From the NCBI GenBank assembly GCA_026705925.1, contig JAPOZT010000008.1:68217-132216 (forward strand): DNA of 64,000 bases. The letters are read 5' to 3'. The notes below the pieces were generated by a model. That model was given only the letters and a program-made list of their open reading frames with translations, had not been told where the DNA came from and did not search any database. Shown here piece by piece: positions 1 through 64,000 of this stretch; the first letter of the stretch is position 1; the number at the start of each line of letters is the position of its first letter. A program made the position numbers and the translations under genes. Source of the stretch: Gemmatimonadota bacterium (lineage in GTDB: Bacteria > JAAXHH01).

Positions 1-148
1 TTTTGCCCTGGGCGGCGTGACCCCCGGCCGCACGCGGGCGTGCCTGGAAGCGGGTGCCTCCGGTGTTGCCGCGATCTCGGCGGTGCTGTCACAATCCGAC
101 ATTCCCGAGGCCGTCAAAAAGTTCGAAAAGGCCCTCGGCGGCCTGTGA
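1..148 (+). CDS. thiE: thiamine-phosphate synthase ThiE, C-terminal fragment (5' end lies outside the window)
   Basis: Reading from position 2 gives FALGGVTPGRTRACLEAGASGVAAISAVLSQSDIPEAVKKFEKALGGL*. This matches the ThiE C-terminus (GG(I/V)T..N......AGA.GV(A/S)(V/M)ISAI). Stop TGA at 146-148. Confidence 0.6.
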   Translation, partial: FALGGVTPGRTRACLEAGASGVAAISAVLSQSDIPEAVKKFEKALGGL

Positions 149-309
149 CCTCTCGCGGCACCTCTCGCGGCACCGTTCGGGGCACCCTTCGCGACACCGA
201 TCGGGGCACCTAAAATAGTTGTTGACAATTCCGGTAAACATACCGAAGTTAGTGGGGAACCATCGACATTTCAGCATTCTAGACTGCCTTCCGCTTACTT
301 TATCCCAAT

Positions 310-1113
310 GTGAGGCGATGTATGCGGCGCATATGGAAAGAAATGAAACGAACGCTCCTGATGTCGGGCCTGCTTGCAGGAATGATCGGAATCGCGTGCA
401 GTGGTACGTCCGTCGAGGAGGAAGTCACGGTCGTCAGCTCCGAGACGATCGGCACCGAGATCGGCCATACGGCGCCGAACTTCGAAGTGTATACCATGGA
501 TGGCACGAAGGTAACCCTGGAGGACTTCAGGGGCCGGCCCCTGTTCGTGAACTTCTGGGCTTGGTGGTGCCCGCCCTGCATCAGGGATGCGGAACCCCTG
601 ATGAACATCGCGAAAAAGTACGAGGGACGGATAGACTTTCTTTTCGTCGGCGTGAACAAATTCTACAAGGATGAGCAACCGCTCGATCCCGCAGAATTCG
701 AGGAAGGATTCGGCCCCGGACTGGAAACCTTCAAGCAAGGACTTCTGGCGTCCAGGCTGGTTCGTCCTTCCGACGAATCGGAAAAGAACGATCCGGATAA
801 AATGGCCGGGATCGCGGCGCGGAACGAAGAAGTCATCGCGTACTATATGGCCAGCCCGACCTCCCTTTTCGATTTTCGCGGCTACTGGGAACGACAGTTC
901 CGGGCCAAGACCAACCAGCGCTACGGCATTCCCGTCACCTACCTGATCGACGGCGAGGGACGCATCAAGCTGGACGTCCATCCCAACGATCAGCACTGGG
1001 ACAAGCACGACGATATCCTGGAAGACCTGATCGCGGGCAAGGACCTGTCCCACTACGCCGAGCGCTTCCCCATACCACCTAAACACCTGCGCGAGGAGGC
1101 ATCGGGAAGCTGA
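310..1113 (+). CDS. TlpA-like thiol:disulfide oxidoreductase (thioredoxin fold, WCPPC active site), probable signal peptide or lipoprotein
   Basis: The ORF has a WWCPPC motif in the context FVNFWAWWCPPC (AhpC/TSA/TlpA family). The N-terminus MKRTLLMSGLLAGMIGIACSG looks like a signal peptide ending in Cys, so the likely true start is the ATG at 343. It is about 90 aa longer than typical TlpA. Confidence 0.75.
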   Translation: MRRCMRRIWKEMKRTLLMSGLLAGMIGIACSGTSVEEEVTVVSSETIGTEIGHTAPNFEVYTMDGTKVTLEDFRGRPLFVNFWAWWCPPCIRDAEPLMNIAKKYEGRIDFLFVGVNKFYKDEQPLDPAEFEEGFGPGLETFKQGLLASRLVRPSDESEKNDPDKMAGIAARNEEVIAYYMASPTSLFDFRGYWERQFRAKTNQRYGIPVTYLIDGEGRIKLDVHPNDQHWDKHDDILEDLIAGKDLSHYAERFPIPPKHLREEASGS

Positions 1114-1250
1114 TCACCAGGACGATAGCTTTCTTCAAGTGCCTTTTCCTGGCTTGTCTCGCCGGCGCGGTCACCCATGCCGGCATTTCAGCCCAGGAAC
1201 TTTCCAGGCCGCTTTGCGGCACGCTGCACCTCCATCCCTTCGTCCAGCCC

Positions 1251-2927
1251 TTGGAGGGCGGACTCGCCGCCAGGACCCACCGGCCCGAACAGGTCGGCCC
1301 GGGCCGGCCCACCGAACCAGGCGAAGGGGACCGCACGAACGACCTCGGACACACCTATACGGCCGAGCCCGAATTCTATGTCAGTCCGGGCGGCCACTTC
1401 AAGATCTGGTACGTCACCACGACGGAAGACCGGCCCGGCGCGGGCTGGCCGGAACTGGAAGACGCAGCCGACGGCACCGTTCCCGAATATGTCCGGCACT
1501 GCGCGGTATTCCTGGATGAATCCCGCCGCGTCATCGTGGAAGATCTGGGTTACCGACCGCCGCCCGTGGACTACGACCATCACGATCGATACGTGGCGAT
1601 GGATGCGGACGATGGCGGGGACGGGCTATACGACGTCTATATTACCGATCTCCCGAGTCAATTCAGTGGCTATACCCGCCCGGAAGCGGTCACAACGGGC
1701 GCGAGCCTTCCTTCGTACATCGTCGTGGACAACGATTACGCCGAGTCCCGGAGGACGGTGGAGAAGGCGCTGGACCTGCTGCGGATCACCGTCGCCCACG
1801 AGTACTTCCACGCCGTGCAGTTCGGCTACGACGCGGGGGAAGAGGCTTTCTGGCTGGAACAGAGTGCCGTGTGGATGGAGGAGCAGGTCTATGACGAGGT
1901 CGACGACTACCTGACCTACCTGCCTACGTTCAGCGGTTTCCTGACGGAGCCATGGAAATCGCTCGATACCTCGAACGGGGAGCATGAATACGCGGGCGTG
2001 CTCTGGCCGCTGTACCTGGAAAAGCGGCACGACAGGGACCTGATCCGCGGCATCTGGGAACGGGCCGGGACGAGCCGGGCGCTGGATGCCATCGACGAGG
2101 GACTGCGCAGTGTCGGCAGCGATCTGAAATCCGCCTTCCAGGAATTCACTACGTGGAACGTCTTCACCGGGGACCGCGCCAACGCGGACCGGTTCCATAA
2201 AGAAGGCGCCGCCTGGCCCCTGGTCGAGCTGAGTGGCCGGCATGGTCTGCACGAGAACGATCCCCAGGGCGCATCGGGCACATACTTTTTTGACGGTCCC
2301 CAGATCCCCGCCCACCAGTACCCGGACCACCTCGCCGCGAACTACATACGTTTTATCCCGGATCCCTCGCTTCCCGGCGGGTTGCGCATCGATTTCTCGG
2401 GTATAACCGGGGAGTGGGGCGTTTCCGTGGCGGCCAGCGGCGACGTAGACACGGTGATGACGGTCCCCGCGACCCGGGGAGACGTATCCATCGAGGTACC
2501 CGACTGGACGCGGTACGAGACCGTCATGCTCGTGGTGGCGTCTTTAGATCGCACCGGAGACGGTTTCGAGTACGCTTACACGGCGGCCTACGATCCCGGT
2601 CTTACGGGCGACGACCGGACTGGCCGGCCGATCGCCGCGTCCCTCACCACGTATCCGAATCCCTTCCGCCTGGGCAGTGGGCCCGCCACCGTCCGGTACG
2701 AAGTCGACCGGCCGGGAGAGGTTCAGCTCACCCTGTACAACGTCATGGGCCGGAAGGTCCGCACGCTGGTGGACGGCATCCATGAGGACGGCACGTTCAC
2801 TACCACGTGGGACGGGAAAGACGATGGAGGAAGAAGGGTAGCCAGCGGTGTCTATCTGTGCCGGATGACGACCGGAGGGGCGGCGGAGCGTTCCGAAGTA
2901 ACGCGCAAGCTGCTGTTCCTAAAATAA
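1251..2927 (+). CDS. secreted zinc metalloprotease (HEXXH) with T9SS (Por) C-terminal sorting domain; N-terminal signal peptide encoded upstream at 1083-1250 without a canonical start
   Basis: HEXXH is present in TVAHEYFHAVQFGYD. The C-terminal ~90 aa (YPNPFRLGSGPATVRYEV...VQLTLYNVMGRKVRTLV...GVYLCRM) match the Por_Secre_tail/T9SS CTD. The same frame is open from 1083 and there encodes KLITRTIAFFKCLFLACLAGAVTHAGISAQE, which looks like a signal peptide. Confidence 0.7.
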   Translation: MEGGLAARTHRPEQVGPGRPTEPGEGDRTNDLGHTYTAEPEFYVSPGGHFKIWYVTTTEDRPGAGWPELEDAADGTVPEYVRHCAVFLDESRRVIVEDLGYRPPPVDYDHHDRYVAMDADDGGDGLYDVYITDLPSQFSGYTRPEAVTTGASLPSYIVVDNDYAESRRTVEKALDLLRITVAHEYFHAVQFGYDAGEEAFWLEQSAVWMEEQVYDEVDDYLTYLPTFSGFLTEPWKSLDTSNGEHEYAGVLWPLYLEKRHDRDLIRGIWERAGTSRALDAIDEGLRSVGSDLKSAFQEFTTWNVFTGDRANADRFHKEGAAWPLVELSGRHGLHENDPQGASGTYFFDGPQIPAHQYPDHLAANYIRFIPDPSLPGGLRIDFSGITGEWGVSVAASGDVDTVMTVPATRGDVSIEVPDWTRYETVMLVVASLDRTGDGFEYAYTAAYDPGLTGDDRTGRPIAASLTTYPNPFRLGSGPATVRYEVDRPGEVQLTLYNVMGRKVRTLVDGIHEDGTFTTTWDGKDDGGRRVASGVYLCRMTTGGAAERSEVTRKLLFLK

Positions 2928-3884
2928 CGGATCCGTGAATGACCGGATGATCTTCTCGCAGGTTTCGGCCGGACCTTCCCCTTCGTCCACGGTGATCCAT
3001 TCGATGTCCCCGGTCTGCCTGAACCAGGTCAGCTGGCGCTTCGCGTACTGCCTGGACCGCTGCTGAATGAGCGAAACCGCATCCTTCAATTCCAGCTCGC
3101 CCTCGATGCACTGCAGCATTTCCGCGTACCCAAACGTCGACATGGCGTGGGTCCCGGGACCAAACCCCCGGACCATCAGGCCGCGGACCTCCTCCTCGAG
3201 ACCCGATTCGATCATTTTCTCGACCCTGGCGTCGATACGCCCATAGAGTGCGGCGCGGTCACGGCGCAACCCGACCAGACGCGTTCCGCGGGATCGGGAC
3301 CGGACGGGCTTTTCGAACCAGGACGTCAGGGTCTCGCCCGTGGCGTCGTGGACCTCCAGCGCCCTTACTATGCGTTGCCGGTCGTTCGCATGGATTCGCG
3401 CGGCCGAAGCCGGATCGACTGCACTCAGCCGACCATGGAGCGCGTCGGTGGACGCTGACCGGTATTCGTCCACCAGGCGTTGCCGGACTGCCGGCGGGAT
3501 TTCCGGTGCGTCGAACATTCCGCCCGCAAGCGCCTTGATGTACAGCCCCGCGCCGCCGACCACGAGGGCCGGCACCTCCCGGGTCGCAATCTCCTGGATC
3601 GCCTCCCGGGCCAGGCGGCCGTATTCGCCGGCGCTGAACCGTACATCCGGATCGACGACGTCGATGAGGTGATGGGGAGCCGCGGCCTGCTCTTCCGCGG
3701 TGGGCTTGGCCGTCCCGATATCCATGTACCGGTAGATCTGGCGGGAATCGGCCGAGATGATCTCCGCACCGAAGCGCCGTGCCAGCTCGATGCCCACAGC
3801 GGTCTTACCCACGCCGGTGGGACCCACGAGAACCGGTATGGGACGTGCGTCGGCGCCATCGGATTCCATTGGACGGGAGGTCAC
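2919..3884 (-). CDS. miaA: tRNA dimethylallyltransferase
   Basis: P-loop VLVGPTGVGKTAVGIELA, plus DSRQIYRYMDIGTAKP and the overall MiaA pattern. 321 aa. Confidence 0.9.
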   Translation of the reverse strand: MTSRPMESDGADARPIPVLVGPTGVGKTAVGIELARRFGAEIISADSRQIYRYMDIGTAKPTAEEQAAAPHHLIDVVDPDVRFSAGEYGRLAREAIQEIATREVPALVVGGAGLYIKALAGGMFDAPEIPPAVRQRLVDEYRSASTDALHGRLSAVDPASAARIHANDRQRIVRALEVHDATGETLTSWFEKPVRSRSRGTRLVGLRRDRAALYGRIDARVEKMIESGLEEEVRGLMVRGFGPGTHAMSTFGYAEMLQCIEGELELKDAVSLIQQRSRQYAKRQLTWFRQTGDIEWITVDEGEGPAETCEKIIRSFTDPLF

Positions 3885-4714
3885 GATTCGTTCCCGGCGC
3901 TCGCCGCGGGACCTCCGCTACCTGCCGTGGAACCTTCGGCGCCTGCGGCGGGTTCTCCGGCGCTCGCCGCGGCGGACCGCCAGTCGCGCACCGCCCGGGC
4001 GACGGCGACGACGGGGGCGGTCCAGATGCGGTCACGGTGTGCCCGGAGATAGCCGCACAGCCCGCTGAAATCGGATTCCGTCACGGACAGGTGCCCTTCC
4101 GAGATCCCGTGAAAGGTCAACACGGCCCAGTGTCCCTGATTCATCGCCTCCTCGACCAGGCCAATCATCCCGGAGCGGGCCTGGCGCTCCACGGGGAAGG
4201 AGTAGAGGTGGTGGAGATCTGCGGTCAGGGGGGGATTGGCGAAGTCCCCCTTGCCCCGGCCGGCGAAATGGTGGCGGGCCACGACCGGAACGTAACTCCG
4301 GCGGCCCGGTCCCTCGCCCACGTGGGCATGGTAGCAGGGATAGCAGAAGGTGAAATCCACCTGTCCCGGGATGGCTTCGGCGATGCGCCGCCTGCCCTCG
4401 CCGATCTCCCACTCCATGTCGTCGAGGGTCATCGTCTCCAGGCAGTCCGTGCGGGTCTCCTTGAACGCGCAGGAACAGGGATGATTTACCGTATGGTTGC
4501 CCACCTCGTGTCCGTCGTCCGCCACGGCCTTCCACGGCGCGAGCAGGCCGCGCCAGTCCGGACCCTTGGGATTGACGTAAAACGTGCCGTGAAGACCGTT
4601 TTCGGCCAGTATCGGGAGGGCCCGGTCGAGCTGGGACGGCATCCCGTCGTCGAAGGTCAGGGAGACGGCGCCTCCACATCCTTCCCGCCAGGGATGGGGG
4701 TGTCCGCCGGTCAT
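3881..4714 (-). CDS. polysaccharide deacetylase (NodB homology / CE4 family)
   Basis: Carries the TFDDG and HTVNHP motifs typical of CE4 deacetylases. There is a 4-nt stop/start overlap with miaA. Confidence 0.8.
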   Translation of the reverse strand: MTGGHPHPWREGCGGAVSLTFDDGMPSQLDRALPILAENGLHGTFYVNPKGPDWRGLLAPWKAVADDGHEVGNHTVNHPCSCAFKETRTDCLETMTLDDMEWEIGEGRRRIAEAIPGQVDFTFCYPCYHAHVGEGPGRRSYVPVVARHHFAGRGKGDFANPPLTADLHHLYSFPVERQARSGMIGLVEEAMNQGHWAVLTFHGISEGHLSVTESDFSGLCGYLRAHRDRIWTAPVVAVARAVRDWRSAAASAGEPAAGAEGSTAGSGGPAASAGNES

Positions 4715-4845
4715 GGAATCCGCCTTTCATTCACCTTGATTGTATGCCTTGCGCTCCGTATAATATACCATAACCGGTGCCCGGCACCCTGTCAATTTCC
4801 CATTAACCGACTTCCCGTAACACATACGATAGAAAGTACCACGCG

Positions 4846-6192
4846 ATGACCTACGGCGACCGTGACCAACTGCTGAGGGACGACGCATACCTGATCCATC
4901 CCCTGCAGCACCGCGACGATCATGACGAGCCCCTGATCTGCGTACGCGCCGAGGGCTCCACGCTCTTCGACATCGAGGGCAACCGTTACCTCGACGGGCT
5001 TTCCAGCCTGTGGAACGTAAACGTGGGCCACGGACGGCGCGAGCTGGCGGCGGCCGCCGCGGACCAGATCGAGGAACTGGGGTTCTTTTCATGCTACGCG
5101 GGGGCGACGAATATCCCGGCCATACGCCTGGCCAGCCGCCTGAAGGAGCTGGCGCCGGGCGCGCTGAACCATACTTTTTTCACGTCCGGCGGCGCCGTAT
5201 CCAACGACAGCGCGATCAAGACGGCGCGGTACTTCTGGCAACGGGCCGGACGGCCGGACAAGACCGGGATCATATCCAGGAGGCACGCCTACCACGGCGT
5301 GACCATCGGCGCCATGAACGCCACCGGGCTGGAAGCCTACTGGGAGGACTTCGGATCCAGCCTGCCCGGATACGTCCATATCGACGCGCCCTATCCCTAT
5401 CACTACAGGCCTGAGGACCCCGGGGTGGGATGCGGCGAGGCGAGCGCCAGGGCCCTCGAGGAAGCGATTCTGCGGGAGGGGCCCGACAATGTGGCCGCCT
5501 TCATCGGAGAACCCGTGCAGGGCGCGGCGGGCGTCATCGTGCCGCCGGAGGACTACTGGCCGCGAGTCCGGGAGATCTGCACGAAGTACGACGTACTGCT
5601 GATCGCCGACGAAGTGATCACCGGGTTCGGTCGCATCGGCCACTGGTTCGGCGTGTCCTACTGGAATATCGAACCGGACATCATCACCTTCGCCAAGGGC
5701 ATCACCAGCGGGTACGTGCCGCTCGGGGGCATCATCGTCTCGGACGAAATACACGACTGCATCCAGAACGCCCCCGGGGACCGGAAGTGGAATCACTCTT
5801 TCACCTACTCCGGGCACCCGACCTGCTGCGCCGTCGGGCTGGCGAATCTCGATCTCCTGGAGCATGAAGGCCTCATAGAGCGAAGCAGGATCATGGGGGA
5901 AAGGCTGATGGAGGGCCTGCGGACGCTACGGACGCTCCAGCACGTGGGCGACATCCGTGGCATCGGGCTGATGGCCGCCGTGGAGGTAGTGGAAGACCCC
6001 GCATCCCGCAAACCCTACGATCCCGCGTCGAAGACAGGCGGACGCATCGTGAAGAAGATGCTCGAAAACGGCGTCTACACCCGTTGCCGGGGAGACAGCG
6101 TCAGTTTCGCTCCCCCATTCGTCGTAACAACCGAAGAGCTGGACCGGATGGTTAACGTAGCCGGAGAGGCCATTGAATCGGTTACGTCCTGA
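4846..6192 (+). CDS. class III PLP-dependent aminotransferase (omega-transaminase family)
   Basis: Aminotransferase class III architecture. Contains the Schiff-base lysine context FAKGITSGYVPLGG and DEVITGFGRIG. 448 aa. Confidence 0.85.
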   Translation: MTYGDRDQLLRDDAYLIHPLQHRDDHDEPLICVRAEGSTLFDIEGNRYLDGLSSLWNVNVGHGRRELAAAAADQIEELGFFSCYAGATNIPAIRLASRLKELAPGALNHTFFTSGGAVSNDSAIKTARYFWQRAGRPDKTGIISRRHAYHGVTIGAMNATGLEAYWEDFGSSLPGYVHIDAPYPYHYRPEDPGVGCGEASARALEEAILREGPDNVAAFIGEPVQGAAGVIVPPEDYWPRVREICTKYDVLLIADEVITGFGRIGHWFGVSYWNIEPDIITFAKGITSGYVPLGGIIVSDEIHDCIQNAPGDRKWNHSFTYSGHPTCCAVGLANLDLLEHEGLIERSRIMGERLMEGLRTLRTLQHVGDIRGIGLMAAVEVVEDPASRKPYDPASKTGGRIVKKMLENGVYTRCRGDSVSFAPPFVVTTEELDRMVNVAGEAIESVTS

Positions 6193-6220
6193 AGAGGACA
6201 CAGGGACCAGGAGGCGCGCC

Positions 6221-6550
6221 ATGAAACTCCTCATCGCGATCGTCAATAAAAGGGACATCCAGCATCTTACCGATGCACTGATCGACAACGATTTCCGGTT
6301 CACCGAAATCGGCAGCACGGGCGGATTCCTGCGCGCGGGCAATGTCACCCTGTTGATCGGGGTGGACGACGAGCGCGTGCCTCCCGTGCTCGAACTCATC
6401 CAGAACCACTGCCACGCGCGGGAGGAAGCCATCGACGTCGCGCAGATCGGCACCCATCTAGACGCCCTGGGGCTGGGGGAGGCCGTAACGACCACGGTGG
6501 GCGGCGCGCAGGTGTTCATCATCCAGGCCGAACGCATGGTCGTGGTCTGA
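6221..6550 (+). CDS. darA: PII-like cyclic-di-AMP receptor (DarA/PstA, YaaQ/DUF970 family)
   Basis: MKLLIAIVNKRDIQHLTDALIDNDFRFTEIGSTGGFLRAGNVTLLIGVDDERV aligns closely to B. subtilis YaaQ/DarA. RBS GGAGG lies upstream. The start is taken at the internal ATG 6221 of the listed ORF. Confidence 0.75.
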   Translation: MKLLIAIVNKRDIQHLTDALIDNDFRFTEIGSTGGFLRAGNVTLLIGVDDERVPPVLELIQNHCHAREEAIDVAQIGTHLDALGLGEAVTTTVGGAQVFIIQAERMVVV

Positions 6551-6632
6551 TCGGGCACGCTTCCCTTAACCGGACGATCTGTACGATCCGGGCGATCCCG
6601 GCGATCCCGGCTGACAGAACAGGAGTACTTGG

Positions 6633-7733
6633 TTGAGAATAGGAATCATAGGACACACCGGTTGCGGAGACTACGGACATTCCCTGGACCAGGCCTTCGT
6701 GGGCGTGGAGGGCGCTGAGATCGCCGCCCTGGCCGATCCGGTCGAGGAGGGCAGGACGGCGGCGCTGGAACGTACCGGCGCGCAGCAAGGATACGCCCGG
6801 TACACGGATATGCTGGAGCGGGAGAAGCTGGACATCGTCGTCCTGGCCACCCACGAGATGAGCAACCATCTCGCCATGGTGCTGGCCGCCGCCGAACAGG
6901 GGGTCCACGTGTACGCGGAGAAGCCCCTGGCGCGCACCCCGGCCGAAGTGGACACCATGGTGGATGCCTGCGACCGGGCGGGCGTCCTCCTGATCATGGG
7001 CCACCCCTGGCGGGGACGGCCGGAAATCCAGCGCCAGGCCATCCCCATGATCCGGGACGGCGGGATCGGGGAACCGCGCTGGGCCCGCATGTACGGTTTC
7101 GGCGGAGAACACGGGGGAGACCAGTGGCTCATCGATCTCTATCCCCACTTCTTCGATTTCCTGTGGCAGCTCTTCGGCGAACCGTCGTGGTGCCAGGCGA
7201 TCATCACCCAGGACGGCCGTCCGGCCCGCCCGTCGGACCGGAAGGAAGGGCTGTTCGGCATGGGCACCTCCGCGGGAAACGGCCTGTGGGCCCATTACCA
7301 GTTCGACGGTTTCAACGCGGAGTTCGAGTCCTTCGCGGGCGACGGGATCGAGAACCCCTATCGCATCGACCTCCACGGGACCGAGGGCACGCTCGTCCTG
7401 CCCGGCCCCACGCAGGACGGACCGGACATCTACTTTCATCCCCATTCCAACCCGCAGCCCTTCGACGACGACCGCTGGGAAGTGCTCGCCCACGAGCGGG
7501 TGTCGGGCGGGCAGAAATGGATCAACGCCCACCATCGCATGGCCCGATCCATGATGGATCTCATCGAAGGCAGAAATCCTGAATACGAGCTCTGTCACGC
7601 GCGCACGGCCCGCCGTCATATCGAAATGGCCATGGCGGCGCACCGTTCCCACATCACGGGCGCGCGGGTGGCCTTCCCCTTTGCCGAAACGGGCAACCCC
7701 TTCGACACCTGGACGGAAGAAGGGCGGGCCTAG
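6633..7733 (+). CDS. Gfo/Idh/MocA family oxidoreductase
   Basis: N-terminal Rossmann fold (RIGIIGHTGCG) and the EKP motif (VHVYAEKPLA). TTG start. Confidence 0.8.
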   Translation: MRIGIIGHTGCGDYGHSLDQAFVGVEGAEIAALADPVEEGRTAALERTGAQQGYARYTDMLEREKLDIVVLATHEMSNHLAMVLAAAEQGVHVYAEKPLARTPAEVDTMVDACDRAGVLLIMGHPWRGRPEIQRQAIPMIRDGGIGEPRWARMYGFGGEHGGDQWLIDLYPHFFDFLWQLFGEPSWCQAIITQDGRPARPSDRKEGLFGMGTSAGNGLWAHYQFDGFNAEFESFAGDGIENPYRIDLHGTEGTLVLPGPTQDGPDIYFHPHSNPQPFDDDRWEVLAHERVSGGQKWINAHHRMARSMMDLIEGRNPEYELCHARTARRHIEMAMAAHRSHITGARVAFPFAETGNPFDTWTEEGRA

Positions 7734-8642
7734 ATGGACATGGACCGCCTCCGGCACCACCTGGCCGGGCCCGTCGCCTCGATCAACACCCCCTTTTTCG
7801 AAAACGACGACATCGATTACGACGGGTTGCGCCGGTTCGTGGATTTCTGCATCGAAGCCGGGGCGGGCACCGTCCTGTTCACGCCCGGGGACAGTCTCTA
7901 CTCGGTACTCACCGAGGCGGAGGTTGCGGAGCTGACGGCCTTCACCGTTGATGTCGTGAACAAGCGGGCGCTGTTCATTGCGAGCGCGGGGTTCTGGTCC
8001 ACACCGCAGACCGCCGCCTTCGCGGAATTCGCCCGGGACCGCGGCGCGGACGCGGTGATCGTGGCGCCGCCCGACCGCGGGATGACGGTGGACGGTCTCG
8101 TGACGTACTACGATGCGGTATCACAGGCCCTGCCGGCCTTCATCCTGAGCGCCGGGCTGGTGAGCGTGGGGGTCCGGGGCGCGCTGGAAACGGTCGAACG
8201 GCTCCTGGACGAGGTACCGGGCGTCGTGGGATTCAAGGAAGACTTCGGCCCCGATTTTGCCCGGGGCGCCTGCGCCAGGGCCCACGACAAGTGGGTGATC
8301 TTCGCCGGCGGTCAGAAGCAGACCCACATGGACATGCTGCCTTACGGGTGCGACGGGTACATGTCGACCTTCATCAAGTTCAAGCCGGACGTGGCTCACG
8401 CCTACTGGGCCGCCATCGAGCGCGGAGATCTCGATGCGGCCGCAGACGTGATCGCGCGCTACGACATGCCCTTTTTCGACTACCTGTATAACACTTTTCC
8501 GGCGGGCGGCGACGCGGCGCAGCACGCCGTCCTGGAACTGGCCGGCATCTGCGGCCGCTGGCGGAGGAGTCCCCTGCCCGATCTATCGGACGCGGAGATG
8601 GAGCAGCTCAAAGGGTTCCTGACGAACGGCGGCATGCTTTAG
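7734..8642 (+). CDS. DHDPS/NAL family class I aldolase (DapA-like)
   Basis: Typical DapA-family N-terminus (INTPFFENDDIDYDGLRRFVDFCIEAGAGTV). The Schiff-base lysine is in GFKEDFG. Confidence 0.75.
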   Translation: MDMDRLRHHLAGPVASINTPFFENDDIDYDGLRRFVDFCIEAGAGTVLFTPGDSLYSVLTEAEVAELTAFTVDVVNKRALFIASAGFWSTPQTAAFAEFARDRGADAVIVAPPDRGMTVDGLVTYYDAVSQALPAFILSAGLVSVGVRGALETVERLLDEVPGVVGFKEDFGPDFARGACARAHDKWVIFAGGQKQTHMDMLPYGCDGYMSTFIKFKPDVAHAYWAAIERGDLDAAADVIARYDMPFFDYLYNTFPAGGDAAQHAVLELAGICGRWRRSPLPDLSDAEMEQLKGFLTNGGML

Positions 8643-8670
8643 GCGGCATGCTTTAAATGGAACCACGCCC

Positions 8671-9513
8671 ATGCAAATAGGCTATACGACCTGGGGCATG
8701 CCCAAAGTCCCCGTGGACCAGGCCCTGTCGTTCCTGCACGACGTGGGCTTTGACGCGGTGGAATTGACGGTCCTGCCGAACTACACGACGGCCGTGGACG
8801 GGCTGGACGCCGGTGAACGGCGTCGCATCAAGGCGCTCTGTGCCGGATTCGGCCTGGCCATGCCCGCCGTCGCCGCCCACCGCTCGCTCCTCGAAGAGGA
8901 TCCCGTCGCGCATCGGGAGAACATGCGCCTGCTGAAGCGGGCCGTCGACCTGTGCGCGGAATGGAGCGACGGCCGCGGCAGGCCTGTCCTGGACACGGTA
9001 ATGGGCGGCGCACCGGAAGACTGGGATACCAGGCTGGATTTCATCCTGGAACGAGTCCGGAATCTGGTGGACTACGCCGCGGAAAGAGATGTGGTGATCG
9101 GCATGGAAGCCCACGTGGGATGCGCCCTGGACACCGCGGAGAAGTCCGTCCAACTCGTGGAGACCATGGACTCGGCCCACCTTGGGCTCAATTTCGACAT
9201 CAGCCACTTCGACGTCCTGGGCATGCCCATCGAGGAAGCGGTCCGGCTCATGGCGCCCCACGCGGTGCACACCCACGTCAAGGACCAGCGGGGCCGCGTG
9301 CCCGATTTCGAGTTTCTCGTGCCCGGAGAGGGCGATTTCGACTTCGTGGCCTACTTGCGCGCCATGCACGCCGCAGGATACTCGGGTTCCATCACGGCGG
9401 AGGTCAGCAACATGGTGCAGCGGAAACCGGGATACGACCCCTTCGAAGCGGCCGCCCTGTGCTACCGGACTTTGGAAAACGCCTTCGTCGAAGCCGGTGT
9501 GCCCCGGCCGTGA
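8671..9513 (+). CDS. sugar phosphate isomerase/epimerase (xylose isomerase-like TIM barrel)
   Basis: Pattern of the AP_endonuc_2/xylose-isomerase-like family (GFDAVEL...HVGC...HVKD). Confidence 0.75.
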   Translation: MQIGYTTWGMPKVPVDQALSFLHDVGFDAVELTVLPNYTTAVDGLDAGERRRIKALCAGFGLAMPAVAAHRSLLEEDPVAHRENMRLLKRAVDLCAEWSDGRGRPVLDTVMGGAPEDWDTRLDFILERVRNLVDYAAERDVVIGMEAHVGCALDTAEKSVQLVETMDSAHLGLNFDISHFDVLGMPIEEAVRLMAPHAVHTHVKDQRGRVPDFEFLVPGEGDFDFVAYLRAMHAAGYSGSITAEVSNMVQRKPGYDPFEAAALCYRTLENAFVEAGVPRP

Positions 9514-9551
9514 ATACGCAGCGCGCCATTTAAGAACCCGCTACTGAAAGG

Positions 9552-10538
9552 ATGATCATGGAATACCGCTATCTGGGCAAAACCGGCCTGCAGGTCTCGC
9601 CGATCTGCCTCGGTACCGCCTTCCGGGGCGCGATCGACGAGCACGCCGGCATCCGGGTGATCGAGACAGCCCTCGACCTGGGATGCAACTTCATCGACTC
9701 GGCGTTCTACGGGGAGGGGAGGTCCGAGAAGATCATCGGTAAAGCGCTCAAGGGCCGGCGCGAACACGTCGTGCTGTGCACCAAGATCTTCGGCACCGCG
9801 GGCAAGGGACCCAACTTCACGGGGCTTTCACGGTTCAACCTGATGCAGGGCGTGGAAAAAAGCCTGAAACGACTGCAGACTGACTACATCGATCTCTACC
9901 TGGCCCACAGCTTCGACCCGGTCACGCCGCTCGAGGAAACCCTTTCGACCTTTGACGACCTCGTCCGGCAGGGCAAGGTCCGGTACATCGGCTGCAGCAA
10001 CTGGCCGGTGTACAAGGTGGTGGATGCCCTCTGGACCAGCGACCGGCGCAACCTGGAACCCTTCGTCTGCCTGCAGTACAACTACAGCCTGCTGGCCCGG
10101 TGGGAGACCGAGCTCGAGCTCATGCCCATGGCCCGCGACCACGGGCTCGGACTCATGTGCTACAGCCCGCTGGCCATCGGCCTGCTGACCGGCCAGTTCC
10201 GCCGCGGGGCCGTACCGCCCGAGAACAGTCCCTGGGGGAAGAACCCCCGCCCGGGTCTTAGCCGCTCGAAGTATCCCTTCGACGAGGCCATGACCGACAA
10301 GCTGGACGGCATCGTGCAGACGCTGATCGACGTGGGGGAAAAGTACGGGAAGACGCCGGCCCAGGTTGCGCTGGCCTGGCTCCTGGACCACGAGGAAGTG
10401 ACGGCGCCGATTATCGGTCCGGATTTTCCCGAGCAGGTCGAGGAATCGCTGGGGGCCGTGGGATGGACGCTCGATCCGGAGGACCGCACCTTGCTGGACG
10501 AGGTCTCCGCTCCGGACCTTCCGGGCAAATACGCCTGA
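9552..10538 (+). CDS. aldo/keto reductase
   Basis: AKR signatures YRYLGKTGLQVSPICLGT and IDSAFYGEG. 328 aa. Confidence 0.85.
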   Translation: MIMEYRYLGKTGLQVSPICLGTAFRGAIDEHAGIRVIETALDLGCNFIDSAFYGEGRSEKIIGKALKGRREHVVLCTKIFGTAGKGPNFTGLSRFNLMQGVEKSLKRLQTDYIDLYLAHSFDPVTPLEETLSTFDDLVRQGKVRYIGCSNWPVYKVVDALWTSDRRNLEPFVCLQYNYSLLARWETELELMPMARDHGLGLMCYSPLAIGLLTGQFRRGAVPPENSPWGKNPRPGLSRSKYPFDEAMTDKLDGIVQTLIDVGEKYGKTPAQVALAWLLDHEEVTAPIIGPDFPEQVEESLGAVGWTLDPEDRTLLDEVSAPDLPGKYA

Positions 10539-10565
10539 GTGCGCCGAAAGGATGGCACCGACCCG

Positions 10566-10805
10566 TCAGCCGAAGGGTTCGTCCCGGTTCCCGGCGGGCG
10601 GCCTGCGCTTCTTCGCTTCCACCCTGGAGGCGTTGTAGATGGCTCGAATGCGGCGGAACTTCTGCGCGACGAGCGCGATGAACACCACCAGGATCACACC
10701 CAGGACGACCTGGTAGGCCGGGTTCTCCCAGCCCAGGATAACCGGCCAGAGCGCGAGGATGGCGAGGATGGTAAAGCCCGCTTCGAGTTTTTCTTTGGTC
10801 GTCAT
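10566..10805 (-). CDS. small membrane protein (two predicted TM helices), hypothetical
   Basis: MTTKEKLEAGFTILAILALWPVILGW...VVLGVILVVFIALVAQKF. No recognisable family. Confidence 0.4.
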   Translation of the reverse strand: MTTKEKLEAGFTILAILALWPVILGWENPAYQVVLGVILVVFIALVAQKFRRIRAIYNASRVEAKKRRPPAGNRDEPFG

Positions 10806-10871
10806 ATCCGACGTCTCTCTTCCGGAATTCAATGTCTCTCTTTCGGGCTCGCGGTACGAGCCCGCGTCCAA

Positions 10872-12536
10872 TCAGAAATCGAATTCCACTTCCACCAGCC
10901 GGTTCTCTCTCGAGGCCGTTTCACACCCCTCGATGAGTTGGATCGGACCCTTCGCCCATTCCCCCGTGATCTCCAGGGGCATGCCGGCGAGCAGGTGATC
11001 GGCCACATTCTTGTAATAACCTTGCCAGTTATGGCCGCGGTCGTACGGCTTGACCTCGACGACGCGGTGGCGGCCGTCGGCCGAGGCCATGGTCACCGTG
11101 CCCGCGCCGTCCCCACCTTCCATGACGATCGATCCGGCGGTTCCCTGGACGGTCCACATGGGCCTGCGGGACGCGTGGATGGATGAGGTCATGAACTGCG
11201 CCTCGACGCCCGCGTCGAAACGGGCGTAGGCCCGGCAGTAGTCCTCGTTGGTGCTGCTGTGCCAGACCCGCTTCATGTAGTTCCCGTAGAGCGTCGCCCG
11301 TTTGTTGATCCGGTTGCCCTGTCCGTCGTACCGCGGCACCAGCTGCAGGATCTTCTCGAAATTATGGGCGCCCCAGTCGTACATCGCCCCGCCGGAAACC
11401 GGCTTGTGGGACCGCCACGCCTGGCCCGGCAGACCGTACCCCACCAGGGCGCTTTCAATCGAATATACCTCGCCGATATCGCCCCGGTCGACGATCTCCT
11501 TCATCGACAGGATGTCGGGGTCCCAGTGCCGGTTATGGTACACCGAGATCATGACGCCCCGGTCCCTGGCCAGGCCGATCAACTCGTCCGCCTCGGAAAC
11601 CTTGACCGTGAAGGGCTTCTCCGTGATGACGTGCAGGCCCGCTTCAAGCAGCGGCTTCGCCACGGACGCGTGGTAGGCGTGGGGCACGATGACGATGGCG
11701 AGGTCGATGAGCCCGCTTTCGGCCATCTCAGCGGCATCCTCGAACATGGGCATTTCTTCGCCCTGCTCCTCCCGCGCCGCTTCCAGCCGGGCGGGGTCCC
11801 GGTCGCAGACCGCCCCCAGTTCGAACCCCCGCGTCGCGGCGATCTGCTCGCTGTGGTGCTTCCCCATGCCGAACAGTGGTCCGTAGCCCACCAGCCCGAT
11901 CCGGACGGGCGATCCATCGGTCATCCCGCACACGTAACGAAGCCCCTTGATCAACTGGTCCTGGAAGTCGGCATGGACGAAGGTGCGGTTGTCGTGGCCG
12001 AGGGCGGTGTAGAACACCCGTCCCTTTCCGTAATCCCGCAGGTAGCCCAAAGGCTGGCGTTCGAGTTTCCAAATGCCGTGCTGGAACCACCTGAGCGGCG
12101 CTTCCGTCTTGATGTCCATGTTGTAGCATTCGTCCTGGACGCGGAAACTCCGGCTCATGCGCGGCAGGATGTCGTCGAAGGCCGGATCGACTTCCACGTC
12201 GAAGTCGCCCAGCGGATCGTGACCGATGAACTCGGTGCCGATCATCTCGATGTAGTCGGCGTACTGCGCCAGGCCCGCGTTCGCGGTGTGCACGGCCAGC
12301 AATCCGCCGCCGTTCCGCACGTAGCCGGTGATCCCCTTTTCCTGGTCCCGGGTCAGTTCTCCGGACGCGATGTAGAGCGCCACGGCATCGTAATCCGACG
12401 GGTCGCAAAGCACGTTCCGGTCATCGGTAACGTCCAGGGTGAACTGCGAAGCGCCGTTCACGAGCCGCTCTAACATGGCAGCGAACTGGCTGAACGGCGG
12501 ACTGTGCGCGTTGATCAAGAGCAGGATGCGTTTCAC
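10872..12536 (-). CDS. fusion protein: ThuA-like (class I glutamine amidotransferase-like) domain plus Gfo/Idh/MocA oxidoreductase
   Basis: The N-terminal ~215 aa carry ThuA hallmarks (GGGLLAVHTA...RVFYTALGHD). The C-terminal part has a Gfo/Idh/MocA Rossmann fold and EKP (VRIGLVGYG...HVITEKPFT). Confidence 0.8.
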   Translation of the reverse strand: MKRILLLINAHSPPFSQFAAMLERLVNGASQFTLDVTDDRNVLCDPSDYDAVALYIASGELTRDQEKGITGYVRNGGGLLAVHTANAGLAQYADYIEMIGTEFIGHDPLGDFDVEVDPAFDDILPRMSRSFRVQDECYNMDIKTEAPLRWFQHGIWKLERQPLGYLRDYGKGRVFYTALGHDNRTFVHADFQDQLIKGLRYVCGMTDGSPVRIGLVGYGPLFGMGKHHSEQIAATRGFELGAVCDRDPARLEAAREEQGEEMPMFEDAAEMAESGLIDLAIVIVPHAYHASVAKPLLEAGLHVITEKPFTVKVSEADELIGLARDRGVMISVYHNRHWDPDILSMKEIVDRGDIGEVYSIESALVGYGLPGQAWRSHKPVSGGAMYDWGAHNFEKILQLVPRYDGQGNRINKRATLYGNYMKRVWHSSTNEDYCRAYARFDAGVEAQFMTSSIHASRRPMWTVQGTAGSIVMEGGDGAGTVTMASADGRHRVVEVKPYDRGHNWQGYYKNVADHLLAGMPLEITGEWAKGPIQLIEGCETASRENRLVEVEFDF

Positions 12537-12570
12537 GGCGGTCCCTTCTCAGGCGGGTGGAAGACTAGTA

Positions 12571-12607
12571 GGATTCAGGATTCAGGTTTCAGGTTTCAGG
12601 TATCAGG
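12571..12607. repeat. tandem heptamer repeat (TTCAGGW)x5
   Basis: ggattcaggattcaggtttcaggtttcaggtatcagg lies in the intergenic spacer between two minus-strand genes. Confidence 0.8.
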
Positions 12608-13403
12608 CTGCCGCCTGCCGTTCGGCGTCCAGCGTGACCCGGATGCCGAACCTCAGATAGCCCAGGGAAAGCAGTACGCATGCAGGCCACCAGAACCAGT
12701 CCGGCAGCGGAGATTCCATGAGCATGTGCACGGTGTCCAGCACAATGGCCGGCGTAATGGCGATGATGGCCAGGTTCAGAAGCGTGCGGTACGGCAGCGC
12801 CCCTCCGGCGGACGCCGTGAAAAAGGAAGCCACGTAGGCGTACAGCAGCGTCTGCACGGTCCGGTACGCGTAGGACAGCACGAGCAGTATGGGAAAGAGC
12901 AGCGTATTGACCAGGGACCGGGTCCAGTCGGCGATTATGTACAGGTCTTCCCGGGTCAGCGTCTCCGGTGGTCCGTCCGGCAGGGAAGTCACGTCGACCT
13001 GGTCGCCCTCTCCCCGGATGAAGATCTGGGTACGCGTTACCAGCACCGGCGCCTCGGTATCTTCCAGGCTGGTGTACCGTCCGGTGGGGTCGATGACGGC
13101 CAGCACCGTCCCGTCACGGTCGCGCAGGAGCGTCGGCTCGGACGAGGACGAGGACAGTTCGCCGCCGGACAGGCTGAGATCGGGGACCTGGTCGATATAA
13201 AAAGGGGCTTCCCGGCTGACCCATTCATCCACCTGGTTCTGCATCTGGAGGGTGAAAGGAATCCAGGTCAATGCCAGCAGCAAAAGGAGGTACAGAAAGG
13301 TCCGGTTCCGCCAGTGCCGGGCCGCATCCTCGTAAATCGCCCCGTCGTAGAAGGCCATCCAGAGCGGATGCAGCAAACTGAATCGGCGCATGTGTCCTCT
13401 CAT
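12603..13403 (-). CDS. polytopic membrane protein, hypothetical
   Basis: Several hydrophobic helices and an S-rich loop. No confident family. Confidence 0.5.
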   Translation of the reverse strand: MRGHMRRFSLLHPLWMAFYDGAIYEDAARHWRNRTFLYLLLLLALTWIPFTLQMQNQVDEWVSREAPFYIDQVPDLSLSGGELSSSSSEPTLLRDRDGTVLAVIDPTGRYTSLEDTEAPVLVTRTQIFIRGEGDQVDVTSLPDGPPETLTREDLYIIADWTRSLVNTLLFPILLVLSYAYRTVQTLLYAYVASFFTASAGGALPYRTLLNLAIIAITPAIVLDTVHMLMESPLPDWFWWPACVLLSLGYLRFGIRVTLDAERQAAA

Positions 13404-13433
13404 CCTCCCGGCCGGTCGCCGCGGCGCGAAATC

Positions 13434-14561
13434 CTAAACCGAATTGGCTACCGAGCCGTCCGACCTGAGCAACGTGTTCGCGGTATTCATCGGGGTGAAA
13501 ACCGCGCCCTCCAGCCGTTTGTCGTCCAGTTCGACACCCAGGCCCGGGTCCCGGGGAATGGGGATGTAACCGCCTTCCCGGCGTATGTTGGTCCGGTACA
13601 ATTTGCTGGCTTCCGTTTCATCGCCCATGCTGTACTCCTGGGTCACGAAATTGGGGATGCTGGTATCCAGGTGTACGGAAGCGGCGGTGATGAGGGGCGT
13701 CAGGAAATTGTGGGTCACGACGGCGCAGTGGTGGGCTTCGGCGATGGCCGCGATCTTCTTGCAGTGGGTCAGGCCGCCGGCGAGGGCCACGTCCGGCCGC
13801 ACGTACTGAGGCCCCCCGTGTGCCAGGAGTTCCTGGAATTCCCAGATGGTGTTCAGGCGTTCTCCGTTCCCGACGGGTATCCCGATCCGCCGGGCGATTT
13901 CTCCCTGGGCCATGATGCTGTCGATCTGGATGGGGTCCTCGATGAAATAGAGGTTGAATTCGGTCAGCGCGTTGGCCAGGGGCATGGCGGTCAGCGGCGT
14001 CAGCTTGCGGTGGACCTCCACGATGAGATCCATGTCGGAACCGCCGCCTTCGCGGGCTGCCGCGACGAGATCCCGGGCGGTGCGGATCATCCGGTCCAGG
14101 GCCATGTCCTGGTAGCCGCCCGGCAGGGGATCGAACTTGAGCGCCGTGAAGCCTTCCGACGCCGCGTTCCTGGCCGATTCGAGCATGGCCTCCGGGGTGC
14201 TGCCGCCGCCCAGCAGGTGCAGCCTGACCCGGTCCCGGCAGTTCCCACCGAGCAGTTCCCAGATCGGTACGCCGAAGTGCTTGCCCTTGATGTCCCACAG
14301 GGCGATGTCGACGGCGCTGACGGCCCCGGACAGGGCGCTTCCCCGGAAGGGCGACATGCGGTAGAGATACTGCCAGTGATGCTCGATGCGGAACGGGTCC
14401 TGCCCGACCAGATAATCCTTGAACCGCTCCACGATCTGGTGCACGGCTTCGGGATATCCCCAGCAGGCTGTCTGGCCGACCCCGGTGAGTCCGCTGTCGG
14501 TCCGGACGCGGATGACGTATCCGCCGCCGATGAAGTACGAGGCGATGTCTTCTATTTTCAC
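13434..14561 (-). CDS. enolase-superfamily (MR/MLE) sugar-acid dehydratase, D-mannonate/galactonate dehydratase-like
   Basis: MKIEDI...VIRVRTDSGLTGVGQT N-terminal capping domain, and a barrel with a KFDP...EDP metal-ligand pattern. Confidence 0.8.
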   Translation of the reverse strand: MKIEDIASYFIGGGYVIRVRTDSGLTGVGQTACWGYPEAVHQIVERFKDYLVGQDPFRIEHHWQYLYRMSPFRGSALSGAVSAVDIALWDIKGKHFGVPIWELLGGNCRDRVRLHLLGGGSTPEAMLESARNAASEGFTALKFDPLPGGYQDMALDRMIRTARDLVAAAREGGGSDMDLIVEVHRKLTPLTAMPLANALTEFNLYFIEDPIQIDSIMAQGEIARRIGIPVGNGERLNTIWEFQELLAHGGPQYVRPDVALAGGLTHCKKIAAIAEAHHCAVVTHNFLTPLITAASVHLDTSIPNFVTQEYSMGDETEASKLYRTNIRREGGYIPIPRDPGLGVELDDKRLEGAVFTPMNTANTLLRSDGSVANSV

Positions 14562-14928
14562 GTAGGATGCCTTTCGTGTCGGACCGGCGGAGACCGGCGG
14601 CCGGCGGCCGTCATTCGGCTGTCGGACCGGTACAGGATGCGGCTGCCCTCCGTACCGGCAGCTGTCAGCGGCAGCCGGCCGCTTACGTACAGACCCTTAC
14701 CAAATAAGCGGGGTTCCATCCACCCCGCAACCAGAAATCGGCACTGCGGTCAGCAATCTTTCAAAATGCAGTTTTTACTTGAAGACCCTCTTGTGTCCTC
14801 TGTATACTCTGATTACAGATTATACACGCGATTCGCTGTTTTTCCAGCCCCCCGGCCCGGTCCGACGCGGTGGTTTGCACCTCATATTCCGTCGGAGCGT
14901 GCCGGAGGTATCATTCAGGAGATACACC

Positions 14929-16353
14929 ATGATTACGGAAGAGTCCGGTTTTAACTTCGATCCGAAATACGAAGATCCGGAAAAGCTGAAAGCGTTGTCC
15001 CGCAGAGGGTTTATGGGCCGGATCGCGGGCGGGCTCGCCGCAGGAACGGCCCTCCTGTCCATGACCGGAAAGGCCCGGGCGAAGCCGCCGATGCCCGAAG
15101 ACCACCTCCCGGAACCCGACGACGTGGCGTACTGGAACTGGGTGGCCGACCAGTACATCATCCGCGACGGCGTTTCCTTCATGAACACCGGGACGCGCGG
15201 ACCGTCCCCTGGTCCGGTGCACCGGGCGCAGATCGCCGCGCTGGAAGGCGCGAACTCGGATTACAAGAGCTACACCAGCTACGTCTACAACAGCGACTTC
15301 CGGGCACGGATGCGGGAGAAGATGGCGAAGTACCTCGGCTGCAAGTCGAACGAAGTCGCCTTCACCAACAACACGACCGAAGGCATGGTCTTCGGCACCT
15401 TCGGCATCGACATGGAGCCGGGCGATGAGATCGTGACAACCAATCACGATCATTCCAGCGGCGTGCAGCCCATCAACCTCCGGGCCGTCCGCCAGGGAAC
15501 GAAAACCGTCATGATCGACCTCTCGTCCCCCGAGTACCACCCGCCCGACAGTCCCGACGCGCTGCTCAAGGCCTTCGAGGCCGCCATCACGCCGCGCACG
15601 AAGATGCTCAGCTTCTGCCACATCAACTACGGCGACGGACTCGTCCTCCCCGTGAAGGAAATCTGCGAGATGGCCCGTTCAAAGGGCATCATTACGCTGG
15701 TCGATGGGGCGCAGCCCCCGGGCATGCTCGACCTGAACATGCACGACCTGGGTTGTGACATGTACGCGGGGCCGTGCCACAAGTGGATGATGGCCTCCAT
15801 GTACACGGGTTTCTTCTACGTGAAAGAGGATATCCTGGACCAGGTATGGCCGACCCTGTACGCCGGTCCGATAAACGGCCTGACCATGTACGGGCAGGAA
15901 CCCACGGGCTTCGCCAAGGTGTTCTACGAAGAATACCTGGCAGGCGCCTCCAAGTTCGAACTGCGGGGTTCCTCCAACGCCCCGGCCCGGGTCGCCATCG
16001 ACGCGGCACTGGACTTCCACAACATGATCGGACCGGCCGCCGTCGAGAGCCGGAACCGCTACCAGGCCACGCGCGTGGCCAATGCCCTGCGCAACATGGA
16101 CGGCGTGGAAGTATACAGTTCGCCCGATCCCCGCATGAGCGCGGCGCTCGTTTCGTTCAAGGTCACCGGCGTGGGTACGCGCGATGTCAACGACATGCTG
16201 TGGGATCGCCACCGTATCTACATCCGGAACGTCACGCACGACGAGATCAATTGGGACGCCAACCGGACGTCGATGCATATCATGGTGACCGACGCGCAGA
16301 CCGACCAGTTCATCGGCGCCATCGAGGAAATCGCGAAGGAGAAGCGCCTGTAG
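14929..16353 (+). CDS. class V aminotransferase-fold PLP-dependent enzyme with twin-arginine (Tat) signal peptide
   Basis: RBS AGGAGA before ATG 14929. SRRGFMGRIAGGLAAGTALLSMTGKARA is a Tat signal. The body matches the aminotransferase V family. Confidence 0.75.
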   Translation: MITEESGFNFDPKYEDPEKLKALSRRGFMGRIAGGLAAGTALLSMTGKARAKPPMPEDHLPEPDDVAYWNWVADQYIIRDGVSFMNTGTRGPSPGPVHRAQIAALEGANSDYKSYTSYVYNSDFRARMREKMAKYLGCKSNEVAFTNNTTEGMVFGTFGIDMEPGDEIVTTNHDHSSGVQPINLRAVRQGTKTVMIDLSSPEYHPPDSPDALLKAFEAAITPRTKMLSFCHINYGDGLVLPVKEICEMARSKGIITLVDGAQPPGMLDLNMHDLGCDMYAGPCHKWMMASMYTGFFYVKEDILDQVWPTLYAGPINGLTMYGQEPTGFAKVFYEEYLAGASKFELRGSSNAPARVAIDAALDFHNMIGPAAVESRNRYQATRVANALRNMDGVEVYSSPDPRMSAALVSFKVTGVGTRDVNDMLWDRHRIYIRNVTHDEINWDANRTSMHIMVTDAQTDQFIGAIEEIAKEKRL

Positions 16354-16448
16354 TCCATTGCAATCCGTAATCCGTTATACCGGTATACTATGATGGTGGC
16401 TATCCAGGTTTGTACTTTTTTGAACGGCAAGCTCCGTAGGGAGGCGTA

Positions 16449-16856
16449 ATGGCCTATCTGCGTCACCTCGCACTGCGGTGCCGGGACGTGTCGGTCTCGC
16501 AGCGTTTCTACGAGGATGTGATCGGCTTTACCTTTATCGGCCGGCGGGGCAACGGCGAGGCCGTCGATCTCAGCGACGGCACCGCCAACATCACGCTGCT
16601 GCCCCATGACGATCCGTCGCGGCCCACGCTCGAGGAAGGCGAGGAGTACATCCATTTCGGCGTGCTGGTGGACGACCTCCACGCCGCCTGGCACAGGGTC
16701 CGGAACTGGGGTGCCGAAGCGCCGAAGACCGTGAAGGGCCGGGACGCCATCTCCTCCGATACCCCGCCGGAGATCGCTTTCAAGGCCATCGATCCCGACG
16801 GCAACATCGTAGACATCTCCGGTGACCGGGACGAGTGGCGTGGCGTGAAGATATGA
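16449..16856 (+). CDS. VOC (glyoxalase/bleomycin resistance/dioxygenase) family protein
   Basis: Glyoxalase-like fold pattern (LRHLALRCRDVSVSQRFYEDVIGF...HFGVLVDDL). Confidence 0.75.
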   Translation: MAYLRHLALRCRDVSVSQRFYEDVIGFTFIGRRGNGEAVDLSDGTANITLLPHDDPSRPTLEEGEEYIHFGVLVDDLHAAWHRVRNWGAEAPKTVKGRDAISSDTPPEIAFKAIDPDGNIVDISGDRDEWRGVKI

Positions 16857-16891
16857 CCAAGGGTTGATTCCCCGGATTCGATCAACCTCCT

Positions 16892-18250
16892 ATGCGTATG
16901 TTCAGATCGGCCGCCCTTTCCATTGACAAAACCTTCGCGAGGGCGGCCGAGTTATTTGATTTCTCCCGTGGACGCATCCCGCCCGGCACCCTCGTTGCTG
17001 CCCTCTGGCCGGGCATCGTCCGGTCCCTGGTGCGCCAGTTCAGTCAAGGCATAGCCGGGGTCACCGGAACGAACGGAAAGTACACGACCTGCCGGATCCT
17101 GGCCGCGATTCTGCGGCAGTCCGATGCCCGGACACTCTACCCGGAAGACATTGCCCCATCCATTGACGAAGTGGTCTCCACCCTGGTCCGGGCGACCGAT
17201 CACCGCGGCAGGATCCATGCGGACTTCGGCGTGTTCGGATTCGAGACCGGCATGCTCGACCGGGCGATCAAGGTGTGCAGCCCCGGTACGCTTGTACTGA
17301 ACAACCTGTACGACGACGAATCGACCCAGGGGGTTGACCGCGCTGCCCTGATCGGGACATGGTGCGAGTGGTTCGGCACCATGTCCGCCGGACAGCATAT
17401 CCTCGTCAATGCCGACGATCCGGTCCTCTGCGGCGGATTCACACGCGGCGTGCCGCCCCGGTTGACCTACTACGGAGTGGAGGATGAACGCCTGCACCTG
17501 GCGGATGCGGTCCCCCCCGAGGTGCCCTGTCACCGGTGCGGCGTCCCCCTGTCCTACCGCATCACCAGCCTGGCCCACCTGGGCGACTACGCCTGCAAAG
17601 GCTGCGGTTGGGAAAGGCCGCTGCCCACGGTCTACGCCATCGATGTGGACCTGGGACCGGATGAATCGAACTTCCGGATCATCACCCCGCGGGGGCCTCT
17701 GGACGTGTGCCTCCGCCTGTCCGGGCTGCACAACGTGTACAACGCCGTGGCGGCTGCGGCGGCCGCGTTATCCCTCGGCCTGAGTCCCGTGACGATACGC
17801 AAGGGCCTCGAATCCGTGAGGTCCGCCGGAGGACGGGACGAACGGCTGGTGATTCATGACCGGCAAGCCCGCCTGATGACAATCAAGAACAGGACTTCAT
17901 TTCACGAAGCGCTCAGGACCTGCCGGCTGGACCGGCAGCGGGGCCATTTCCTGTTCCTGCTGGACGAGTCCGTATGGGCTGGACGCGACGGGCCGTGGAT
18001 CGTGGACGAAGACCTGGAAGGCATGGTGGACGGTTCGAGGTCCGTGCACGTCGCCGGCGCAGGAGGCGCGCACCTGGCCTTGATGGACGAGCAGATGGAC
18101 GCGGAGTACATGGCTTCGGCCCCGGACGTCAGCGACGTATTCCACGACATCATGCGGCGGCTCACCCCGGGCGACCGCCTGTGGGTCCTGGCGACCGAAA
18201 GCGCCATGAACGCGGTCAGGCGGGAACTGAGGGACATGGGGATCATCTGA
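16892..18250 (+). CDS. murT: Mur ligase family protein, MurT-like (lipid II isoglutaminyl synthase subunit-like) with CxxC-x19-CxxC zinc ribbon
   Basis: Mur ligase P-loop GVTGTNGKYTT. Zinc ribbon VPCHRCGVPLSYRITSLAHLGDYACKGCGWERP. C-terminal DUF1727-like region. Confidence 0.7.
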   Translation: MRMFRSAALSIDKTFARAAELFDFSRGRIPPGTLVAALWPGIVRSLVRQFSQGIAGVTGTNGKYTTCRILAAILRQSDARTLYPEDIAPSIDEVVSTLVRATDHRGRIHADFGVFGFETGMLDRAIKVCSPGTLVLNNLYDDESTQGVDRAALIGTWCEWFGTMSAGQHILVNADDPVLCGGFTRGVPPRLTYYGVEDERLHLADAVPPEVPCHRCGVPLSYRITSLAHLGDYACKGCGWERPLPTVYAIDVDLGPDESNFRIITPRGPLDVCLRLSGLHNVYNAVAAAAAALSLGLSPVTIRKGLESVRSAGGRDERLVIHDRQARLMTIKNRTSFHEALRTCRLDRQRGHFLFLLDESVWAGRDGPWIVDEDLEGMVDGSRSVHVAGAGGAHLALMDEQMDAEYMASAPDVSDVFHDIMRRLTPGDRLWVLATESAMNAVRRELRDMGII

Positions 18251-18252
18251 GC

Positions 18253-18366
18253 GGGGCCGTCAGTTTCAGGGCGGCCGTCAGTTCCAGCGGGGCCGTCAGT
18301 TTCAGGGCGGCCGTCAGTTCCAGCGGGGCCGTCAGTTCCAGGGCGGCCGTCAGTTCCAGGGCGGCA
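18253..18366. repeat. tandem 18-nt repeat (GGCCGTCAGTTYCAGSGS) x ~6
   Basis: Near-perfect contiguous copies directly after the murT-like stop (18250), overlapping the 3' end of the convergent PhyH gene. Confidence 0.85.
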
Positions 18367-19123
18367 GGTCGCACCCCTTGAACGGGTAGTGATCGCCGGG
18401 CCTGAACCGGGGGAGCGGAGGGTAGTGGTTGATGCCGTCCACGGTCTTGCCCCGGCACAGGTAGGCGGGGAAGTTCTCGCGCTTGATGCGCGTGGTCGTT
18501 GGTATGTACCGGAGGGTCAGTCCGCACCGTCGCCGGTCGGACAGGTTGGCCTCCGAGCCGTGTATCAGGTAGGGATCGTGCAAGGATACGCCGCCCGCCG
18601 GCACGACGACGTCGACCGCCTCGGATTCATCCACCTTCACATCCAGTTCCGAACTCAATACGTTTTCCCCTTCGGTTCTACGGTGCCGGTACAGTTTCTG
18701 GTCCCGGTGGCTGCCGGGGATGACCCGCATGCAGCCGTTCTCCGGGGTCGAGTCGTCCACGGCCAGCCAGATGGTAATGACTTCCATGGGCTCCAGCGGC
18801 CAGTAGTTCCCGTCCTGGTGCCACAGCACCGGCTGCCCGTCCCCAGGCGGCTTGCTGATGTAATGTGCCGCGAAGAGCGCGATGTCGGGACCCAGAAAGG
18901 GTTCGATGACGTCGATTAGCCGGGGGTCGGTGCAGAGGCGGATCCAGAACGGATCGTCCACGATGAGGTGGTGGTGGTACTGCTCCGGCCGGATGTCGGG
19001 GTACTTCTCTCCCATCCACTCGACATGGCCCTGGGCTTCGGCGGTCAGGGCTTCGTCGATGACCCCGGGCAGGACGACATAGCCGTCTTCTTCGTACCGG
19101 CTTACGATATTGGCGCCGTTCAC
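18350..19123 (-). CDS. phytanoyl-CoA dioxygenase (PhyH) family Fe(II)/2-oxoglutarate oxygenase
   Basis: PhyH pattern VLWHQDGNYW...MRVIPGSH...DRRRCGLTLRY. Confidence 0.85.
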   Translation of the reverse strand: MNGANIVSRYEEDGYVVLPGVIDEALTAEAQGHVEWMGEKYPDIRPEQYHHHLIVDDPFWIRLCTDPRLIDVIEPFLGPDIALFAAHYISKPPGDGQPVLWHQDGNYWPLEPMEVITIWLAVDDSTPENGCMRVIPGSHRDQKLYRHRRTEGENVLSSELDVKVDESEAVDVVVPAGGVSLHDPYLIHGSEANLSDRRRCGLTLRYIPTTTRIKRENFPAYLCRGKTVDGINHYPPLPRFRPGDHYPFKGCDLPPWN

Positions 19124-19523
19124 ACCGGACCTCCCCGCTGTTCGTGTTCGAGTTGATAACTGCCTTACTATAGTTATCCTGTAATAACGACAGCGTCAAC
19201 CGGTCTTCCCGGGGGCACCGGTTTTGCGGTCTCCGTCGCCGATCTGAAGGGTTCAAAGCACAAGCCCCCGGCCGAAACCGGGGGCCTGTAAAAAAAGAAA
19301 AGGCGAAGAACGGGAAACCGGTCAACTGATGCCGACTCGAAGCACGACGTCAACCGCGAGTCGTTTCCCTGTCCCTCACGTTGAAGCTACTTCGTCACCG
19401 GCGCGGCGTCAAGTGCTATCGTCGCCGGCGCGGCGTCAAGCCTGAAAACCACCGGTTGGAAAGCCGTGCCTTGCTCCCGAGAAAGCCGATCGGACTGTCT
19501 TATCCCACTAAAGAATAGAATGG

Positions 19524-19552
19524 TTGACACCCCACCGTGGACTGTGTATTTT
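19524..19552 (+). promoter_or_regulatory. sigma70-like promoter TTGACA-17-TATTTT upstream of korA
   Basis: ttgacaccccaccgtggactgtgtatttt sits ~95 nt upstream of the korA ATG. Two 19-nt direct repeats lie a further ~85 nt upstream. Confidence 0.4.
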
Positions 19553-19645
19553 GTTGGTTCCCACTATGCTGTTTACTACCATGACAGAAACGCGTACGCA
19601 CGTCGGCAGATCAGCTTGTCCGTGATGTACAGACAGGAGAACCCG

Positions 19646-21496
19646 ATGAGTTCTGACAAATTCGACTTTGCCATTGCCATAGGCGGCGCAGCGGGCCAGG
19701 GTATCGCCACACCGGGCAACGTGCTCGCCCGGATTTTCATCCGGCGCGGACTGCATCTCAACGCCTACAATGCATACCAGTCGATCATCCGGGGCGGTCA
19801 TATCTTCCTCACGATGAGGATCAGCGATCAACCGGTAAGCAACCACGGCGACAAGCTCGACCTGCTGGTCTGCCTGAACCAGGATACGATGGACCGGCAC
19901 CTGGGCCTCATGGGACCCGGCACGCGGGTGCTCTACAACAGCGACACGATCACGCCCGGCACCCCGGAAGACGGCGTGCACCTCTGCCCGCTGCCCATCA
20001 ACGAACTGACCGACAACAACCGCAACAAGCTCGTGCAGAACACGGTGGCGCTTGGGACGATCCTCTATCTGCTCGACGTGGACTTCCAGATCCTGGAAGA
20101 CATCATCACCATGCAGTTTCGGCGCAAGGGGCAGGAAGTAATCGACGAGAACGTGGGCGTGGCCCGCGCGGGGTACGACTACGCCGCGGCGCACTTCGAA
20201 CCCTGCTCGCAGTCCCTTCCCTCCGGCGGCAAGCCGCTGGCCGTGTGGACAGGCAACGACGCGCTGGCCATGGGCGGCGCGTCCGCCGGGGTCAAATTCT
20301 ACTGCGCCTATCCCATGAGTCCCTCCACGGGCGTCCTCCACTGGATGGCACAGAATGCGCGGGAACTGGGCATCATGGTGCGCCAGGTCGAGGACGAGAT
20401 CGGCGTGGCCAACATGGCCATCGGCGCAGCCCACGTGGGCTGCCGGTCCATGTGCGCCACCTCGGGCGGCGGCTTCGCCCTGATGACCGAGGCCGTGGGC
20501 AGCGCTGCCATGATGGAAATCCCGGTCGTCTTCATCGACGTGCAGCGGGCCGGTCCGTCCACGGGCGTGCCCACCAAGACGGAACAGGGCGATCTCTGGC
20601 AGATTCTCGGCGCGAGCCAGGGCGATTTCGAGCGGTTCATCGTGGCGCCGACCGATGCGCTGGACGCCTTCCATACCTTGCCCGAGCTGTTCAACCTGGT
20701 GGATCACTGCCAGTGCCCGGGCATCGTGATCTCGGATCTGCTGATTTCCGAAGGCACCTTCAGCGTCGACCCGGACGCCATCGACATGCAGCCGGGGATC
20801 GACCGGGGCGAGTTGATTACCCAGTCCAGTAACGGCGCGAGCGACATCCCGACGGGTTCGCAGCTGGCCAACGGCCACGGACTCATCGGCGCGCCGAGTA
20901 ACGGTTACCTGCGATACGTGAACACGGAGAGCGGGATTTCTCCCCGCGCGCTGCCGGGCGTGGAGGGATACGCGCACGTGGTGGCCACCGACGAACACGA
21001 TGAAGACGGCGTCCTGGTCAGCGACGAGTTCACCAATCCCCACAAACGGCGCAAGATGGTGGAGAAGCGGGCCCGCAAGTTCAAGAACATCGCGCAGCGC
21101 ATCGAACCGCCGGCGCTCTCGGGTGCAAGCGCCGAAGACGCCGAGATCACGCTCATCGGCTGGGGTTCGACCCGCGGCGTGATCCGGGAAGCGGTGGAAA
21201 TCCTGCACCGTGACGGCGTCGCCGTAAACCACCTGCCGATCAAGTGGATCGTCCCCCTGCACGTGGACGCCATCCAGGAAGTCTTCGACAAGGCGAAAAA
21301 GACCGTGATCGTGGAGAACAATCATTCCGGCCAGTTCCACCGGTACCTGCGCAGCGAGACCGGATTGACGGCCGACGGCCACATCCGGAAGTACGACGGC
21401 GAGCCGTTCATGCCCCATCACATCGTGGACGGCGTCCGGGAGCTGCTGGCCGGAACGACGGACATCTACGTGCCCTATCAAGAAGTCATCGTCTAA
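19646..21496 (+). CDS. korA: 2-oxoacid:ferredoxin oxidoreductase, alpha subunit (KorA-like)
   Basis: RBS AGGAGA before ATG 19646. N-terminus FAIAIGGAAGQGIATPGNVLA. Pyruvate/2-ketoacid flavodoxin-ferredoxin oxidoreductase domains. 616 aa. Confidence 0.85.
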   Translation: MSSDKFDFAIAIGGAAGQGIATPGNVLARIFIRRGLHLNAYNAYQSIIRGGHIFLTMRISDQPVSNHGDKLDLLVCLNQDTMDRHLGLMGPGTRVLYNSDTITPGTPEDGVHLCPLPINELTDNNRNKLVQNTVALGTILYLLDVDFQILEDIITMQFRRKGQEVIDENVGVARAGYDYAAAHFEPCSQSLPSGGKPLAVWTGNDALAMGGASAGVKFYCAYPMSPSTGVLHWMAQNARELGIMVRQVEDEIGVANMAIGAAHVGCRSMCATSGGGFALMTEAVGSAAMMEIPVVFIDVQRAGPSTGVPTKTEQGDLWQILGASQGDFERFIVAPTDALDAFHTLPELFNLVDHCQCPGIVISDLLISEGTFSVDPDAIDMQPGIDRGELITQSSNGASDIPTGSQLANGHGLIGAPSNGYLRYVNTESGISPRALPGVEGYAHVVATDEHDEDGVLVSDEFTNPHKRRKMVEKRARKFKNIAQRIEPPALSGASAEDAEITLIGWGSTRGVIREAVEILHRDGVAVNHLPIKWIVPLHVDAIQEVFDKAKKTVIVENNHSGQFHRYLRSETGLTADGHIRKYDGEPFMPHHIVDGVRELLAGTTDIYVPYQEVIV

Positions 21497-21508
21497 GGAG
21501 TCTCCAAC

Positions 21509-22429
21509 ATGTCAGTGGAAACTTTACCACGCGAGGAAGTGGAAGCGAAGCCGGTAGCGCCATTGAAAGCAAAGGACTTCAAGGGCAAGGTGGATCCGGA
21601 CTGGTGCCCGGGATGCGGCGATTTCGGCGTGCTGAGCAGCCTGCAGCGGGCCTGCGTGAACCTGGGCCTCCGGCCCCATGAGATCCTCACGATCAGCGGA
21701 ATCGGGTGTTCCTCGAATTTCCCGGGTTTCTTCAACTCCTACGGCATGCACACGCTGCACGGCCGTGCCCTCGCCGTGGCCACGGGCGCGCAGATGGCGA
21801 ATCACGAACTCACCGTGTTCGTCACGGGGGGAGACGGCGACGGATACGGGATCGGCGGGAACCACTTCACCCACACGGCGAGGCGCAATGTCGACCTGAC
21901 CTACATCGTCATGGACAACCAGATCTATGGGTTGACCACCGGACAGATCTCGCCGACCAGCACTATCGACATGAAGACCAAGAGTACGCCTTTCGGCAGC
22001 GTGGAAATGCCGATCAACCCCATCACGGCCGCCATCATGAACGGCGCGACCTTCGTGGCGCGGGCCTTCAGCGGCGACGCCCGCCACCTGACCGGACTCA
22101 TCGAACAGGCCGTACAGCACCGGGGCTTTTCGCTGATCGACGTATTCAGCCCCTGCGTCACGTTCAACAAGGACAACGACTACCCCTTCTTCAAGCAGCG
22201 CGTCAAGAAGCTGGAGGACGAAGGCCACGATCCCGGCGACTGGAAGACGGCCTGCGAGAAGGCCATGATCTGGGGGGACGAGATCTACACCGGCCTGTTC
22301 TTTCAGAAAACGGACGCGCCCACGCTGGGGGACCGCGAGCCGGTACTGGACGAGGGCGGCGCCATGGCCTGGCGCGAGCTGGGGATCACGGAAGAGCAGT
22401 CCGACCGGATCATCAAGCGCATGATGTAG
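21509..22429 (+). CDS. korB: 2-oxoacid:ferredoxin oxidoreductase, beta subunit (TPP-binding, KorB-like)
   Basis: WCPGCGDFGVL plus a TPP-binding GDG..YGIGGNH region. It starts 13 nt after korA. Confidence 0.85.
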   Translation: MSVETLPREEVEAKPVAPLKAKDFKGKVDPDWCPGCGDFGVLSSLQRACVNLGLRPHEILTISGIGCSSNFPGFFNSYGMHTLHGRALAVATGAQMANHELTVFVTGGDGDGYGIGGNHFTHTARRNVDLTYIVMDNQIYGLTTGQISPTSTIDMKTKSTPFGSVEMPINPITAAIMNGATFVARAFSGDARHLTGLIEQAVQHRGFSLIDVFSPCVTFNKDNDYPFFKQRVKKLEDEGHDPGDWKTACEKAMIWGDEIYTGLFFQKTDAPTLGDREPVLDEGGAMAWRELGITEEQSDRIIKRMM

Positions 22430-22460
22430 CGGGATGAGACGGCGGCGCAACGGGTTTAAG

Positions 22461-22560
22461 CCGCGGCGCCGGGTCGACGCTGCATTGAGACGACGCGCCG
22501 GGTCGAAGCCGCGCCGGGTCGAAGCCGCGCCGGGTCGAAGCCGCGCCGGGTCGAAGCCGC
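22461..22560. repeat. tandem 16-nt repeat (GCGCCGGGTCGAAGCC) x4 perfect plus 1 degenerate copy
   Basis: Lies between the korB stop and the convergent nrtR-like stop. Confidence 0.85.
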
Positions 22561-22563
22561 GTT

Positions 22564-23223
22564 TCAGATGAAGGGGATTTCCTGCAGTTCCCGGTGTACG
22601 GCGCGGTAGAGAGGGACCGGCGAGGCGTTCTCTGCCGGACGCTCCCCGCCGGTGGCTTCGATCATGCCCAGTGACTGGACCTTGTCGCTGAAACTCCCCG
22701 TATTCAGCTTTTCACCCAGCCCCTGTTCATATACGCACTGCAGTTCCGCCATAGTAAATTCACCGGGCAGCAGCAGCAGCGCGATATTCGTGTAATTCAG
22801 TTTGGCCGCGATCCTGTCCGTGCAAACCTTCAGAATCTCATTGTGATCGTACGCCAGCGACGGGGTATCATTGACGTAGAACCATTCCCCCGTGCGGTAC
22901 TTGTCCACCGGTTCAAAGGTCTCGCCCGGGCGATCGGGAAACCCCATGTAGGCCGTCGAGATCGTTCGCCTTCTGGGGTCCCGGTCGATGGCTGAGAAGG
23001 TGTAGACCTGCTCGAAGTAGGCGCCCGACCGGCCCGTTGCCTCGCGGTAAGCGCGCCGTACCGCCGACTCCAGGTCTTCTGTTTCGAGTACCAGGGTTCC
23101 GGGCAGCGAATAGCGGCCCACGAAGGGTTCGATCTTCAACTCGACCAGGTAGACGAGCAACTTGCCGTCGAGGAACCGAAAGATGCCGAGGTCCGTGGCC
23201 GCATATGGTTTGGTCGGAATCAT
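22564..23223 (-). CDS. nrtR: NrtR-family regulator (degenerate Nudix domain plus C-terminal winged-helix)
   Basis: Nudix box is degenerate (GTLVLETEDLESAVRRAYREATG lacks the EE pair). The C-terminal EFTMAELQCVYEQGLGEKLNTGSFSDKV matches the NrtR wHTH signature. Start taken at MIPTKPY. Confidence 0.65.
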   Translation of the reverse strand: MIPTKPYAATDLGIFRFLDGKLLVYLVELKIEPFVGRYSLPGTLVLETEDLESAVRRAYREATGRSGAYFEQVYTFSAIDRDPRRRTISTAYMGFPDRPGETFEPVDKYRTGEWFYVNDTPSLAYDHNEILKVCTDRIAAKLNYTNIALLLLPGEFTMAELQCVYEQGLGEKLNTGSFSDKVQSLGMIEATGGERPAENASPVPLYRAVHRELQEIPFI

Positions 23224-23375
23224 TGCAAGGTCATGTTTGCATCGTTTGCCGGGGTGTGGCAAGCAAAAAATGGGTGGAAGCGCAGGTAGTTGGAAGCGCA
23301 GGTAACCGGGAGAGGTTTCCGCCCGCGTCTGCGGCCGTGTTTGCGCCCGCGCGATAGGGAGCCGTTTCACTTTCT

Positions 23376-24281
23376 ATGGAACTGGAAGTCCTGAAAACCG
23401 TCGTGCAACTCGTGTCCGGCGCGCTGATCGGCGCCTGCATCGGCATGACCGGCATTGGTGGCGGGGTCCTCCTGCTGCCCGTTCTGACGCTGGGATTCGG
23501 CCTGCCGTCCACGGTGGCGGTGGGCACCGCCCATCTCTATTCCTTTCTTTGCAAGCTCCCGGCCGTATTCTTCCATTTCAGGCAGGGGACCATCCGGTTC
23601 CGCACCTCGGTGTATTTCCTGGCGGGCGCGGTGCCCGTCTCCGTGGCCGTCGCCCTCTGGATCACAGGGTACGCCGGCGACATGGATCCGGCCGACCCGG
23701 CATGGCGCGAACTCCAGACGAATCTCCGCCAGTTCATCGCAGCGGTAGTTATCCTGTCGGGTCTGATGATTCTGTGGCACACGTTCTTGCGGCCGGTTTC
23801 CCGCGTGCTAAAGGCCCGGGCGGGGCTGGCGGGCAAGGCGGGCCAGGCGGGCCAGGCGGGCCAGGAAAGCCAGGTGGGCCTGGTGGGCCTGGCTGTCCGG
23901 CGGATTTCCGCCCGGATCACGGGTGCGAAGATCGCCCTCGCGGTGGTGCTGGGCGCCGTCATCGGCGGGCTGATCGCCTCCACCTCGGTGGGCAGCGGCA
24001 TCCTGATCGTGCCGATTATGATCATCGTCTACCGCCTCACCGCGGTGGACACGGTGGGGTCCTCGATTTTCATTGCGCTGTCGCTGACCTTCACGAGTTC
24101 GATCATCTATGCCGGCAGCAGTCAGCTGGATCTCGCCATCGCCGTGACCATGGCCGCCGGATCGCTGGTGGGCGTACCCCTGGGCGTGCGGATGTCCCGC
24201 AGGATCCCGGAGCGCTACCTGCAGATCACCATCACCGGACTGGTGCTGGTGGCGGGAGGGGTCATGTTGCTCGGGGGGTGA
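23376..24281 (+). CDS. sulfite exporter TauE/SafE family membrane protein
   Basis: Two DUF81 halves (GIGGGVLLLPVLTLGFG and the second half). The central loop holds a GQAGQAGQ microsatellite. Confidence 0.8.
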   Translation: MELEVLKTVVQLVSGALIGACIGMTGIGGGVLLLPVLTLGFGLPSTVAVGTAHLYSFLCKLPAVFFHFRQGTIRFRTSVYFLAGAVPVSVAVALWITGYAGDMDPADPAWRELQTNLRQFIAAVVILSGLMILWHTFLRPVSRVLKARAGLAGKAGQAGQAGQESQVGLVGLAVRRISARITGAKIALAVVLGAVIGGLIASTSVGSGILIVPIMIIVYRLTAVDTVGSSIFIALSLTFTSSIIYAGSSQLDLAIAVTMAAGSLVGVPLGVRMSRRIPERYLQITITGLVLVAGGVMLLGG

Positions 24282-24290
24282 CGAGCGGGA

Positions 24291-25085
24291 TCAGGGCGAC
24301 GCGAATATATCGTTCAACACGCCGCTCAGGCGGATACCGGCCTGCAGCAGTCTGAGTCTGACCCCGTCGGCATGCTTGAAGATATAGTCAAAGCCCAGGT
24401 AAGGGGTCCTTTCGGAACGGGAGTCGCCGAAGTCATAGACTGCCGGCAGCATGCTCCGAGATTCCCGCGCCCAGTCATATACGTCCGAACGGCGCCACGC
24501 CTCGATCTCGCCGGGTTCGGCGTGCCCGAAGAACCGGACCCATTCCGTGAAGCTCAGCCGCTGGTGCTCGACGAGGTGCTCGTCCCAGACTCTGTGGAGG
24601 TTCGTGGTTTCGCCGAACCACCGGACCCGGATATCGTTGCCGCCGCGGTCGCTGGCATAGCCCACGTGCAGTGGCTGGTGGACGTCGGCCACGAAGTGCG
24701 CCAGGAATTTCAACGCTTCCACCCGTTCCTTCCTGCTCGATCCGCGGTTTCTCAACACCCGTTCGAAACGCTGAATGGCCTCGACCACGTCGCCGTCCGG
24801 ACTTCTTTTCGCCGATTCAATCGACTGGCCGGGCGCCGCGTTGACGTAATGCCACGGCGAGGCATGGTCCCAGGCGGGATCGGACTTGATCTCGTCTGCC
24901 CACGTGCCGATCTGTGCCAGCGAAGCGCGGCCGACGAGTTCGGAAATGCCCTTTCGGGCCGCGTCCGTCAGGTGGTTCTCGGCGATCTGGCCCACGATGC
25001 GGTGGCCGTTCGGTCCCCAGGCTGCGGTCGGCAGGGACCCGCACAGCAGGAGGATCGAAGCGATGGCTATTCGTGCATTGCGCAT
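24291..25085 (-). CDS. S1/P1 nuclease family (zinc-dependent) with signal peptide
   Basis: WGPNGHRIVGQIA N-terminus after a signal peptide, WHYVN, and the HQPLH zinc-ligand motif. Confidence 0.8.
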   Translation of the reverse strand: MRNARIAIASILLLCGSLPTAAWGPNGHRIVGQIAENHLTDAARKGISELVGRASLAQIGTWADEIKSDPAWDHASPWHYVNAAPGQSIESAKRSPDGDVVEAIQRFERVLRNRGSSRKERVEALKFLAHFVADVHQPLHVGYASDRGGNDIRVRWFGETTNLHRVWDEHLVEHQRLSFTEWVRFFGHAEPGEIEAWRRSDVYDWARESRSMLPAVYDFGDSRSERTPYLGFDYIFKHADGVRLRLLQAGIRLSGVLNDIFASP

Positions 25086-25106
25086 GAGCGGTTCTCCGGT
25101 ATGTGT

Positions 25107-26579
25107 TCAGGGTACGTAGGAGGATTTCGGATCCGTGGGAGGCGGCGGCCAGTGCAAACCCCGCTGGCCCGACAGGCCCCGGTTGGGCGGCAACGTGTAT
25201 TCTCGGTCCGGCAGGCCGGTCAGTTCTCCGTTCTGTATCCACGCCGGGTCCAGGTCGGCCAGTTGGTCCACCAGCCGTGCCTTCAACCGACCGACGATTT
25301 CGGCATGACCGGACGAATCCGATAGATCGCGGCGTTCTTCCGGGTCTTGCTCGAGGTCGAATAACTGCGTTCGGTTGCCCACCGGATAGTAGATCAGCTT
25401 GTGCCGGCCGTCGTGCATCATGCGCGTGGCCTGGGCGTTCTCGCCGCATTCGCCGTACAGGTATTCACGCCTGTCGACACCCGCCATGGAACGGCCTTCG
25501 ACCGAGCCGGGGACGTCGATCCCCGCGAGGTCGAGCAGCGTGGGCATAACGTCCTGCCAGCCCACGAGCCGGTCGTCGGTGCGGCTGTGTCCGACCCGGT
25601 CGTCGCCGGCCTGGCCCACGAGTATCATGGGTACGTTGGCCGATTGCTCGTAATACAGGCGCTTCGTTCACAGGCCGTGATCGCCCAGCATGTCCCCGTG
25701 GTCGGCCGTGAAGAGCACGATCGTGTTGTCGATCAGGCATTCCTCCCGCAACGTGCCGATCACCACGCGCAACTGGTGGTCGATGTGGGTACACAGCGCG
25801 TAGAATGCCCTTCTCGCCCATGCGATCTGGGTGTCGCTCATCCCGCAGTTGTTACCCCGAACCGCCTTCAGCGCATAAGGCAAGGCGTCGTGGTCCTCCG
25901 CCCAGTCGCCGCAGTACGGCGTGCCCGGATCCTCGTCACGGTACAGGTCCAGGTAACACTGCAGAGGGGTCAGCGGGGGATGGGGATGGCAGTAGGACAG
26001 GTACCAGAATCCCGGTCGTGTCGGATCGCGGCGCCGGATCATCCGGGCCATCTGGCGTGTGGTCCAGTTGGTAACGTGCATGGCCTCGGGCAGATGCCAG
26101 GGCCGCTGGCTGTAGTCGTTGTTGCTCATGCCGTGGGTGAATCCTTCTCCGGCGTAACCGTTCTCACCGAGAAAAGCCTCGTAGTCGTCCAGTGCGCCGA
26201 TGTTCGGACGGCCCTCTTCCGCCAGGATCACGTCGTCGAACCCGATCCGGTCACGCTGCGGGTACACGTGCAGCTTGCCCACGGCGTAAGCCTGGTATCC
26301 GTTGTCCCGGAAGGTCTGGGCTACGGTGGGGAGCGGCGGCATGGGATTATCGACCTTGAACACCCGGTCGCCGTGCGTTGCCGTGGTCGTTCCGGTCATG
26401 ATCGTCCTGCGGGCGGGAATGCATACCGGGCATTCGCTGTAGGCCCGCGTATACCTGACCCCGCTGCGGGCAAGGGTATCCAGGGTGGGCGTCTGGATCA
26501 CCGGATGTCCCGCGTGACCGAACAGCTTGCCCGGCCAGTGATCGGTACAGACGAGCAATACGTGTGGAGATGACGGCAT
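25107..26579 (-). pseudogene. type I sulfatase (CxPxR formylglycine motif) interrupted by an in-frame TGA at 25668-25670; otherwise intact
   Basis: CTDHW...SECPVCIPARRTIMTG. The sequence reads DHGDMLGDHGL*TKRLYYEQSANVP where homologues (e.g. BetC) have DHGDMLGERGLWYKMNFFEGSARVP. Both halves are in the same frame. No signal peptide. Confidence 0.7.
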
Positions 26580-26891
26580 GGCGCTCCCGCATGAATTATA
26601 CATCGAGTTCAGTCGCGTCGATCGAATACCACAATATACGACACGCGCTGCCGGGTGTCCACCTGTACCGTCGAATGCAGACCATGCGTATAAATTGAAA
26701 GATCGTGTTGACAAGTCTTTATATATCTGTATATTCGTTTATCAGGATATAGTCGTATTCATCGCGCGTGAGCCGCCGTGATGAGGCTCCCGTATGGGAC
26801 TGTCGCGCGTGAGCCGCCTCACAAGGGTTGACGCTCAGGTGCGGCCAGGAACGGACCTCGATACAGGTGCTGATACGCGGGGGGTAATCTT

Positions 26892-27305
26892 ATGGATAGA
26901 GATGTCGCCGTATTCAAGGCTTGTTCGGACGCGACGCGCCTCCGCATACTGTTCCTGCTGACCGAGCGGGAACTATGCGTGTGCGAAATCATGGCGGTCC
27001 TGGATATGCCACAGGGCAAGATCTCCCGGCACCTGGCCGTGCTGAAGCAGTACGGACTGCTTACGGATCGCCGCGACGGCGTATGGATCTACTACGCGCT
27101 GGCCACAGACTCCTCGATCGCCCTGAAGTACGTGTCGGTATATCTCGTCTCGGCCCGCCAGGTCCACGCGCGGGTCCAGGCGGACCTGGACCGGTTGCGC
27201 GGACTGGCCAGCGAGGGCAAGATCTGCGTGCCCCAGCCCTCAATGGCCCTGCTACAGGTAGACGAACGTGATGACCCGGTCCTGCGCGGTCAATCGATGG
27301 TGTAA
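26892..27305 (+). CDS. arsR: ArsR/SmtB family metalloregulator
   Basis: HTH plus the ELCVCEI metal-binding motif. Confidence 0.85.
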   Translation: MDRDVAVFKACSDATRLRILFLLTERELCVCEIMAVLDMPQGKISRHLAVLKQYGLLTDRRDGVWIYYALATDSSIALKYVSVYLVSARQVHARVQADLDRLRGLASEGKICVPQPSMALLQVDERDDPVLRGQSMV

Positions 27306-27316
27306 GGGGAGTTGCA

Positions 27317-28039
27317 GTGAAACCGTACCTACAGGAAACAGCCAGCAGCCCGGACCTCATTCGTTATCTGCAGGCGCGACTGGCGGAATTCCGCCTGATT
27401 CCGGCAGACCGTAAGAAGGCACTGGACCACGTTTCCAAATACATCATGGAGCGGCAGAGCAGCGGAGAACCGACCCGACTGATCTTCATCTGCACACACA
27501 ATGCCCGCCGGAGCCAGATGGCCCAGATCTGGGCCCAGGCCGCCGCGTGGTTTTTTGGCATACGGGGAATTGCCGCGTTCTCGGGCGGCACGGAGGCCAC
27601 CGCCTTCGATCAGAGAGCCGTATCGGCGATGGTCCGGGCGGGATTCCGGGTTGAACTGCAATCGGAGGGGGCCAACCCGGTCTATCTCGTTCATGCAGGG
27701 ACTAAACTCTCCCCGGTGCGCGCGTTCTCCAAGGTTTACCACGATCCATCCAACCCGCAGCACGGTTTCTGCGCAGTCCTGACCTGTTCGAGCGCCGATC
27801 GCGAGTGTCCGGTGATACCCACGGCGGACCAGCGCGTGCTCATCCCATACGAAGACCCCAGGTCCGCCGATGGCACGGACCGGGAGGCGGAGGTCTACGA
27901 CGAACGATGCCGGGAGATCTGCCGCGAGATGGTATGGGTGTTTGCGAGGGCGGCCGGGACGGGCGAAGCGGCCGGAGCGGACGAAGCCGCTGGTGCGGGC
28001 GAAGCGGCCGGGCGCAGATCCACCACGAATTCAACCTGA
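27317..28039 (+). CDS. arsC: arsenate reductase, LMW-PTP (thioredoxin-coupled) type, with ~60-aa N-terminal extension
   Basis: P-loop CTHNARRSQ (CX5R). Downstream [11 protein letters not shown] Cys pair. C-terminal GEAAG repeats. Confidence 0.8.
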
Positions 28040-28047
28040 GCGCATCC

Positions 28048-29088
28048 ATGGATACAACGACGAAACGGCTGTCGGGGCGAGACCGGTACCTGACGCTGTG
28101 GATATTCCTGGCCATGGGCCTCGGCGTCGCACTCGGCGTTTGGACGCCGGATGTGCCCGCACTGATCCAGCTCGGCCAGGTGGGCACGACCAACCTGCCC
28201 ATCGCCATCGGGCTCATCCTGATGATGTATCCCCCGCTGGCCAAGGTAAAGTACGAGGAACTGTGGGACGTTTTCCGCAACGTGCGGATCCTCGGCGCGT
28301 CCCTCTTCCTGAATTGGGTCGTCGGCCCCATGCTCATGTTCGGACTCGCGGCGATCTTCCTGCCGGCGCATCCCGAATACATGACCGGCCTGATCCTCAT
28401 CGGCCTGGCCCGGTGTATCGCCATGGTCATCGTGTGGAACGAACTCGCGAAGGGAAACACGGAGTACGCCGCCGGCCTCGTGGCCTTCAACAGCCTGTTC
28501 CAGGTCTTCTTCTACAGCGTGTACGCCTATGTCTTCATCACGGTGCTTCCACCCTGGTTCGGACTGGAAGGCAGCGTCGTGCCGGTAACGATCGCGCAGA
28601 TCGCGGAGAGCGTGCTCATCTACCTGGGCATCCCCTTCTTCAGCGGCATGGCGACGCGCCTGATCCTGCTGCGGCTCAAGGGACGGCCCTGGTACGAGTC
28701 GACCTTCATCCCCCGCATCAGCCCCATCACCCTGGTGGCGCTGCTGTTCACCATCGTGGTCATGTTCAGCCTGAAGGGCGATACGATCGTGGCCATCCCC
28801 CTGGACGTGGTCCGAATCGCCGTTCCGCTCCTCGTGTATTTCGTGCTCATGTTCCTGATCACCTTCTGGATGGGACGGAAGATCGGCGCGGACTATTCAA
28901 AGAACGCCACGCTTTCCTTCACCGCCGCAAGCAACAACTTCGAACTGGCCATCGCCGTGGCCGTGGCCGTCTTCGGCATCGAATCGGGCGTGGCCTTCGC
29001 AGCGGTCATAGGCCCCCTCGTCGAAGTGCCGGTAATGATCGCGCTGGTCAACGTGGCCCTGCGGTTCCGGGCCATGTATTACAAATGA
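28048..29088 (+). CDS. acr3: arsenite efflux permease ACR3 family
   Basis: [20 protein letters not shown]...[13 protein letters not shown] is typical of ACR3. 346 aa. Confidence 0.85.
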
Positions 29089-29271
29089 GCGGTAGGCCGA
29101 CGAGTCGTCCCGCGGCCGGGGCTGAACGCCGGGGACCGAACGGCCTGGGCTGATCGCCGGGGCTGAACGCCGGCGCCGAACTTTAACGTTGCTTCATAGC
29201 GCTCCTGCTTCGTATAATCTCGCCCTGCCATTTCCGCTCGCTTCCTTCCTCCCGAGAAAAGGCTGACCGGG

Positions 29272-30156
29272 GTGACCCACATCGACGAAAACCAGCCGTT
29301 GACGACGAGGTCCGTTCTCCTCGTGCTGATGCTCTGCACGCTCTGGGGCGGTCTGGTCGTATCGGTCAAGGTGGGACTGCAGGGCATCCCGCCGATCCTC
29401 CTGGCGGTGCTGCGTTTCGGCGTCGCCCTCGTGTGCGTCTTCGCCTGGACGCGCCTGGCCGGCGTCTCGCTCTACGTGGCGCGGGGCGACCGCCTGATCA
29501 TCGCTGTGCCCGCCCTCGTCATGGCCGCGCAGATCCTCTTCCTGAACATCGGCGCGGAGCAGACCTCCGGAAGCCACGCCGTGCTGTTCATGCAGACCTA
29601 CCCCTTCGTCGTCGCCGCAATCTCCCACTACATCATCCCGGGAGACCGCCTGACGCTGATGAAAAATGTCGGCCTGGTCCTGGCCGGCGCCGGCATGGTG
29701 CTGACCATTTACGACGAAGCCGGAGGTCCGTCGACCCCGCTGGGAGACGTGCTCGTCCTCTGCAGTTCCATCAGCCTGGCGATCCAGATCATGATCAACA
29801 AGGTCCTGGTCCGGCGCATCTCCCCGGTCTCGGTCATATTCTGGCAGCAGGTGGTCGTGCTGCCCATCTTCACCATCCTCTGGGTGTCGACCGAATGGCA
29901 CCTGCCCGTCACGATCGACCCGGCCATCGTGGCGGCGGTCCTGTACCAGGGCGCCATCGTGGCCGGATTCTGCTTTCTCGTATGGATACGGCTGCTGCAG
30001 CGGCACAGCGCCACCCAGATCAGTGCCTTCTTCTTCACGACGCCCCTGGCCGGCGTCCTCCTGAGCTGGCTCATCCTCGGCGACCAGGTAACCACTTACC
30101 TCACGGGCGGCCTGGTGCTGCTGGCGGCCGGACTCTGGGTGGTCAACCGGTATTGA
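29272..30156 (+). CDS. DMT superfamily transporter (EamA domains)
   Basis: Two EamA repeats, 10 TM helices. GTG start. Confidence 0.75.
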   Translation: MTHIDENQPLTTRSVLLVLMLCTLWGGLVVSVKVGLQGIPPILLAVLRFGVALVCVFAWTRLAGVSLYVARGDRLIIAVPALVMAAQILFLNIGAEQTSGSHAVLFMQTYPFVVAAISHYIIPGDRLTLMKNVGLVLAGAGMVLTIYDEAGGPSTPLGDVLVLCSSISLAIQIMINKVLVRRISPVSVIFWQQVVVLPIFTILWVSTEWHLPVTIDPAIVAAVLYQGAIVAGFCFLVWIRLLQRHSATQISAFFFTTPLAGVLLSWLILGDQVTTYLTGGLVLLAAGLWVVNRY

Positions 30157-30271
30157 CAAACGTTCGGACCGCATAAACGTTCGGGCCGCATAAACCACTC
30201 GGCCCGCACAACCTGCTCCCGGACGACCGCAGGCCGACAACCCGCAACTTCAGAAAGAAAGGAAACCAACG

Positions 30272-31111
30272 ATGATCATCGACTGCCATGCCCACGCGTG
30301 GGATTACTGGCCCTACGAACCGGAAGTCCCGGATCCGGAGAACCGGGGTCGGGCCGAGATGCTGCTTCACGAAATGGATCTGGCCGGAGTGGACCAGGCG
30401 GTGCTGGTCTGCGCCAGAATCGAACACAACCCCAACAACAACGACTACGGGGCCGAGTGCGTCCGCCAGTATCCCGACCGGTTCGTCCAGTTCGCCGACG
30501 TGGACTGTTCCTGGTCCGACACCTACCACGTACCGGGCGCCGCCGACCGGCTGGCCGAATCGATTGAAAAGTACCGGTTGAAAGGGTTCACCCACTACCT
30601 GAAGGGTGATACGGACTGGTTCGAGTCGCGGGAAGGCCTCGCGTTCTTCGAGAAGGCGGCCGAACTCAACCAGATCGCTTCCCTGGCCCTGGGTGCGGCC
30701 TGGATGCCCGCACTGCGCAAGCTCGCGCGACGGTTTCCGGACACGCCCTTCCTCTGTCATCACATGGCCGGTGTGAAGGTGGGCGAACCGTTGCCCCGAC
30801 CCATGCTCAACGAAGTCCTGGCGTCGGCGGACGTGCCCAACATTCACATCAAGCTGTCCGGTTTCCAGTACGTCTCGGAAACCGCCTGGGAATATCCCTA
30901 CTCGGACTGCATGTGGATCGTCCGCAAGCTCTACGAGTACTACGGGGCCGACCGCCTCTGCTGGGCGTCCAACTATCCGCCCGTCGCCCGGGCGAGTACG
31001 TACCAGCACTCCCTCGAAGCCGTGCGGACCCACTGTACATTCATTGCGAAGGTGGACATGGACCTCGTCCTGGGCGGAAACATGGCGCGTTTGCTGGCGG
31101 CGGCAGGGTGA
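30272..31111 (+). CDS. amidohydrolase-2 family metal-dependent TIM-barrel hydrolase
   Basis: MIIDCHAHAWDYW N-terminal HxH motif. Confidence 0.7.
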   Translation: MIIDCHAHAWDYWPYEPEVPDPENRGRAEMLLHEMDLAGVDQAVLVCARIEHNPNNNDYGAECVRQYPDRFVQFADVDCSWSDTYHVPGAADRLAESIEKYRLKGFTHYLKGDTDWFESREGLAFFEKAAELNQIASLALGAAWMPALRKLARRFPDTPFLCHHMAGVKVGEPLPRPMLNEVLASADVPNIHIKLSGFQYVSETAWEYPYSDCMWIVRKLYEYYGADRLCWASNYPPVARASTYQHSLEAVRTHCTFIAKVDMDLVLGGNMARLLAAAG

Positions 31112-31295
31112 AACCGTGTAATTAACGGAAACTATTGCGCCATCCCCGCTGTCTAATCGTGCAGATAGTCGCGAACTTCCCGTGAATGACAGGCGCCTGC
31201 GGGTGTATATTAATAGTTAGTATTGATTTAGTATTGATTGGGATGGTAGTAAAACCGGCAGGAGACATTCGACAGGCAGGAAAACAGGAGCAGGC

Positions 31296-32411
31296 ATGCG
31301 TCGTCACCAGGTTCTGTATCGAATAATGTGTCTTTCCCGGTCAGCCGCCACTGCGGTGTGCATCGCTTTCCTGGCGGCATTCATCGCGGTGGGGTGCGGC
31401 GATGCCAGCTCCGAGGCCGCGGAGAAGGCGAACGGCGATGAGGAAGGAACGGCTGAGGCCGACACCACGGAGGTGCCGCCGGTCCCGGTGAACGTGATCG
31501 AGGCTTCCATCGGGACCATTTCCGACATCGTATTGACAACCGCGACGGTGGAGGCCGACCGCGACGCGCAGATCTTCCCGCGGACCAACGCGATGATCGA
31601 AGAGGTGCGGGTGGAAGAAGGCGCCTACGTGAAACGGAACGATGTGCTCGCCGTGCTCGAGAACGACGAGGAAGAGGTGGCCCTCGCGAGAGCGGAAGCG
31701 ATCCGGGAGGCCCGCAAGCAGGAATTCGATCGATCGCTTGCCCTGCTGAACGCCCAGCTCATCAGCGAGGTGGACCACGAGGCGAAGGAGCGGGAGTTAA
31801 TCTTGGCCAGGGCGGACTGGGACGCCGCCAAGGTGGCCTACGACAAGACGACGATCCGGGCGCCATTCAGCGGCACGATCACGGAACGCCACCAGAACGT
31901 CGGCAACATGGCGCGGTCGGGAGACGCACTCTTCACACTGGTCGACCTCAACTCGCTGCTCATCTACACCCATCTGCCCGAAATGGAGTGGGCCCACGTG
32001 GCTGTGGACCAGGAGGTCATCCTGGAGACCGAAACCCTCACGGACGGCGAGTTTCAGGGTTCGGTCCTCAGAGTGAGTCCCATCATAAACCCGCAGAACG
32101 GCACCTTCAAGGTCACGATCAAGATCGACGATCCGGACTGGCGCTTGAAACCCGGCATGTTCGTCCGGGTCAAGATCCTGGCCGACCAGCACGAGGACGT
32201 GATCCTGATCCCCAAGATCGCCCTGCTTGAGGACAACGAGGTCTTCGTCGTCAAGGAAGACACCGTAGCGACCCGCGTCCCGCTTACCCTGGGCCTGCAG
32301 GACTCCGATGTCAGTGAGATACGCGAGGGGCTCAATCCCGGGGACCTGGTCGTGATCGCCGGTCACCGGAGCATGAAAGACAGTACGCGGGTCAAGATCG
32401 TATCTCCCTGA
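31296..32411 (+). CDS. RND efflux periplasmic adaptor (MFP/HlyD-like)
   Basis: Signal/TM region, coiled-coil hairpin, and a beta-barrel domain typical of membrane fusion proteins. Confidence 0.8.
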   Translation: MRRHQVLYRIMCLSRSAATAVCIAFLAAFIAVGCGDASSEAAEKANGDEEGTAEADTTEVPPVPVNVIEASIGTISDIVLTTATVEADRDAQIFPRTNAMIEEVRVEEGAYVKRNDVLAVLENDEEEVALARAEAIREARKQEFDRSLALLNAQLISEVDHEAKERELILARADWDAAKVAYDKTTIRAPFSGTITERHQNVGNMARSGDALFTLVDLNSLLIYTHLPEMEWAHVAVDQEVILETETLTDGEFQGSVLRVSPIINPQNGTFKVTIKIDDPDWRLKPGMFVRVKILADQHEDVILIPKIALLEDNEVFVVKEDTVATRVPLTLGLQDSDVSEIREGLNPGDLVVIAGHRSMKDSTRVKIVSP

Positions 32412-32429
32412 CCTGCGGGAATCCTCGTT

Positions 32430-35400
32430 ATGACCATCGTAGACTTCGCGATCCGCAGGCCGGTCACCGTCACCATGCTGGTTCTGGCGGCGCTGATCTT
32501 CGGCTATGTCTCCTTCGACCGGCTCGCGGTCAATCTCCTGCCGGACATAACTTACCCCTCTCTCACCGTTCGAACCGAGTACGAAGGCGCGGCGCCCGAA
32601 GAGATCGAAAACCTGATCTCGCGGCGCATCGAGGAGGCCGTGGGGGTCATCACGGGACTGGTCGAAGTCAGTTCCATCTCCCGGGCCGGCATATCGGACG
32701 TGGTGCTTGAATTCGACTGGGACACGGACATGAACCTTGCGATCATGGACGTGCGGGAACGGGTGGACCGCGTCTTTCTGCCCCAGGACGCCGAGCGGCC
32801 TCTCCTCCTTCGATATAACCCCGAACTCGATCCGATCATGCGCCTCGGCCTTTCCGGCGAAGATCTCATCATGCTCCGCAATCTGGCGGACTGGGAGATA
32901 CGCAGACAGCTGGAGACGATCCCCGGGGTGGCCTCCGTACGGATGAAGGGCGGACTGGTCGAGGAAATCCAGGTGGAAATCGACGAGGCCCAGCTGACGC
33001 GCCTGGGTCTCACGTTCCAGCAGATCAATCAGCGTCTCGCCGCGGAGAACATAAACCAGGCCGGAGGGCAGCTCAGGGACGGAGACGAGGAGTTGATCGT
33101 CCGCGCGGTGAACGAATTCCGGACGGTGGAGGAGATCGGCGAGATCATTATCTCCCAGCGGGGAGAGGCACCGGTCCGGCTGCACGACCTGGCCACGGTT
33201 AAGCGCCACTTCAAAGAGCGGAAAACCGTCACGCGGATCAACGGGCAGGAAAGCGTGGAAATCGCCCTGTTCAAGGAAGCCGACGCCAATACGGTGAAAG
33301 TGGCCAGGGCCATCAAAGAGCGACTGGGCGATGTATCGGTGGGGATGAGCGTAGCAGATCGTGCCGACGAAGAGGCGCCACCGGACGATGAAGGGGACGT
33401 GGACGCAAACGCCGTCGCCGGTACGGAAACGACGGTGGGCGACGAACGGCGCTCCGTGGTTTCAACGCTGCCGGAAGGCGTGTCGCTGTATATCGTATCG
33501 GACCAGTCCCGTTTCATTGAGAGCGCCATTGATGAAGTAATCAGTACCGCCAGGTGGGGCGGTCTGTTGGCGATCCTGGTACTGTTCCTTTTCCTTCGCA
33601 ACCTGAAAAGCACTCTGATCGTCGGCGTCGCCATCCCCGTTTCGGTGCTGATCACCTTCATCCTGATGTTCTTCAGCGACACTACGCTCAATATCATGTC
33701 ACTCGGAGGCCTGGCACTTGGTATCGGCATGCTGGTCGACAACGCCATCGTGGTACTGGAGAGCATTTTCAGGTGCCGGGAGGAAGGCGACTCCATCGTC
33801 GAAGCGGCCCGGCGCGGAGCGTCGGAGGTTGGCATGGCCGTTACGGCGTCGACCCTCACCACCATCGCCGTGTTCTTCCCCATCGTATTCATCGAAGGGA
33901 TTGCCGGCCAGATCTTCACCGACCAGGCCCTGACGGTCACTTTCGCCCTGCTGGCTTCCCTCGCCGTGGCCCTTACCTTCATCCCCATGATGGCCTCCCG
34001 GGAAGGTGGGACGGGCGGCGCGGGCGGCGCGGGCCTGTGGATGCAGGCGGCGTACAGGGATTTTCACCGGACCTCGCCGGAGGACCGTGGCTTCGCCTTA
34101 AGCTGGTTCGCCGGGAGGGCAAAGCGCGATACCGGTTCGTGGTTCAAGGGGACCTTTCCCGGCCTGACGTGGTTCGGGGAGACTTCCCGGAATTTCAGGA
34201 CGCGTGCGAACGGCCGACGGTCCTTGCCGGGCTGGATCGTTCTCTTCCCACTCTACTTCGCGGGTCGTTTCTTCCTGCTGGTCTGGCAATGGCTGAAGGG
34301 ATGCGTGGTCCATAGGAGAGAAGGGGCGGCACCGGAGGGCGGGAAACGCTGGCTTCGGGCTGCCGTGTTCGTTCCGAAATGGATCGCGGTCTTCCTGTTT
34401 CGCTTGGTGCTGCCCTTCTTCGAGCTGATTCGATTTGCGGTCGGAAGCACCTTCAAGATCCTGTTTACGGTCATACCGAACCTTCTCGCCCTGGTGCTGA
34501 CGCCGGTCTGGCTGCTGATCCGCGGTATATTCTGGATCCTTGGGAAGGTGCTGCATCCGGTCCTGCACCTCTTCAGTCGCGGCCTTACGGTCTTGCAGGA
34601 TATCTACGTATCCGTGCTTTCCCGGGTCCTGGCGCACCGTTTTGCCACGTTGATTGTCATCGCGGCAATCGTGGGAACCTCCGCGGTACTCATTCCCCGC
34701 CTCGGTACGGAACTCATACCGGAACTGGAACAGGGCGAGTTCGCAGTGGACCTGATCCTGCCGACCGGCACGCCGCTCGCGACCACCGATACGACTGCGA
34801 CGAGGATCGAAAACCTGGTCCGGGACGACCCTGACGTCGAACAGGTCTATGTCGTCGTGGGTGCGTTGGAATCGAGCGGCGCGCTCATCGACGAAGAACG
34901 GGAGAACGTCGCGCGGGTGGCCGTAATGCTTCAGGCCGAAGCCATGAGGGAGAAGGGAAGCGACGAAGTCATGGACCGATTGCGGTTCCGCCTGGAGGAG
35001 ATACCGGACGCCCGCGTCGAGTTCGCACGGCCGGCCCTTTTCAGTTTCAAGACCCCGCTCGAACTGGAGATCCGGGGGTACAACCTGAAGGATCTGCGCG
35101 AAGTGAGCGGCGAGGTGGTCGGCGCTCTCGACGGGGTAGAGGGCCTCAGGGACGCCCGGTCCCTGATGGAGGAAGGACATCCCGAAGTCGTGGTCGTATT
35201 CGACCGTGACCGCATGGCGGCCCTGGGCGTGGACATCGGGCAGGCCGCGGACGCGATCAGGAACAAGGTCCGCGGCAGCGTGGCTACCCAGTTTTCAGCG
35301 GGGGACCGGAAAATCGACATCCTGGTGCGGGCGCGGGAGGAGGACCGGAAGGAAATCGCCCAGTTGAAGGCCCTGGCCGTGAACACCCCGAATCGGGGAA

Positions 35401-36218
35401 ACGCAAGCAACCCCAGTATGCCGAACCGGAACGCCTCCGGCGAGGACCCCGAATCGTCGAACAGTTTGCCTGCGCAACCTGGATCCGAGCGCAGTTCCGT
35501 GCTGCTCGGCGCCGTGGCGCAGGTCCACATGGACGAGGGGCCGAGCGAGATCCGGCGCATCGACCAGCAGCGCGTGGCGCTCGTGACGGCCAATCTGACG
35601 GGGATTGACCTGGGAAGCGTCGCAAGGGATGTACAGTCCAGACTGGCCGGACTCCCCCTGCCCGATGACTTCAGAATCGACCTGGGGGGGCAATACCGGG
35701 AGATGAACACGGCGTCCAGCAGCATGCTTCTGGCTATCGCCATGGCCGTGTTCCTGGTCTACCTGGTCATGGCTTCCCAGTTCGAGTCGCTGATCCACCC
35801 CTTTATCGTCATGTTCTCCTTTCTCCTCGCCCTTTCCGGCGTGCTGCTGGCCCTGTACCTGCTCGACATCACGGTCAGTGTCGTGGTCCTGATCGGCATC
35901 ATCATGCTGGCCGGGATCGTAGTGAACAACGCGATCGTGCTGGTCGACTATATCAATCGATTGCGGCGAAGGGGGGAAGACCGGATCGAGGCGGTCATTA
36001 AGGCCGGCCGCGTCAGGCTGCGTCCCATTCTGATGACGACCGCGACGACGGTGCTCGGCCTGCTGCCCCTGGCGCTGGGCGTGGGCGAAGGCGCGGAGAT
36101 ACGCACGCCGCTCGCCATCACCGTCATAGCCGGCCTGATTTCTTCCACGGTGTTGACCCTGATCGTGATACCCGTCATATATACCATACTGGACAGAAAA
36201 GAGGACGCGGTCACGTAA
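32430..36218 (+). CDS. RND efflux permease (AcrB/MdtB-like) with ~175-aa hydrophobic insertion between TM6 and TM7
   Basis: 1262 aa, AcrB-type topology. After TM6 (LTFIPMMASR), 33.99-34.64 kb encodes extra hydrophobic helices before TM7 and the conserved LIPELEQGEF segment. Confidence 0.85.
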   Translation: MTIVDFAIRRPVTVTMLVLAALIFGYVSFDRLAVNLLPDITYPSLTVRTEYEGAAPEEIENLISRRIEEAVGVITGLVEVSSISRAGISDVVLEFDWDTDMNLAIMDVRERVDRVFLPQDAERPLLLRYNPELDPIMRLGLSGEDLIMLRNLADWEIRRQLETIPGVASVRMKGGLVEEIQVEIDEAQLTRLGLTFQQINQRLAAENINQAGGQLRDGDEELIVRAVNEFRTVEEIGEIIISQRGEAPVRLHDLATVKRHFKERKTVTRINGQESVEIALFKEADANTVKVARAIKERLGDVSVGMSVADRADEEAPPDDEGDVDANAVAGTETTVGDERRSVVSTLPEGVSLYIVSDQSRFIESAIDEVISTARWGGLLAILVLFLFLRNLKSTLIVGVAIPVSVLITFILMFFSDTTLNIMSLGGLALGIGMLVDNAIVVLESIFRCREEGDSIVEAARRGASEVGMAVTASTLTTIAVFFPIVFIEGIAGQIFTDQALTVTFALLASLAVALTFIPMMASREGGTGGAGGAGLWMQAAYRDFHRTSPEDRGFALSWFAGRAKRDTGSWFKGTFPGLTWFGETSRNFRTRANGRRSLPGWIVLFPLYFAGRFFLLVWQWLKGCVVHRREGAAPEGGKRWLRAAVFVPKWIAVFLFRLVLPFFELIRFAVGSTFKILFTVIPNLLALVLTPVWLLIRGIFWILGKVLHPVLHLFSRGLTVLQDIYVSVLSRVLAHRFATLIVIAAIVGTSAVLIPRLGTELIPELEQGEFAVDLILPTGTPLATTDTTATRIENLVRDDPDVEQVYVVVGALESSGALIDEERENVARVAVMLQAEAMREKGSDEVMDRLRFRLEEIPDARVEFARPALFSFKTPLELEIRGYNLKDLREVSGEVVGALDGVEGLRDARSLMEEGHPEVVVVFDRDRMAALGVDIGQAADAIRNKVRGSVATQFSAGDRKIDILVRAREEDRKEIAQLKALAVNTPNRGNASNPSMPNRNASGEDPESSNSLPAQPGSERSSVLLGAVAQVHMDEGPSEIRRIDQQRVALVTANLTGIDLGSVARDVQSRLAGLPLPDDFRIDLGGQYREMNTASSSMLLAIAMAVFLVYLVMASQFESLIHPFIVMFSFLLALSGVLLALYLLDITVSVVVLIGIIMLAGIVVNNAIVLVDYINRLRRRGEDRIEAVIKAGRVRLRPILMTTATTVLGLLPLALGVGEGAEIRTPLAITVIAGLISSTVLTLIVIPVIYTILDRKEDAVT

Positions 36219-36264
36219 TGAACGTGACCCCGGACAACGCGGAAGCAAACATGCAGAGGGACCG

Positions 36265-39200
36265 ATGTTCAAATTTCTGACACCCGCCAACTGGACCGCC
36301 TTCGCCTTTCGCCGGCCGGTGACCGTTTTCATGGTGCTGATCAGCGCGATCCTCTTCGGTTTGGTTTCGTTCAGGCTGCTTCCGCTGGAGTTCATCCCCG
36401 CGGTCGAATGGACGGGCATGAACGTCTGGGTCCCCTATCCCAATTCCACGCCCGAGGACAACGTACAGCTGATCGCCCGGCCCCTGGAGGACGAACTGAA
36501 GACGCTGCGCGGACTGGTTCGCGTGGAATCCAACGCGAGTACCAGCGGGGTGAACGTCAATCTGCGCTTCGACTACGACACCGACATGAAGCTGGCCTAC
36601 GTGGAAGCCCGCGACCGCGTGGAGCGGGTGCGACCCCGGCTGCCCGACGACATTGACCGCATCTGGATAAGGAAGTTCTCCACGACCGACATTCCCATCA
36701 TGTTCCTTGCCATGTCGTGGCACGGAGACCAGGATGCGCTGTTCCAGGTGGTTGACGAGCAGCTCCGGCCCCGTCTCGAACGGCTGGACGGCATCGCCGG
36801 TATTGACACGTGGGGTTCCCAGGCGCGGCAAGTGATCATCGATTTGGATCAAGATCGACTGAAAGCATATAGGATGAATCCCGATCTGTTCATCAGGGCC
36901 ATGAACCAGGCGAACATGGACTCGCCGGGGGGATACGTGGACGACGGCGGTTTCCGCTACCTCGTCCGCCTCACGGGCGCGTTCCAGTCCGTCGAAGACA
37001 TCCAGGCGTTCCCCATCAACGAACGCGGTCTTCGGCTTGGGGACGTCGCCGAAGTGGCTTACCGCAAACCCACGACCCTCCGGCGCGCCCGCCTCGACGG
37101 CCAGGACGCCGTCGGGATGGTCATCCGCAAGGAATCCAATGCCAACACCGTGGACGTTACGTCCGCCGTCCGGGAAACGCTGGACGAGTTGACCCGAGAC
37201 CCGCGATGGCCCGGCCTGACCTACCACGTCTTCTTCGAGCAGTCCTCCTGGATCCTGGGATCGCTGAAAGCCCTCGGCAACGCCGGGATGTGGGGAGGGC
37301 TGTTCGCCATGGGCGTGCTGTTCTTCTTCCTGAGAAGGTACCGGACGACCTTCATCATCGCCGCTTCCATACCGGCATCCATCCTGGTCACGTTCACGGC
37401 CATGTATTTCATCAATTCGAGCTACCAGATCCTGTCGCTCAATATCGTGTCCCTGATGGGACTGATGCTCGGCATCGGCATGCTGGTGGACAACGCCGTC
37501 GTGGTCCTCGAGAACATCCTCAGGCTGCGCCGCCAGGGCGTGGAACCCGTCCAGGCGGCCATCCAGGGCGCCCGGGAGGTCTCGGTGGCCGTCAGCGCTG
37601 CCACGCTCACCACGGCTATCGTATTTTTGCCCCTGCTCTTCATCGGCGGCGGCGGCGCGCAGACGCAAATGCGCGAACTGGGGCTGGTCATCACCATTTC
37701 CCTGGTTTCGTCCCTGATCATGTCGCTGAGCTTCATTCCCCTGCTCGCATCCCGCCTGCTGAAGGACGGCTCACTACCCAACATCGGTTTGCTGGATGCG
37801 CTGGAACAGAAATACAGCAGCGTGATCGGCTGGGTGCTAAACCACCGGCTCGACGTGGCGCTCATCCTGGTCGGCTTCATTGTGTTGACCATGCTCGTAC
37901 CCATGCAAAAGGTCAGTTTCACCAACACGCCGACGGACCAGCGACAGATATGGATGTACGTCGAACCCGGCCCGTTTATCAATCTCGAAGAGACCGAACA
38001 GTTTGTGAACCAACGGGAAAACGAGTGGCTGGCCGCGGCGGACTCGCTGAACATCAAGGCCATACGCACCGACTTCCGACCCGGCCAGGTCTGGTTCAAC
38101 GTGTACCTTAAAAACGAGCAGGACGACTCGGCCTGGGAGGGATTGCTCCACAGGGCAGCGTATCCGTGGGTGTGGGCTTCGCTGGTGGGTTGCGCTTTCC
38201 TCCTGGTCGTGTTTCGCAGAAACGCCTACGCCTTCCAGGTCCTTGCCGTTGCCGCGGCGCTGTACGTGGCTATCCTGATCATTCTCGGTTCCCAGGGCGG
38301 GGTGGAGACCTACCGTACTTCGGAAGAGGTCGCCAAAGACCTGCGCGAGTCGATTCCAGAGGCGCCGGGGCGGGTCGTAAAGTGGCGGTGGGGGGAGGAA
38401 GGCGAGGAAGATCCCAGGGTGAGTATTGCCCTGAGCGGCGAAGACTCCAGGCTGCTTGAGGAGATCAGCGAGGATGTTGATAACAGGCTCAGCCAGTTGC
38501 CCGAAATCACGGCGATCACCACCGATCTCGACAACGACGAAACCCAGGACGAGTTGCGCGTCAGCGTGGATCGGGACCTGGCGGGCAAGTTCGGACTGAC
38601 GCCCCAGCGTATCGCCTCCATGACCCTCTCCGGTATCAGGGGTCAGGAATTGAAACGGTTGAAGACCCTGGACCGGGAGATACGGGTCTGGGTTCAGTCG
38701 GACGAAGCGGACCGTAAGACCGTCCACCAGCTTCAAGACCATGCGGTCTTTCTGGACGATGGAACGCAACTCCCGCTCGCCACCATGGCCAGTTTCGAAC
38801 AGAGCCCGGCCTTCCGAACGGTCTATCGCCGGGACAGCCAGACCATCCTCATGGTCCGCGCGAACACCACTACCGAAGGCATAGAGACCCTGGGCGACAG
38901 AATAAGCGCGAGCCTGGAGGATCTGTCCCTTCCCCGGGGCTACTCCTGGCGGCTTGGAGAACGCTGGGAGCGACTGGAAGAAGACACGCAGACCATGGTG
39001 CTGGCGGCCATGCTGGCGTTGGTCGCGGTCCTGCTGCTGCTGGGATCGTTGTTCGAGTCTTACATCGATCCCCTGATCATTGTCCTGGTATCCATCCCCT
39101 TCGCCTACATCGGGTGCTACTGGATGCTCTTCGCGACCGGCACCAACATGTCCGCACTCGCGATGATCGGGGTTGTGATCCTCATCGGGGTGGTCGTGAA

Positions 39201-39528
39201 CAACGCCATCGTCTTTATCGACCACATCAAGAACCTGGAGAAAGAGGGCCGTCTGAAGGGCCGGGAGCTGATCATCCAAGCCGGGCGCGACCGCCTGCGG
39301 CCGATCCTGATGACGGCGCTGACGACCATGCTCGGCCTGCTGCCCATGGCGATCGGCACCGCCGCGATAGGAAACCAGCCGTACTACCCGATGGGCCGAT
39401 CCGTGATGGGCGGCCTGATCTTCTCCACCATCGGCGCCATGATCGCGCTGCCCCTGGTCTACAGCGCCTTCGAAGACCTTCGAAACTGGTGGGGCGGCAT
39501 CGTGGCGAGGATCCGGCGCCCGGTATGA
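36265..39528 (+). CDS. RND efflux permease (AcrB/MdtC-like), second permease of the locus
   Basis: 1087 aa, AcrB family. Together with the adaptor it resembles an MdtABC heteromeric arrangement. Confidence 0.85.
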   Translation: MFKFLTPANWTAFAFRRPVTVFMVLISAILFGLVSFRLLPLEFIPAVEWTGMNVWVPYPNSTPEDNVQLIARPLEDELKTLRGLVRVESNASTSGVNVNLRFDYDTDMKLAYVEARDRVERVRPRLPDDIDRIWIRKFSTTDIPIMFLAMSWHGDQDALFQVVDEQLRPRLERLDGIAGIDTWGSQARQVIIDLDQDRLKAYRMNPDLFIRAMNQANMDSPGGYVDDGGFRYLVRLTGAFQSVEDIQAFPINERGLRLGDVAEVAYRKPTTLRRARLDGQDAVGMVIRKESNANTVDVTSAVRETLDELTRDPRWPGLTYHVFFEQSSWILGSLKALGNAGMWGGLFAMGVLFFFLRRYRTTFIIAASIPASILVTFTAMYFINSSYQILSLNIVSLMGLMLGIGMLVDNAVVVLENILRLRRQGVEPVQAAIQGAREVSVAVSAATLTTAIVFLPLLFIGGGGAQTQMRELGLVITISLVSSLIMSLSFIPLLASRLLKDGSLPNIGLLDALEQKYSSVIGWVLNHRLDVALILVGFIVLTMLVPMQKVSFTNTPTDQRQIWMYVEPGPFINLEETEQFVNQRENEWLAAADSLNIKAIRTDFRPGQVWFNVYLKNEQDDSAWEGLLHRAAYPWVWASLVGCAFLLVVFRRNAYAFQVLAVAAALYVAILIILGSQGGVETYRTSEEVAKDLRESIPEAPGRVVKWRWGEEGEEDPRVSIALSGEDSRLLEEISEDVDNRLSQLPEITAITTDLDNDETQDELRVSVDRDLAGKFGLTPQRIASMTLSGIRGQELKRLKTLDREIRVWVQSDEADRKTVHQLQDHAVFLDDGTQLPLATMASFEQSPAFRTVYRRDSQTILMVRANTTTEGIETLGDRISASLEDLSLPRGYSWRLGERWERLEEDTQTMVLAAMLALVAVLLLLGSLFESYIDPLIIVLVSIPFAYIGCYWMLFATGTNMSALAMIGVVILIGVVVNNAIVFIDHIKNLEKEGRLKGRELIIQAGRDRLRPILMTALTTMLGLLPMAIGTAAIGNQPYYPMGRSVMGGLIFSTIGAMIALPLVYSAFEDLRNWWGGIVARIRRPV

Positions 39529-39586
39529 CGGGCGCTGAACCGATGCCCGTAGTGCACCAACGCCCGGTACGACTCAGTCCGGGGTT

Positions 39587-40369
39587 TCAAGCTTTAACCC
39601 CAACCGCTTCCATGCCCTCGGCCAGTCGCCGCAAGCGGGGACGCTCGCTATCCATGAACGACGGATGGGGCTGAAATCCCTTCGGTGCGCCTTCACGCAG
39701 CATGTCCCGGTGGGCATCGGAGTGCGGACGGGGGCCGAACTTGAAGACGATGACCCGCCGTTTTCCCGCTTTTCCGAAAACCGCGTGGTAGAGCCACTGG
39801 TTGAACAGGACGATATCGCCGGGTTCGGTCTCGACGGCGCATCCGGGGATCCGGGGGCCGTCGACGCCGAAAGGGCTGGGATCGCCGCCCAGGTGAGCGT
39901 CCTGTAGGGGCAGGAGCGCCTGATGCAAGGGGTCCCGGTGGGAACCTGGGATGACCCGCAGCGCGCCGGTATCCTTCGTCTGCGGATCGAGGTACAGCAT
40001 GACCTTGGTCCGGGTATAGTCGAGTAGCCGTGACGTCTTGTGGCCGTCGAAATGCCAGGTGTGGTCGGCCAGCTCAGGGTCGATCCCCCACATCCCCTCC
40101 GAACCGATCCAGATGAGGTCGTCGCCCAGGAGTTCCGTCACGGGCAGGTAGATCCGGTCGTCTTCCACGAGCCGCGTCAACTCGAGGCGCGACTCCACGA
40201 ACTCCCCGTCCCAGAACCATTCCTCTTCGCCGATGTCGCGGCCGAGCTTCTGCGCGCACGCCGCGGCGGCCTCTTGGATCAGCGCGTCTACTTCGTCGGT
40301 GGCAAAGGCCTGGCGAATGACCAGGAAACCGAAGGTATGGAAATGTTCGATCTGGCCGCTGGACAGCAT
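39587..40369 (-). CDS. PhyH-family Fe(II)/2OG dioxygenase
   Basis: GALRVIPGSH plus an HxD...H facial-triad pattern. Confidence 0.8.
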   Translation of the reverse strand: MLSSGQIEHFHTFGFLVIRQAFATDEVDALIQEAAAACAQKLGRDIGEEEWFWDGEFVESRLELTRLVEDDRIYLPVTELLGDDLIWIGSEGMWGIDPELADHTWHFDGHKTSRLLDYTRTKVMLYLDPQTKDTGALRVIPGSHRDPLHQALLPLQDAHLGGDPSPFGVDGPRIPGCAVETEPGDIVLFNQWLYHAVFGKAGKRRVIVFKFGPRPHSDAHRDMLREGAPKGFQPHPSFMDSERPRLRRLAEGMEAVGVKA

Positions 40370-40408
40370 GGAATGCTCCGGTTTTGAAATGAGGTGCCCG
40401 GTCGCGGA

Positions 40409-41215
40409 TCACTCCGTCACGATCCTGCTGCGTGACAGCAGTGCCCTGCCGCGGTCCGACAGCTTGCCGTACTCCGCTTCCGTCATCTCGATCGTGGACG
40501 TGCGGAACCACGGTCTCGAATAGCAGATGACCAGCTCCGCCCGGGCATGGTTCGACCGGTTCGGCGTGCCCCGATGAAGGGCCCTCGGGTCCTGCACCCA
40601 GAAGGTGCCCTTCTTCAGGTTCAGCCGGTGGGCGGGCGGGAAATCCCCCCGAAGCAACACGTCATCGTAGGATTTCTCCATGTCGGGGTCCGCCAGATAC
40701 TGCGTGCCCGGCATGACTTCGAAGCTGCCGTTCTCTTCGCTGGTGTCCACCAGGGGAAACTTGATGCCGAAATGGGGGCAGACCGGCAGGCCGATATGAG
40801 GTGTAATCAGGTGAATGTCCCGGTGCCAGGGCTGGTACTCGCTGCCCGGATAGGGATTGTTGGAGTGGTAGCAGGTGAGGTGGAAGTCGTCCGCGCCCCA
40901 GTATCGTTCCAGGAAAGCCAGCACTACGGGGTGCTCGTAGATCTCCGGATCGGAATATGGTGGTTCCCAGGGAACGTGCATGGTATAGCGATTGACGAAC
41001 TGCTGCCGCCCCTTGCCCGTCCTCACCTCGCCCCTTTCCTCCGGGTGGACCTCGTGTTCTTCCCGGGCCTTGAGCCGGTCGAGCCGCGGCATGAAAGCCG
41101 CCCGTATGCGGTCAATCTTCTCCTGTGCGATAAGGTTCTCGAAGAGCGTGAACCCGCTGATCCTGAGTTCCGCCACCTTCAGGTCGAGGTCGTAGTCGGT
41201 CGGCGTGGACGACAT
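40409..41215 (-). CDS. PhyH-family Fe(II)/2OG dioxygenase
   Basis: WHRDIHL...FEVMPGTQ PhyH-like pattern. In tandem with 39587-40369. Confidence 0.75.
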   Translation of the reverse strand: MSSTPTDYDLDLKVAELRISGFTLFENLIAQEKIDRIRAAFMPRLDRLKAREEHEVHPEERGEVRTGKGRQQFVNRYTMHVPWEPPYSDPEIYEHPVVLAFLERYWGADDFHLTCYHSNNPYPGSEYQPWHRDIHLITPHIGLPVCPHFGIKFPLVDTSEENGSFEVMPGTQYLADPDMEKSYDDVLLRGDFPPAHRLNLKKGTFWVQDPRALHRGTPNRSNHARAELVICYSRPWFRTSTIEMTEAEYGKLSDRGRALLSRSRIVTE

Positions 41216-41450
41216 GGGTGGTTGCCTCGAGTGGAATACCGGGAGTGCGTGGGTGGGAAGTATAATACGACTGCCGCGAGATAAGTGTCAAAAACAAACG
41301 CTGTGGACGTACGAAATTCGGATGCGGAAGGAAATAGCAAGAGGGAAAATCTGAACTTTATATACGAGAGCTTTCGGTTATTGTCCGACTCTTTCTATAT
41401 AAGAGACCTGACTGCGGTGGGGCCGGCATCACGACAACAAGGCTGGGGCG

Positions 41451-41699
41451 ATGGACCGAAGAGCGTGGATGGACACGACCATCAAGGCGGCGCTGATCGG
41501 GGCGGCCGTCCTGATGTATCTGGATTTAAGAGCCGAGATACGACACTTGGGAAACAAGATCGACAGCGTGGAAACGAAGGTGGATGAGGTCCGGGGCTAT
41601 CTCAAGTTCAGTACTGCTGCTCCCGGCATGGAGTCTGCTCCAAATATGGAGTCTCCCGCGGCAGACCCTGAGCAGTTAAAATCTGCTCAAAAGGACTAA
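41451..41699 (+). CDS. small hypothetical protein (one TM plus coiled coil), doubtful
   Basis: The ORF sits in an AT-richer stretch, has atypical codon usage and an internal MESAP/MESPA repeat. No homology recognised. Confidence 0.25.
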   Translation: MDRRAWMDTTIKAALIGAAVLMYLDLRAEIRHLGNKIDSVETKVDEVRGYLKFSTAAPGMESAPNMESPAADPEQLKSAQKD

Positions 41700-44560
41700 C
41701 GCGATGCCGGGATCCGTTCCACCACGAACGACGCCACGTCCAGGTCCGTCCCGCTGTCGAACCACACTTTGTACGCCGTGCCTTCGGCGCTGAAGGTAAA
41801 CACCGCAACGTTGTGGCCGTCAGAGGGCGCGGGTTCGTCCTCGTGGCGGATCAGATCGATCTCCGGCGGCACCGTCACCTGGTACATAGCAATCTCGCCC
41901 CGGGCGATGTTGTATTCCCTGCGTACCTCGCGCACCGCGATGATCCCTCGGAGTTCCCGCGGAACCTCGACCCGTTCCACGAAACCGGGCACATTGAATC
42001 CCTCGATCGCCTCGCCGGGCATCCCATGCAGCACCAGCCGGTTGCCCGGCGGCGCGTAGTCTTGCTCCGCAAGGATCTCCTCGATGTCCCCGGGCGGCGG
42101 GAAGGCGGCCAGCATCTCGCGGACGAGGGTATCCAGTGGCCCCTCATGGAATTCATACCGGCCGCTTACGGAACCGGCCCTGATGAGCCGGAGCGCCAGG
42201 GCCTCGTCCTCCTCGGTCAACTCGGGTTCGCAGGTGTCCCCGTAAGGCGACCAGGGCGCGTTGCCCCGGGGCGTCGACCAGTTCGCCACGCGGGAGGGCA
42301 GATCGACGTCCGAATCCCGGTCCACCAGCCGCTCCGAGATGTCCTCGCCGCAGTCCATGAGGGTCCGCATCCGGTCCAGGTACTGCCGCACGCGGGGCAG
42401 GAAGTAGTGGACGATCATCTCGGCGAAATCCTCCGGGAGGTAGTCCAGCAGCACCTGCCAGTTTTCCAGGGAGATCAGCGCGGTGAAGGTGATCCAGTTG
42501 CTCTCGCCGTTGGCATGTCCCGGTACGATCTCGGGCCACCGGGCCGCCCAGTCGTCGTGGGTCTTGAGTCTGAACTGTTCATGGGCACTGCAGTACCGGG
42601 CCATGGCGAGCATTATCCGCTCCGTCTCCCCTGCCATCCGTTCGAACCGGTCCCGGTCCCCGGCGCGAAAAGCCTTGCGCGCGTCGGCCAGCCGGTGGTT
42701 GAAGATGCCGGCCAGGTAGGTCCGGCCGATGTCCACCAGGTCGAAGCGGTACATGGGGGAATCTTCGAGCGCGTCGTATTGGGACAGCAGGATCTCGAGC
42801 ATGTCGCGCAGCGCCGGCAGAAACCCGATGAGCCGTTTGACCGAGCCCGACGTGAGTCCGGGCAGCAGGGTCCCGTCCCAGTTCCGGAACAGGGGGCCGT
42901 TGTGGGTACATGGATCGAAGTAGGACATGATCGTGTCGGTGAATATCCGGACGGCCGGACGCGTTTCTTCCGCCGCCGGTCCGTACCGCCTGCGGTTCCA
43001 CTGCTCGACGTAGGCGTCCGGATCCAGGTCTGCGGGGTTCCAGGACAGTTCCGCGTAGAGATCCATGGTCATCACGTTCCGGTGATTGGTTTCCGAGGAC
43101 ACCATGAATCCCTGCAGGTTGGATGCCAGGGGATGATCCGCCAGGGACCGGGCATTGTCGATCGCCGTCCTGATGTCGCCGTTGGGATTGGTCTCCCGGC
43201 CGCACTGGCCGCACATCCCCGTAGACCACGGCAGCCCCCAGTAGTAGTCGCACCGGAGGAAGTCGTACATGCGTCCTGCGTGGTTGAGGAACATGTTGCC
43301 GATCACGGGCAGGCCGGCGTCGCGGACCGCCTGCGCCTGGGCGGCCGCCGTGGGGTTGTCCGTGCACACCCGGGGGCTGAACAGCACCGCGTCCGGATCA
43401 CCGTCCCTTATGGCCTCGATCATGCCGTCGACGGACGCATGGGTCAGTTCCGCCGCCCGGTCGGGGTCCTCCTCCACCCAAGTCTCCTCCGTGGGCAGCC
43501 ACAGGCTGTAGAGATGGTCCGTGCCCAGCGCTTCCGCGTAGGATTCCACCACGGCGGTGGTGAAACGCCGCGTCACCGGGTCTCGCGGGTCGAGGACGAT
43601 CTCGGACTCGCCGCACCACTCCAGCGGCGCGACCCGGATCTTCTTGCCGGTCATGGCCTCGTACCCGTCCACGAACTCCTGGAGCTGGCGTCCGTCGGCG
43701 TAGGGTGAGAAACCGGGCTTCACCGCCGGGGTGCCCACGTGAAGCTGCATGCGGTACCGTATCCGGATGCCGGCCTCCCGGGCATAGTCGAAGACCCGGC
43801 GCAACAAGGCGATACGTTCCCTCTGCCAGTCGGTCAGCTCCACCGGAACGCCGAGCCGGTTGGCGGCCAGCGCGCCGATCCCGCAGCAGTCGGCGATGTT
43901 GCCGCTTTCAAGGATATTGAAGCGTTTCTTGACCAGGTAGTCGACCCAGGGCCTGAACTCCTCCCAGGTCCACCAGCGCATGCCGCTGTAGGCGTCCTGC
44001 ATGTTCGCGAAGTACATCCGCCACTTGAACCGGGGCCTGTGGCATATCTCCGTTCCGTTCAGGTCGCCGATCGACACGGTCTCTCTATACGGGATCTGTT
44101 CGCCTTCTTCGAAGAAACCGCAACCGAGATGATCTTCGAACAGCCGGTATACGGCATAGAGCGCGGAGTAGGGCCGGCGGCCCGCAAGCACAAGGCTGTT
44201 CCCGGCGCATCGGATGACATAGCCATCATATCCCAGGGCGGATTCGGAGAGGTCGACATCGAGTTCCGCGGGCGCCCATCCGATGCACACCCGGCCGGTT
44301 TCTTTTTCGTGGCCGCCAGGTGATCCACCGCCCCCGTTCTCCGATGGCCCCCCGTTTACCGCTGGCCGGTCCGGTTCTGCCAGGACGGGGATCTCTACTC
44401 CGCCCATGCGCTTCGCAATACGCTGGAATTCCCTGGCGGCCCGCCGCCCGGAAGGTCCCACTGTGGGCGAAAGCACGATCCGCGACGTGGCCTGTCTGTT
44501 CTTGAAAAGGGTAAACATGGGGAATGCGGGTTGTCTTACGGTTTGATTTCCTGTACTCAT
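41696..44560 (-). CDS. DUF4838-family putative glycoside hydrolase (GH20-like N-terminal domain), 954 aa
   Basis: The N-terminus RIVLSPTVGPSGRRAAREFQRIAKRMGGVEIPV...GYDGYVIRCAGNSLVLAGRRPYSALYAVYRLFEDHLGCGFF matches the DUF4838 signature. Confidence 0.6.
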   Translation of the reverse strand: MSTGNQTVRQPAFPMFTLFKNRQATSRIVLSPTVGPSGRRAAREFQRIAKRMGGVEIPVLAEPDRPAVNGGPSENGGGGSPGGHEKETGRVCIGWAPAELDVDLSESALGYDGYVIRCAGNSLVLAGRRPYSALYAVYRLFEDHLGCGFFEEGEQIPYRETVSIGDLNGTEICHRPRFKWRMYFANMQDAYSGMRWWTWEEFRPWVDYLVKKRFNILESGNIADCCGIGALAANRLGVPVELTDWQRERIALLRRVFDYAREAGIRIRYRMQLHVGTPAVKPGFSPYADGRQLQEFVDGYEAMTGKKIRVAPLEWCGESEIVLDPRDPVTRRFTTAVVESYAEALGTDHLYSLWLPTEETWVEEDPDRAAELTHASVDGMIEAIRDGDPDAVLFSPRVCTDNPTAAAQAQAVRDAGLPVIGNMFLNHAGRMYDFLRCDYYWGLPWSTGMCGQCGRETNPNGDIRTAIDNARSLADHPLASNLQGFMVSSETNHRNVMTMDLYAELSWNPADLDPDAYVEQWNRRRYGPAAEETRPAVRIFTDTIMSYFDPCTHNGPLFRNWDGTLLPGLTSGSVKRLIGFLPALRDMLEILLSQYDALEDSPMYRFDLVDIGRTYLAGIFNHRLADARKAFRAGDRDRFERMAGETERIMLAMARYCSAHEQFRLKTHDDWAARWPEIVPGHANGESNWITFTALISLENWQVLLDYLPEDFAEMIVHYFLPRVRQYLDRMRTLMDCGEDISERLVDRDSDVDLPSRVANWSTPRGNAPWSPYGDTCEPELTEEDEALALRLIRAGSVSGRYEFHEGPLDTLVREMLAAFPPPGDIEEILAEQDYAPPGNRLVLHGMPGEAIEGFNVPGFVERVEVPRELRGIIAVREVRREYNIARGEIAMYQVTVPPEIDLIRHEDEPAPSDGHNVAVFTFSAEGTAYKVWFDSGTDLDVASFVVERIPASR

Positions 44561-44568
44561 GTTACATC

Positions 44569-45300
44569 ATGACGCCAACCGGTTTCCAGACCTTCGGGCT
44601 GCCCCATCTCATCGTCCTGGGGCTTACGCTCGTGCTGCCCATCCTGCTTTCGAAACTCGCACGAAGCGCAAGCGATGAACGGACGGCGGTGAGGATCGGC
44701 TATCTGCTCGCCGCCATGCTCCTGGTCAACGAATTCTCGGCCTGGGGATACCGCCTCTTGCAGTTCGGTCCGGAATACATGGTCCGAAACCACCTTCCAC
44801 TGCATATCTGCGGTGTCGCAAGCCTGGTCACGGCCGCTACCCTGATCTTCCGGAACAAGTACACCTACGAGATCGCCTACTTCTGGGGTCTCGTAGGTTC
44901 CGCCAACGCCGTGATCACCCCGGGCGCCATGGACACCGGCTTCCCATCGTGGCGTTTCTTCCAGTATTTCATTGTCCACTCCGGGATCGTCGTGGCCGTC
45001 CTGTACGCCACCTGGGGCCTGGGCATGCGGCCCACGCTGAGCGGACTCTTTCGCGCCTTCGTCGCCCTGAATGTGTTCGCCGCCGTCGTGGGTATCGTAA
45101 ACCTGCTCATGGGATCGAATTACATGTACCTTTCCCGGCCGCCCTGGGGTACGGTGTCGCCCTTCTTCTTCGCGCCGTGGCCCTGGTACATCCCCATCCT
45201 CGACGTGGTCGCGCTGGCCATGTTCTTCGCGGTATATCTGCCGGTGCATCTGGCGCGACGGCGTGCATCACGGGTGATGCGGTCGTCCGCCCGGTCCTAG
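44569..45300 (+). CDS. polytopic integral membrane protein (TIGR02206-like), hypothetical
   Basis: Six or seven TM helices. The family assignment is tentative. Confidence 0.55.
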   Translation: MTPTGFQTFGLPHLIVLGLTLVLPILLSKLARSASDERTAVRIGYLLAAMLLVNEFSAWGYRLLQFGPEYMVRNHLPLHICGVASLVTAATLIFRNKYTYEIAYFWGLVGSANAVITPGAMDTGFPSWRFFQYFIVHSGIVVAVLYATWGLGMRPTLSGLFRAFVALNVFAAVVGIVNLLMGSNYMYLSRPPWGTVSPFFFAPWPWYIPILDVVALAMFFAVYLPVHLARRRASRVMRSSARS

Positions 45301-45314
45301 CCGGAGTCACCCAC

Positions 45315-46853
45315 CTAGACGATCCGAACCGTCTCGCCGCCTTCACTGTCCCAGTCCACCAGGCGCCTTATCGGAATCGTCCTCAATCCGACCTGGGCGT
45401 TCCCGGTATAGAACACGTATCCCAGGCCGTCCTTTACGACCATGCGGGGCCAGCCCGTCCAGGTGTGGTCGAATCGTTCCGTGCCGATTCCAAGGGCCGG
45501 AAAGGCGGGATTCCGGGGATAGTACGACCAGTTTTTAAGGTCAGTGGAACGGGCAAGGCCCACCGAATCGCACCACCGTTCCGGCCCGGATGCGCCCGGC
45601 GGCGTCCACGCGTTGCAACCTTCGTACCAGAGATACCACGTATCGCCGATCCGGTTCAAAGACCGCGGCCGGACATGTACGGCGTCCCAGTCGTCCAACC
45701 TTTCCGGTCCGAATACCGGATTGTGCTCGGCCTCGCGCCAGTCCACGAGATCGTTGCTGTAGAGCAGGTAGCCCCGGTCGCCGCCCGGCCAGCCTTTCGA
45801 TGACCGCGGCGTGTAGCCGGCATAGCACATGAGGTACCGGAAATCCGGATGGTCCACGCGCAGCAGGTCGAATTCATGGGCGGCGTCATTGAAATGCCGG
45901 TAGACGGGATTGCGCGAAAACGGCTTAAAAGGCCCTTTCGGATCGTCGGCCGAGGCCATCATGAATCCAAGCCAGGATGGATACTGCTGGACGGCGTACA
46001 TGATGACGATCCGCCCGTCGGGCGTAACGACCGCGCCGTTCACGTAGATATTGTCCCCCGGCGCGTCCGCGTAGGATAAAACCGGAACGGGATACACTTC
46101 CCACGATCGCAGGTCGTCGCTTGCCGCTACGGCGACGGTGCGCCGCGAGGATCCTTCCTGGTCGCCCTCCATGCCCGCCATGCAGTACATGTAGAACCGG
46201 TTGTCTATTTCGAGGATGGCGCCCGGTATGATCTGCTGCTCGTAGTGGCTGCCGGCCGGACCCCGCGCGATGACCGGCTCCGTCTGCTGGTCCAGCCAGG
46301 GCAGTGTCGTGACCGTGCAGGACTCGAACTCGCACCCCCCGGCTGCCTCCAGCGTCAGCATGTTCTCCCACGTATCGTAGTGCCCATCCCACTCGCCCGA
46401 TGGGCCCCGGATCCAGCCCGAGTTCCCATTCACCGCGAACCGGAAGAAGTTGCCCTTCTTCAGCACGCGGACATCCCATGTGGACGGCCCCTCTCCGGGA
46501 TAGTCCTTCAGTATCGTACGGTCTTCACCATCCTGCCTAACCACACGGAATCCCTGTGGGTCAATTTCCAGGTGCACGTCGACGGAACCGCCACTACCGG
46601 AAACACGGATGCGCGCCACGGGTGTGCTCGACGCAGGCGTGCGTACCGTGGGCGTGCGCGCTGATGGTGTGCTCGCCGCGGGTGTGTTTGCAGCAGGAAT
46701 CGAGTTCGCTCCGGCGATTCTCGCGACAAGCTCGTAGTTGCCAGTTACGCGTCGGGAAATCATCGACCAGGTCCCGTTGTTGGGGGACGACCATGATAGG
46801 AACGACGACACTACCGGACAGGGAGAGGCACACCATTGAACCGTGCGGAACAC
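45315..46853 (-). CDS. five-bladed beta-propeller glycoside hydrolase (GH43/GH32/GH130-like) with N-terminal DUF1080-like lectin domain
   Basis: Repeated S.DL..W blades (SDDLRSWEVYP, SNDLVDWREA, STDLKNWSYY) and GDTWYLWYEG. N-terminal GNYELVARIAGANS. Confidence 0.6.
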   Translation of the reverse strand: MFRTVQWCASPCPVVSSFLSWSSPNNGTWSMISRRVTGNYELVARIAGANSIPAANTPAASTPSARTPTVRTPASSTPVARIRVSGSGGSVDVHLEIDPQGFRVVRQDGEDRTILKDYPGEGPSTWDVRVLKKGNFFRFAVNGNSGWIRGPSGEWDGHYDTWENMLTLEAAGGCEFESCTVTTLPWLDQQTEPVIARGPAGSHYEQQIIPGAILEIDNRFYMYCMAGMEGDQEGSSRRTVAVAASDDLRSWEVYPVPVLSYADAPGDNIYVNGAVVTPDGRIVIMYAVQQYPSWLGFMMASADDPKGPFKPFSRNPVYRHFNDAAHEFDLLRVDHPDFRYLMCYAGYTPRSSKGWPGGDRGYLLYSNDLVDWREAEHNPVFGPERLDDWDAVHVRPRSLNRIGDTWYLWYEGCNAWTPPGASGPERWCDSVGLARSTDLKNWSYYPRNPAFPALGIGTERFDHTWTGWPRMVVKDGLGYVFYTGNAQVGLRTIPIRRLVDWDSEGGETVRIV

Positions 46854-46987
46854 GATACAGATTTGTCCTGCAAAAGATACACCCTATATTCCGGTTTATC
46901 CACAGCGAAAACTGGATTCCTCCAGCCCTGGTTCGCCACAGGACGCCCAGGATCAGGATCCCGCGTATTTCCACGCGTTTCGAGGAG

Positions 46988-47650
46988 ATGATCGACATGC
47001 CGAATGCCGTGACTCAGCCGGGAACGTCCGTAGTGCTCAATGGCGCCCCCAGGTCGGGGAAGTCCAGCATCGCGCTCGCCATCCAGCAGATGTCGCAGGA
47101 ACCATGGATGAACCTCGGCGCCGATCGATTCATTGAAATCACGCCGGAACGATTGCGTCCCGGAATCGGGCTTCGGCCCGCCGGTATCGCGAATTGCCCA
47201 GGGGGCGAACGACCCGATCTCGAACCGTTGATTCCCGGTTTGTACGGAGCACTCTACGAATCCATCGCGATCCACCTTCGACTGGGCCTGAACGTGGTGG
47301 CCGACGTCGCGCATCACGACAATTACGCCACGCTGAGCGGTATCCTTTGCGACTGCGCAAGGCGCATGGAGGGATTGAGAACGTACTTCGTGGGTGTGCG
47401 CTGTCCGGCCGAAGTTGTGTGGCAACGCCGCAAAGACACCTGGCTCAGGGAACAAGACATTCAGGATGAAGCACCCATACCCGAGCTGGTGCGGATCTGG
47501 GACCGGGAGGTACACAAGCCCGGTATCTACGATCTCGAGGTCGATACATCGAAGTCGAGTGCCGAATCCTGTGCCGGCAAGATTCTGGCGCATATGAAAA
47601 CCGGTCCCCGGCCGGAAGCGTTCCGGCGCCTTGCCGCGATGACCGGATGA
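46988..47650 (+). CDS. chloramphenicol phosphotransferase-like (CPT) P-loop kinase family protein
   Basis: VVLNGAPRSGKSSIALAIQ...WMNLGADRFIE matches the CPT N-terminus. The upstream part of the listed ORF (46556-46987) is judged non-coding. Confidence 0.7.
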   Translation: MIDMPNAVTQPGTSVVLNGAPRSGKSSIALAIQQMSQEPWMNLGADRFIEITPERLRPGIGLRPAGIANCPGGERPDLEPLIPGLYGALYESIAIHLRLGLNVVADVAHHDNYATLSGILCDCARRMEGLRTYFVGVRCPAEVVWQRRKDTWLREQDIQDEAPIPELVRIWDREVHKPGIYDLEVDTSKSSAESCAGKILAHMKTGPRPEAFRRLAAMTG

Positions 47651-47808
47651 ATAAAACCGACCGGCCAATTGTCGCAGCGCATCGTATTCATATTTCCATT
47701 TACCGCCATGCCACCACTGGTATATTCTTGCATCCATTGTCGATTTCAATGACCTTCGAGCCCGGATGAACGACCGGGCCGGATGAATAACCGGGAAAGT
47801 GAGTCTGC

Positions 47809-48888
47809 ATGGGCTGGCGGATTGCCGATCATATAACGATCTACCGCGAAGCAGGCTGGTACGGCGCCCATCCGAACGTCGTCCAGACACCCGACGGCGA
47901 CCTGTTGACCCTGTTCCACCGGTCGCCCGCCACCGGGTTCAGCCACCACAGCCACCCGCTCTTCGACGTGCGGGCCTGCCGCTCGGATGACGAAGGACGG
48001 TCCTGGGGTCCGGCCGAACTGGTGACGGTCTATCCCTACGGCGGCGTGATCGATTTCGGGACCCACACACTATCCAGCGGTGAGATCTTCCTGCACGCCA
48101 GCACGGTGGACCTGGTCCTTGCCCAGGATCCGGAAGTCTCCAAGCATGCCTGGGTATCCCGCCCCGGCGTGGGATTTCACGTGCGTTCCCAGGACAACGG
48201 CAGGACCTGGTCGCACCCCGAACCGTTTCCGCCGCTCCCGGATGCCGTGAACGGCCATCCCGCCTCGCACACGGGGATCTGCCGGAGCGGCCTGCTGGAG
48301 ATGCCGGACGGGCGGATGCTGCTTCCGGGCAAGGCGACGGACCATCCGGAAGGCCGTCCGCCGTTCTTCGGCATGATGCAATCGTCAACAGATGGCGGCC
48401 GTACCTGGGCCTACGAAGGCCGTGTCGCCGAGGACAACGTCGCCCATTTCAGCGAACCGGCGATCTACCGGACGCCGTCCGGCAGGATCCTGGTGCTTTT
48501 CCGTTGCCATCCGAACCAGCCGCCCGGACAGGACGTGCACCTGGTAGAAGTACACTCCGACGACGGCGGCGAGACCTGGTCGCCCTGGCGGTCGACGACG
48601 ATGCGGGGATGTCCCGGTCACCTGCTCGGGCTGCGGGACGGCCGTGTCCTGGCCACAGTGGGCACCAGGTGGGAAGGACAGATGGGCTGCCTGGCGCGGG
48701 TCCTCGATCCAGAGGCCGGCGACCTGGATACCGCGCCGGATATCGTCGTGCGCGCCGATTCCCTGGAGTCCGACTGCGGGTATCCATGGTCCGTCGAATT
48801 GATGGATGGACGGGTGCTGGTCGTTTACTATTTTGTCTATGGAGACGGCACACGAGGCATAGAAGGATCGGTGCTCGAGGAATACTGA
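47809..48888 (+). CDS. BNR-repeat (sialidase/neuraminidase-like, GH33-like) glycosyl hydrolase
   Basis: Four SxDxGxTW Asp-boxes (SDDEGRSW, SQDNGRTW, STDGGRTW, SDDGGETW). Confidence 0.75.
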   Translation: MGWRIADHITIYREAGWYGAHPNVVQTPDGDLLTLFHRSPATGFSHHSHPLFDVRACRSDDEGRSWGPAELVTVYPYGGVIDFGTHTLSSGEIFLHASTVDLVLAQDPEVSKHAWVSRPGVGFHVRSQDNGRTWSHPEPFPPLPDAVNGHPASHTGICRSGLLEMPDGRMLLPGKATDHPEGRPPFFGMMQSSTDGGRTWAYEGRVAEDNVAHFSEPAIYRTPSGRILVLFRCHPNQPPGQDVHLVEVHSDDGGETWSPWRSTTMRGCPGHLLGLRDGRVLATVGTRWEGQMGCLARVLDPEAGDLDTAPDIVVRADSLESDCGYPWSVELMDGRVLVVYYFVYGDGTRGIEGSVLEEY

Positions 48889-48923
48889 CAAATTCCGACT
48901 GTATAAGACTATCGGGAGCTTCC

Positions 48924-49712
48924 ATGTTTCAACTGGATGCACACCAGAAGGAATTTATGGATACCTTCGGGTATCTGCACTTCCCCGGCCTGCTCGACGA
49001 CCGGATCGGCGAGATCACAGAGGCTTTCGACGGGCTGCTGAAAAAAAACGGTGGCGACGACCACGAAGGCCTGGAGCGGCTGGCCGTGGTGCCGTTCATC
49101 AACCATGATTCGTACCTGTGCACGCTGTTGGACGATCCCCGCATTCACGGCATCGCGGCCGGCCTGCTGGGCGAGCGGTACCAGTACTGGAACAGCGACG
49201 GGAACCTCTACGTCGGCGACACGCGATGGCACTCCGACACCCAGTGGCCCGAGCCCATCCGTTTCTACAAGATGGCCATCTACCTGGACCCCATGACGAA
49301 GGACACCGGCGCGTTGCGGGTCATACCGGGAAGCCACCGGTTCGGAGAAGGATATGCGGAAACCATCCACGACCACCTGTCCGGCAAAAGGGACGGCTGG
49401 GGTGGACTCCACGGCAGCGAGGTACCGGCGGTCACCGTCGAGACCCGGCCCGGCGACCTGGCAGTCTTCAACCATTCCACCAAGCACAGCGCCTGGGGCG
49501 GCGGAAAGAAAAGGCGCATGTTCACGATCGTATATACCGGACACCACACGGACGGTCGTGATCTCGAGGCCTTCAAAAAGATCATCCGCCAACACGGCTA
49601 TACAACGCGGGAGGTATTCGGTGGGGAGAACGGCCCCCTGCTTTCCACGGCCACGCCCGAACGGCTTCGTCACCTTCAAAACCTGATCACGCACATTCCG
49701 AAAGCGGCTTGA
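48924..49712 (+). CDS. PhyH-family Fe(II)/2OG dioxygenase
   Basis: WHSDTQW...GALRVIPGSHRFG. Confidence 0.8.
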   Translation: MFQLDAHQKEFMDTFGYLHFPGLLDDRIGEITEAFDGLLKKNGGDDHEGLERLAVVPFINHDSYLCTLLDDPRIHGIAAGLLGERYQYWNSDGNLYVGDTRWHSDTQWPEPIRFYKMAIYLDPMTKDTGALRVIPGSHRFGEGYAETIHDHLSGKRDGWGGLHGSEVPAVTVETRPGDLAVFNHSTKHSAWGGGKKRRMFTIVYTGHHTDGRDLEAFKKIIRQHGYTTREVFGGENGPLLSTATPERLRHLQNLITHIPKAA

Positions 49713-49744
49713 AGTTACGGCACAGGAAGGGGAATACCACCAGC

Positions 49745-50776
49745 ATGTCTCTTACAAGGGATCAGTTTCAGCACTTTGTTGATGAAGGATACGTCATCGT
49801 CGAAGGCGCACTCACCAGAGACGACCTGGATCCCGTTATTGCGGGGATCGAGGTCTTCGTCGACGAACGGTCGCGAGCACTCCACCGCGAAGGACTCATT
49901 TCCGATCTGCACGAGAACGAACCCTTCGAGCGGCGGCTGGCCCTGATCACCCGGGAAAACACCGCGATCTACGATGACATCGACATCATGAACATGCGGC
50001 ACGAGGCGGTGTTCCGCTTTCTCGGCAACGGCCGCATGCTGGACCTGGTGGAATCCCTCGTCGGACCCGAAATCACGTGCAGCCCCATTCAGCATCTGCG
50101 GGCAAAGCTGCCGGAGAGCCTGAACAGCATGCCAGGTAACGGGAACGGCGGCAACGGCGGCACCAATAGTGGCGACGACGGAGACGGCAACAGTGGCGAC
50201 GGCGGCAACGGCCGCGCTGACGGCGATGGCGGCAAAGAGGACGCCCTGGCCGCCCGCATCAGGGAGAACGTGGCGCCCTGGCACCAGGACGCGCAGGTGC
50301 ATCTCGAGGACGCCGACCCGGTGTTCATTCTCACCGTATGGCTCCCCCTTTGCGACACCGACGAGGAGAACGGATGCCTGCAGATCATTCCGCGGGTGCA
50401 CCACAGCCGGACCGTGTACTGGAGCGAAGGATTCGGCATCGAAGAAGGCCGGCTGCCGGAGGGCGAGATCCTGTCCCTGTCGATGAGGAAGGGCGACGTC
50501 CTGCTCATGCACAAGCTGATCCCGCACCGGTCCATCCCCAACCGGTCCGGAACGATCCGGTGGAGCATCGACCTGCGTTATCAACAGACCGGCCTGCCCA
50601 CGGGCCGCTCCTTCTATCCCAACTTCATCGTCCGCAGCCGGCGCCATCCCGAATTCGTGCTATCGGACTACGCCACCTGGAACCGGGGTTGGGAGGAGGC
50701 GCTGAAGGTCACGGCGCAGCGTCCGCCCCGCAAGAACAGGCCCACCGAGCCGACCCCGATCCGGATGTACGGATAG
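49745..50776 (+). CDS. PhyH-family Fe(II)/2OG dioxygenase with N/G/D-rich low-complexity insertion
   Basis: WHQDAQV...LQIIPRVHHS. 50138-50240 encodes NGNGGNGGTNSGDDGDGNSGDGGNGRADGDGG. Confidence 0.8.
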   Translation: MSLTRDQFQHFVDEGYVIVEGALTRDDLDPVIAGIEVFVDERSRALHREGLISDLHENEPFERRLALITRENTAIYDDIDIMNMRHEAVFRFLGNGRMLDLVESLVGPEITCSPIQHLRAKLPESLNSMPGNGNGGNGGTNSGDDGDGNSGDGGNGRADGDGGKEDALAARIRENVAPWHQDAQVHLEDADPVFILTVWLPLCDTDEENGCLQIIPRVHHSRTVYWSEGFGIEEGRLPEGEILSLSMRKGDVLLMHKLIPHRSIPNRSGTIRWSIDLRYQQTGLPTGRSFYPNFIVRSRRHPEFVLSDYATWNRGWEEALKVTAQRPPRKNRPTEPTPIRMYG

Positions 50777-50804
50777 TGTGCGGATAGTGCAAGGACCTGC
50801 CCGC

Positions 50805-51305
50805 TCAGGCCTTAATCGCGAAACGATAAATCCGCCAGTACCCGATCACGTTGCTGACCAGGAACGTGGTCTCCATGAGCACCGCGACCGGGCTGCCAGC
50901 CAGGTAGTTGTGTACCATCCAGGTCACCGCGCAGGCCATGTAGATCAGCCGGACCTTCCGGTCGGATTGCTGGAAATTGCCGTAGGTGGGCAGCAGCGAG
51001 CCGAAAAGCGCCAGAATGTCCAGCGGATGTTCATAGGAAAAGAAGAAACCGGCCAGGATCAGCGCCATGAACACGTACATCAGGCGCTTGTCGGTCGTAA
51101 AGGCCGCCGTAAAGACCCGGATGCCCATGACGACATACAGGGTGCCGGCGCTGTTTCTGCCGAGCACGAAAAAGTGGAAGGCGTTCGTCAACGCGGAAGC
51201 ACTCAGCCAGAGCAACACGTCGCGGCGCTTCTTGCACTGGAAGGAGACGACACCGCAGGTGAAAGCGACGGCGGCGAGCGCCTGTGATACGAGGAAAGAA
51301 TCCAT
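50805..51305 (-). CDS. YgjV-like inner membrane protein
   Basis: About 165 aa with 5 TM helices, consistent with the YgjV family. Start taken at MDSFLV. Confidence 0.5.
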   Translation of the reverse strand: MDSFLVSQALAAVAFTCGVVSFQCKKRRDVLLWLSASALTNAFHFFVLGRNSAGTLYVVMGIRVFTAAFTTDKRLMYVFMALILAGFFFSYEHPLDILALFGSLLPTYGNFQQSDRKVRLIYMACAVTWMVHNYLAGSPVAVLMETTFLVSNVIGYWRIYRFAIKA

Positions 51306-51551
51306 GGGGCGATTCACCCGGTCGGTTGGGGTCCACGTGCAAAATACAGACCGCCCGGACCGGGTCAAGGCGATTCACCATATCATCCCAGGCGATTCGC
51401 CGTACTACGCTTGACGCGGGGCCGGGATCTGAATAACGTACTTGCAACCCGTCCATCTTGACAAACTCCTTTCGTGAACAACCCCCGATTGTGGCGATCG
51501 GATGGTCCCTCCATGATCACCAATGCCCGCGTTGGTCCCTCTTTGTGCAAA

Positions 51552-53369
51552 ATGACCCGCTCTACCGCGATTACATCCGCCCGCGTGTTTGCAGTTCTCG
51601 TGATTTTCAGCGCGACTGCGGCCGGAATCCTGCGCGTCCTGGGCGGACCGGGCGGACCGGGCGGACCGGGCGGACCGGGCAGTCCGGCCGGCGGCCAACC
51701 CGACCAATCATCCACCCGTTACGTCAACTCCGCAGGCGTCGAACTGCCCCCCGACGCGGCGCCGCCCTCGGAGCAGTACGTCCGCACGTTTCAGCTCGAC
51801 AACACCTACATGGAGTGGTTCCGCACGATCTACAAGGGCACCTACGGCCACCGGATCATCGCCGAACCGCTGATCCGCTTCGACAAGGACTTCAACCTGA
51901 TCCCGGCGGCGGCGAATCGCTGGGAACCCACCGCTGACGGGCTGGGGTGGTATTTCTACTTGCGGGACGACCTAGAGTTTTCCGACGGCAAGCCGCTGAC
52001 CGCCCACGACTACGTGTTTACTCTGCAACGTGGGGCCGATCCGGAAAACGCCTACGACGTGGAGTGGTATTACCGTCCGATCAAGAACTGGGGCCGCGTC
52101 GTGGGCCGGGAGCTGCCCCTCGACTCGCTGGGTGTCCACGCGGTAGACGACTACACCTTGCTCATCGAGACCGACGAACCCTGCGCCTACATGCCGGATC
52201 TGATGGTCGACAGCTGGGTCTCACCGCGCCAGGCGGTGGAGAAGTACGGCGACGCCTGGTCCACGAGCCCGGAGACCTCCATCGCCAGCGGGCCCTTCTA
52301 CCTGGATGAATGGACCAAGGCGGACCGGGTCGTGCTCAAGGCCAATCCCCGGTACCACGGGGCTGCGCGGCCCTACCTGGAGACGCTGATCGCCAGGCTG
52401 CACAACGCCTCGACGCCGCCGCCCCTGCTCGCGTCCTACGAGGCCGACGAGGTGGATTTCGGCCTCGTGACGAACCACGCCGAACTCGCCCGAATCAAGA
52501 CCGATCCGCAGTTGAGCAGGGAGTTGCATTCCTACACGGATTTCGCCACGTACTACCTCACGATGGACACCTACAACCCGCCCTTCGACAACCTCAAAGT
52601 ACGCCAGGCCTTCAGCCACGCCATCGACCGGGACGCCGTGTGCGAATCCGCGCTGCAGGGTTTCGCGATCCCCGCCTACTCCATGCTGCCGCCCGGCTTT
52701 CCGGCGGAAGCGACGGAAGCCCTGAAACCCGTCCAGCGATACGACCCCGCCCTGGGACGCAAGCTACTGGCCGAGGCGGGATACCCCGACGGCAAGGGCT
52801 TCCCGCGCGTGGAGATGTGGGTCCGGCGCGACGTACGGCCGGTGCACGAGGCCGGGGAGGCGATCCACGCCATGATCAAGCAGAACCTCGGGATCGACCT
52901 GGTCGTGCGCAACATGGAGGTCAAGATCTTCATGGACGCGATCAACAGTCACGAGCTTCCCCTGGGGCTCGTCCGGTTCGGCGCGGACTTCATCGATCCC
53001 AGCAGCCTGATGAATCTCTGGCTTTCCTCGGGTCGGCACGCCTGGAAACACGACCGTTTCGACCGGCTGGTGGTCCAGGCGGGAGGCATCGTCGGCGACT
53101 ACGAGGCGCGGATGGACGTCTACCGGCAGGCCGAACGCATCCTGGTGGAGGAAGTGGGCGGCCTCTTCGTATGGTACCCGACGATGAACCAGATCTGGAA
53201 ATCGGACATCAAGGGGGACGCGCTCGAGCCGAACCGGCGCGGATTCCGGGCCTGGCGGGGCGAGCAGATCGGGAACACGGCCTTTACGATATATATAGCG
53301 GAAGAGGACGGGGAGCAGGACGCCGGCACAAAGGGATTCTGGGAGCGGTTGCTGGGGGGCGGCGGATAG
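51552..53369 (+). CDS. ABC transporter substrate-binding protein, family 5 (peptide/oligosaccharide/nickel type), orphan
   Basis: Signal peptide, a GPGGPGGPGGPG linker, and SBP_bac_5 architecture. No permease or ATPase genes adjacent. Confidence 0.8.
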   Translation: MTRSTAITSARVFAVLVIFSATAAGILRVLGGPGGPGGPGGPGSPAGGQPDQSSTRYVNSAGVELPPDAAPPSEQYVRTFQLDNTYMEWFRTIYKGTYGHRIIAEPLIRFDKDFNLIPAAANRWEPTADGLGWYFYLRDDLEFSDGKPLTAHDYVFTLQRGADPENAYDVEWYYRPIKNWGRVVGRELPLDSLGVHAVDDYTLLIETDEPCAYMPDLMVDSWVSPRQAVEKYGDAWSTSPETSIASGPFYLDEWTKADRVVLKANPRYHGAARPYLETLIARLHNASTPPPLLASYEADEVDFGLVTNHAELARIKTDPQLSRELHSYTDFATYYLTMDTYNPPFDNLKVRQAFSHAIDRDAVCESALQGFAIPAYSMLPPGFPAEATEALKPVQRYDPALGRKLLAEAGYPDGKGFPRVEMWVRRDVRPVHEAGEAIHAMIKQNLGIDLVVRNMEVKIFMDAINSHELPLGLVRFGADFIDPSSLMNLWLSSGRHAWKHDRFDRLVVQAGGIVGDYEARMDVYRQAERILVEEVGGLFVWYPTMNQIWKSDIKGDALEPNRRGFRAWRGEQIGNTAFTIYIAEEDGEQDAGTKGFWERLLGGGG

Positions 53370-53573
53370 GCGCCGTCTGTCGAATCAGGAACGATGCCTT
53401 GACCGGAATGATCTTCTGGACGCATACGCACACTGTTTTTAAAGACGCCAGATACTTCAATTCCCACCTGTAGAAGTTACCGTCGTAAATCCCTGAATTT
53501 ACCCGAACGAAAACCCGGTTCACGGTGTTGTAAGATTGGTACCACATGAGCGCCGGTCAGCAAAGGACTCTGA

Positions 53574-54134
53574 ATGACCCAGGAAGAGGGACGATGCATC
53601 GCGCTGGAAATCCATCGCGGCAACCGGGACGCAGTGGGGGATCTGGTGGCGGCGTACCAGGACAGGCTCTTCACCTACGCCTTCCATATGCTGGGTGGTT
53701 CGGACGACGCCCTCGACGTTACGCAGGAGGCCTTTGTCAAGGCGTTCACCACGCTTACCGGGAAATACGACGCGGAGCGCTGCCGGACGCTCGAAATCCG
53801 TCCATGGCTGTACCGCATCGTCCGGAACCTGGCGTTGAACAGGCTGAGGTCGCGCAAACGAAGAGACGACGCGCTGGTCAGCATGAAGGACAACTTGCCA
53901 GCACAGGTTTTCGACACCGGAAACGACCTGGCCAGGACGAGCGCGATCCGAGCGGCCCTCACTGAATTGGGAAGAGAGAGCCGGGAACTGATCATCCTGC
54001 GCTATATCGAGCAATACACGTACGCGGAAATCGCGACGGTCACCGGCTCTTCGGAATCGGCGCTGCGGGGCAAAGTGCACCGTGCGTTGCGTAAACTTCG
54101 CAAGATCATGGAGGATGGCCCCAGTGGATCGTAA
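53574..54134 (+). CDS. ECF-type RNA polymerase sigma-70 factor
   Basis: Region 2 (DLVAAYQDRLFTYAFHMLGG...DVTQEAFVKAF) and region 4 (ELIILRYIEQYTYAEIATVTG). Confidence 0.85.
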   Translation: MTQEEGRCIALEIHRGNRDAVGDLVAAYQDRLFTYAFHMLGGSDDALDVTQEAFVKAFTTLTGKYDAERCRTLEIRPWLYRIVRNLALNRLRSRKRRDDALVSMKDNLPAQVFDTGNDLARTSAIRAALTELGRESRELIILRYIEQYTYAEIATVTGSSESALRGKVHRALRKLRKIMEDGPSGS

Positions 54135-55014
54135 CGAAGCAAGACAGTACCTGGATCAAATCAGATCCGGCGAGGCGGACGATGAGGTCAGCCGGTCCGT
54201 GAAGGAACAGCTGGAAAGGTGCGCCGATTTGTGCGAAGAGGCCGCTTTTTTGGAAAAACTGGCCGCGGAATTTCCCAAACTGAAAATGACCGCTCCCACA
54301 GGCATTGAGGAGGAAGTGATGATCAGGATTACAGACAAATACGATGTGATCGAAACGGATTTCGGACCGGCACACGTGGCATTCACACCCAAAGGCATTT
54401 CGGCCGTGAAACTCGACGTGGAGGAGGACGGCGCCTTCGAATCCTACTACGCCGACAGGCTGGGGCGGCCCACGGTCAGAGGTTCGCTCCCCGAATCGTA
54501 TGCCGATGCGGTCAGGCGGGCCATCAAAGGAGAGAAGAACACCCAGCCACCGGTCACGCTGGAGGGGTTGACCGAGTTCGAAAAGACCGTGCTGGAGCAT
54601 TTGGCCAGGATACCGACGGGCGAGGTCCGTCCCTATGCCTGGCTGGCCCGGGAAGTGGGCAGGCCGAAGGCGATCCGGGCCGTCGGAACTGTCATGGCCC
54701 GCAATCCCGTTCCCTTCCTGATGCCCTGCCACCGGCTCGTGCCCTCGACCGGAGGGGTGGGAAACTACTACTACGGACCGGAAATGAAATGGACCTTGCT
54801 GGAACGGGAAGGGATTCCGCGGGAAAACCTCGCGAACTGGAAGCAGCGCGGCGTGCGCTTCATCGGCAGCCGGACGACCGGCATCTACTGCTATCCGACC
54901 TGCCGCGACGCCCGGCGCGTTCAGCCGCAGCACCGCCTTGAATTCAGCGGTGCAGAAGAAGCGGTTGACGGCGGATACCGGCCGTGCAAGCATTGCAGGC
55001 CAATTTCGGTGTAG
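54115..55014 (+). CDS. anti-sigma-like N-terminal module fused to O6-alkylguanine-DNA alkyltransferase (Ogt/MGMT) and Ada-type Cys4 Zn methyl-acceptor domain
   Basis: Overlaps the sigma gene by ~20 nt. N-terminus EARQYLDQI..GEADDE..VKEQLERCADLCEEA. Ogt N-domain plus the PCHRLV active site (VPFLMPCHRLVPS). The C-terminus TTGIYCYPTCRDAR...GYRPCKHCRP aligns to Ada N-terminal TTGIFCRPSCRAR...GFRPCKRCQP. Confidence 0.75.
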   Translation: MAPVDRNEARQYLDQIRSGEADDEVSRSVKEQLERCADLCEEAAFLEKLAAEFPKLKMTAPTGIEEEVMIRITDKYDVIETDFGPAHVAFTPKGISAVKLDVEEDGAFESYYADRLGRPTVRGSLPESYADAVRRAIKGEKNTQPPVTLEGLTEFEKTVLEHLARIPTGEVRPYAWLAREVGRPKAIRAVGTVMARNPVPFLMPCHRLVPSTGGVGNYYYGPEMKWTLLEREGIPRENLANWKQRGVRFIGSRTTGIYCYPTCRDARRVQPQHRLEFSGAEEAVDGGYRPCKHCRPISV

Positions 55015-55028
55015 ATACAATGTAGATA

Positions 55029-55877
55029 CTACCGATTCCGTGGCGGTATTCGGTCGCCGACGGGTCGGGGTATGGGCCTCCAGTAACCCGAGGGATCGCT
55101 GCCGCGGCAGATTACGGCCCGGTTGTACTCCGGATAGCGGCCCCGCACGTCCGGCGGCAGGTACCGGATCGTCAGGCCGCAGCGCCGGCGGTCGGATACA
55201 TTCGGCTCGGACCCGTGCAACAGCAGATCGGTGTGCATGGAAATCTGGCCCGCCTTCATGACGAAGGGCACCGGATCGCCGCCCCATCTGAGCGGGTCCT
55301 GGACGGTCTGTCCCAGCACGTTGCGTTCGGCTTCCGTACTGTTCTCGAAGGGAATCTGACCGTGAAGGTGGGAACCTGGGATGACCGTCATGGGCCCGTT
55401 CTCTTCGTCCACGTCGTCGATGGCCAACCAAATCGTCACCACCTTGCTCGGGGTCAGAGGCCAGTACGACGCGTCCTGGTGCCAACTCACCCGCTGCACG
55501 TCGCCCGGCATCTTGCAGAAGTAGTGGGTCATCTCGCAGATCAGCGTCTCCCCGACCAGGTCTTCCGCGTAGTCCAGTATCCGCTTGTTCATGGTCAGGT
55601 TGTATATACCCTCGCAGTGCCGCTGCCAGCCATTGATCGAGTAGCTGTTGTATCCTTCCTGCTCGGCGCGGGCCATCAGATCTTCGAAATACAGACGGTT
55701 CTCTTCGGCTTCCTGCGGGGTGAAGACGTCGAGGGGACAGAGATACCCGTTCGCGTTGAAATGGTCGACCTGTTCGCGGGAAAGCGTTTTGGGGTGCTCG
55801 TTCGTTGCCGGGAAAAACCGCAGTTCCCGCTTCATTTCGGGCAGGGCGTCAGTGATGGGCATGGGCGACCTATTCAA
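55029..55877 (-). CDS. PhyH-family Fe(II)/2OG dioxygenase
   Basis: VSWHQDASYW...MTVIPGSH...DRRRCGLTIRY. Close paralogue of 18350-19123. Confidence 0.8.
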   Translation of the reverse strand: MNRSPMPITDALPEMKRELRFFPATNEHPKTLSREQVDHFNANGYLCPLDVFTPQEAEENRLYFEDLMARAEQEGYNSYSINGWQRHCEGIYNLTMNKRILDYAEDLVGETLICEMTHYFCKMPGDVQRVSWHQDASYWPLTPSKVVTIWLAIDDVDEENGPMTVIPGSHLHGQIPFENSTEAERNVLGQTVQDPLRWGGDPVPFVMKAGQISMHTDLLLHGSEPNVSDRRRCGLTIRYLPPDVRGRYPEYNRAVICRGSDPSGYWRPIPRPVGDRIPPRNR

Positions 55878-55972
55878 ATGTTCGTTGGTGGGGGACCTGA
55901 TCCGGTGGCGACATTGAATATACCGGCATAAATCGCTTGAGACAACCCTTTGAATGACTTAAATAACCATGT

Positions 55973-56791
55973 ATGGATGATACCACGAACAGGGCGCTGC
56001 ATTCGCTCGACCTCGCTCCGGGCGCGTCGCTTGATGACGTGAAGAAATCGTACCGGGAACTGGCTCTGATCTGGCATCCGGACAAGGTGCCCGACCGGGT
56101 AAAAGAACGGGCCACCGCCAAGTTCACGGAGATCAACGAGGCCTACCAGTGGCTCGTCCGCAATCCGGAATACCTGCGGGGGTCTTCGACCTCCGGGTCG
56201 TCTTACCGGTCTACTTCACAGCGTCAGTCTCCTTCCCGTTCTCGTTCTTCCTCGCAAACATCCCATACACGAGCGGAGTATTCTCGGCCCGGCGCCTCCC
56301 GTTCCGGCGCCACCTGGACCGACGCCTCCAGCCGCACGGGAGCCGGTTCTTCGGCCGATCCGGCTGTTCAGCGTGTTCGACAGGCCGCGCGCGGTATCTG
56401 GACCGATACCCGGGCCGGTCTCTACATCTACCCCGATATCGACGCAGATCGGGCGGCGAACTTCATCGTTTCGCTGCAGCGTGACTTACGTTTCAGCGGT
56501 GTGGCCGCGACGGTGAACGATCTGCTGGTGTTCTACGATATCGACGGTTCCGGTGAGGAAGGCATGGCCATCACGCGGTCGAACCGTCTGGTCAACAACA
56601 ACACCGGGACCCTGTATGACATCGGCGACTTGTTGGATGTCCAACTGAAGGAAGGATTCTTCTTCTGGAGCGAGGTCGTGGTGCGCAGAAGGGGAAGCCG
56701 GAGGTTTGAACTCGCGGGATATGCGGAAAAAGGACCTGGACGGGCGCTGGTGAGCATTCTGCGGTACCTGATCGAAGATGCACGAACGTAA
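55973..56791 (+). CDS. J-domain (DnaJ-like) protein with Ser/Arg-rich linker and uncharacterised C-terminal domain
   Basis: SLDLAPGASLDDVKKSYRELALIWHPDKV is a J-domain with HPD. No DnaJ zinc-finger or G/F region. Confidence 0.7.
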   Translation: MDDTTNRALHSLDLAPGASLDDVKKSYRELALIWHPDKVPDRVKERATAKFTEINEAYQWLVRNPEYLRGSSTSGSSYRSTSQRQSPSRSRSSSQTSHTRAEYSRPGASRSGATWTDASSRTGAGSSADPAVQRVRQAARGIWTDTRAGLYIYPDIDADRAANFIVSLQRDLRFSGVAATVNDLLVFYDIDGSGEEGMAITRSNRLVNNNTGTLYDIGDLLDVQLKEGFFFWSEVVVRRRGSRRFELAGYAEKGPGRALVSILRYLIEDART

Positions 56792-56830
56792 AACAGGCCT
56801 TAACGCTCCCCAAACGCCCCTGATAACGCT

Positions 56831-56890
56831 CTATCGCGCCCCTATCGCGCCCCTATCGCGCCCCTATCGCGCCCCTATCGCGCCCCCCTG
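56831..56890. repeat. tandem 12-nt repeat (CTATCGCGCCCC) x5
   Basis: Five perfect copies between the J-domain gene stop and the convergent gene. It overlaps the last codons of 56864-58021. Confidence 0.85.
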
Positions 56891-58021
56891 ATTGAGTACC
56901 CAGCGCGTCAGTGGTCCGCGGTTCTTGGTCACGACCAGCCGTTTGTCTCTCAACTCTTCCAGTGCTCTTCGAACCTGGCGTTCGCTGACGCCAGTACCTA
57001 ACCGAGCGTGAATGTCGCGGCGCGTCAGCCCCTCCTCTGCACGATTGAGCAAAACGAGGACTTCAGCACACCGGTTCGCACTACGACCTCCGCGATCACC
57101 CGATTCCGGCACGAACTGCCCGTTTCGGAACCTCACGGTGACGCACCAGCCGTCGTCTTCGATTTCCAGCGTGGGAAGGCCCGCTGCGCTGGTCAGGTCC
57201 GTCATCTTCAGCGTTCCGTGCCCCCACTCCTCTATGATCCCGCGTCGATGGAAAGCGCGGGCGATTAGTGGATTCCACGGGCGTGATTCGTGCGGAACGA
57301 ACAGCTTCTCAGGCGTCAGCCCGAAATGCAGCGATCCGGCGGACGTGATCTCCAGGCGGTCATCGTAGATCGCCACGCCAATGGAACCGCCGCCGATGGA
57401 ATAGTCGCGATGGCACAACGCGTTCGCCAGCGCCTCGCGGGTCGCAAGTGGCGGATAAAGCGGTTCGTCGATTCGGTCGAAGCGATCATCTTCGAACCGA
57501 GCGGCGATCGGCAGGCTGTCGCGCAGGAAACGTTCAGCGTTCGCGAGGAGCGTGAAGGCGTTGCCGTTGAACTGGCGATTGTCCAGGAATTTCATCTTGT
57601 CGGTTCCCCGGAAGCGGGCCACGCGAAGCAGGCATTGCGGCATTTCGACCTCCAATCTTTCCCCGTTGCCGAACAGGACGGCTGCCGCTCGAAGCAATAC
57701 GCCATCGTGCAGCAAACCGAGTCCTCGCAGCAGGTCGGCCGGCTCCCTGCTTGGCGGTTCATCCATGCGGCCGCGCCGAACGCCCTCCGCGACGACCCGT
57801 CGTATCTCCGCATCGTCAAGGTCGCTGATCGACCATCCGGCGGCAGGTTGGTTTTCCCACCGCTGCTCGCTGTGCATCCGTTCGAACAGCATCCGGTTGT
57901 ACTCGTCAGGAGACAGTACCAGCGTGGTGTTCCCGACCCGGCGGGTTCCCGTCGTCTCCTTGAACTCCAATGTCTCGGACTCGCCGGAGGCGGTGAGGGG
58001 TGTGATTAGTTCGTTATTCAT
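56864..58021 (-). CDS. AlbA_2 (Schlafen-like 'divergent AAA') plus HATPase_c_4 plus C-terminal winged-helix protein, often misannotated as RecG-like regulator
   Basis: The N-terminus ELITPLTASGESETLEFKETTG is the typical AlbA_2 opening. The central region is HATPase_c_4-like. The C-terminal wHTH is RRDIHARLGTGVSERQVRRALEELRDKRLV. Confidence 0.65.
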   Translation of the reverse strand: MNNELITPLTASGESETLEFKETTGTRRVGNTTLVLSPDEYNRMLFERMHSEQRWENQPAAGWSISDLDDAEIRRVVAEGVRRGRMDEPPSREPADLLRGLGLLHDGVLLRAAAVLFGNGERLEVEMPQCLLRVARFRGTDKMKFLDNRQFNGNAFTLLANAERFLRDSLPIAARFEDDRFDRIDEPLYPPLATREALANALCHRDYSIGGGSIGVAIYDDRLEITSAGSLHFGLTPEKLFVPHESRPWNPLIARAFHRRGIIEEWGHGTLKMTDLTSAAGLPTLEIEDDGWCVTVRFRNGQFVPESGDRGGRSANRCAEVLVLLNRAEEGLTRRDIHARLGTGVSERQVRRALEELRDKRLVVTKNRGPLTRWVLNQGGAIGAR

Positions 58022-58076
58022 GCTATCATCTCCTTTTGCATACTGGTCTGTCGGAAAGGAAGCAGGTCGGATAACG

Positions 58077-60260
58077 CTATTCCATCAGGACACTCCTGAA
58101 CCGGGCAATCGTATCCTCGTCCAGGTCTTCGATCCGCACTTCGCCGGAACCGAGCTCCGCGAGAAGATCATTCAGATGCCTGTCGCGGTTCCTGAGGCGG
58201 TTGGCATCGGCCGTGGTCATTTCCCGGTGGATGAGCCGCAGGCGCTCCCGCTGCTCCGAAGTCGGATAGGTAAACCGCAACTCGAAACGCCGCGCTCTCA
58301 GTTTCTCATATTCTGCTTTCAACTGGGCCATGGACTCGCCGAAACCAAGCACGCGGACCCACGCCTTACTTCGCGTTAACGCCGTAAACAGGCAGTTGCG
58401 TACGTTCGCCAGATTACGAACCGCCGAGTGACAGTCCTGGGCATTGATGATATAGACCATGCCGGCTTCGTTGCCCTTGGCGCGGTGAATCCCGGTCAGG
58501 GTCACCGATGCTCTGCCCGGTCGGAAGAAGGTATTCGGATCGGTGTCGACTCCGGCGAGATGGGATCTGATGCCCAGTTCCTTCAAACGACTGCGTATCG
58601 GTTCGACCTTCTCCCGAGTCGCACGAGGATCGGGGTTGATGACCATGATGTCGTCGTGGCGCAGTTCGTCCTTCAGGAAGTTCTCGGCAATGGCCTCCGC
58701 CAGCCAGTCCGCCTGTTCATCTTGGTTTCTGAAGGTGATAAAACGAATCAAGTCGTCGAGGTTGGAATGGTCTTCCAGAAATCCCGGACTCGTATCTTCC
58801 GTACGGTCAAGCGTAACGTCCGAACCGTCGCGCAGTGCCCCTTCCCGCACGCTGTAACCGATGTCTTCCCATAAATGAGCCCGGTCGAACATCTGGACCA
58901 GACCGGTTTCCATCGCAGGGGGCGGTTTCCGGTATATCCCGAGTCCAAGGGCAAACGCCGTGGCCAGCACCGGTTTCGAGTTGCGGTAACATTTCGACAG
59001 CATGATATCACGCTGCGGTGCGAGATCACCGGTGTCGTCAAACCTCACTTTGGGCGATCCATCCTTGTGCTTCCCGAAAATTTCTTCGGGAGAAGGCAGG
59101 GAACTGCCGCGAAGATTCTGCAGTTCGTCATAGGCGTACACCAGTCTCTTGGGTTGTTTGAGCAGTTTGTAGCAGAGCCTCAGAAATACGGGCGGTAAAT
59201 CCTGCGCCTCGTCGACAAGTATCGCGTCGTAGACCGGTTCTCGATTACGTGCATTAGCAAGGGCGTATTCGCACGCCCCCTTGAACTCCCCACCCGGTCC
59301 GAATCTGTTGCGCGCCTTTCCATAGTCAAAAAACGCCATTCCGTACAGGCGGCAGAACTCGGCATAGATGCCCCTGCGATCCTTGCCCTGCCAGGCACCC
59401 CAGGCGTTGACGACACGCAGCTTGTTCCAATCAGGCTCATCGCCGGTTTGTTCGATGAAGAAGTTGTTGATAAGGCGACGAAAATGATCCTTTAAGGAAC
59501 GTGAATTGAACGTGACCGCGATGCGCCATTCGGGATGATACGCATGGAAATAGGCGGCCTTCAGCGCCAGCACGATGGTTTTGCCCGAACCCGCCAGACC
59601 GCGAATACGTTGTATGCCTTCGACCGTTTCCATGACGGCGCGATGCTGCATGTTGTCCAGTGTCGCGATCGATTCCTCGAGTTTGACCAGCTTTGCGCCT
59701 CGCGAATCCTCCTCCGCAACACGCCGGTTGTATCCCCTTTTTCGCATCGTGGTGATGTGCTCGATCGCCGACAGCACCTTCGCGCACATATCCTGGTCAT
59801 GCGGACGCGACCAGGTGAACCGGTTCAGTTCCTGTATGAGCGAGGAGGCGCTCGCGAGCGGGTAGTCCCCTGAACGAGATGAATCACGATTTGAAACACG
59901 ACATGTATCCGGATTGGTCAGTGCGGGGGCGAATGAGATCGTATGGATGGGAACCATGAGATCCCGCCGACGCATCAGTCCCTGGTGTACCTTGAGCCGG
60001 GCTTCGAGCTTGTTGGCCGAATCATCCTGCCGCGCCCCGTAGTCACCCGTTTCGTGACCCTCTATGAGATCGAAAACGACCACGCCCATGTCAGCCGAAA
60101 CCAGCAGGGCGTCAATCATCTGGAGTCCTTCGGACGTACTGAAAATCGGATAGCCGATGAACAAGCACCCCGACCATGCGGATTGCTGGGAAACGATCTC
60201 CACCAGGGCATCGCTTGACGCAGGCTTCTGGCTGGCACCTCGAACGATATCGATACTCAT
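58077..60260 (-). CDS. NERD-domain plus SF1 (UvrD/Rep-like) helicase, Nhi-like architecture
   Basis: N-terminal NERD-like region (IDALLVSADMGVVVFDLIEG). Walker A GLAGSGKT. Motif II ILVDEAQDL. Motif VI LTGIHRAKGNEAGMVYI. C-terminal LFTALTRSKAWVRVLG. Start taken at MSIDIV because the upstream 33 codons are translated from a direct repeat. Confidence 0.75.
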   Translation of the reverse strand: MSIDIVRGASQKPASSDALVEIVSQQSAWSGCLFIGYPIFSTSEGLQMIDALLVSADMGVVVFDLIEGHETGDYGARQDDSANKLEARLKVHQGLMRRRDLMVPIHTISFAPALTNPDTCRVSNRDSSRSGDYPLASASSLIQELNRFTWSRPHDQDMCAKVLSAIEHITTMRKRGYNRRVAEEDSRGAKLVKLEESIATLDNMQHRAVMETVEGIQRIRGLAGSGKTIVLALKAAYFHAYHPEWRIAVTFNSRSLKDHFRRLINNFFIEQTGDEPDWNKLRVVNAWGAWQGKDRRGIYAEFCRLYGMAFFDYGKARNRFGPGGEFKGACEYALANARNREPVYDAILVDEAQDLPPVFLRLCYKLLKQPKRLVYAYDELQNLRGSSLPSPEEIFGKHKDGSPKVRFDDTGDLAPQRDIMLSKCYRNSKPVLATAFALGLGIYRKPPPAMETGLVQMFDRAHLWEDIGYSVREGALRDGSDVTLDRTEDTSPGFLEDHSNLDDLIRFITFRNQDEQADWLAEAIAENFLKDELRHDDIMVINPDPRATREKVEPIRSRLKELGIRSHLAGVDTDPNTFFRPGRASVTLTGIHRAKGNEAGMVYIINAQDCHSAVRNLANVRNCLFTALTRSKAWVRVLGFGESMAQLKAEYEKLRARRFELRFTYPTSEQRERLRLIHREMTTADANRLRNRDRHLNDLLAELGSGEVRIEDLDEDTIARFRSVLME

Positions 60261-60297
60261 GACGATTCCTTCCGGCAGGTCGCTTTCACCATCGCGC

Positions 60298-60367
60298 CAC
60301 GCACTCGCCAAGCATGCGCCACGTACACGCCACGCACACGTCACGCACTCGCCAAGCATGCGCCACT
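60298..60367. repeat. 25-nt direct repeat x2 (CACGCACTCGCCAAGCATGCGCCAC) with 20-nt spacer, in a CACGC-rich tract
   Basis: Immediately upstream of the helicase start on the minus strand. Confidence 0.7.
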
Positions 60368-60662
60368 CACGCGCAACGCACGCGTTCTCAGCGATCCGAA
60401 AGCGACAGTTCTTACGCAGTCCGGTTGCAGCGAGGCTGCGGCCTGGCTGCGGTCTGGCTGGCTGTCCGTTCAGACTGCGTTTTTACGGCTGTATAATTGA
60501 TTAGTAGGGAGAAACGAGGGAGTCTCGTAAGGAAACTCAGATGGAGAGATGGCGCCAGGGAGCGTTGGATGCCTGGCTATAGTCCATGGAGAAACTGGAA
60601 AAGGCGGTGCAGGTGGGTTGGGTAAGGGAGGTTATGGCGTCTTCCAAGGACAACCAGAAGTC

Positions 60663-60755
60663 TTAGGTTTCTGGCAGAAAAGTCACCACGCCTTCGCAAG
60701 GCGCAGCCCACGTCGGTTTCGAAATGACATGGGTGTCCAGCAGGTACCCGTTCAT
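60663..60755 (-). pseudogene. VapC/PIN toxin remnant (N-terminal 30 codons then TAA)
   Basis: MNGYLLDTHVISKPTWAAPCEGVVTFLPET* matches the VapC opening (M.YLLDTNVISE..KP.P...V..WL). Its ATG overlaps the antitoxin TGA as ATGA. No PIN core follows in any frame. Confidence 0.5.
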
Positions 60756-61057
60756 GCTACATCGTCGTCAGCGAACGGCGTCTTGCGATTGGTGTTGCGG
60801 TCCGGAGTGGTCAGGTTGGTACCGCGCGGTATGTTGTTCAACAGCCATTGGCCGAGTGCTTTCCGCGGTGCTTCCTTTCGCTCTCGCCAGACACGTTCCG
60901 GAATGACGACGAACGCTCTGCGCGTTCCAATGCGTTGCGGGCCTTCTTCTTCCGACAGGCGTAGTATCTCGGACAGCCGCGCCTTGGCCTTGGATAACTT
61001 CCAGACTCGTGTAGGTTTGACTTCGTGCTGATTCAATGTGCCACCTTTTAAGTTCAA
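60752..61057 (-). CDS. Phd/YefM-type antitoxin-like protein
   Basis: VWKLSKAKARLSEILRLSEEEGPQRIGTRRAFVVIPERVW fits the Phd/YefM antitoxin pattern. ATGA-coupled to the downstream VapC remnant. Confidence 0.55.
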   Translation of the reverse strand: MNLKGGTLNQHEVKPTRVWKLSKAKARLSEILRLSEEEGPQRIGTRRAFVVIPERVWRERKEAPRKALGQWLLNNIPRGTNLTTPDRNTNRKTPFADDDVA

Positions 61058-61153
61058 TGATTGACCTTAAAGTTCTTCCATTACCGCAACCGTAACGTCC
61101 ACCACTGCAGTCGAATCCGGCCCTGGTGCGTCAATCATCGCCCGTTTCAACCG

Positions 61154-61489
61154 TTATTCTGCGTACATCTCGGCGATGATGCGGCGCAACTGTGCCGCGC
61201 TTTCGGCGGAAAGGCTGTCAACAAGTTGTCCCAGACGCTGCTTGCTGATGGTGCGTATCTGGTCAACGGCAATCTCGGCGTCCCGATCCGCGCACCGCAC
61301 TTGCAGACGCCCTCGCCAGCGTGGATGCAGGTTAGAGGTAATGGGACAGACGACCACAGTCTCGAGGTGCCGGTTCATTTCGTCGCGGCTGACAATCACC
61401 ACCGGCCTGACCTTGCGAATTTCAGCACCTTTGGTGGGATTCAAGTCAGCCATGTACACGGCATACCGCCGGGGAAACGGGGCCATCAA
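61154..61489 (-). CDS. mazF: type II toxin MazF/PemK family mRNA interferase
   Basis: YMADLNPTKGAEIRKVRPVVIVS...VVVCPITS...DQIRTISKQRL. Confidence 0.8.
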   Translation of the reverse strand: MMAPFPRRYAVYMADLNPTKGAEIRKVRPVVIVSRDEMNRHLETVVVCPITSNLHPRWRGRLQVRCADRDAEIAVDQIRTISKQRLGQLVDSLSAESAAQLRRIIAEMYAE

Positions 61490-61749
61490 TCCAATCCATC
61501 GGCAATTGTGACGTCGAAGTCGCTCCAGTCCTCTGATTCTGCGGCCATGGCGCGGTAGGTCTCCTCCCAGGACAGGTTATGATTCACCTTGCCCCGCAAG
61601 ACGATGCTTTCCTCCATCTCTTCCAGCGTCACCCGGTCACTCCATCCATACTTGTCCAGCAGCGCTTTGGGAATGCGGATGCCTCTGGAATTCCCAATAG
61701 GAATCAACTTGATTTCCCTGATGCGAGACGATTTGTCCATACACTTCAC
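61486..61749 (-). CDS. mazE: MazE/AbrB-family (SpoVT_AbrB swapped-hairpin) antitoxin
   Basis: IPIGNSRGIRIPKALL. 4-nt overlap with mazF. Confidence 0.75.
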   Translation of the reverse strand: MKCMDKSSRIREIKLIPIGNSRGIRIPKALLDKYGWSDRVTLEEMEESIVLRGKVNHNLSWEETYRAMAAESEDWSDFDVTIADGLD

Positions 61750-61943
61750 CTCCGCTGAGGGCTTATTACGTAATTATAGTAATTACTTTTTATTCCTTTG
61801 TCAACGCCATACCGCCTGTCGCTCCTGCATACCTGTCGAGCCAGTGACCTGTTGATCTCCACCAAATGTGATTGGGACGCTTCATGCCATTCGTTGCCAA
61901 TGCTCTATACTCATTCGCTTCCTCGTTGAAATCCAGACCCGGC

Positions 61944-62627
61944 TCACACCGGCCACTTTTCCTTCCGAAACCCCATGTCCCAGAACATCCACTCGTACCG
62001 GCTGGTTGTGACGTAGTGCGCCAGCATGGCCTCGCGGTCTTCAGTCGGAAGTCCTCGCGCGACCCGTTTCGTGATCTCGAGGACGGCGACGACGCACTCG
62101 GCGAACTGCTCGCCGGCGTAGGTGTCGATCCACTGCTGATACATGGGGTCCGGCGAACCCTTCTCGGCCAGCGCCTTGCCCACCTCCCAGTAGATCCAGT
62201 AGCAGGGAAGCACCACGGCCACGACCTCGTGGAAAGGCCGTCCGTAGGCCACGGAAAGCAGGTAGCTGGTATAGGCCTGGCATACCGGCGCCTTGGGCGT
62301 AGTCCAGACCTTTTCCGACGACAGGCCGAAGACGTCGAAGAAGTTCTCCTGCATGGCTCGCTCTTCCACGAGACACCCCTTGGCATGCTCGTTGAAGAGG
62401 ATGATGGTGTCCTCGTCCGGTGCCTTCACCGCGGCGAGGCTCAGGGCCCGGGCGTAGTCCTTTAGATACAGCGCGTCCTGGACGGTGTAGAATTCGAAGG
62501 CCGAACGGTCGAGGTCGCCGGAGGTAAGCCCCTTGATGAAGGGATGTGCGAGGATCGCGTCGTATATTGTGGCCGTCTCCGACCACATGAGATCGGTTAT
62601 TGAGGTTTTCGAGGCGGCCTTGGACAT
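61944..62627 (-). CDS. tenA: TenA/thiaminase II family (heme-oxygenase-like fold) protein
   Basis: TenA_C family pattern (AHPFIKGLTSGDLDRSAFEFYTVQDALYL...LPCYWIYWEVG). Confidence 0.7.
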   Translation of the reverse strand: MSKAASKTSITDLMWSETATIYDAILAHPFIKGLTSGDLDRSAFEFYTVQDALYLKDYARALSLAAVKAPDEDTIILFNEHAKGCLVEERAMQENFFDVFGLSSEKVWTTPKAPVCQAYTSYLLSVAYGRPFHEVVAVVLPCYWIYWEVGKALAEKGSPDPMYQQWIDTYAGEQFAECVVAVLEITKRVARGLPTEDREAMLAHYVTTSRYEWMFWDMGFRKEKWPV

Positions 62628-63475
62628 CAGGACACTCCCGCCCGATCCACAGTCCCGACCCGCACCGCACCGTCCTTCCGCTGGTCGACCGCACGCACGT
62701 GTTCCACGTAGTCTTCCCGCCGAAAGTAAGCGCTGTCCAGGTTGTCCGTTTCGGACGTGACTGACACGGTGACCCAGTGAGTCGCGAAGCCGCGCCGCCA
62801 GCGGTCCGACGTGTTGCGGCGCGACGAGTGGAGCGTCTCCGAGTGGTGGAAGACCACGCCGCCCTTGCGCACCGGTGCGGAGGCTTCCATCGCCCAGTCG
62901 ATCAGGTCGTCCGGTGGCGCCAGGTTGTAGGGCTGGCCGGGGACCTCAACGTGGTCGATGATCCCCTTTTTGTGCGAACCGGAGATGTAACGGAGGCAGC
63001 CGTTCTCCTCGTCCACGTCGTCGAGGGCGATCCAGGCCGTGATGACGTGGCCGCCCGGCGTGCACCGGAAGTAAAAGTTGTCCTGGTGGTAGGGTTTCTC
63101 CGAGCCGAACCGTGGTGGTTTCATGAAGAGCTGGTCGCTCTTGAGCAGAGGTTCTTCACCGGTGAGCTGCCGGAGGATGTCCCGGAGCCGGCCATCCAGG
63201 GCGAAATCGCGGAACAACGGACTCCGCAGGTAGGGACTGTCGATCTTCCGAGGTGCAGTCTCGCCCGATTCGGAACGGTCCAGCAGATAGCCCTCCATGG
63301 ATTCCTCTACTTCCATGGAATCCGCCGTTTCCACGGCCAGTCGGGCCACCTCGTCGGCCTCTTCGGGCCGGTAGACACCTTCGACGACCAGCCATCCCCG
63401 CTCCTGGAACAACTGAACCTGTTCTTCGCTGATCATTCCGGCTTCCTTCCCGGATGGCGCGGGCCGGCCACTCAT
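62627..63475 (-). CDS. PhyH-family Fe(II)/2OG dioxygenase
   Basis: YHQDNFYF...LRYISGSH. Probable start at MISEEQ (63436). Overlaps tenA by 1 nt. Confidence 0.8.
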   Translation of the reverse strand: MSGRPAPSGKEAGMISEEQVQLFQERGWLVVEGVYRPEEADEVARLAVETADSMEVEESMEGYLLDRSESGETAPRKIDSPYLRSPLFRDFALDGRLRDILRQLTGEEPLLKSDQLFMKPPRFGSEKPYHQDNFYFRCTPGGHVITAWIALDDVDEENGCLRYISGSHKKGIIDHVEVPGQPYNLAPPDDLIDWAMEASAPVRKGGVVFHHSETLHSSRRNTSDRWRRGFATHWVTVSVTSETDNLDSAYFRREDYVEHVRAVDQRKDGAVRVGTVDRAGVS

Positions 63476-64000
63476 TCGCTCCGCAGTGCGTCCACGTTGT
63501 CCTTCAGGACGCGCAATCCGTAACCCAACGGGCTACCGACGTTGATGTACCGGTAGCCCCAGTCGATTTTCTGCCGGATGTCCTGGAGGTCGTCCAGCGT
63601 CGTCCCCGCCATGATTCCCGTGCCCTCGAGCCGCCGGGGAAATTCCCGGATGGCCGTCTGCACCTCGGCCGACTCGGTCTCCGTGATCATCCCCATGGTG
63701 GCGGACAGATCCGTGGGTCCCATGAAGAGGATGTCGATCCCTTCCACCTGCTTGATTTCGTCCAGGTTGTCGAGGGCTTCGACGCTTTCGATCTGCAGGA
63801 CGGTGACGGTTTCCGCGTTGGCCGTTTTGACCACGTGGTTGAATTCCAACCCGGCCATCATGGCCCAGTACGGGGATACGCCGCGCTGGCCCTCCGGCGC
63901 ATAGCGGGCAAACTGCATCGCCCGTTCCGCCTCCGCGGCCGTATTGACCTGGGGGATCATGACGGCGACGGCGCCGATGTCATAGGCCTTCTTGATCAGC
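63472..64000 (-). CDS. HpcH/HpaI aldolase/citrate lyase beta-like family, C-terminal part (N-terminus beyond window end)
   Basis: ...KKAYDIGAVAVMIPQVNTAAEAERAMQFARYAPEGQRGV...FMGPTDL pattern. The frame is open to position 64000. Confidence 0.7.
   Translation of the reverse strand, partial: LIKKAYDIGAVAVMIPQVNTAAEAERAMQFARYAPEGQRGVSPYWAMMAGLEFNHVVKTANAETVTVLQIESVEALDNLDEIKQVEGIDILFMGPTDLSATMGMITETESAEVQTAIREFPRRLEGTGIMAGTTLDDLQDIRQKIDWGYRYINVGSPLGYGLRVLKDNVDALRSE

Follow-up and report, generated by a model that had tools for sequence, protein, structure and literature searches.

A gene for a putative metalloprotease has lost its ATG start codon through a net deletion of 126-127 nt. Nine distinct alleles share the resulting junction; they keep an intact reading frame bearing the marks of selection and have no conserved canonical start codon ahead of the conserved domain. 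The gene lies near the beginning of the window, by which we mean the whole stretch of 64,000 nt analysed (positions 68,217 to 132,216 of contig JAPOZT010000008.1, assembly GCA_026705925.1). We consider it probable that the gene is rescued by initiation at a near-cognate codon, through re-initiation coupled to translation of the adjacent TlpA-like gene; the codon would most plausibly be CTG, and expression would probably be low. It would make a good natural case of a phenomenon that is already known. The hosts are uncultured bacteria of the FCB group, publicly labelled as Gemmatimonadota or Latescibacterota.

All features described here are on the forward strand. Upstream is a TlpA/ResA-like thioredoxin-fold gene (310..1113, with matches to PF00578/PF08534 and to the NCBIfam ResA/TlpA models), the start of which is uncertain (GTG 310, or ATG 322 or 343) and the stop of which is TGA 1111-1113; its synteny with the protease is kept in related loci. 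The protease frame (frame 3) is closed upstream by TAA 1080-1082 and is then open from 1083 to TAA 2925-2927, with the mature protein encoded at 1194-2924. The MXAN_6640-family domain (approximately 1404-2267) scores 214 bits with NCBIfam NF045524 (cut-off 140; E = 3.5e-63), over profile positions 1-272 of 290, and the HExxH zinc-binding motif is read in the translation as HEYFH (1797-1811); HExxH is present in all 25 orthologues read. A T9SS type A/FlgD-Ig-like C-terminal domain (approximately 2652-2882) matches PF13860 (37.8 bits, cut-off 27) and, marginally, the T9SS type A sorting domain TIGR04183 (24.0 bits, cut-off 23), and NCBI names the orthologues “T9SS type A sorting domain-containing protein”. 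The initial annotation of a HEXXH metalloprotease with a T9SS domain thus holds, with the T9SS match being marginal. By profile and motif the protein is assigned to the MXAN_6640 family (NF045524; Pfam DUF6055), itself annotated as a “putative” metalloprotease, on the strength of the full-length domain match and the HEYFH motif; what sets this subgroup apart from the rest of the family is the added C-terminal domain and the neighbouring TlpA-like gene. A search of PDB sequences with the protease returned only FlgD Ig-like domains, matching the C-terminus, and no solved relative of the family domain.

Within the window, no in-frame ATG, GTG or TTG occurs between TAA 1080 and TTG 1251, and the protease frame upstream of that TTG reads TPARGGIGKLITRTIAFFKCLFLACLAGAVTHAGISAQE. 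The longest ORF with a canonical start runs from TTG 1251 to 2927 (558 aa); this, and the frame being open from 1083, had been noted initially and were confirmed by re-reading the sequence. The public annotation MCY3712109.1 (558 aa) begins at TTG 1251-1253, a codon found only in the window's allele. The peptide PLCGTLHLHPFVQPLEGGLAAR, encoded within 1194-1535, spans this codon. None of the nine deletion alleles has a canonical in-frame start between TAA 1080 and the hydrophobic h-region of the signal peptide, and no canonical start in any frame is conserved among them across 1083-1535. The other-frame starts GTG 1139, GTG 1165 and ATG 1177 were considered as candidates and rejected, as they are not conserved across alleles. 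The first in-frame canonical start common to all nine is GTG 1536-1538, 142 codons past CTG 1110 and within the MXAN_6640 catalytic domain. Every public model of the deletion allele that was checked (558, 586, 460, 442 and 439 aa) falls short at the N-terminus and lacks the signal peptide; those of 460 aa start at GTG 1536.

The missing N-terminus is encoded in the open frame upstream. Initiated at CTG, positions 1110-1193 would encode a predicted Sec signal peptide with (M)ITRTIAFFK as n-region, CLFLACLAGAV as h-region and THAGISA as c-region, followed by Q. Homologous signal peptides occur in orthologues that start with ATG, for example MDRSFPAFPFFKRLFLACIAGAVTHAGVYA|QE, in agreement with the initial proposal that a signal peptide is encoded upstream of any canonical start; the comparison of orthologue starts that had been recommended as a check finds them starting at an upstream ATG with a homologous signal peptide. 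Physicochemical features also support the prediction: in nine of nine deletion alleles the h-region has a mean Kyte-Doolittle hydrophobicity of 1.7-2.75, and codons 10-11 include K/R. Cleavage had been placed at THA|G, which is four residues too early: the position conserved across orthologues is (A/G)|Q, corresponding here to GISA|QE, after codon 28 (1191-1193). With this predicted N-terminal Sec signal peptide the protein would resemble T9SS type A cargo, given its C-terminal TIGR04183/PF13860 matches, the former of these barely over its cut-off.

Comparison with relatives reveals how the start codon disappeared. Relatives with a gap of 225-240 nt carry ATGGATCGT (MDRSFPA...) ahead of the same h- and c-regions; they have an additional spacer of 126-127 nt compared with the deletion alleles, and the start was therefore lost by deletion. 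By alignment of deletion and spacer-bearing alleles the junction falls at approximately 1126|1127 (ACGAT|AGCTTTC), with no clear microhomology at the deletion ends, and the event may have been complex, with 6 nt of L/F-P codons lost in addition to the main deletion. The junction AAGCTGATCACC-NGN-NCG-ATAGCTTTCTTC is common to nine distinct alleles (the window, L005, L001, L007, L008, L071, L072, L074 and L077), which make up the majority in this subclade. Their assemblies, taken from NCBI, ENA and Logan, are independent of one another, comprise both short-read and long-read data and include multi-megabase contigs; for P0003 no contig was located. Identity of the junction across so many independent assemblies is more than chance or error would produce. 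A metagenome-wide scan for the junction sequence GCTTTCTTCAAGNGNCTNNTCCTGGC gave a single match, L070, which is unrelated and arose by chance. No Rfam family matched the whole spacer-bearing loci L004, L011 and L079, and the L004 spacer and positions 1-1400 of the window yielded neither a sigma-70-like promoter nor an intrinsic terminator. In an ancestor of the group a net deletion took the spacer, the protease ATG and the first few codons, joining the rest of the signal peptide, by chance in frame, to the bases just past the TlpA stop. The protease would now be transcribed solely within the TlpA message.

Translation would then start at a near-cognate codon in 1110-1127. The Shine-Dalgarno-like sequence GAGGAGG (1093-1099, core GGAGG 1095-1099) lies within the TlpA coding sequence, 10 nt from CTG 1110, 13 nt from ATC 1113 and 25 nt from ATA 1125. 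The distance of 10 nt exceeds the usual optimum. The core is kept in eight of the nine deletion alleles, the other, L071, having GAGGGGA; in the window, such motifs precede 34% of first starts and 12% of internal start codons. CTG (1110-1112) is the preferred candidate, as it forms a CTGA overlap with the TlpA stop like that of ATGA-coupled pairs, and the likeliest route would be re-initiation by the ribosome that has terminated on TlpA. ATC (1113-1115), in a TGATC overlap, is the second candidate and ATA (1125-1127) the third, and all three are invariant in the nine deletion alleles. These same three codons had been listed initially as the only possible initiators; they are indeed present, but two further in-frame near-cognates, ATC 1101 and ACG 1122, had been missed, neither of which is conserved in other alleles. 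The invariance of CTG and ATC was considered as a pointer to the initiator and rejected. It is uninformative because CTG and ATC are held by TlpA coding, CTG being constrained by a TlpA Ser codon and the stop, and because close spacer-bearing relatives carry the same CTGATCACC. The ATC position is non-coding in spacer-bearing relatives and varies there (ACC, ATT, CGG, TGG).

A predicted RNA hairpin of 11 pairs (1104..1134) encloses the TlpA stop together with the candidate codons CTG, ATC and ATA. Its predicted free energy is -10.5 kcal/mol (z = -1.87), with 10 of 200 shuffles folding as well, and its arms show no covariation; they are near-invariant, with one variable position only (1104, A in L001), and the 8-nt loop (1116-1123) contains all three variable positions of the stretch. 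The predicted accessibility of the Shine-Dalgarno-like motif and the candidate codons varies among alleles, and any role of the hairpin at the start region is suggestive only. Termination-reinitiation has been demonstrated at ATGA pairs, where it often depends on an intragenic Shine-Dalgarno sequence and where RNA structure has a masking role (Huber et al. 2019, PMC6728339). In E. coli, the codons CUG, AUC and AUA reach 1-2% of the initiation level of AUG (Hecht et al., bioRxiv 10.1101/063800). The protease would still be made with its Sec signal peptide, probably at low level and tied to TlpA.

The strongest alternative, which is unlikely but deserves weight, is that 30S subunits bind de novo at ATA 1125 or another near-cognate, independently of TlpA translation, leaving 1119-1122 as untranslated spacer. 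ATA GCT TTC TTC is invariant in nine of nine alleles, third positions included, the two preceding codons vary non-synonymously (R/G, T/P), and the product, MAFFK(C/R)LFLAC..., would still serve as a short signal peptide. Against this, ATA has no conserved Shine-Dalgarno sequence at a suitable distance: AGGA 1119-1122 is just 2 nt off and is missing in alleles with CCGGTACG. ATA is also base-paired in the predicted hairpin, and linkage to the junction, or the hairpin itself, could also account for the low diversity beside that junction.

The ORF is intact in nine of nine deletion alleles (602-605 codons, about 1.8 kb), with no nonsense substitution seen where approximately 12-47 would be expected under neutrality (tree lengths 0.2-0.8). 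dN/dS is 0.13-0.22 for the deletion alleles and 0.13-0.20 for alleles keeping the spacer and canonical start; dS between deletion alleles reaches 0.30. The deletion-allele ORFs thus appear to be under purifying selection, with the caveat of recombination with ATG-bearing alleles, by which ORF bodies of the deletion haplotype could be partly refreshed, weakening the dN/dS argument. Deletion and ATG alleles coexist in genomes that are about 98% identical (97.9%), with mosaic recombination. A single clade of deletion alleles, as would be expected, was rejected (0 of 200 bootstraps for five alleles, with larger trees in agreement), and the failure of the deletion alleles to form one clade is due to recombination. 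As all nine keep the gene intact, translation from a rare start codon is therefore still very likely.

The same observations bear on the possibility of null or dying deletion alleles, i.e. young pseudogenes with the protease either absent or made as an N-terminally truncated cytoplasmic fragment, its translation starting at GTG 1536 or at an allele-specific codon, for example TTG 1251. These alleles have lost the canonical start together with any signals borne by the spacer, near-cognate codons initiate weakly in E. coli, and the ATG allele in a 97.9% identical genome could partly maintain the ORFs by recombination. We nevertheless regard this as quite improbable, given frames intact in every allele despite their synonymous divergence, dN/dS equal to that of ATG-bearing alleles, a hydrophobic h-region and K/R kept throughout, and the predominance of deletion alleles in the subclade. 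Neither frame disruption nor relaxed selection, the criteria for a pseudogene, was found. As for a truncated fragment, only the window has TTG 1251, and a start at GTG 1536 would remove part of the conserved domain.

A programmed -1 frameshift near the end of TlpA, yielding a TlpA-protease fusion exported via the TlpA signal or lipoprotein peptide, is very improbable. Relative to TlpA, the protease is read in the -1 frame, which stays open for nine codons ahead of the TlpA stop (23 in L008), with the SD-like GGAGG about 5 nt upstream of TCGGGAAGC, but direct reading of 1083-1113 finds no slippery heptamer of the form X XXY YYZ, and it is on this absence that the fusion was rejected. The sole G run, GGG 1104-1106, is not conserved (L001 has ACAGGAAGC), the fusion would carry the former signal peptide as a hydrophobic stretch in its interior, and the 27-nt overlap is a by-product of the TlpA coding sequence that spacer-bearing relatives also have. 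Finally, a sequencing or assembly error (an indel or miscall) hiding a normal ATG, suggested initially on a single-window observation in MAG-type sequence, is refuted to the point of negligible probability by the identical junction in nine distinct alleles and by substitutions around it that are in frame.

Initiation at a rare codon and/or coupling to TlpA, also proposed in the initial annotation, is consequently the sole remaining reading that fits four comparative facts (intact selected ORFs, a homologous signal peptide, no conserved canonical start before GTG 1536, and no slippery site), with the particular codon and the coupling being what we infer from them. The comparison further supplies a cause, in the loss of spacer and ATG, and the within-species polymorphism, neither of which had been recognised initially.

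The arrangement has counterparts among known systems. As in coupled ATGA/TGATG pairs (PMC6728339; review PMC12548453), the genes are co-directional, there is a 4-nt (CTGA) or 1-nt (TGATC) overlap of the stop with the candidate start, a Shine-Dalgarno motif lies in the 3' end of the upstream gene and a local hairpin is predicted over the start region; the differences are that the start here would be CTG (or ATC) rather than ATG, GTG or TTG, that coupling is a candidate mechanism, and that the arrangement arose recently through deletion instead of being an old operon feature. Ordinary gene overlaps of 4 nt and 1 nt occur elsewhere in the same genome. Among genes with near-cognate starts, E. coli infC and pcnB have AUU start codons, and that of infC belongs to an autoregulatory loop. 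The protease is like such genes in having no canonical initiator, a near-cognate retained across relatives and low implied expression; it differs from infC in having three candidate codons, without known regulatory logic.

Gene callers that accept only ATG, GTG and TTG will err in the same way wherever a deletion or mutation yields a near-cognate start. Since the public models here are truncated and lack the signal peptide, these proteins will be mislocalised in any secretome or T9SS-cargo census. The locus is a natural experiment in the survival of a gene whose start codon has been lost: a pre-existing GGAGG in TlpA and a stop beside in-frame CTG and ATC would have provided a ready-made re-initiation site; the deletion and ATG alleles in near-identical genomes offer a matched pair for the effect on expression of near-cognate, coupled initiation. 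It is conceivable, if rather doubtful, that the protease has long been expressed across several species-level lineages solely via re-initiation at CUG (or AUC), with both alleles maintained together within populations, trading places through recombination, as low- and high-expression versions. If re-initiation at CUG or AUC is indeed its only route, termination-reinitiation can rescue a gene stripped of its start codon.

The protease lies immediately downstream of a TlpA/ResA-like thioredoxin-fold gene, identified by domain matches (310..1113, forward strand, frame 1), which ends at TGA 1111-1113. The protease frame (frame 3, forward strand) is closed by TAA at 1080-1082 and then open to TAA at 2925-2927. 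As the initial annotation described, and as the ORF listing and a reading of positions 1-3200 bear out, the longest ORF of this frame to begin with ATG, GTG or TTG starts at TTG 1251 (558 aa), while the frame upstream of it encodes TPARGGIGKLITRTIAFFKCLFLACLAGAVTHAGISAQELSRPLCGT. Five in-frame codons are of note there (ATC 1101, CTG 1110, ATC 1113, ACG 1122 and ATA 1125). Two of them share bases with the TlpA stop, CTG 1110 in the string CTGA and ATC 1113 in TGATC, and a GAGGAGG lies within TlpA at 1093-1099. The protein matches NCBIfam NF045524 (MXAN_6640 family, putative metalloproteases) at 214 bits against a cut-off of 140, has an HEYFH motif (1797-1811) and ends in a FlgD-Ig-like/T9SS type A sorting domain (PF13860, 37.8 bits; TIGR04183, 24.0 bits, cut-off 23). 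Apart from FlgD Ig domains, a PDB sequence search found no detectable relative. The last 9 nt of the protease gene (2919-2927) are shared with a convergent miaA-like gene on the minus strand (2919..3884), an overlap that recurs in related loci. A 12-nt tandem repeat (148-211, 5.3 copies, consensus ACCTCTCGCGGC, also scored with a 24-nt period) lies directly 3' of the thiE-like gene stop, in the intergenic region ahead of TlpA.

A protein search returned 44 close full-length relatives, mostly of about 600-618 aa, with N-termini MDRSFPAFPFFKRLFLACIAGAVTHAGVYAQEP... or MTPRPNVMDRSF..., and comparison of start positions finds the signal peptide present in these orthologues behind a normal ATG. Three features of the window's upstream peptide recur in them (its hydrophobic core, (T/A)H(A/T/S)G and (A/G)|Q), which makes it the homologue of a genuine N-terminal signal peptide. 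Cleavage most likely falls, judging from residue conservation, after GISA and before Q (codon 28, 1191-1193), not after THA as first proposed. Among the alleles with a short TlpA-protease junction (deletion alleles), 25 of 72 positions of the signal-peptide segment vary, and all keep the A|Q junction, K/R at codons 10-11 and a hydrophobic core whose Kyte-Doolittle mean is 1.7-2.75. At the predicted signal-peptidase site (window 1191-1196), A or G precedes Q in every orthologue read (P0001-P0030). The pattern is reminiscent of the "Q-rule" for N-terminal pyroglutamate in Bacteroidetes, a rule that does not hold across the whole FCB group (PMC5837995).

We compared genome-contig loci (numbered L) and contigs encoding specific orthologues, merging identical loci (L001 = L002 = L003; L007 = L075 = L076; L072 = L073; L077 = L078). 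Where genes are listed, the order thiG, thiE, TlpA-like gene, protease and, on the opposite strand, miaA is kept. The distance from the TlpA stop to a conserved CGT anchor is 224-232 nt, including ATGGATCGT, in L004, L011, L012, L013, L015 and L024, and L079 has the same spacer with ATGGATCGT; it is 101 nt in the window, L005, L001, L007, L008, L071, L072, L074 and L077. These nine distinct deletion alleles align to one junction, ...GGAAGCTGATCACC-NGN-NCG-AT|AGCTTTCTTCA(A/G)G..., and their source assemblies (NCBI, ENA and Logan) are independent, with several of the alleles on megabase-sized contigs; this excludes the sequencing error initially considered. Since the spacer is present in all outgroups, the short form is the derived one; on this alignment, a net deletion of 126-127 nt removed the ATG and happened to keep the frame.

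The deleted spacer holds a conserved block, TCCTCCGCGCATGATCGCTTTT.GTGGTG...GTCATCCCGTCC (L004 2884-3000; also the spacers of L011, L012, L015 and L079), for which no Rfam, promoter or terminator match was found. It contains further in-frame ATGs (MIAFCG.., MTPRPNV..), additional candidate starts in the ATG-bearing alleles. The region from the TlpA-protease spacer into the protease 5' end is a hot spot of rearrangement (L006 2409-2585; L010 2402-2585; L014 2470-2615; L009 2423-2594; L025 2420-2570). In L006 the spacer's 3' portion is gone and the ATG with it, leaving only GTG/TTG as in-frame candidates; in L010 the 5' portion is gone; L014 has an upstream spacer ATG (ATGATCGC) fused straight onto the h-region. 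The N-terminus is of another type (..IPTFSRILxSL..) in loci L009 and L025 and in P0002 and P0013; upstream of the protease, neither of the two loci showed a C-terminal motif of TlpA type. Upstream of the protease ATG and in frame with it, the L016 spacer (2300-2477) contains 11.9 tandem copies of a 15-nt repeat (consensus GCGGATCACGACGCC), which would read (AADHD/AADYD)n.

Counted from the CTG, the ORF runs for 602-605 codons without interruption in each of the nine deletion alleles. Pairwise dN/dS is 0.13-0.22 (dS up to 0.30) among five of them (window, L005, L001, L007 and L008), and 0.13-0.20 among alleles with spacer and canonical start. In the window ORF, 178 different single-base changes would create a stop codon; neutral evolution over a tree of 0.2-0.8 substitutions per site should have produced 12-47 nonsense changes, against none observed. 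By these measures the protease gene in deletion alleles is still under selection. The main caveat is recombination, which shuffles the locus and may place ORF bodies for some time on haplotypes with an ATG. Deletion alleles are not monophyletic in protease or TlpA gene trees, and a 4.35-kb comparison of L071 (deletion) with L079 (full spacer and ATG) gives 97.9% identity, with 0-1 differing bases per 200 nt across TlpA and, within the protease gene, an alternation of near-identical blocks with blocks that differ at 10-16 bases per 200 nt. The pair indicates that both allele types circulate in very close relatives, and its mosaic suggests frequent homologous recombination within the gene. Two observations weigh against the caveat: most alleles of this subclade are deletion alleles, and all nine are undamaged.

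Between 1083 and 1535, no ATG, GTG or TTG is conserved in any of the three frames across the nine deletion alleles: TTG 1251 is limited to the window allele and an h-region GTG to L001. The first in-frame canonical start common to all, GTG 1536, lies 142 codons downstream, within the catalytic domain. The remaining possibilities are a frameshift fusion and near-cognate initiation. A -1 frameshift from TlpA would make a fusion, but is unlikely, as 1083-1113 contains no X XXY YYZ heptamer and its sole G run is unconserved (L001 reads ACAGGAAGC). Rare-codon initiation, one of the options initially raised, is the best-supported reading, if indirectly, given the intact, selected ORFs and the lack of a conserved canonical start; coupling to TlpA, also proposed then, is probable. 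The site resembles ATGA termination-reinitiation pairs, for which stop/start overlap, intragenic SD and local hairpin have been described (Huber et al. 2019, PMC6728339), in its 4-base overlap, GGAGG in the upstream gene and local hairpin. The GGAGG, present in 8/9 deletion alleles, lies 10 nt from the CTG and 13 nt from the ATC; in the window's genome, SD-like motifs precede 34% of first starts versus 12% of internal start codons. Ordinary 4-nt and 1-nt gene overlaps occur elsewhere in the window (e.g. 3881-3884, 63472-63475 and 62627). CTG 1110, favoured by overlap geometry and SD spacing, ranks first among candidate initiators, with ATC 1113 second and ATA 1125 third; the last is without a conserved SD, yet ATA GCT TTC TTC is strikingly invariant where the two preceding codons vary. 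CUG, AUC and AUA initiate in E. coli at 1-2% of AUG (bioRxiv 10.1101/063800). A predicted 11-pair hairpin (1104-1134, forward strand, -10.5 kcal/mol) encloses the three candidates and the stop. Its arms are near-invariant (1104 alone differs, in L001), with the three variable positions of the stretch in the loop; its gain over shuffled sequences is marginal (z = -1.87), it shows no covariation, and the predicted accessibility of the start region differs between alleles. The fold fits, without proving, a model in which the start is exposed by a terminating ribosome alone.

The missing start is real and reproducible. The window's TTG model (NCBI MCY3712109.1, 558 aa) and the sister-allele annotations (586, 460, 442 and 439 aa) all lack the signal peptide. 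Near-cognate starts and overlap coupling are known kinds of phenomenon, and no new mechanism is involved; the origin by deletion and the polymorphism make this locus a useful natural test case.

Follow-up and report, generated by a model that had tools for sequence, protein, structure and literature searches.

A PhyH-rich chromosome stretch in an uncultured Gemmatimonadota lineage: separate oxygenase modules as the favored reading

We report here eight PhyH-family genes among approximately 43 annotated genes (MCY3712126-164 plus four more) in a stretch of approximately 50 kb of a Gemmatimonadota genome. Seven of these lie in the window, by which we mean the entire 64,000 nucleotides of DNA analyzed, and the eighth, PhyH8, lies approximately 2.8-3.6 kb past its end (L001 5808-6659). 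The explanation that we favor, with a probability of roughly 0.55, is that this part of the chromosome is conserved and rich in PhyH genes, its eight old, divergent cytoplasmic oxygenases lying in separate units and together constituting a substrate toolbox. Several small separate modules fit the observations better than one pathway. The organism seems to be part of an uncultured marine Gemmatimonadota clade with an apparent sponge or coral association, judging by the name of the record (ROBB21) and by how the isolates of relatives are named. The window lies on a 1.12-Mb scaffold of a MAG that is probably from the Robbins 2021 sponge set. This agrees with the marine host- or particle-associated setting that an earlier reading of the sequence alone (hereafter the sequence-only reading) gave as typical of PhyH and sulfatase expansions.

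Family membership and age of the paralogues

All seven open reading frames in the window pass the Pfam gathering threshold of PF05721 (E 9.5e-13 to 2e-38), and a hidden Markov model built from the seven recovered exactly the same seven from a six-frame translation of the window. They are thus genuine PhyH-type oxygenases and not unrelated cupins, one of two concerns attached to the sequence-only reading. The family assignment is pre-existing annotation and not new: NCBI lists each of the seven as a "phytanoyl-CoA dioxygenase family protein". NCBI start positions differ from those used earlier for PhyH6 and PhyH7, and Table 1 gives the NCBI forms. Neither an NCBIfam equivalog nor a close solved homologue was found for any paralogue.

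Pairwise protein identity among the seven is 21-44%, too low for recent copies or duplicates created by assembly, which settles the second concern. PhyH1 and PhyH6, described earlier as close paralogues, are indeed the closest pair but share merely 44% identity over 180 amino acids, and the motif DRRRCGLT(L/I)RY, taken to end both proteins, is positioned approximately 40-50 residues ahead of the C terminus. PhyH2, PhyH4, and PhyH8 form a common subfamily (33% identity between PhyH2 and PhyH4), and PhyH3 is the most divergent of the paralogues. PhyH5, which has a Gly/Asn/Asp-rich low-complexity insert in the alignment, is a singleton at 90% clustering.

Four paralogues were compared with homologues elsewhere, giving identities of 57-70% for PhyH3, 53-70% for PhyH4 (orthologues in other phyla), 60-74% for PhyH6 (Poribacteria included), and 43-50% for PhyH7. 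For each of the four, homologues elsewhere (43-70%) are closer than any paralogue within the genome (at most 47%); these outside homologues were traced to named other phyla for PhyH4 and PhyH6 only. This indicates that the PhyH set is an accumulation of old subfamilies rather than a lineage-specific burst, and the "lineage-specific expansion" proposed earlier is not upheld. PhyH6 has 6892 homologues, of which the best 120 share at least 60% identity and include Poribacteria and Latescibacterota, and PhyH7 has just 50 library representatives at E <= 1e-30.

In the alignment, the HxD...H iron site and the 2-oxoglutarate (2OG)-binding Arg are intact in all seven proteins, which are apparently catalytically active. 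An AlphaFold2 model of PhyH4 (pLDDT 92) has a PhyH-type fold with SnoK, EvdO2, and FtmOx1 as its top structural matches (TM 0.55-0.67), and H103, D105, H188, and R197/198 are invariant over 34 homologues. Top PDB sequence matches are 6zyk for PhyH1 (E 1.6e-20), the kanamycin B dioxygenase KanJ for PhyH3 (E 9e-12), and PHYHD1 for PhyH7 (E 8e-24); PhyH2 has no sequence relative in the PDB. A search for hydrophobic N-terminal sequences found no signal peptide in the PhyH proteins, unlike in a nuclease, an SBP_bac_5 protein, and a redoxin of the same window, suggesting a cytoplasmic location.

Table 1. Features of the window discussed here (positions count from its first nucleotide)
Feature	Position	Strand	Match or remark
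PhyH1	18350..19123	-	PF05721 E 1.7e-35; exact match MCY3712126.1
Sulfatase with SGSH_C domain	25107..26738	-	Sulfatase E 2.2e-30, SGSH_C E 1.7e-15; two abutting same-frame ORFs
PhyH2	39587..40369	-	PF05721 E 1.6e-16; exact match MCY3712142.1
PhyH3	40409..41215	-	PF05721 E 8.7e-17; KanJ-like
Remote GH89 (alpha-N-acetylglucosaminidase)-like protein	41696..44560	-	NAGLU_C E 3.8e-20; NAGLU TIM barrel E 2.2e-10
Protein earlier called "beta-propeller GH"	45315..46853	-	DUF4185 20.4 bits (cutoff 39.5)
CPT-like (chloramphenicol phosphotransferase-like) P-loop kinase	46793..47650, start approximate	+	PF07931 E 3.9e-38
BNR_2 beta-propeller protein (BNR2; "sialidase-like")	47809..48888	+	PF13088 E 9.2e-20
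PhyH4	48924..49712	+	PF05721 E 9.5e-13
PhyH5	49745..50776	+	PF05721 E 2.6e-19, C-terminal half
PhyH6	55029..55862	-	PF05721 E 6.8e-28; 277-aa form = MCY3712156.1
Variable insert	56864..61773		HATPase_c_4, UvrD-like helicase, MazE/PemK
TenA/PqqC-family protein	61944..62627	-	PF03070 E 3.9e-40
PhyH7	62627..63436	-	PF05721 E 2e-38; 269-aa form = MCY3712164.1
HpcH/HpaI-type aldolase, cut by window end	63472..64000	-	PF03328 E 2.4e-25

Proposed separate units and conserved gene order

The eight genes would fall into five transcription units. PhyH1 and PhyH6 would each form a single-gene unit, the former flanked by a MurT-like ligase gene and 2-oxoacid:ferredoxin oxidoreductase genes, the latter by an Ada/Ogt gene and a DnaJ-domain gene. 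The two tandem pairs noted earlier were confirmed, namely PhyH3-PhyH2 (gap 39 nt), predicted to be transcribed with the GH89-like gene located approximately 480 nt upstream on the same strand, and PhyH4-PhyH5 (gap 32 nt), predicted to be transcribed with BNR2 and possibly the CPT-like kinase gene, both upstream. The TenA/HpcH-aldolase operon of the sequence-only reading is borne out as an aminotransferase-HpcH-PhyH7-TenA unit, with PhyH8 nearby. In this unit, PhyH7 sits between the HpcH and TenA genes, the TenA start and the PhyH7 stop share 1 nt, and the aldolase is complete in L001 (254 amino acids) with the aminotransferase gene upstream. The surroundings of PhyH7 and PhyH8 contain amino-acid-type genes (aminotransferases, permease, amidase), not glycan genes.

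Each enzyme would most likely bind Fe(II) through the HxD...H triad and 2OG through the conserved Arg, and would hydroxylate, with O2, a small organic compound of its own that is imported into the cell, with dealkylation or deamination as a possible outcome. Sequence divergence and differing neighbors are what point to a separate substrate for each PhyH protein. Together, the eight would be a toolbox for oxidizing diverse host- or seawater-derived compounds, and neither a single pathway nor a polysaccharide utilization locus. Such a set may have an ecological role in symbiosis.

Gene order is shared with approximately 20 species-level relatives. PhyH6 is the best conserved paralogue (87-96% identity within the clade). 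Identity among clade relatives is 76-85% for PhyH5 (64% in L024) and 62-93% for PhyH2 (broken into fragments in L013); PhyH3 has no match in L007, L013, L018, and L020. The 40% GC relative L024 carries a compacted version of the region in which five of the eight PhyH genes remain, PhyH7 is absent between TenA and HpcH, and at least a dozen other genes of the region have no detectable match. The CPT-like kinase, correctly named in the sequence-only reading, has no match in L018, L019, and L024. The variable insert, of lower GC content (0.56) than the window (0.63), splits PhyH6/DnaJ from TenA-PhyH7-HpcH and does not belong to the PhyH set; in L014 and L018-L021, TenA directly follows DnaJ.

Alternative explanations

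Clustering could be devoid of functional meaning if PhyH genes are very numerous in the genome and their order is frozen by descent, a reading that we consider unlikely. Conservation of gene order, also in L024, extends to genes unrelated to PhyH, and it may thus be a matter of general collinearity and not of selection for clustered PhyH genes. We simulated the chance of finding eight PhyH genes in any 50-gene span of a 3300-gene genome for assumed genome-wide PhyH shares: P is below 0.002 at a share of up to 2%, 0.04 at 3%, and 0.4 at 4.5%. A share above approximately 4% of genes would therefore make the local density unremarkable, and PF05721 exceeds 1.9% in the Poribacteria (Kamke et al. 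2014, PMC3909097). Against a lack of meaning stand the low P at shares of up to 2%, the recurrence of tandem or near-tandem PhyH pairs in unrelated phyla, and the survival of five of eight PhyH genes in the compacted L024.

According to the sequence-only reading, PhyH, sulfatase, GH89-like, BNR2, and propeller proteins all belong to a single lineage-specific system for the oxidative tailoring or degradation of sulfated, methylated, or branched glycans. We regard this as improbable, although a looser part of the proposal stands. Around PhyH4 orthologues at 13 loci in other lineages, 13 of 121 open reading frames encode PhyH, 9 BNR_2, and 5 sulfatases, and there are also xylose-isomerase-like, MR_MLE, and UxuA matches. 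On the basis of this enrichment, a loose association of PhyH, sulfatase, and sugar-enzyme genes is real, and the repeated co-occurrence of PhyH with sulfatases and BNR_2 is a hint that the role is related to carbohydrates and more coherent than that of a toolbox alone. Further points in favor of one system are the positions of the GH89-like gene upstream of PhyH3-PhyH2 and of BNR2, ending 35 nt upstream of PhyH4, a BNR_2 gene ending 14 nt ahead of the PhyH4 orthologue in Spirochaetia MAGs, and the enrichment of GH33-type genes in sponge MAGs (PMC8163846).

The glycan link is nevertheless thin. No TonB-dependent or SusCD-type uptake system and no secreted CAZyme were found in the window. The sulfatase has its domains and a CxPxR motif (CIPAR) and lacks a signal peptide, but the gene is broken by an in-frame TGA at 25668-25670 (read as ...GDHGL*TKRLYYE...). 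The protein labeled as a DUF4838 GH-like protein scores instead as a remote GH89/NAGLU homologue (E 3e-5 at best against GH89 structures in the PDB). The BNR_2 assignment of the "sialidase-like" protein holds, but this protein is remote from true sialidases (E 2e-6 at best) and closest to the uncharacterized Dfer_1899 (E 1e-43). By inspection, neither protein has an N-terminal signal peptide, and both are probably cytoplasmic. The "beta-propeller GH", whose gene stays beside BNR2 both in clade members and in L024, has a sub-threshold DUF4185 match alone and no significant PDB match, and we do not retain the label. Gfo/Idh/MocA genes are present, but 6-12 kb ahead of PhyH1, the first PhyH gene, rather than next to PhyH genes as described. 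The interleaved genes are mostly unrelated to glycans (2-oxoacid:ferredoxin oxidoreductase, RND efflux, ArsR, Ada, an ECF sigma factor, a DnaJ-domain protein, and the toxin-antitoxin/helicase insert). The NAGLU-PhyH3 and BNR2-PhyH4 partnerships are not maintained outside the clade: distant PhyH3 homologues adjoin PIG-L, GFO, and AKR genes and not NAGLU, and an adjacent PhyH gene is missing at all four loci of true BNR2 orthologues elsewhere. L024 lacks NAGLU, CPT, SBP, and sulfatase genes yet has five PhyH genes. Finally, old subfamilies argue against a lineage-specific system.

The PhyH family is named for phytanoyl-CoA 2-hydroxylase, and some paralogues, especially of the PhyH6/PhyH1 type, might be acyl-CoA or lipid hydroxylases in the alpha-oxidation of branched or isoprenoid fatty acids abundant in sponges. 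We find this quite unlikely. The PDB matches include human PAHX and PHYHD1 (PhyH1 E 1.7e-16, in addition to the PhyH7-PHYHD1 match), but family members that modify sugars or amino acids are matched at least as well as PAHX. Downstream of a PhyH6 orthologue in L052 come another PhyH gene and genes for a CoA-transferase, a MaoC hydratase, and an SDR, whereas CoA enzymes are missing from other PhyH6 contexts (L049, L051), and none of the PhyH genes in the window has a neighbor encoding an acyl-CoA ligase, a 2-hydroxyacyl-CoA lyase, or a beta-oxidation enzyme. Tailoring in a secondary-metabolite cluster is very improbable, given that the window and its 10-kb flank contain no core biosynthetic gene, whether for a PKS, NRPS, terpene synthase, glycosyltransferase, or another enzyme, that the PhyH genes are spread across 50 kb among housekeeping genes, and that the nearest solved structures being natural-product tailoring enzymes (SnoK/SnoN, EvdO1/O2, KanJ, FtmOx1, MysH) probably reflects a bias in which members were crystallized.

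Comparison with known systems

As in Bacteroidota polysaccharide utilization loci and the sulfatase-rich glycan islands of marine PVC bacteria, sulfatase, GH-like, Gfo/Idh/MocA, xylose-isomerase-like TIM-barrel, and enolase-superfamily genes occur in one window. By contrast, SusC/SusD, a TonB receptor, and secreted enzymes are lacking here, unrelated genes are interleaved, and the sulfatase is disrupted.

PAHX (PDB 2a1x) and PHYHD1 (2opw) share the Pfam family, the iron triad, and the Arg for 2OG with the proteins described here, but the similarity is distant, there are no CoA-handling neighbors, and they are not orthologues. KanJ (PDB 6s0r) catalyzes an oxidative deamination at C2' of an aminosugar. 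PhyH3, for which KanJ is the top solved match, likewise has sugar or aminosugar neighbors (GH89-like here; PIG-L deacetylase and GFO, or AKR and GFO, elsewhere), whereas similarity to KanJ is low, there is no aminoglycoside cluster, and the PhyH3-GH89 partnership is limited to the clade. The antibiotic sugar-modifying SnoK/SnoN and EvdO1/EvdO2 are among the top structural matches of the PhyH4 model and recurrent sequence matches of PhyH1, PhyH6, and PhyH7, but with at most 21% identity and a biosynthetic cluster context that is absent here.

The closest precedent for PhyH abundance in sponge symbionts, already reported, is the Poribacteria, uncultured marine symbionts with many divergent PhyH-domain genes (PMC3909097), in which PhyH6-type proteins are 62-66% identical to PhyH6 of this study. 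The role proposed there (PhnY, 2-AEP use; PMC3909097) is not applicable here because no PhnZ-type HD phosphohydrolase gene adjoins any of the PhyH genes. Different from the Poribacteria, the PhyH genes described here belong to the phylum Gemmatimonadota and are locally clustered and syntenic across approximately 20 species.

Family membership, catalytic residues and arrangement of the PhyH genes

All seven ORFs that a sequence-only reading had assigned to the PhyH family (PhyH1 to PhyH7, numbered along the window) scored above the gathering cutoff of 22 bits of the Pfam profile PF05721 (PhyH), at 49-133 bits and E 9.5e-13 to 2e-38. An HMM made from the seven recovered exactly these seven, and nothing more, from a six-frame translation of the whole window. 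An eighth gene, PhyH8, has a precomputed PF05721 match and lies in the 10-kb flank past the window end; its product is 47% identical to PhyH4. This brings the count to eight PhyH genes out of about 43 annotated ones. By exact-sequence match, the seven proteins are NCBI MCY3712126, 142, 143, 150, 151, 156 and 164, where each already bears the name [quoted passage not shown]. The NCBI choice of start gives 277 aa for PhyH6 and 269 aa for PhyH7.

The Fe(II) triad HxD...H is aligned in 7/7 proteins as WH(Q/F/R/S)D or YHQD plus a distal His, and an Arg about 10 residues past the distal His occupies an aligned position in each of them. In the PhyH family, this Arg is the ligand of the 2OG C5 carboxylate. 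In an alignment of PhyH4 with 34 homologues, H103, D105 and H188 as well as R197/R198 are invariant. An AlphaFold2 model of PhyH4 obtained with this alignment (pLDDT 92, pTM 0.90) was compared to the PDB with Foldseek, and the top matches were all PhyH-type 2OG oxygenases (E ~2e-11), with SnoK, EvdO2, FtmOx1 and similar proteins as the best (TM 0.55-0.67, identity at most 21%). PhyH4 is thus predicted to adopt a double-stranded beta-helix of the PhyH type. Family and fold of the PhyH proteins are secure, the fold as modelled on PhyH4. A hydrophobic N-terminal signal sequence is present in 0/7 window PhyH proteins; by contrast, the S1/P1 nuclease, the SBP_bac_5 protein and the redoxin of the window clearly carry one. 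PhyH5, whose total ORF length is variable across relatives, has about 45 residues of Gly/Asn/Asp-rich low-complexity sequence inserted directly ahead of its HxD motif. Gly/Pro-rich runs occur near the N termini of the SBP_bac_5 and GH89-like proteins.

Because pairwise protein identities among the seven are 21-44%, the copies are neither assembly duplicates nor recent ones, and the refuting condition that the sequence-only reading had set itself does not apply. PhyH1 and PhyH6, which it had described as close paralogues both ending in DRRRCGLT(L/I)RY, are the closest pair, yet they share 44% identity over 180 aa, and the motif sits about 40-50 residues before the C terminus. PhyH2 and PhyH4 are the second closest pair (33%).

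The gene map, from Pfam scans of about 55 ORFs, is summarized in the table. Window GC is ~63% and GC3 is near 0.8, and no tRNA was found in the window. Gene spacing points to five PhyH-containing units and bears out two tandem pairs, PhyH3->PhyH2 (gap 39 nt) and PhyH4->PhyH5 (gap 32 nt). The latter pair belongs to the unit BNR2->PhyH4->PhyH5, with a first gap of 35 nt. In the unit aminotransferase-HpcH-PhyH7-TenA, the stop of PhyH7 and the start of TenA share 1 nt, and PhyH1 and PhyH6 are single-gene units. The PhyH neighborhood is heterogeneous, and the context in the PhyH7/PhyH8 flank is one of amino acids or amines rather than glycans. Elsewhere in the window, the GFO-DHDPS-xylose-isomerase-like-AKR run of the first 18 kb and the ThuA-GFO fusion, which is encoded on the other strand, resemble a cluster for the oxidation of sugars or sugar acids that stands apart from the PhyH genes. 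After an ArsR-family regulator comes a transporter of the SBF family, which takes in ACR3 arsenite carriers; the two genes may be an arsenic-resistance pair. The HlyD-type adaptor and, after it, the two consecutive AcrB-family RND pump genes (1262 and 1087 aa) have an MdtABC-like layout.

Gene map of the window and its flank, with the best PDB sequence match of each PhyH protein
Region	Genes	Coordinates (strand)	Best PDB match (E)
0.3-18 kb	redoxin, MiaA, polysaccharide deacetylase, aminotransferases, GFO-DHDPS-xylose-isomerase-like-AKR run, ThuA-GFO fusion, enolase-superfamily protein, MurT-like ligase		
	of these, run of GFO/IDH/MocA, DHDPS-family lyase, xylose-isomerase-like TIM barrel, aldo-keto reductase	6615-12548	
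18.4 kb	PhyH1	18350-19123 (-)	6zyk (1.6e-20)
19.4-39.5 kb	2-oxoacid:ferredoxin oxidoreductase alpha and beta, NrtR, TauE, S1/P1 nuclease, sulfatase, ArsR, SBF transporter, EamA, amidohydrolase, HlyD, two AcrB pumps		
	of these, sulfatase	25107-26738 (-)	
	of these, ArsR and SBF transporter	26874-29088	
	of these, HlyD and two AcrB pumps	31227-39528	
39.6-41.2 kb	PhyH2	39587-40369 (-)	none
	PhyH3	40409-41215 (-)	KanJ (9e-12)
41.7-48.9 kb	GH89-like, TMEM164-family, protein with sub-threshold DUF4185 match, CPT-like kinase, BNR_2		
	of these, GH89-like	41696-44560 (-)	
	of these, BNR2	47809-48888 (+)	
48.9-50.8 kb	PhyH4	48924-49712 (+)	none
	PhyH5	49745-50776 (+)	none
50.8-55.0 kb	YgjV, SBP_bac_5, ECF sigma factor, Ada/Ogt		
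	of these, SBP_bac_5	51462-53369	
55.0 kb	PhyH6	55029-55862 (-)	6zyk (2.3e-19)
56.0-61.8 kb	DnaJ-domain protein, then low-GC insert with HATPase_c_4, UvrD-like helicase, MazE/PemK		
	tandem repeat	~56830-56890	
	low-GC insert	56864-61773	
61.9-64 kb	TenA, PhyH7, HpcH		
	of these, TenA	61944-62627 (-)	
	of these, PhyH7	62627-63436 (-)	PHYHD1 (8e-24)
flank past HpcH (L001)	aminotransferase, amidohydrolase, PhyH8, formamidase-type amidase, amino-acid permease, further aminotransferase, gamma-glutamyltranspeptidase		
	of these, PhyH8	L001 5808-6659	

Age of the subfamilies and conservation of the gene order

The density of PhyH genes had been read as a lineage-specific expansion. The comparison does not support this, as PhyH3, PhyH4, PhyH6 and PhyH7 have outside homologues closer than the best in-genome paralogue (47% identity). 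PhyH4 orthologues at 53-70% are found in Gemmatimonadaceae, Opitutales, Candidatus Moanabacter, Zixibacteria, Latescibacterota and Spirochaetia, and PhyH4-type proteins at about 50% in Chloroflexi, including "TSY". For PhyH6, the best 120 of 6892 homologues are all at least 60% identical, including proteins from Poribacteria (62-66%) and Latescibacterota. Homologues of PhyH3 at 57-70% are encoded on other metagenome contigs, and PhyH7 has fewer relatives, at 43-50% over the full length. Because the source organisms of the PhyH3 and PhyH7 homologues are unnamed, an old split, but not a crossing of phyla, is implied for these two. By sequence comparison, the PhyH genes thus appear to be members of old subfamilies rather than products of a lineage-specific burst.

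A PhyH4 scan of GTDB species genomes returned 39 loci. The full gene order PhyH2-PhyH3-GH89-TMEM164-x-CPT-BNR2-PhyH4-PhyH5-YgjV-SBP5-ECF-Ada-PhyH6-DnaJ is kept in about 20 species labelled Gemmatimonadota, Latescibacterota or just "bacterium", several of them with closed 3.7-3.9 Mb chromosomes, at 83-94% identity for PhyH4. PhyH6 is the most conserved in this clade (87-96%), PhyH3 is missing from four of its species, and PhyH2 is fragmented in one. A more distant relative, the uncultured Gemmatimonadota L024 (CAZQGS010000034.1), has the same order in compact form at 40% GC, compared to 63% in the window, with a PhyH4 that is 69% identical. It retains PhyH2, 4, 5, 6 and 8 and is without the efflux pumps (HlyD adaptor and both AcrB pumps, all three), the GH89-like gene, TMEM164, CPT, SBP5, the ECF sigma factor, the sulfatase, PhyH3 and PhyH7. 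Protein identities between L024 and the window are 52-88%, and the two are collinear despite strong compositional divergence. The compaction and GC divergence may reflect genome streamlining. Collinearity alone is no proof of functional coupling, because unrelated genes also keep their order; the retention of five PhyH genes in the compacted L024 suggests that the PhyH genes matter.

In five relatives (L014, L018-L021), TenA-PhyH7-HpcH directly follows DnaJ, and 56.9-61.8 kb is therefore a variable insert. Besides HATPase_c_4 and a UvrD-like helicase, it encodes a MazE/PemK toxin-antitoxin pair and contains two small ORFs; its GC content is 0.56, compared to 0.63, and it is possibly mobile or defence-related. 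Alignment of its borders with an insert-free relative revealed no clear junction or repeat. Between the DnaJ-domain gene and the insert, the intergenic DNA contains about five copies of an 11-nt tandem repeat, CGCGCCCCTAT.

We simulated random placement among 3300 genes and asked how often some span of 50 genes would contain eight PhyH genes at an assumed genomic PhyH share. P was < 0.002 at a share of 2% or less, 0.04 at 3% and 0.4 at 4.5%. Poribacteria, the record holders, devote >1.9% of their genes to PhyH (PMC3909097).

Isolate names of the relatives include SB0665_bin_8, APA_bin_41 and Plut_88884, types that we take to be sponge and coral MAG series. The DNA of the window is also in ENA (ERZ23496776, ROBB21-1_SAMN13943209_METAG-scaffold_2, 1,124,648 bp). 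We infer that ROBB21 stands for Robbins et al. 2021, who obtained 60 Gemmatimonadota MAGs out of reef sponges (PMC8163846). The bacterium of the window is probably host-associated.

Neighboring genes and the case for a glycan system

The GH89-like protein has both Pfam NAGLU domains, TIM-barrel and C-terminal, above cutoff (40 and 73 bits), and its similarity to solved GH89 enzymes in the PDB is weak (E 3e-5 over 220 residues). The BNR2 protein has a BNR_2 domain (E 9e-20); its best PDB match is Dfer_1899, an uncharacterised structural-genomics protein (E 1e-43), with true sialidases at E 2e-6. A neighbor previously called a beta-propeller GH has a sub-threshold DUF4185 match alone and no significant match in a PDB search. 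An intact S1 formylglycine sulfatase was rejected: Sulfatase and SGSH_C domains are found and the CxPxR motif is present as CIPAR, but the frame is cut by an in-frame TGA at 25668-25670, in ...GDHGL*TKRLYYE.... This stop likely marks a pseudogene or a sequencing error. In sulfatases, the interrupted position is usually a conserved Trp (...GDHG(L)W.K...), so that TGG->TGA is the simplest explanation, and we judged a selenocysteine or otherwise recoded reading unlikely.

One sulfated-glycan system, in which the GH-like proteins and the sulfatase would act together with the PhyH enzymes, is less well supported than independent modules. By inspection, there is no signal peptide in the GH89-like, BNR2, "propeller GH" or sulfatase proteins, and no SusC/SusD or TonB-dependent receptor had a Pfam match among the ~55 genes. 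Given neither outer-membrane uptake genes nor signal peptides on the GH-like proteins and sulfatase, we rejected a polysaccharide utilisation locus.

Partnerships were also examined elsewhere. The Pfam families most often matched by 121 ORFs within 7 kb of PhyH4 orthologues, at 13 loci from outside the clade, were PhyH (13), BNR_2 (9), Sulfatase (5) and SGSH_C (5). All of the BNR_2 matches come from Spirochaetia loci, where a BNR_2 gene ends 14 nt ahead of the PhyH4 orthologue; its product belongs to a different subfamily, because it is only 27% identical to the window BNR2. True BNR2 orthologues (55-66%) have no adjacent PhyH in 4/4 loci, one of them in Chloroflexi TSY, and often adjoin Gfo/Idh/MocA genes; a general BNR2-PhyH4 pairing was thus rejected. 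The same applies to a general NAGLU-PhyH3 pairing, as PhyH3 homologues on non-clade metagenome contigs are without a GH89 gene. Two of them (L047, L048) lie beside AKR and GFO genes, and a third (L045, Ga0209544_1000105, 7036-11282) is 62% identical and part of a same-strand run of PIG-L-family deacetylase, PhyH3 homologue, PhyH-like gene and Gfo/Idh/MocA. PhyH6 orthologues typically have a second PhyH, unrelated to them, as tandem neighbor. Only PhyH genes recur as partners of PhyH genes, and they do so among loosely associated sulfatases and sugar oxidoreductases.

Possible substrates and comparison with known systems

On the best-supported reading, a conserved part of the chromosome rich in PhyH genes contains several independent small modules, which encode putative cytoplasmic Fe(II)/2OG hydroxylases. 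These modules, from at least five old subfamilies, would form a toolbox with which a probably host-associated bacterium oxidises diverse compounds that it imports. For PhyH3, gene context points weakly to a KanJ-like aminosugar oxygenase. For the PhyH7 operon, a route can be proposed because HpcH/HpaI aldolases are known to cleave 4-hydroxy-2-oxo acids: an amino-acid-like substrate may be hydroxylated, transaminated and split by retro-aldol cleavage.

Lipid alpha-oxidation is less well supported than this toolbox. In one metagenome locus (L052, ENA ERZ25766621 contig_14, 6001-11282), a PhyH6 orthologue (62%) is followed on the same strand by a PhyH, a CoA-transferase, a MaoC hydratase, an SDR and a xylose-isomerase-like TIM barrel, which hints at a CoA-linked substrate for the PhyH6 subfamily in at least one lineage. 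Phytanoyl-CoA 2-hydroxylase proper (EC 1.14.11.18) was rejected: PAHX matches at E 1e-9 to 1e-16 and is never the top match, and CoA ligase or lyase neighbors are absent among the window genes.

Natural-product tailoring is likewise less well supported. The JGI label on PhyH6 homologues is SyrB2/CytC3-type halogenase (TIGR01762). Such halogenases have the triad Asp replaced by Ala or Gly; here, the Asp is kept in all copies and TIGR01762 scores are 30-82 bits compared to a cutoff of 226. None of the seven proteins comes near the cutoff of an NCBIfam equivalog (halogenase, EctD, methylphosphonate hydroxylase and PtlH models). Ectoine hydroxylase EctD (TIGR02408) requires 336 bits, five paralogues reach 18-36, and PhyH3 and PhyH4 have no match. 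For the phosphonate hydroxylase PhnY/PhnY* (NF052437, 500 bits), PhyH1, 5, 6 and 7 score 25-45 and the other three do not match; no PhnZ-type HD-domain gene was found in the window or L001. On these scores and residues, we rejected all three assignments (halogenase, EctD and PhnY). Our literature search found no relevant publication on 6zyk, the best match of PhyH1 and PhyH6.

The expansion of PhyH in sponge-symbiotic Poribacteria has been known since 2014 (PMC3909097), and we found no literature on phytanoyl-CoA dioxygenase in sponge-associated Gemmatimonadota. New here are the local clustering of PhyH genes, their synteny across a Gemmatimonadota clade and subfamilies common to other phyla. 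Few enzyme families of sponge symbionts and other marine heterotrophs are as expanded and as poorly understood as the PhyH-domain proteins. The locus, by itself, reveals no new mechanism; it holds several old PhyH subfamilies together across about 20 species of a probably host-associated clade and offers eight defined screening targets, including the most conserved (PhyH6), the KanJ-like (PhyH3) and the one in an aminotransferase-aldolase operon (PhyH7).

We consider it improbable that some of the PhyH oxygenases replace hydrolytic or acetyl-CoA-dependent steps of host aminosugar and glycan breakdown. PhyH3 would then remove the C2 amino group of glucosamine-type residues oxidatively, in a KanJ-like deamination, partnered by the GH89-like enzyme here, and PhyH4 and PhyH5 would use what the uncharacterised BNR2 propeller produces as their substrate. 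If true, this would be an undescribed O2/2OG-dependent catabolic route for aminosugars. The L045 run brings to mind the way in which KanN, KanJ and KanK modify aminosugars, and the proposed action of PhyH3 with a PIG-L deacetylase and with Gfo/Idh/MocA or aldo-keto reductases in other lineages would parallel KanN-KanJ-KanK.

Follow-up and report, generated by a model that had tools for sequence, protein, structure and literature searches.

The choline-O-sulfatase BetC of S. meliloti (PDB codes: 6FNY and 6G5Z) uses Asp296 and His297 as metal ligands and a His201–Lys309 general-acid pair, and its K309L variant is among the active-site mutants for which the published kinetic table gives rates close to the detection limits or beneath them (PMC5870055). 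In EfAS, the Mn2+-dependent arylsulfatase of E. faecium (PDB code: 9KOQ), K324 is an active-site lysine, and oligomerisation is likewise essential (PMC12421950). In reporter libraries of E. coli, TGA is read through more than the other stop codons and is mostly replaced by Trp, at levels ranging from <1% to several percent and, under stress, far higher in some contexts (PMC11126739). Moreover, diverse bacteria have tRNA-Trp variants that decode UGA and whose anticodon stem is 4 bp long (PMC13092985). Here, we compare with these systems a sulfatase gene of a Gemmatimonadota bacterium, located in a window of 64,000 nucleotides (the whole stretch of DNA that was analysed), in which one sense codon has been replaced by TGA.

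The gene occupies a frame of 490 codons with one internal stop, as the sequence-only reading had stated when it described a single in-frame TGA in an otherwise intact sulfatase (Table 1). With Trp placed at codon 304, the frame matched the Pfam family Sulfatase (PF00884) at 3.8e-38 and 132 bits (cutoff 25) over residues 5–354. This significant match places the gene among the S1 sulfatases and runs across the stop, which agrees with the earlier statement that both halves lie in one frame and resemble sulfatases. The Trp-restored protein also matched SGSH_C (PF16347) over residues 299–439 (3.3e-17, 63.5 bits), and GC3 in the frame was 0.88 upstream of the stop and 0.85 downstream.

Table 1. Coordinates of the sulfatase gene, its parts and other features of the window.
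Feature	Position	Strand	Remarks
PhyH-family (PF05721) gene	18350-19123	-	
TauE/SafE-family anion exporter gene	23376-24281	+	
S1/P1 nuclease gene	24291-25085	-	21 nt downstream of sulfatase, co-directional; pairing kept in all orthologous loci
Sulfatase reading frame	25107-26579	-	490 codons; ATG 26579-26577; terminal TGA 25109-25107; one interruption
C-terminal fragment	25107-25628	-	MCY3712132.1, 173 aa, 'hypothetical protein'
Invariant Lys AAG, codon 306	25662-25664	-	3' of stop; absent from 303-aa product
ACG (Thr), codon 305	25665-25667	-	GCG (Ala) in all orthologues
In-frame TGA, codon 304	25668-25670	-	Ancestral TGG (Trp)
N-terminal fragment	25668-26579	-	MCY3712133.1, 303 aa, 'sulfatase-like hydrolase/transferase'
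Metal-ligand Asp/His, D-H-G	25695-25703	-	Codons 293-295; invariant in best 120 homologues
Formylglycine motif C-I-P-A-R (CxPxRxxxxTG)	26409-26423	-	Codons 53-57
Shine-Dalgarno-like GGGAG	26584-26588	-	4 nt 5' of ATG; from direct sequence reading
ars-like cluster	26892-29088	+	
ArsR-type HTH gene	26892-27305	+	
LMWPc-like gene	27317-28039	+	
Membrane-fusion protein and two RND transporter genes	31296-39528	+	RND products 1262 and 1087 aa
PhyH-family (PF05721) gene	39587-40369	-	
PhyH-family (PF05721) gene	40409-41215	-	
NAGLU-like alpha-N-acetylglucosaminidase gene	41696-44560	-	~940 aa
BNR_2 sialidase-like gene	47809-48888	+	
PhyH-family (PF05721) gene	~48924-49712	+	
PhyH-family (PF05721) gene	49709-50776	+	
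ECF-type sigma factor gene	53574-54134		
Ogt-like/Ada fusion gene	54082-55014	+	
PhyH-family (PF05721) gene	55029-55877	-	
Low-GC patch	56864-61558		GC 0.56 vs ~0.63 elsewhere
HATPase_c_4 gene	56864-58021	-	Helicase neighbour
UvrD-like helicase gene	58077-60359	-	760 aa
ORF	60549-61031		No family match
ORF	61061-61558		No family match
PhyH-family (PF05721) gene	62627-63475	-	

A protein search returned 3965 homologues, and the best 120 (~480–520 residues, 65–90% identical) were aligned. The window sulfatase carries the complete formylglycine motif, C53-I-P-A-R-R-T-I-M-T-G63, in which the Cys is shared by 119/120 homologues and the Pro, Ala, Arg, T62 and G63 by 120/120. D293-H294-G295 and K306 are likewise invariant (120/120); however, K306 follows the TGA, and the DHG motif and the catalytic lysine are thus not joined in one uninterrupted polypeptide. 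In the set of gene products examined, which spanned the window, neither an FGE (PF03781) nor a radical-SAM anSME was found. The absence of a signal peptide, which the sequence-only reading had called unusual for a sulfatase, is real but is a trait common to the whole family rather than specific to this gene: 118 of the best 120 homologues (of 3965) have 16 or fewer residues before the first beta-strand (median 6). The window sulfatase is presumably cytoplasmic.

The best match among solved structures was EfAS (2.7e-68; query residues 3–454 on chain residues 6–472). The window sulfatase shares with EfAS and the PRK13759-type arylsulfatases the S1 fold and a Cys-type CxPxR motif; in all of them, the fourth metal ligand is a His (DHG), the catalytic Lys comes two residues after an aromatic one, and the N-terminus lacks a signal sequence, the alignment to EfAS starting at residue 6 of the chain. 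However, the aromatic residue is Phe in EfAS and Trp in the window family, the window gene is interrupted, and the relation is distant, the protein scoring 272 bits where the NCBIfam model Mn_arylsulf requires 850 and, with Trp restored, 409.3 bits where the arylsulfatase equivalog NF010322 (PRK13759) requires 481. BetC belongs to the AS/PMH subgroup and has the same Asp/His type of metal site. In the alignment to the solved structures, the motif SDHGDMLGxxGLW-x-K matched D296-H297...W307-x-K309 of BetC, with W307 and K309 falling on window codons 304 and 306, and it matched H312...K324 of EfAS after a 4-residue offset in chain numbering. The stop lies two codons before K306, the residue aligned to BetC K309 and EfAS K324. 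The choline-sulfatase model TIGR03417, which has a cutoff of 433 bits, gave the window sulfatase only 209, and the gene is thus no orthologue of choline sulfatase.

At codon 304, Trp was found in 119 of the best 120 homologues (of 3965) and Tyr in the remaining one, confirming the earlier view that the stop replaces a conserved tryptophan. Position 305 is Ala in 117/120 and Thr in none. At the DNA level, the window reads CTG TGA ACG AAG where 8/8 orthologues read CTG TGG GCG AAG. This orthologue set comprised seven syntenic loci and an eighth contig (L005), which again carries the P0002 allele; all eight were uninterrupted and aligned without gaps over 1473 nt, the closest intact one being that of Gemmatimonadetes SB0665_bin_8 (94.6% nucleotide identity). 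The seven loci share a gene order in which ArsR, LMWPc-like, ACR3 and EamA genes are divergent from the sulfatase and S1/P1 nuclease genes, which in turn are convergent with TauE. The TGA had been called the only lesion; this holds in that there is no other internal stop or indel, but the adjacent codon has also changed, from GCG to ACG (A305T). The lesion replaces two adjacent bases, GG by AA (CC by TT on the forward strand at 25667–25668), yielding both the stop and A305T. As the branch is only a few percent diverged, two independent adjacent hits are unlikely, and we infer that a single tandem mutational event is the simplest source of the change. CC>TT is a classical signature of UV damage or double deamination.

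We then considered where else this allele occurs. Three runs (SRR10996931/SAMN13943209, ERR5004247 and ERR5005034) yielded contigs with the TGA, and these contigs matched the window with 0 mismatches over 1.4–20.8 kb and with 100% identical flanks. The assemblies were a SPIRE-style ENA assembly of SAMN13943209 and Logan assemblies of SRR10996931, ERR5004247 and ERR5005034; they span two archive prefixes and two pipelines or assemblers, and the independence of the runs is inferred from the accession names only, so that they may derive from related specimens or laboratories. No paper naming these accession numbers was found. A minor TGG allele may exist within the population, as TGA is known here from assembled contigs. 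A scan of GTDB representatives with the pattern TG[AG][AG]CG returned three loci, all TGGGCG, and two JGI metagenome scans gave no match to the TGA form, a weak negative since the TGG control pattern was likewise unmatched. The 47 cluster members read (40/108 of one cluster) included no intact same-strain copy, and the closest intact protein among them was 94.5% identical. Throughout the window, a GC3-based stop scan requiring >=100 open codons on each side left the codon-304 TGA as the only stop that is flanked by coding signal on both sides and does not separate two genes. The other stops flagged by the scan were rejected as interrupted genes: those at 7731, 10872, 32409 and 40409 are boundaries of distinct neighbouring genes, and that at 33029 is an antisense shadow of an RND gene.

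To place the stop in time, substitutions were polarised with the closest intact sister, SB0665_bin_8, and seven outgroups. On the terminal branch of the window, the whole gene has gained 11 synonymous and 8 nonsynonymous substitutions and no indels; the counts were 7 and 2 upstream of the stop and 4 and 6 (A305T included) downstream, whereas about 75% of random changes are expected to be nonsynonymous under neutrality. The whole-gene ratio of 11:8, the upstream ratio of 7:2 and the lack of indels indicate purifying selection over most of the terminal branch. For the downstream part, comparison with more distant sisters gave an omega of ~0.2 (p = 0.0016 and 5e-5), a clear sign of constraint; on the shortest branch, where counts are small, omega was ~0.5, which differed significantly neither from neutrality (p = 0.22) nor from the upstream part (Fisher p = 0.17). 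The stop is young relative to the ~2–3% sequence divergence, and its age is poorly bounded. About 20 neighbouring called genes match their counterparts in the relatives exactly or closely in length, and the lesion is therefore an isolated one rather than part of general genome erosion. Compared with L017 and L022, substitutions in the window lineage show a strong GC>AT bias and fall mostly at third codon positions, a spectrum that the nonsense change fits.

These observations agree with what is expected of a young nonsense pseudogene, as the orthologues are intact with TGG in 8/8 cases, synteny is conserved and the stop recurs in three runs. The nonsense pseudogenes of host-associated bacteria similarly show one lineage-specific premature stop in a conserved syntenic gene together with a GC>AT-biased spectrum; in contrast to them, the window shows no sign of wider decay. 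We conclude that the locus very probably carries a genuine young nonsense allele of a signal-peptide-less, formylglycine-type S1 gene resembling arylsulfatases, either a newly formed pseudogene or, at most, a strongly hypomorphic allele. The tandem GG>AA change would have turned TGG-GCG (Trp-Ala) into TGA-ACG (stop-Thr), and translation would end after residue 303. Judged from the alignment, the 303-residue product should be inactive because K306 and the entire C-terminal subdomain are absent, although it retains the formylglycine motif and the metal ligands. By analogy with the E. coli data, rare readthrough by tRNA-Trp would restore Trp and give a low level of full-length A305T enzyme, which would contain the junction peptide ...GDMLGDHGLWTK.

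Such readthrough might be more than incidental. In this reading, a leaky UGA is decoded as Trp, for instance by a permissive tRNA-Trp, under selection or in a programmed manner that tunes the full-length protein to a low level. The residue lost at the stop is precisely the one that near-cognate reading of UGA inserts (PMC11126739), so that misreading of the kind seen in E. coli reporters, or a reassignment as in code 4 (UGA = Trp), would restore the native residue; the TGA allele seems dominant in the three runs; UGA-reading tRNA-Trp variants are on record, as noted above; and the frame downstream of codon 304 has no further stops or indels. However, an open downstream frame is equally expected of a young pseudogene. 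TGA is limited to one terminal lineage, with TGG in all eight orthologues, and no other in-frame TGA in the 64 kb is flanked on either side by coding signal in the way seen here, with both sides coding. Moreover, TGA-A is the end of seven ordinary genes in the window, and a stretch of 81 nt that spans and follows the TGA has no unusual structure (z = -1.0 versus shuffled sequence). In E. coli reporters, it was a following G that raised readthrough, and G>A at +4 is no obvious promoter of it (PMC11126739). Unlike the E. coli readthrough contexts and code 4, the window shows no reassignment or enhanced readthrough, UGA being its main terminator. We thus regard selected readthrough as very unlikely. 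A related proposal is that the allele is not null and is maintained as a 'self-correcting' nonsense allele, in which readthrough by tRNA-Trp would supply a low, possibly stress-dependent amount of A305T sulfatase. If true, it would explain both the predominance of TGA in several samples and the open downstream frame; we consider it very improbable.

An error of sequencing, base calling or assembly, with TGG GCG as the true sequence and an intact gene, was the other possibility raised by the sequence-only reading beside a recent nonsense mutation. A one-codon lesion within an otherwise perfect gene is indeed an error-like pattern. However, the two-base difference recurs identically in three runs, two archive prefixes and two assemblers, the site does not lie in a homopolymer, and two adjacent substitution errors in every assembly are implausible. 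An artefact is therefore very unlikely, and only the nonsense mutation is retained.

In a further reading, the 303-aa and 173-aa products assemble into an active split enzyme, the second being made by reinitiation at the ATG at 25628. Two CDS are annotated by the gene callers and NCBI, and this ATG lies 39 nt past the stop; however, it is the conserved internal Met318 of the family rather than a genuine start, with no Shine-Dalgarno motif before it, and residues 304–317 would be in neither piece, including the invariant K306, Y310 and E311. In BetC, K309L severely impairs catalysis. An active split sulfatase is highly improbable.

That UGA is a sense codon here, through code 4 or 25 or as selenocysteine, has nothing in its favour besides the in-frame TGA itself and is practically excluded, in keeping with the earlier judgement that recoding is unlikely: TGA terminates 25/37 other called genes in the window and ends the window sulfatase and its orthologues at the homologous terminus, the homologues have Trp and not Cys at the site (119/120), and no SECIS-like fold (z = -1.0), no relevant Rfam match in 24000–28000 (one spurious lncRNA match) and no tRNA, tRNA-Sec included, in the 64-kb window was found.

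The surroundings of the gene were also annotated. In each of the orthologous loci, a TauE/SafE-family exporter gene lies next to the paired sulfatase and S1/P1 nuclease genes; speculatively, the exporter might remove sulfate or sulfite released in the cytoplasm. On the other side, the ars-like cluster, consisting of an ArsR-type HTH gene, an LMWPc-like gene and an ACR3/SBF permease gene, is divergent from the sulfatase and is kept in the relatives. Within 25 kb lie the NAGLU-like, sialidase-like and SGSH_C-bearing sulfatase genes, which together resemble a lysosome-like toolkit for the degradation of glycosaminoglycans or sulfated glycans.

Elsewhere in the window, seven PhyH-family dioxygenase genes within 64 kb represent a striking local expansion, two of them forming an in-frame tandem pair. 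A membrane-fusion protein gene is followed by two consecutive large RND transporter genes, and directly after an ECF-type sigma factor gene lies a gene for an Ogt-like methyltransferase DNA-binding domain with an Ada zinc-binding domain fused C-terminally. In the low-GC patch, the UvrD-like helicase gave a full-length match to PADLOC model PDLC03002 'Helicase' (962 bits); no exact product on record was found for it, the gene start probably being called differently. Its HATPase_c_4 neighbour has weak matches to pAgo-associated models. The patch may be a small defence or mobile islet.

Names of the records, namely the prefixes ROBB21 and SHAF22 and relatives among Poribacteria, Latescibacteria and Gemmatimonadota MAGs, suggest a sponge-associated Gemmatimonadota population. 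MCY3712133.1 and MCY3712132.1 were deposited from 'MAG: Gemmatimonadetes bacterium' as separate proteins and not as one pseudogene. They are the halves of one disrupted sulfatase that should be flagged as a pseudogene, and inventories of symbiont sulfatases should not enter them as one sulfatase plus one orphan. As a nonsense pseudogene, the allele is of an ordinary kind and no surprise to specialists. TGG>TGA is the most forgiving nonsense change, since leaky decoding restores the original residue. The locus offers a clean, small case of a gene inactivated very recently in a host-associated bacterium, probably via a tandem CC>TT-type mutation.

Follow-up and report, generated by a model that had tools for sequence, protein, structure and literature searches.

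An ECF sigma factor gene in DNA from a Gemmatimonadota bacterium is overlapped by a gene whose product joins a predicted anti-sigma domain to an O6-alkylguanine-DNA alkyltransferase and an Ada-type Cys4 zinc domain. The stretch of DNA that was analyzed (64,000 nucleotides, referred to below as the window) contains this gene pair within the following features:

53504..53529, plus strand: conserved ECF-type promoter, with a −35 element CGAAC at 53504-53508, a 15-nt spacer, and a −10 element GGTGTT at 53524-53529, located 45 nt before the sigma factor ATG
53574..54134, plus strand: gene for an ECF (group 4) sigma factor of 186 aa, whose only domains are sigma2 and sigma4
54110..54114, plus strand: GGAGG ribosome-binding site of the second gene, read from the sequence, 9 nt 5' of GTG 54124 and within the end of the sigma factor gene
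54124..55014, plus strand: gene for the predicted anti-sigma::alkyltransferase::Ada-Zn fusion, 296 aa from GTG 54124
54124..54333, plus strand: predicted class I anti-sigma domain, residues 1-70, assigned from the match of the family profile to the PDB, zf-HC2 matches, and AlphaFold2/Foldseek
54340..54816, plus strand: O6-alkylguanine-DNA alkyltransferase, N-domain residues ~73-147 and C-domain residues 151-231, assigned from PF01035 and the 1sfe fold match
54850..55002, plus strand: Ada-type Cys4 zinc domain, residues 243-293, assigned from PF02805, the invariant Cys residues, and the 1u8b match

The interpretation favored here, which appears somewhat better than an even bet, is that these two genes form a self-contained, autoregulated module, in which the fusion protein is both an anti-sigma factor and a suicide repair enzyme and its alkylation frees the sigma factor. 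Binding of the sigma factor by the fusion protein is plausible, and so, with considerably more reserve, is its alkylation-triggered release.

The product of the first gene, with its sigma2 and sigma4 domains and a length within the expected range (~180-200 aa), belongs to the ECF (group 4) members of the sigma-70 family. It matches the Pfam domains Sigma70_r2 (E value of 2e-13), Sigma70_r4_2 (1.2e-12), and Sigma70_ECF, with PF04542, PF08281, and PF07638 all over the gathering thresholds, and scores 86.7 bits with TIGR02937 (cutoff of 42.9). Its best sequence match in the PDB is SigW (5wuq_A; E value of 3e-18), and its dN/dS ratios versus its relatives are 0.19 to 0.26.

The preliminary description of this DNA had recognized an ECF sigma factor gene overlapped by a second ORF, which is borne out by these matches, but it put the overlap at ~20 nt and the length of the second ORF at 300 aa. 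The alternative start codon, ATG 54115, would give a 299-aa product. GTG 54124 is the more likely start, because the homologs begin with MD[RCK]NEAR and are 296 aa long, the GGAGG sequence is 9 nt upstream of it, and the resulting 11-nt overlap with the sigma factor stop codon is the commonest value among the full-length family loci. With this start, the two genes share 11 nt rather than 20. Translation of the N-terminal segment, on which the earlier proposal was said to depend, is indicated by the conserved reading frame and by dN/dS values below 1. Exact and near-identical fusion proteins are encoded in Gemmatimonadota metagenome-assembled genomes under no annotation other than methylated-DNA--protein-cysteine methyltransferase; public annotation labels them plain methyltransferases.

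The middle part of the fusion protein matches PF01035 with an E value of 1.7e-25 and scores 83.7 bits with the alkyltransferase model TIGR00589 (cutoff of 46.4). The NCBIfam Ada model aligns residues 74 to 233 of the fusion protein to residues 189 to 349 of Ada, so the alkyltransferase N-domain is also present. The acceptor Cys202, encoded at 54727-54729, is found in an intact PCHR motif. In the 116-member family alignment (A3), the invariant residues are P164, G166, E167, R169, Y171, W173, A175, G179, P181, A183, R185, A186, G188, N194, P195, P197, P201, C202, H203, R204, G210, G211, G213, Y215, G218, K222, L226, and E229. The closest structure is that of the C-terminal part of E. coli Ada (C-Ada, 1sfe), with an E value of 3.5e-13 and a TMt of 0.80 for the AlphaFold2 model. 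As far as can be judged from the sequence and the model, the PCHR motif, the catalytic-core residues, and the two-domain fold are those of an O6-alkylguanine-DNA alkyltransferase, in agreement with the earlier view that this domain is complete.

The C-terminal part matches the Ada_Zn_binding domain (PF02805; E value of 1.1e-11, 45 bits versus a 23-bit cutoff) over profile positions 15 to 64 of 65 only. Cys256 (54889-54891) is the equivalent of Ada Cys38, the further ligands are Cys260, Cys288, and Cys291, and all four are invariant in 116 of 116 sequences. Comparison with methylated N-Ada (1u8b) gave 51 aligned columns with 43% identity and an rmsd of 1.9. Both the sequence and the model thus point to the N-terminal zinc domain of Ada, with its Cys4 site and methyl-acceptor Cys, as had been proposed. 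Unlike E. coli Ada, the fusion protein carries this domain at its C terminus, so that the domain order is inverted, and it has no AraC/HTH_18 match; both points had been made in the preliminary description. With the Ada equivalog model NF011964, it scores 100 bits versus a cutoff of 345.

The anti-sigma assignment of the N terminus, also made earlier, holds for the family profile, the zf-HC2 matches, and the fold, but the window copy has no significant HMM match of its own: its N-terminal ~70 aa gave no significant match to Pfam anti-sigma models, and the best NCBIfam match was to anti-sigmaE, with an E value of 0.12. This segment aligns along its full length with its homologs, and 71 of the 116 family members match Pfam zf-HC2. 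The N-terminal profile of the family matched RsiW (E value of 1.9e-6) and RslA (2.4e-4) in the PDB, followed by DdvA and ChrR; the best matches of this profile (RsiW) and of the sigma factor (SigW) come from the same co-crystal, 5WUQ. In the AlphaFold2 model of the fusion protein (pLDDT of 92.4; 84 to 92 across models), helices 3-15, 20-32, and 34-53 form a bundle, followed by a linker and helix 4 (residues 61-70, encoded at 54304-54333), which is the four-helix layout of class I (ASDI) anti-sigma domains. In a Foldseek search with the N-terminal model, the top 7 PDB matches were RsiW, MucA, and RseA, all bound to ECF sigma factors, albeit with weak E values of 0.09 to 4. The helix-1 LD motif includes Asp11, which is found in 114 of the 116 full-length aligned sequences, is invariant in the 42-sequence N-terminal alignment, and may be the counterpart of an Asp previously described as contacting sigma4 (PMC7406223).

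The state of the window copy could also mean that the anti-sigma domain is decaying in this lineage, leaving a plain bifunctional Ogt/Ada-type repair enzyme cotranscribed with a sigma factor that is controlled otherwise, e.g., transcriptionally. In addition to lacking a significant HMM match, including one to ZAS/zf-HC2 (PF13490), the window copy has a degenerate version (R3, Q29, C33, L36) of the H-x3-C-x2-C motif with its upstream Cys/His that is seen family-wide, so that three of the four canonical ligands are gone. The anti-sigma domain is also the fastest-evolving part of the protein, with dN/dS values of 0.35 to 0.86 versus 0.10 to 0.21 for the repair domains. For residues 2-54, the values are 0.72 to 0.86 versus the closest relatives, which could reflect relaxed constraint, and 0.35 to 0.44 versus more distant ones. 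However, dN/dS stays below 1 throughout, the reading frame is free of frameshifts and stops, the window copy still has the conserved LD motif of helix 1 and AP motif of helix 4, and the fold is modeled with confidence. Poor conservation is also typical of anti-sigma domains in general. Furthermore, class I domains without zinc are common, and members with and without it occur side by side in the same groups (PMC7406223). Decay of the domain is accordingly unlikely.

An ECF sigma factor gene is located directly upstream of, and overlaps, the fusion gene at each of the 53 family loci for which sufficient upstream sequence is available; the overlap is 11 nt in the full-length type, including the window copy, and 4 nt in the short type described below. 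The genomic neighborhood is that expected for a class I anti-sigma factor. In a contrast set of ~60 classical Ada/Ogt loci, a sigma-like neighbor was seen at a single, MGMT-only locus (L025). The pairing recurs at every family locus examined and so exceeds chance. The family is represented in Gemmatimonadota, Acidobacteriota, Chloroflexota, Actinomycetota, and other phyla. A short variant, found in Actinomadura, Spirillospora, and Acidimicrobiia, with Actinomadura chokoriensis DLS-47 and Spirillospora sp. NBC_00431 among its cultured carriers, lacks anti-sigma helices 1-3 and retains helix 4, the sigma pairing, and the promoter. In two Chloroflexia loci (L005 and L007), the sigma factor and fusion genes are followed in the operon by a gene for an MGMT-AdaZn protein (244 to 253 aa, without the anti-sigma domain), adjoining the sensor copy, and by an HhH-GPD (AlkA-like) gene; these additional genes appear to tie the module to alkylation repair.

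Another possibility is that the fusion protein is a true anti-sigma factor whose signal is thiol oxidation or an electrophile acting at its own zinc site, as in RsrA, with the repair domains as mere cargo. Most family members do have the full C-H-x3-C-x2-C set, its four ligands being kept in 89, 108, 109, and 90 of the 116 sequences, respectively. However, these ligands are variable and have largely disappeared from the window clade: two or three of them are missing in the window copy and its closest relatives, in which the operon, the promoter, and the repair cysteines are fully conserved. The short variant is without helices 1-3 and still keeps its sigma factor and promoter, and the zinc of RsiW, the nearest relative of known structure, was reported to be structural rather than sensory (PMC7406223). 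Sensing at this site is quite unlikely; the invariance of PCHR and of the four Ada-type Cys residues in all 116 sequences, against the variable zinc ligands of the anti-sigma domain, suggests instead that the sensor is located in the repair domains.

The columns of the CGAAC-N15-GGTGTT promoter are invariant when six orthologous upstream regions are aligned, and the strict pattern precedes the sigma factor gene in loci L001-L005, L086, L088-L092, and L124-L127. A relaxed pattern was found in 36 of 37 nonredundant loci, compared with 2.7% of background windows. This conservation, which extends across phyla, suggests that the sigma factor drives its own operon from this promoter. The GGAAC sequence at ~53389, put forward in the preliminary description as a −35 element, was dismissed because it is not conserved among the orthologous upstream regions. 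In the 64-kb window, 53504-53529 is the sole strict site and also the sole one when one mismatch is allowed, so that the search for the same motif near alkA/alkB-type genes, proposed in the same description, returned in the window only the sigma factor's own site. The parts of the window examined contained neither a second promoter copy nor an alkA/alkB-type gene, which leaves a regulon larger than the operon unproven. A loose pattern gave extra sites at 15898, 49990, and 60773, which were rejected as having the wrong spacing and, by their coordinates, apparently lying within ORFs. A scan of positions 53300-56100 for sigma-70 promoters and terminators yielded nothing relevant.

According to the favored mechanism, the sigma factor and its partner would be coproduced from the overlapping genes, off a promoter recognized by the sigma factor itself. 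The partner, a soluble class I anti-sigma factor, would grip the sigma factor with its N-terminal four-helix domain, helices 1-3 contacting sigma4 and helix 4 contacting sigma2. The O6-alkylguanine transferase would take alkyl groups on Cys202, and the zinc domain would take methyl groups from methylphosphotriesters on Cys256, so that one repair event would leave one anti-sigma molecule irreversibly alkylated. The alkylated protein is proposed to lose its grip on the sigma factor by either of two routes: the alkylated transferase fold could be destabilized and the protein proteolyzed, or the methylated zinc domain could be altered in its charge and DNA affinity. There are precedents for both, as alkylated human AGT has a perturbed structure and is degraded, and Ada is switched electrostatically when its Cys38 is methylated. 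The liberated sigma factor would then transcribe the operon, and the newly made repair protein would silence it again after the damage is cleared; in Chloroflexia, the same transcript would supply a second alkyltransferase and the AlkA-like glycosylase. More tentatively, although with nearly even chances, this module may be a "consumption-counting" switch, in which one molecule of the suicide-repair inhibitor is destroyed per alkyl lesion and the amount of free sigma factor reports the lesion load stoichiometrically.

It is highly unlikely that the two proteins form a constitutive complex used for targeting, with the enzyme tethered by the sigma factor to RNA polymerase or to promoter DNA, or with the sigma factor positioned by the enzyme as it scans DNA, and no alkylation signal; both repair domains bind DNA, the operon is the sole visible target of the sigma factor, and E. 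coli Ada touches region 4 of sigma70 at some promoters, but an operon in which a sigma/anti-sigma pair is autoregulated has the standard layout of a switch. In solved complexes, moreover, class I anti-sigma domains cover the surfaces with which the sigma factor binds the core enzyme and the −35 element (PMC7406223), and a sigma factor bound in this way should therefore be off RNA polymerase.

The proposed switch resembles the SigW-RsiW (Bacillus subtilis, 5WUQ), SigL-RslA, RpoE-ChrR, and SigR-RsrA systems, in which an ECF sigma factor is followed by a cotranscribed four-helix anti-sigma partner. With the ECF/class I (ZAS-type) pairs it shares the family consensus H-x3-C-x2-C and an autoregulated promoter, although the window copy is without that set of zinc ligands. 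In contrast to the SigW-RsiW-type pairs, the partner is soluble, two suicide repair domains replace the transmembrane, extracytoplasmic, or cupin sensor, and the signal would be covalent self-alkylation rather than regulated intramembrane proteolysis or thiol oxidation. The similarity to E. coli Ada includes the Cys4 zinc domain and the O6-alkylguanine transferase, both irreversible methyl acceptors, as well as positive autoregulation and, in Chloroflexia, the association with an AlkA-like gene. Unlike that of Ada, the output would come from withholding and freeing a dedicated sigma factor, not from direct promoter binding. Stand-alone Ogt/AdaB and AdaA-type proteins have the same catalytic domains but neither an anti-sigma segment nor a paired sigma factor gene.

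Among the classified ECF groups, ECF122 and ECF203 have an O6-methylguanine methyltransferase encoded at position +1, and ECF203 also has Ada_Zn_binding (1.22 per ECF); both groups are described as exclusively actinobacterial and as having "no putative anti-sigma factor," with the mechanism listed as unknown (Casas-Pastor et al. 2021; PMC8999054). TetR was suggested as the regulator of ECF203, whose promoter was reported as not conserved, and the ECF122 promoter was given as CTCAC-Xn-CGTCTAC (Casas-Pastor et al. 2021; PMC8999054). The window sigma factor is similar to ECF203 in having a +1 methyltransferase that carries Ada_Zn, a likeness judged by the group description. The short variant fits the description of ECF203 and probably represents this group. 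The window system differs from both groups in its Gemmatimonadota origin and in having a methyltransferase with a full anti-sigma domain attached; its promoter is clearly conserved, unlike that of ECF203, and differs in sequence from that of ECF122. The earlier suggestion that the architecture is undescribed can thus be retained only in part: the +1 methyltransferase was already on record in these groups, but no anti-sigma factor was recorded there. A literature search for anti-sigma/alkyltransferase fusions or ECF-controlled alkylation responses found only these notes on ECF122 and ECF203 and no published account of such a fusion acting as an anti-sigma factor.

ECF sigma factors are one of the largest bacterial signaling families, and for many groups neither a regulator nor a signal is known. 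Should the fusion protein prove to be an anti-sigma factor, irreversible self-alkylation in the course of DNA repair would be a new type of input, and it would explain the two groups, ECF203 and ECF122, listed without an anti-sigma factor or a mechanism. In that case, the lone helix-4 segment on the methyltransferase would be a minimal anti-sigma factor, the missing regulator of ECF203 and perhaps of ECF122. The logic of Ada, with a suicide repair protein as the damage sensor, would have been reinvented with another output device across several phyla, the adaptive response being rebuilt on a sigma/anti-sigma chassis. Consumption counting, if true, would bring a cytoplasmic DNA damage input to ECF signaling, unlike proteolytic cascades, partner switching, or redox sensing. 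The module could also be used as a compact orthogonal alkylation biosensor.

Besides the MGMT-AdaZn and AlkA-like pair of Chloroflexia, no consistent downstream partner recurred across the loci. A PhyH dioxygenase gene was considered as an AlkB-like partner and rejected, as it is convergent and is syntenic only in the Gemmatimonadota-like clade, which indicates lineage synteny. Elsewhere, the downstream genes, identified by eye or from precomputed Pfam matches, encode class V aminotransferase-like, transketolase-like, NHL-repeat, and other proteins; several of the downstream candidate ORFs are probably shadow ORFs.

In the window, a gene for an ECF sigma factor is followed by a gene for a 296-aa fusion protein, in which an N-terminal segment precedes an O6-alkylguanine-DNA alkyltransferase (MGMT) domain and an Ada zinc domain (Ada-Zn):

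53574-54134, + strand: ECF sigma gene, a 186-aa ORF with Pfam and NCBIfam matches
54124-55014, + strand: fusion gene, the next ORF after the sigma gene; start probably GTG at 54124, alternatively ATG at 54115
53504-53508 (CGAAC) and 53524-53529 (GGTGTT), + strand: predicted promoter of the sigma gene, from the upstream alignment of six loci

The sigma factor assignment made in the preliminary description is borne out by matches of the 186-aa product to the Pfam domains Sigma70_r2, Sigma70_r4_2, and Sigma70_ECF and by a score above the TIGR02937 ECF cut-off; its closest sequence match in the PDB is SigW, which has been co-crystallized with RsiW. In loci collected through exact-protein look-ups and scans of species-representative genomes and metagenomes, with sigma adjacency judged by tblastn with the window sigma and by ORF inspection, an ECF sigma gene is located immediately upstream in all 53 colinear alkyltransferase-then-Ada-Zn loci with enough upstream DNA (the sigma of locus L017 was not picked up by tblastn and was confirmed by Pfam). 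Among the ∼60 classical Ada/Ogt loci in the same scan, an adjacent sigma gene was seen only in the Janibacter locus L025, where it precedes a methyltransferase without the zinc domain. Taxa with family members include Gemmatimonadota, Acidobacteriota, Thermoanaerobaculia, Chloroflexia, Limnocylindrales, Acidimicrobiia, Actinomadura, Spirillospora, Dormibacterota, and one gammaproteobacterial MAG, with one further homologue from the protein search annotated as Zixibacteria. With a profile run against 1.84 billion representatives, 615 clusters were found at E ≤ 1e-30; of the clusters listed, about the first hundred are mostly colinear family members.

Both predicted repair domains are present in the fusion protein, which matches PF01035 (O6-alkylguanine transferase; E = 1.7e-25) and PF02805 (Ada zinc domain; E = 1.1e-11). 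Its residues 74-233 align with residues 189-349 of Ada in the NCBIfam Ada model, so the alkyltransferase N-domain is present too. The score against this model (100 bits) is far under the equivalog cut-off of 345, and no AraC-type HTH was found in the fusion protein in the Pfam/NCBIfam scan. A confident AlphaFold2 model (pLDDT 92.4, pTM 0.76), built from 116 homologues, resembles numerous alkyltransferases, among them E. coli C-Ada (1sfe; E = 3.5e-13, TMt 0.80), and its last 51 residues correspond to methylated N-Ada (1u8b; 43% identity, rmsd 1.9). Invariant in the 116 sequences are the PCHR motif (C202), the Ada cysteines C256, C260, C288, and C291, and other residues of the alkyltransferase catalytic core, including Y171, R185, N194, Y215, and E229. 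The dN/dS values are 0.10-0.15 for the alkyltransferase, 0.11-0.21 for the zinc domain, and 0.19-0.26 for the sigma gene.

The ATG at 54115 is a possible start of the fusion gene, but GTG at 54124 is favored by the homologues, which are mostly 296 aa long and start with MD[RCK]NEAR, by a GGAGG sequence 9 nt ahead of it, and by the resulting overlap with the sigma stop codon of 11 nt (rather than the ∼20 nt reported initially), the commonest value among full-length family loci. Whichever start is used, translation covers the N-terminal ∼70 residues.

The suggestion that the first ∼60 residues resemble an anti-sigma factor holds for the family, although the window N terminus alone gave no significant match to anti-sigma HMMs (best E = 0.12). 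The first protein search yielded at least 116 full-length members of the family, with the N-terminal consensus MxC...LDxxRTGE...H-x3-C-x2-C...AP......V; 71 of the 116 match Pfam zf-HC2 (best E = 2.9e-9). A PDB search with a profile of 42 N termini retrieved RsiW (5wuq_C; E = 1.9e-6) and RslA (3hug_B; 2.4e-4), as well as DdvA and ChrR. The 72 N-terminal residues of the window protein are modeled as four helices (AlphaFold2, pLDDT 84). Across the entire PDB, the seven best fold hits are ECF-sigma-bound anti-sigma domains without exception (RsiW, MucA, RseA), with weak E values of 0.09-4. The four-helix organization agrees with how class I anti-sigma domains have been described, with three helices bundled on sigma4 and a fourth, beyond a linker, on sigma2 (PMC7406223). 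Of the 116 members, 89, 108, 109, and 90 carry the canonical zinc ligand at the four respective positions; the window protein has R3, Q29, C33, and L36 there, retaining one of the four, and the motif is likewise degenerate in its closest relatives. Class I domains that bind no zinc have been described before, as have groups in which zinc and non-zinc members are mixed (PMC7406223). Residues 2-54 (54127-54285) show dN/dS of 0.35-0.86, compared to 0.10-0.26 for the rest of the operon, and this fast evolution of the bundle in the window lineage could reflect either relaxed constraint or rapid co-evolution with the sigma factor. The family protein is likely the cognate anti-sigma factor of its sigma; for the window copy, the same role is probable, with a little less confidence.

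The GGAAC element at ∼53389, initially proposed as the −35 box, is not conserved in the aligned upstream regions. In the alignment of the window with five relatives, reaching down to 49% protein identity, the CGAAC and GGTGTT blocks are invariant and 15 nt apart; the window copy sits 45 nt before the sigma ATG. The strict motif occurs upstream of sigma in loci L001-L005 (including Chloroflexota), L086, L088-L092, and L124-L127. A relaxed expression, itself drawn up from this data set, is found in 36 of the 37 non-redundant loci versus 2.7% of random 200-nt windows. A predicted promoter conserved in this way ahead of the sigma gene is what is typically seen in ECF operons under autoregulation. 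Within the 64-kb window, 53504-53529 is the only strict copy. Loose GAAC-N14-17-GGTGTT matches number 4, against 0.36 expected; the three extra ones (15898-15923, 49990-50013, and 60773-60796) have non-canonical spacing, apparently lie inside ORFs by their coordinates, and are probably due to chance. The only extra strict site among family loci is found within an NHL-repeat gene at L003:7592-7617 and L004:6938-6963, ∼380 nt upstream of a gene for a 395-aa protein (matching DUF7790 in L004), a possible additional sigma target.

The best-supported reading is an autoregulated two-gene module whose putative anti-sigma factor is a bifunctional suicide repair enzyme. In the mechanism proposed for it, self-alkylation would use up the inhibitor, the sigma factor would be freed, and the repair protein would thereby be replenished; we have moderate confidence in module and mechanism taken together. 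The proposed switch is consistent with the invariant sensor-domain cysteines and the dispensable anti-sigma zinc site. It is also consistent with the behavior of known alkyltransferases: alkylated AGT is destabilized and degraded, and methylated Cys38 of Ada serves as an electrostatic switch.

The family falls into two subtypes. Type A proteins, including that of the window, are ∼293-306 aa long, with a complete four-helix domain and a sigma-stop overlap of usually 11 nt. Type B proteins, found in Actinomycetota, among others, are ∼250-270 aa long and start at ATGA or GTGA, overlapping the sigma stop by 4 nt:

L008, L009, L011, L012, L014-L020, and L094-L119: type B loci, e.g., L016:5968-6747 and L017:5902-6738

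They lack anti-sigma helices 1-3, with no zf-HC2 match, and keep an L..LA...AP......V segment that aligns to type A helix 4 and the last part of helix 3. Their promoters have GCAAC-N16-GKGTT at the same place, with the AAC-to-GTT distance of type A. In the window gene, an in-frame ATG at 54286-54288 encodes Met55 within KLKMTAP, just ahead of the helix-4 AP motif; initiation at this hypothetical start would yield a type B-like short protein.

In the published ECF classification (Casas-Pastor et al.), ECF203 and ECF122 have an O6-methylguanine methyltransferase conserved at +1, and ECF203 has Ada_Zn_binding at 1.22 per ECF; its authors identified no anti-sigma factor and suggested a TetR for ECF203, and a later review placed ECF122 under "unknown mechanism." Type B fits the description of ECF203, and methyltransferase-only partners fit that of ECF122; we infer the corresponding assignments from these descriptions. 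Type B may represent an anti-sigma factor in minimal form and the regulator that ECF203 lacks. In the literature searched, neither an anti-sigma::alkyltransferase fusion nor an ECF-controlled alkylation response is described, and public records label the family simply as methylated-DNA--protein-cysteine methyltransferase. The architecture had at first not been recognized as a described one, and for the fusion variant this holds within the literature searched; the sigma-methyltransferase pairing is already on record for ECF122 and ECF203, and the module is therefore not categorically new. For ECF groups lacking a known regulator, it proposes an answer that is specific and open to testing.

In two Chloroflexia loci, the operon runs on in the same strand with two more genes:

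L005:5442-8671 and L007:5451-8603: sigma, anti-sigma-MGMT-AdaZn, a second MGMT-AdaZn without the N-terminal segment, and an HhH-GPD (AlkA-like) glycosylase

This arrangement points to a duplication that gave rise to one copy for sensing and another for bulk repair. Outside these loci, no consistent downstream partner was found among the loci compared. The window-clade neighbors, an SBP_bac_5 gene, a convergent PhyH dioxygenase, and a DnaJ-domain gene, look like lineage synteny. The window encodes three PhyH-family 2-oxoglutarate dioxygenases, with more in relatives L125-L127:

18350-19123, − strand: PhyH-family gene
49709-50776, + strand: PhyH-family gene
55029-55877, − strand: PhyH-family gene, convergent with the fusion gene

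The last of these is syntenic across the clade at 74-96% identity, above the conservation of the fusion protein. Further on, the genes in 56864-61900 have a third-position GC of 0.60-0.72, versus >0.8 elsewhere, and include those for an HATPase_c_4 protein and a UvrD-like helicase; the matching region varies among relatives, with DUF3800, a UvrD-like gene, and PIN in L124 and DnaJ followed by TENA in L125. The stretch probably represents an island that is variable or was acquired, and it may have a role in defense. At 51590-51690, the SBP_bac_5 N terminus carries a GGP/PGG repeat (GGPGGPGGPGGPGSP) that stems from a short tandem DNA repeat.
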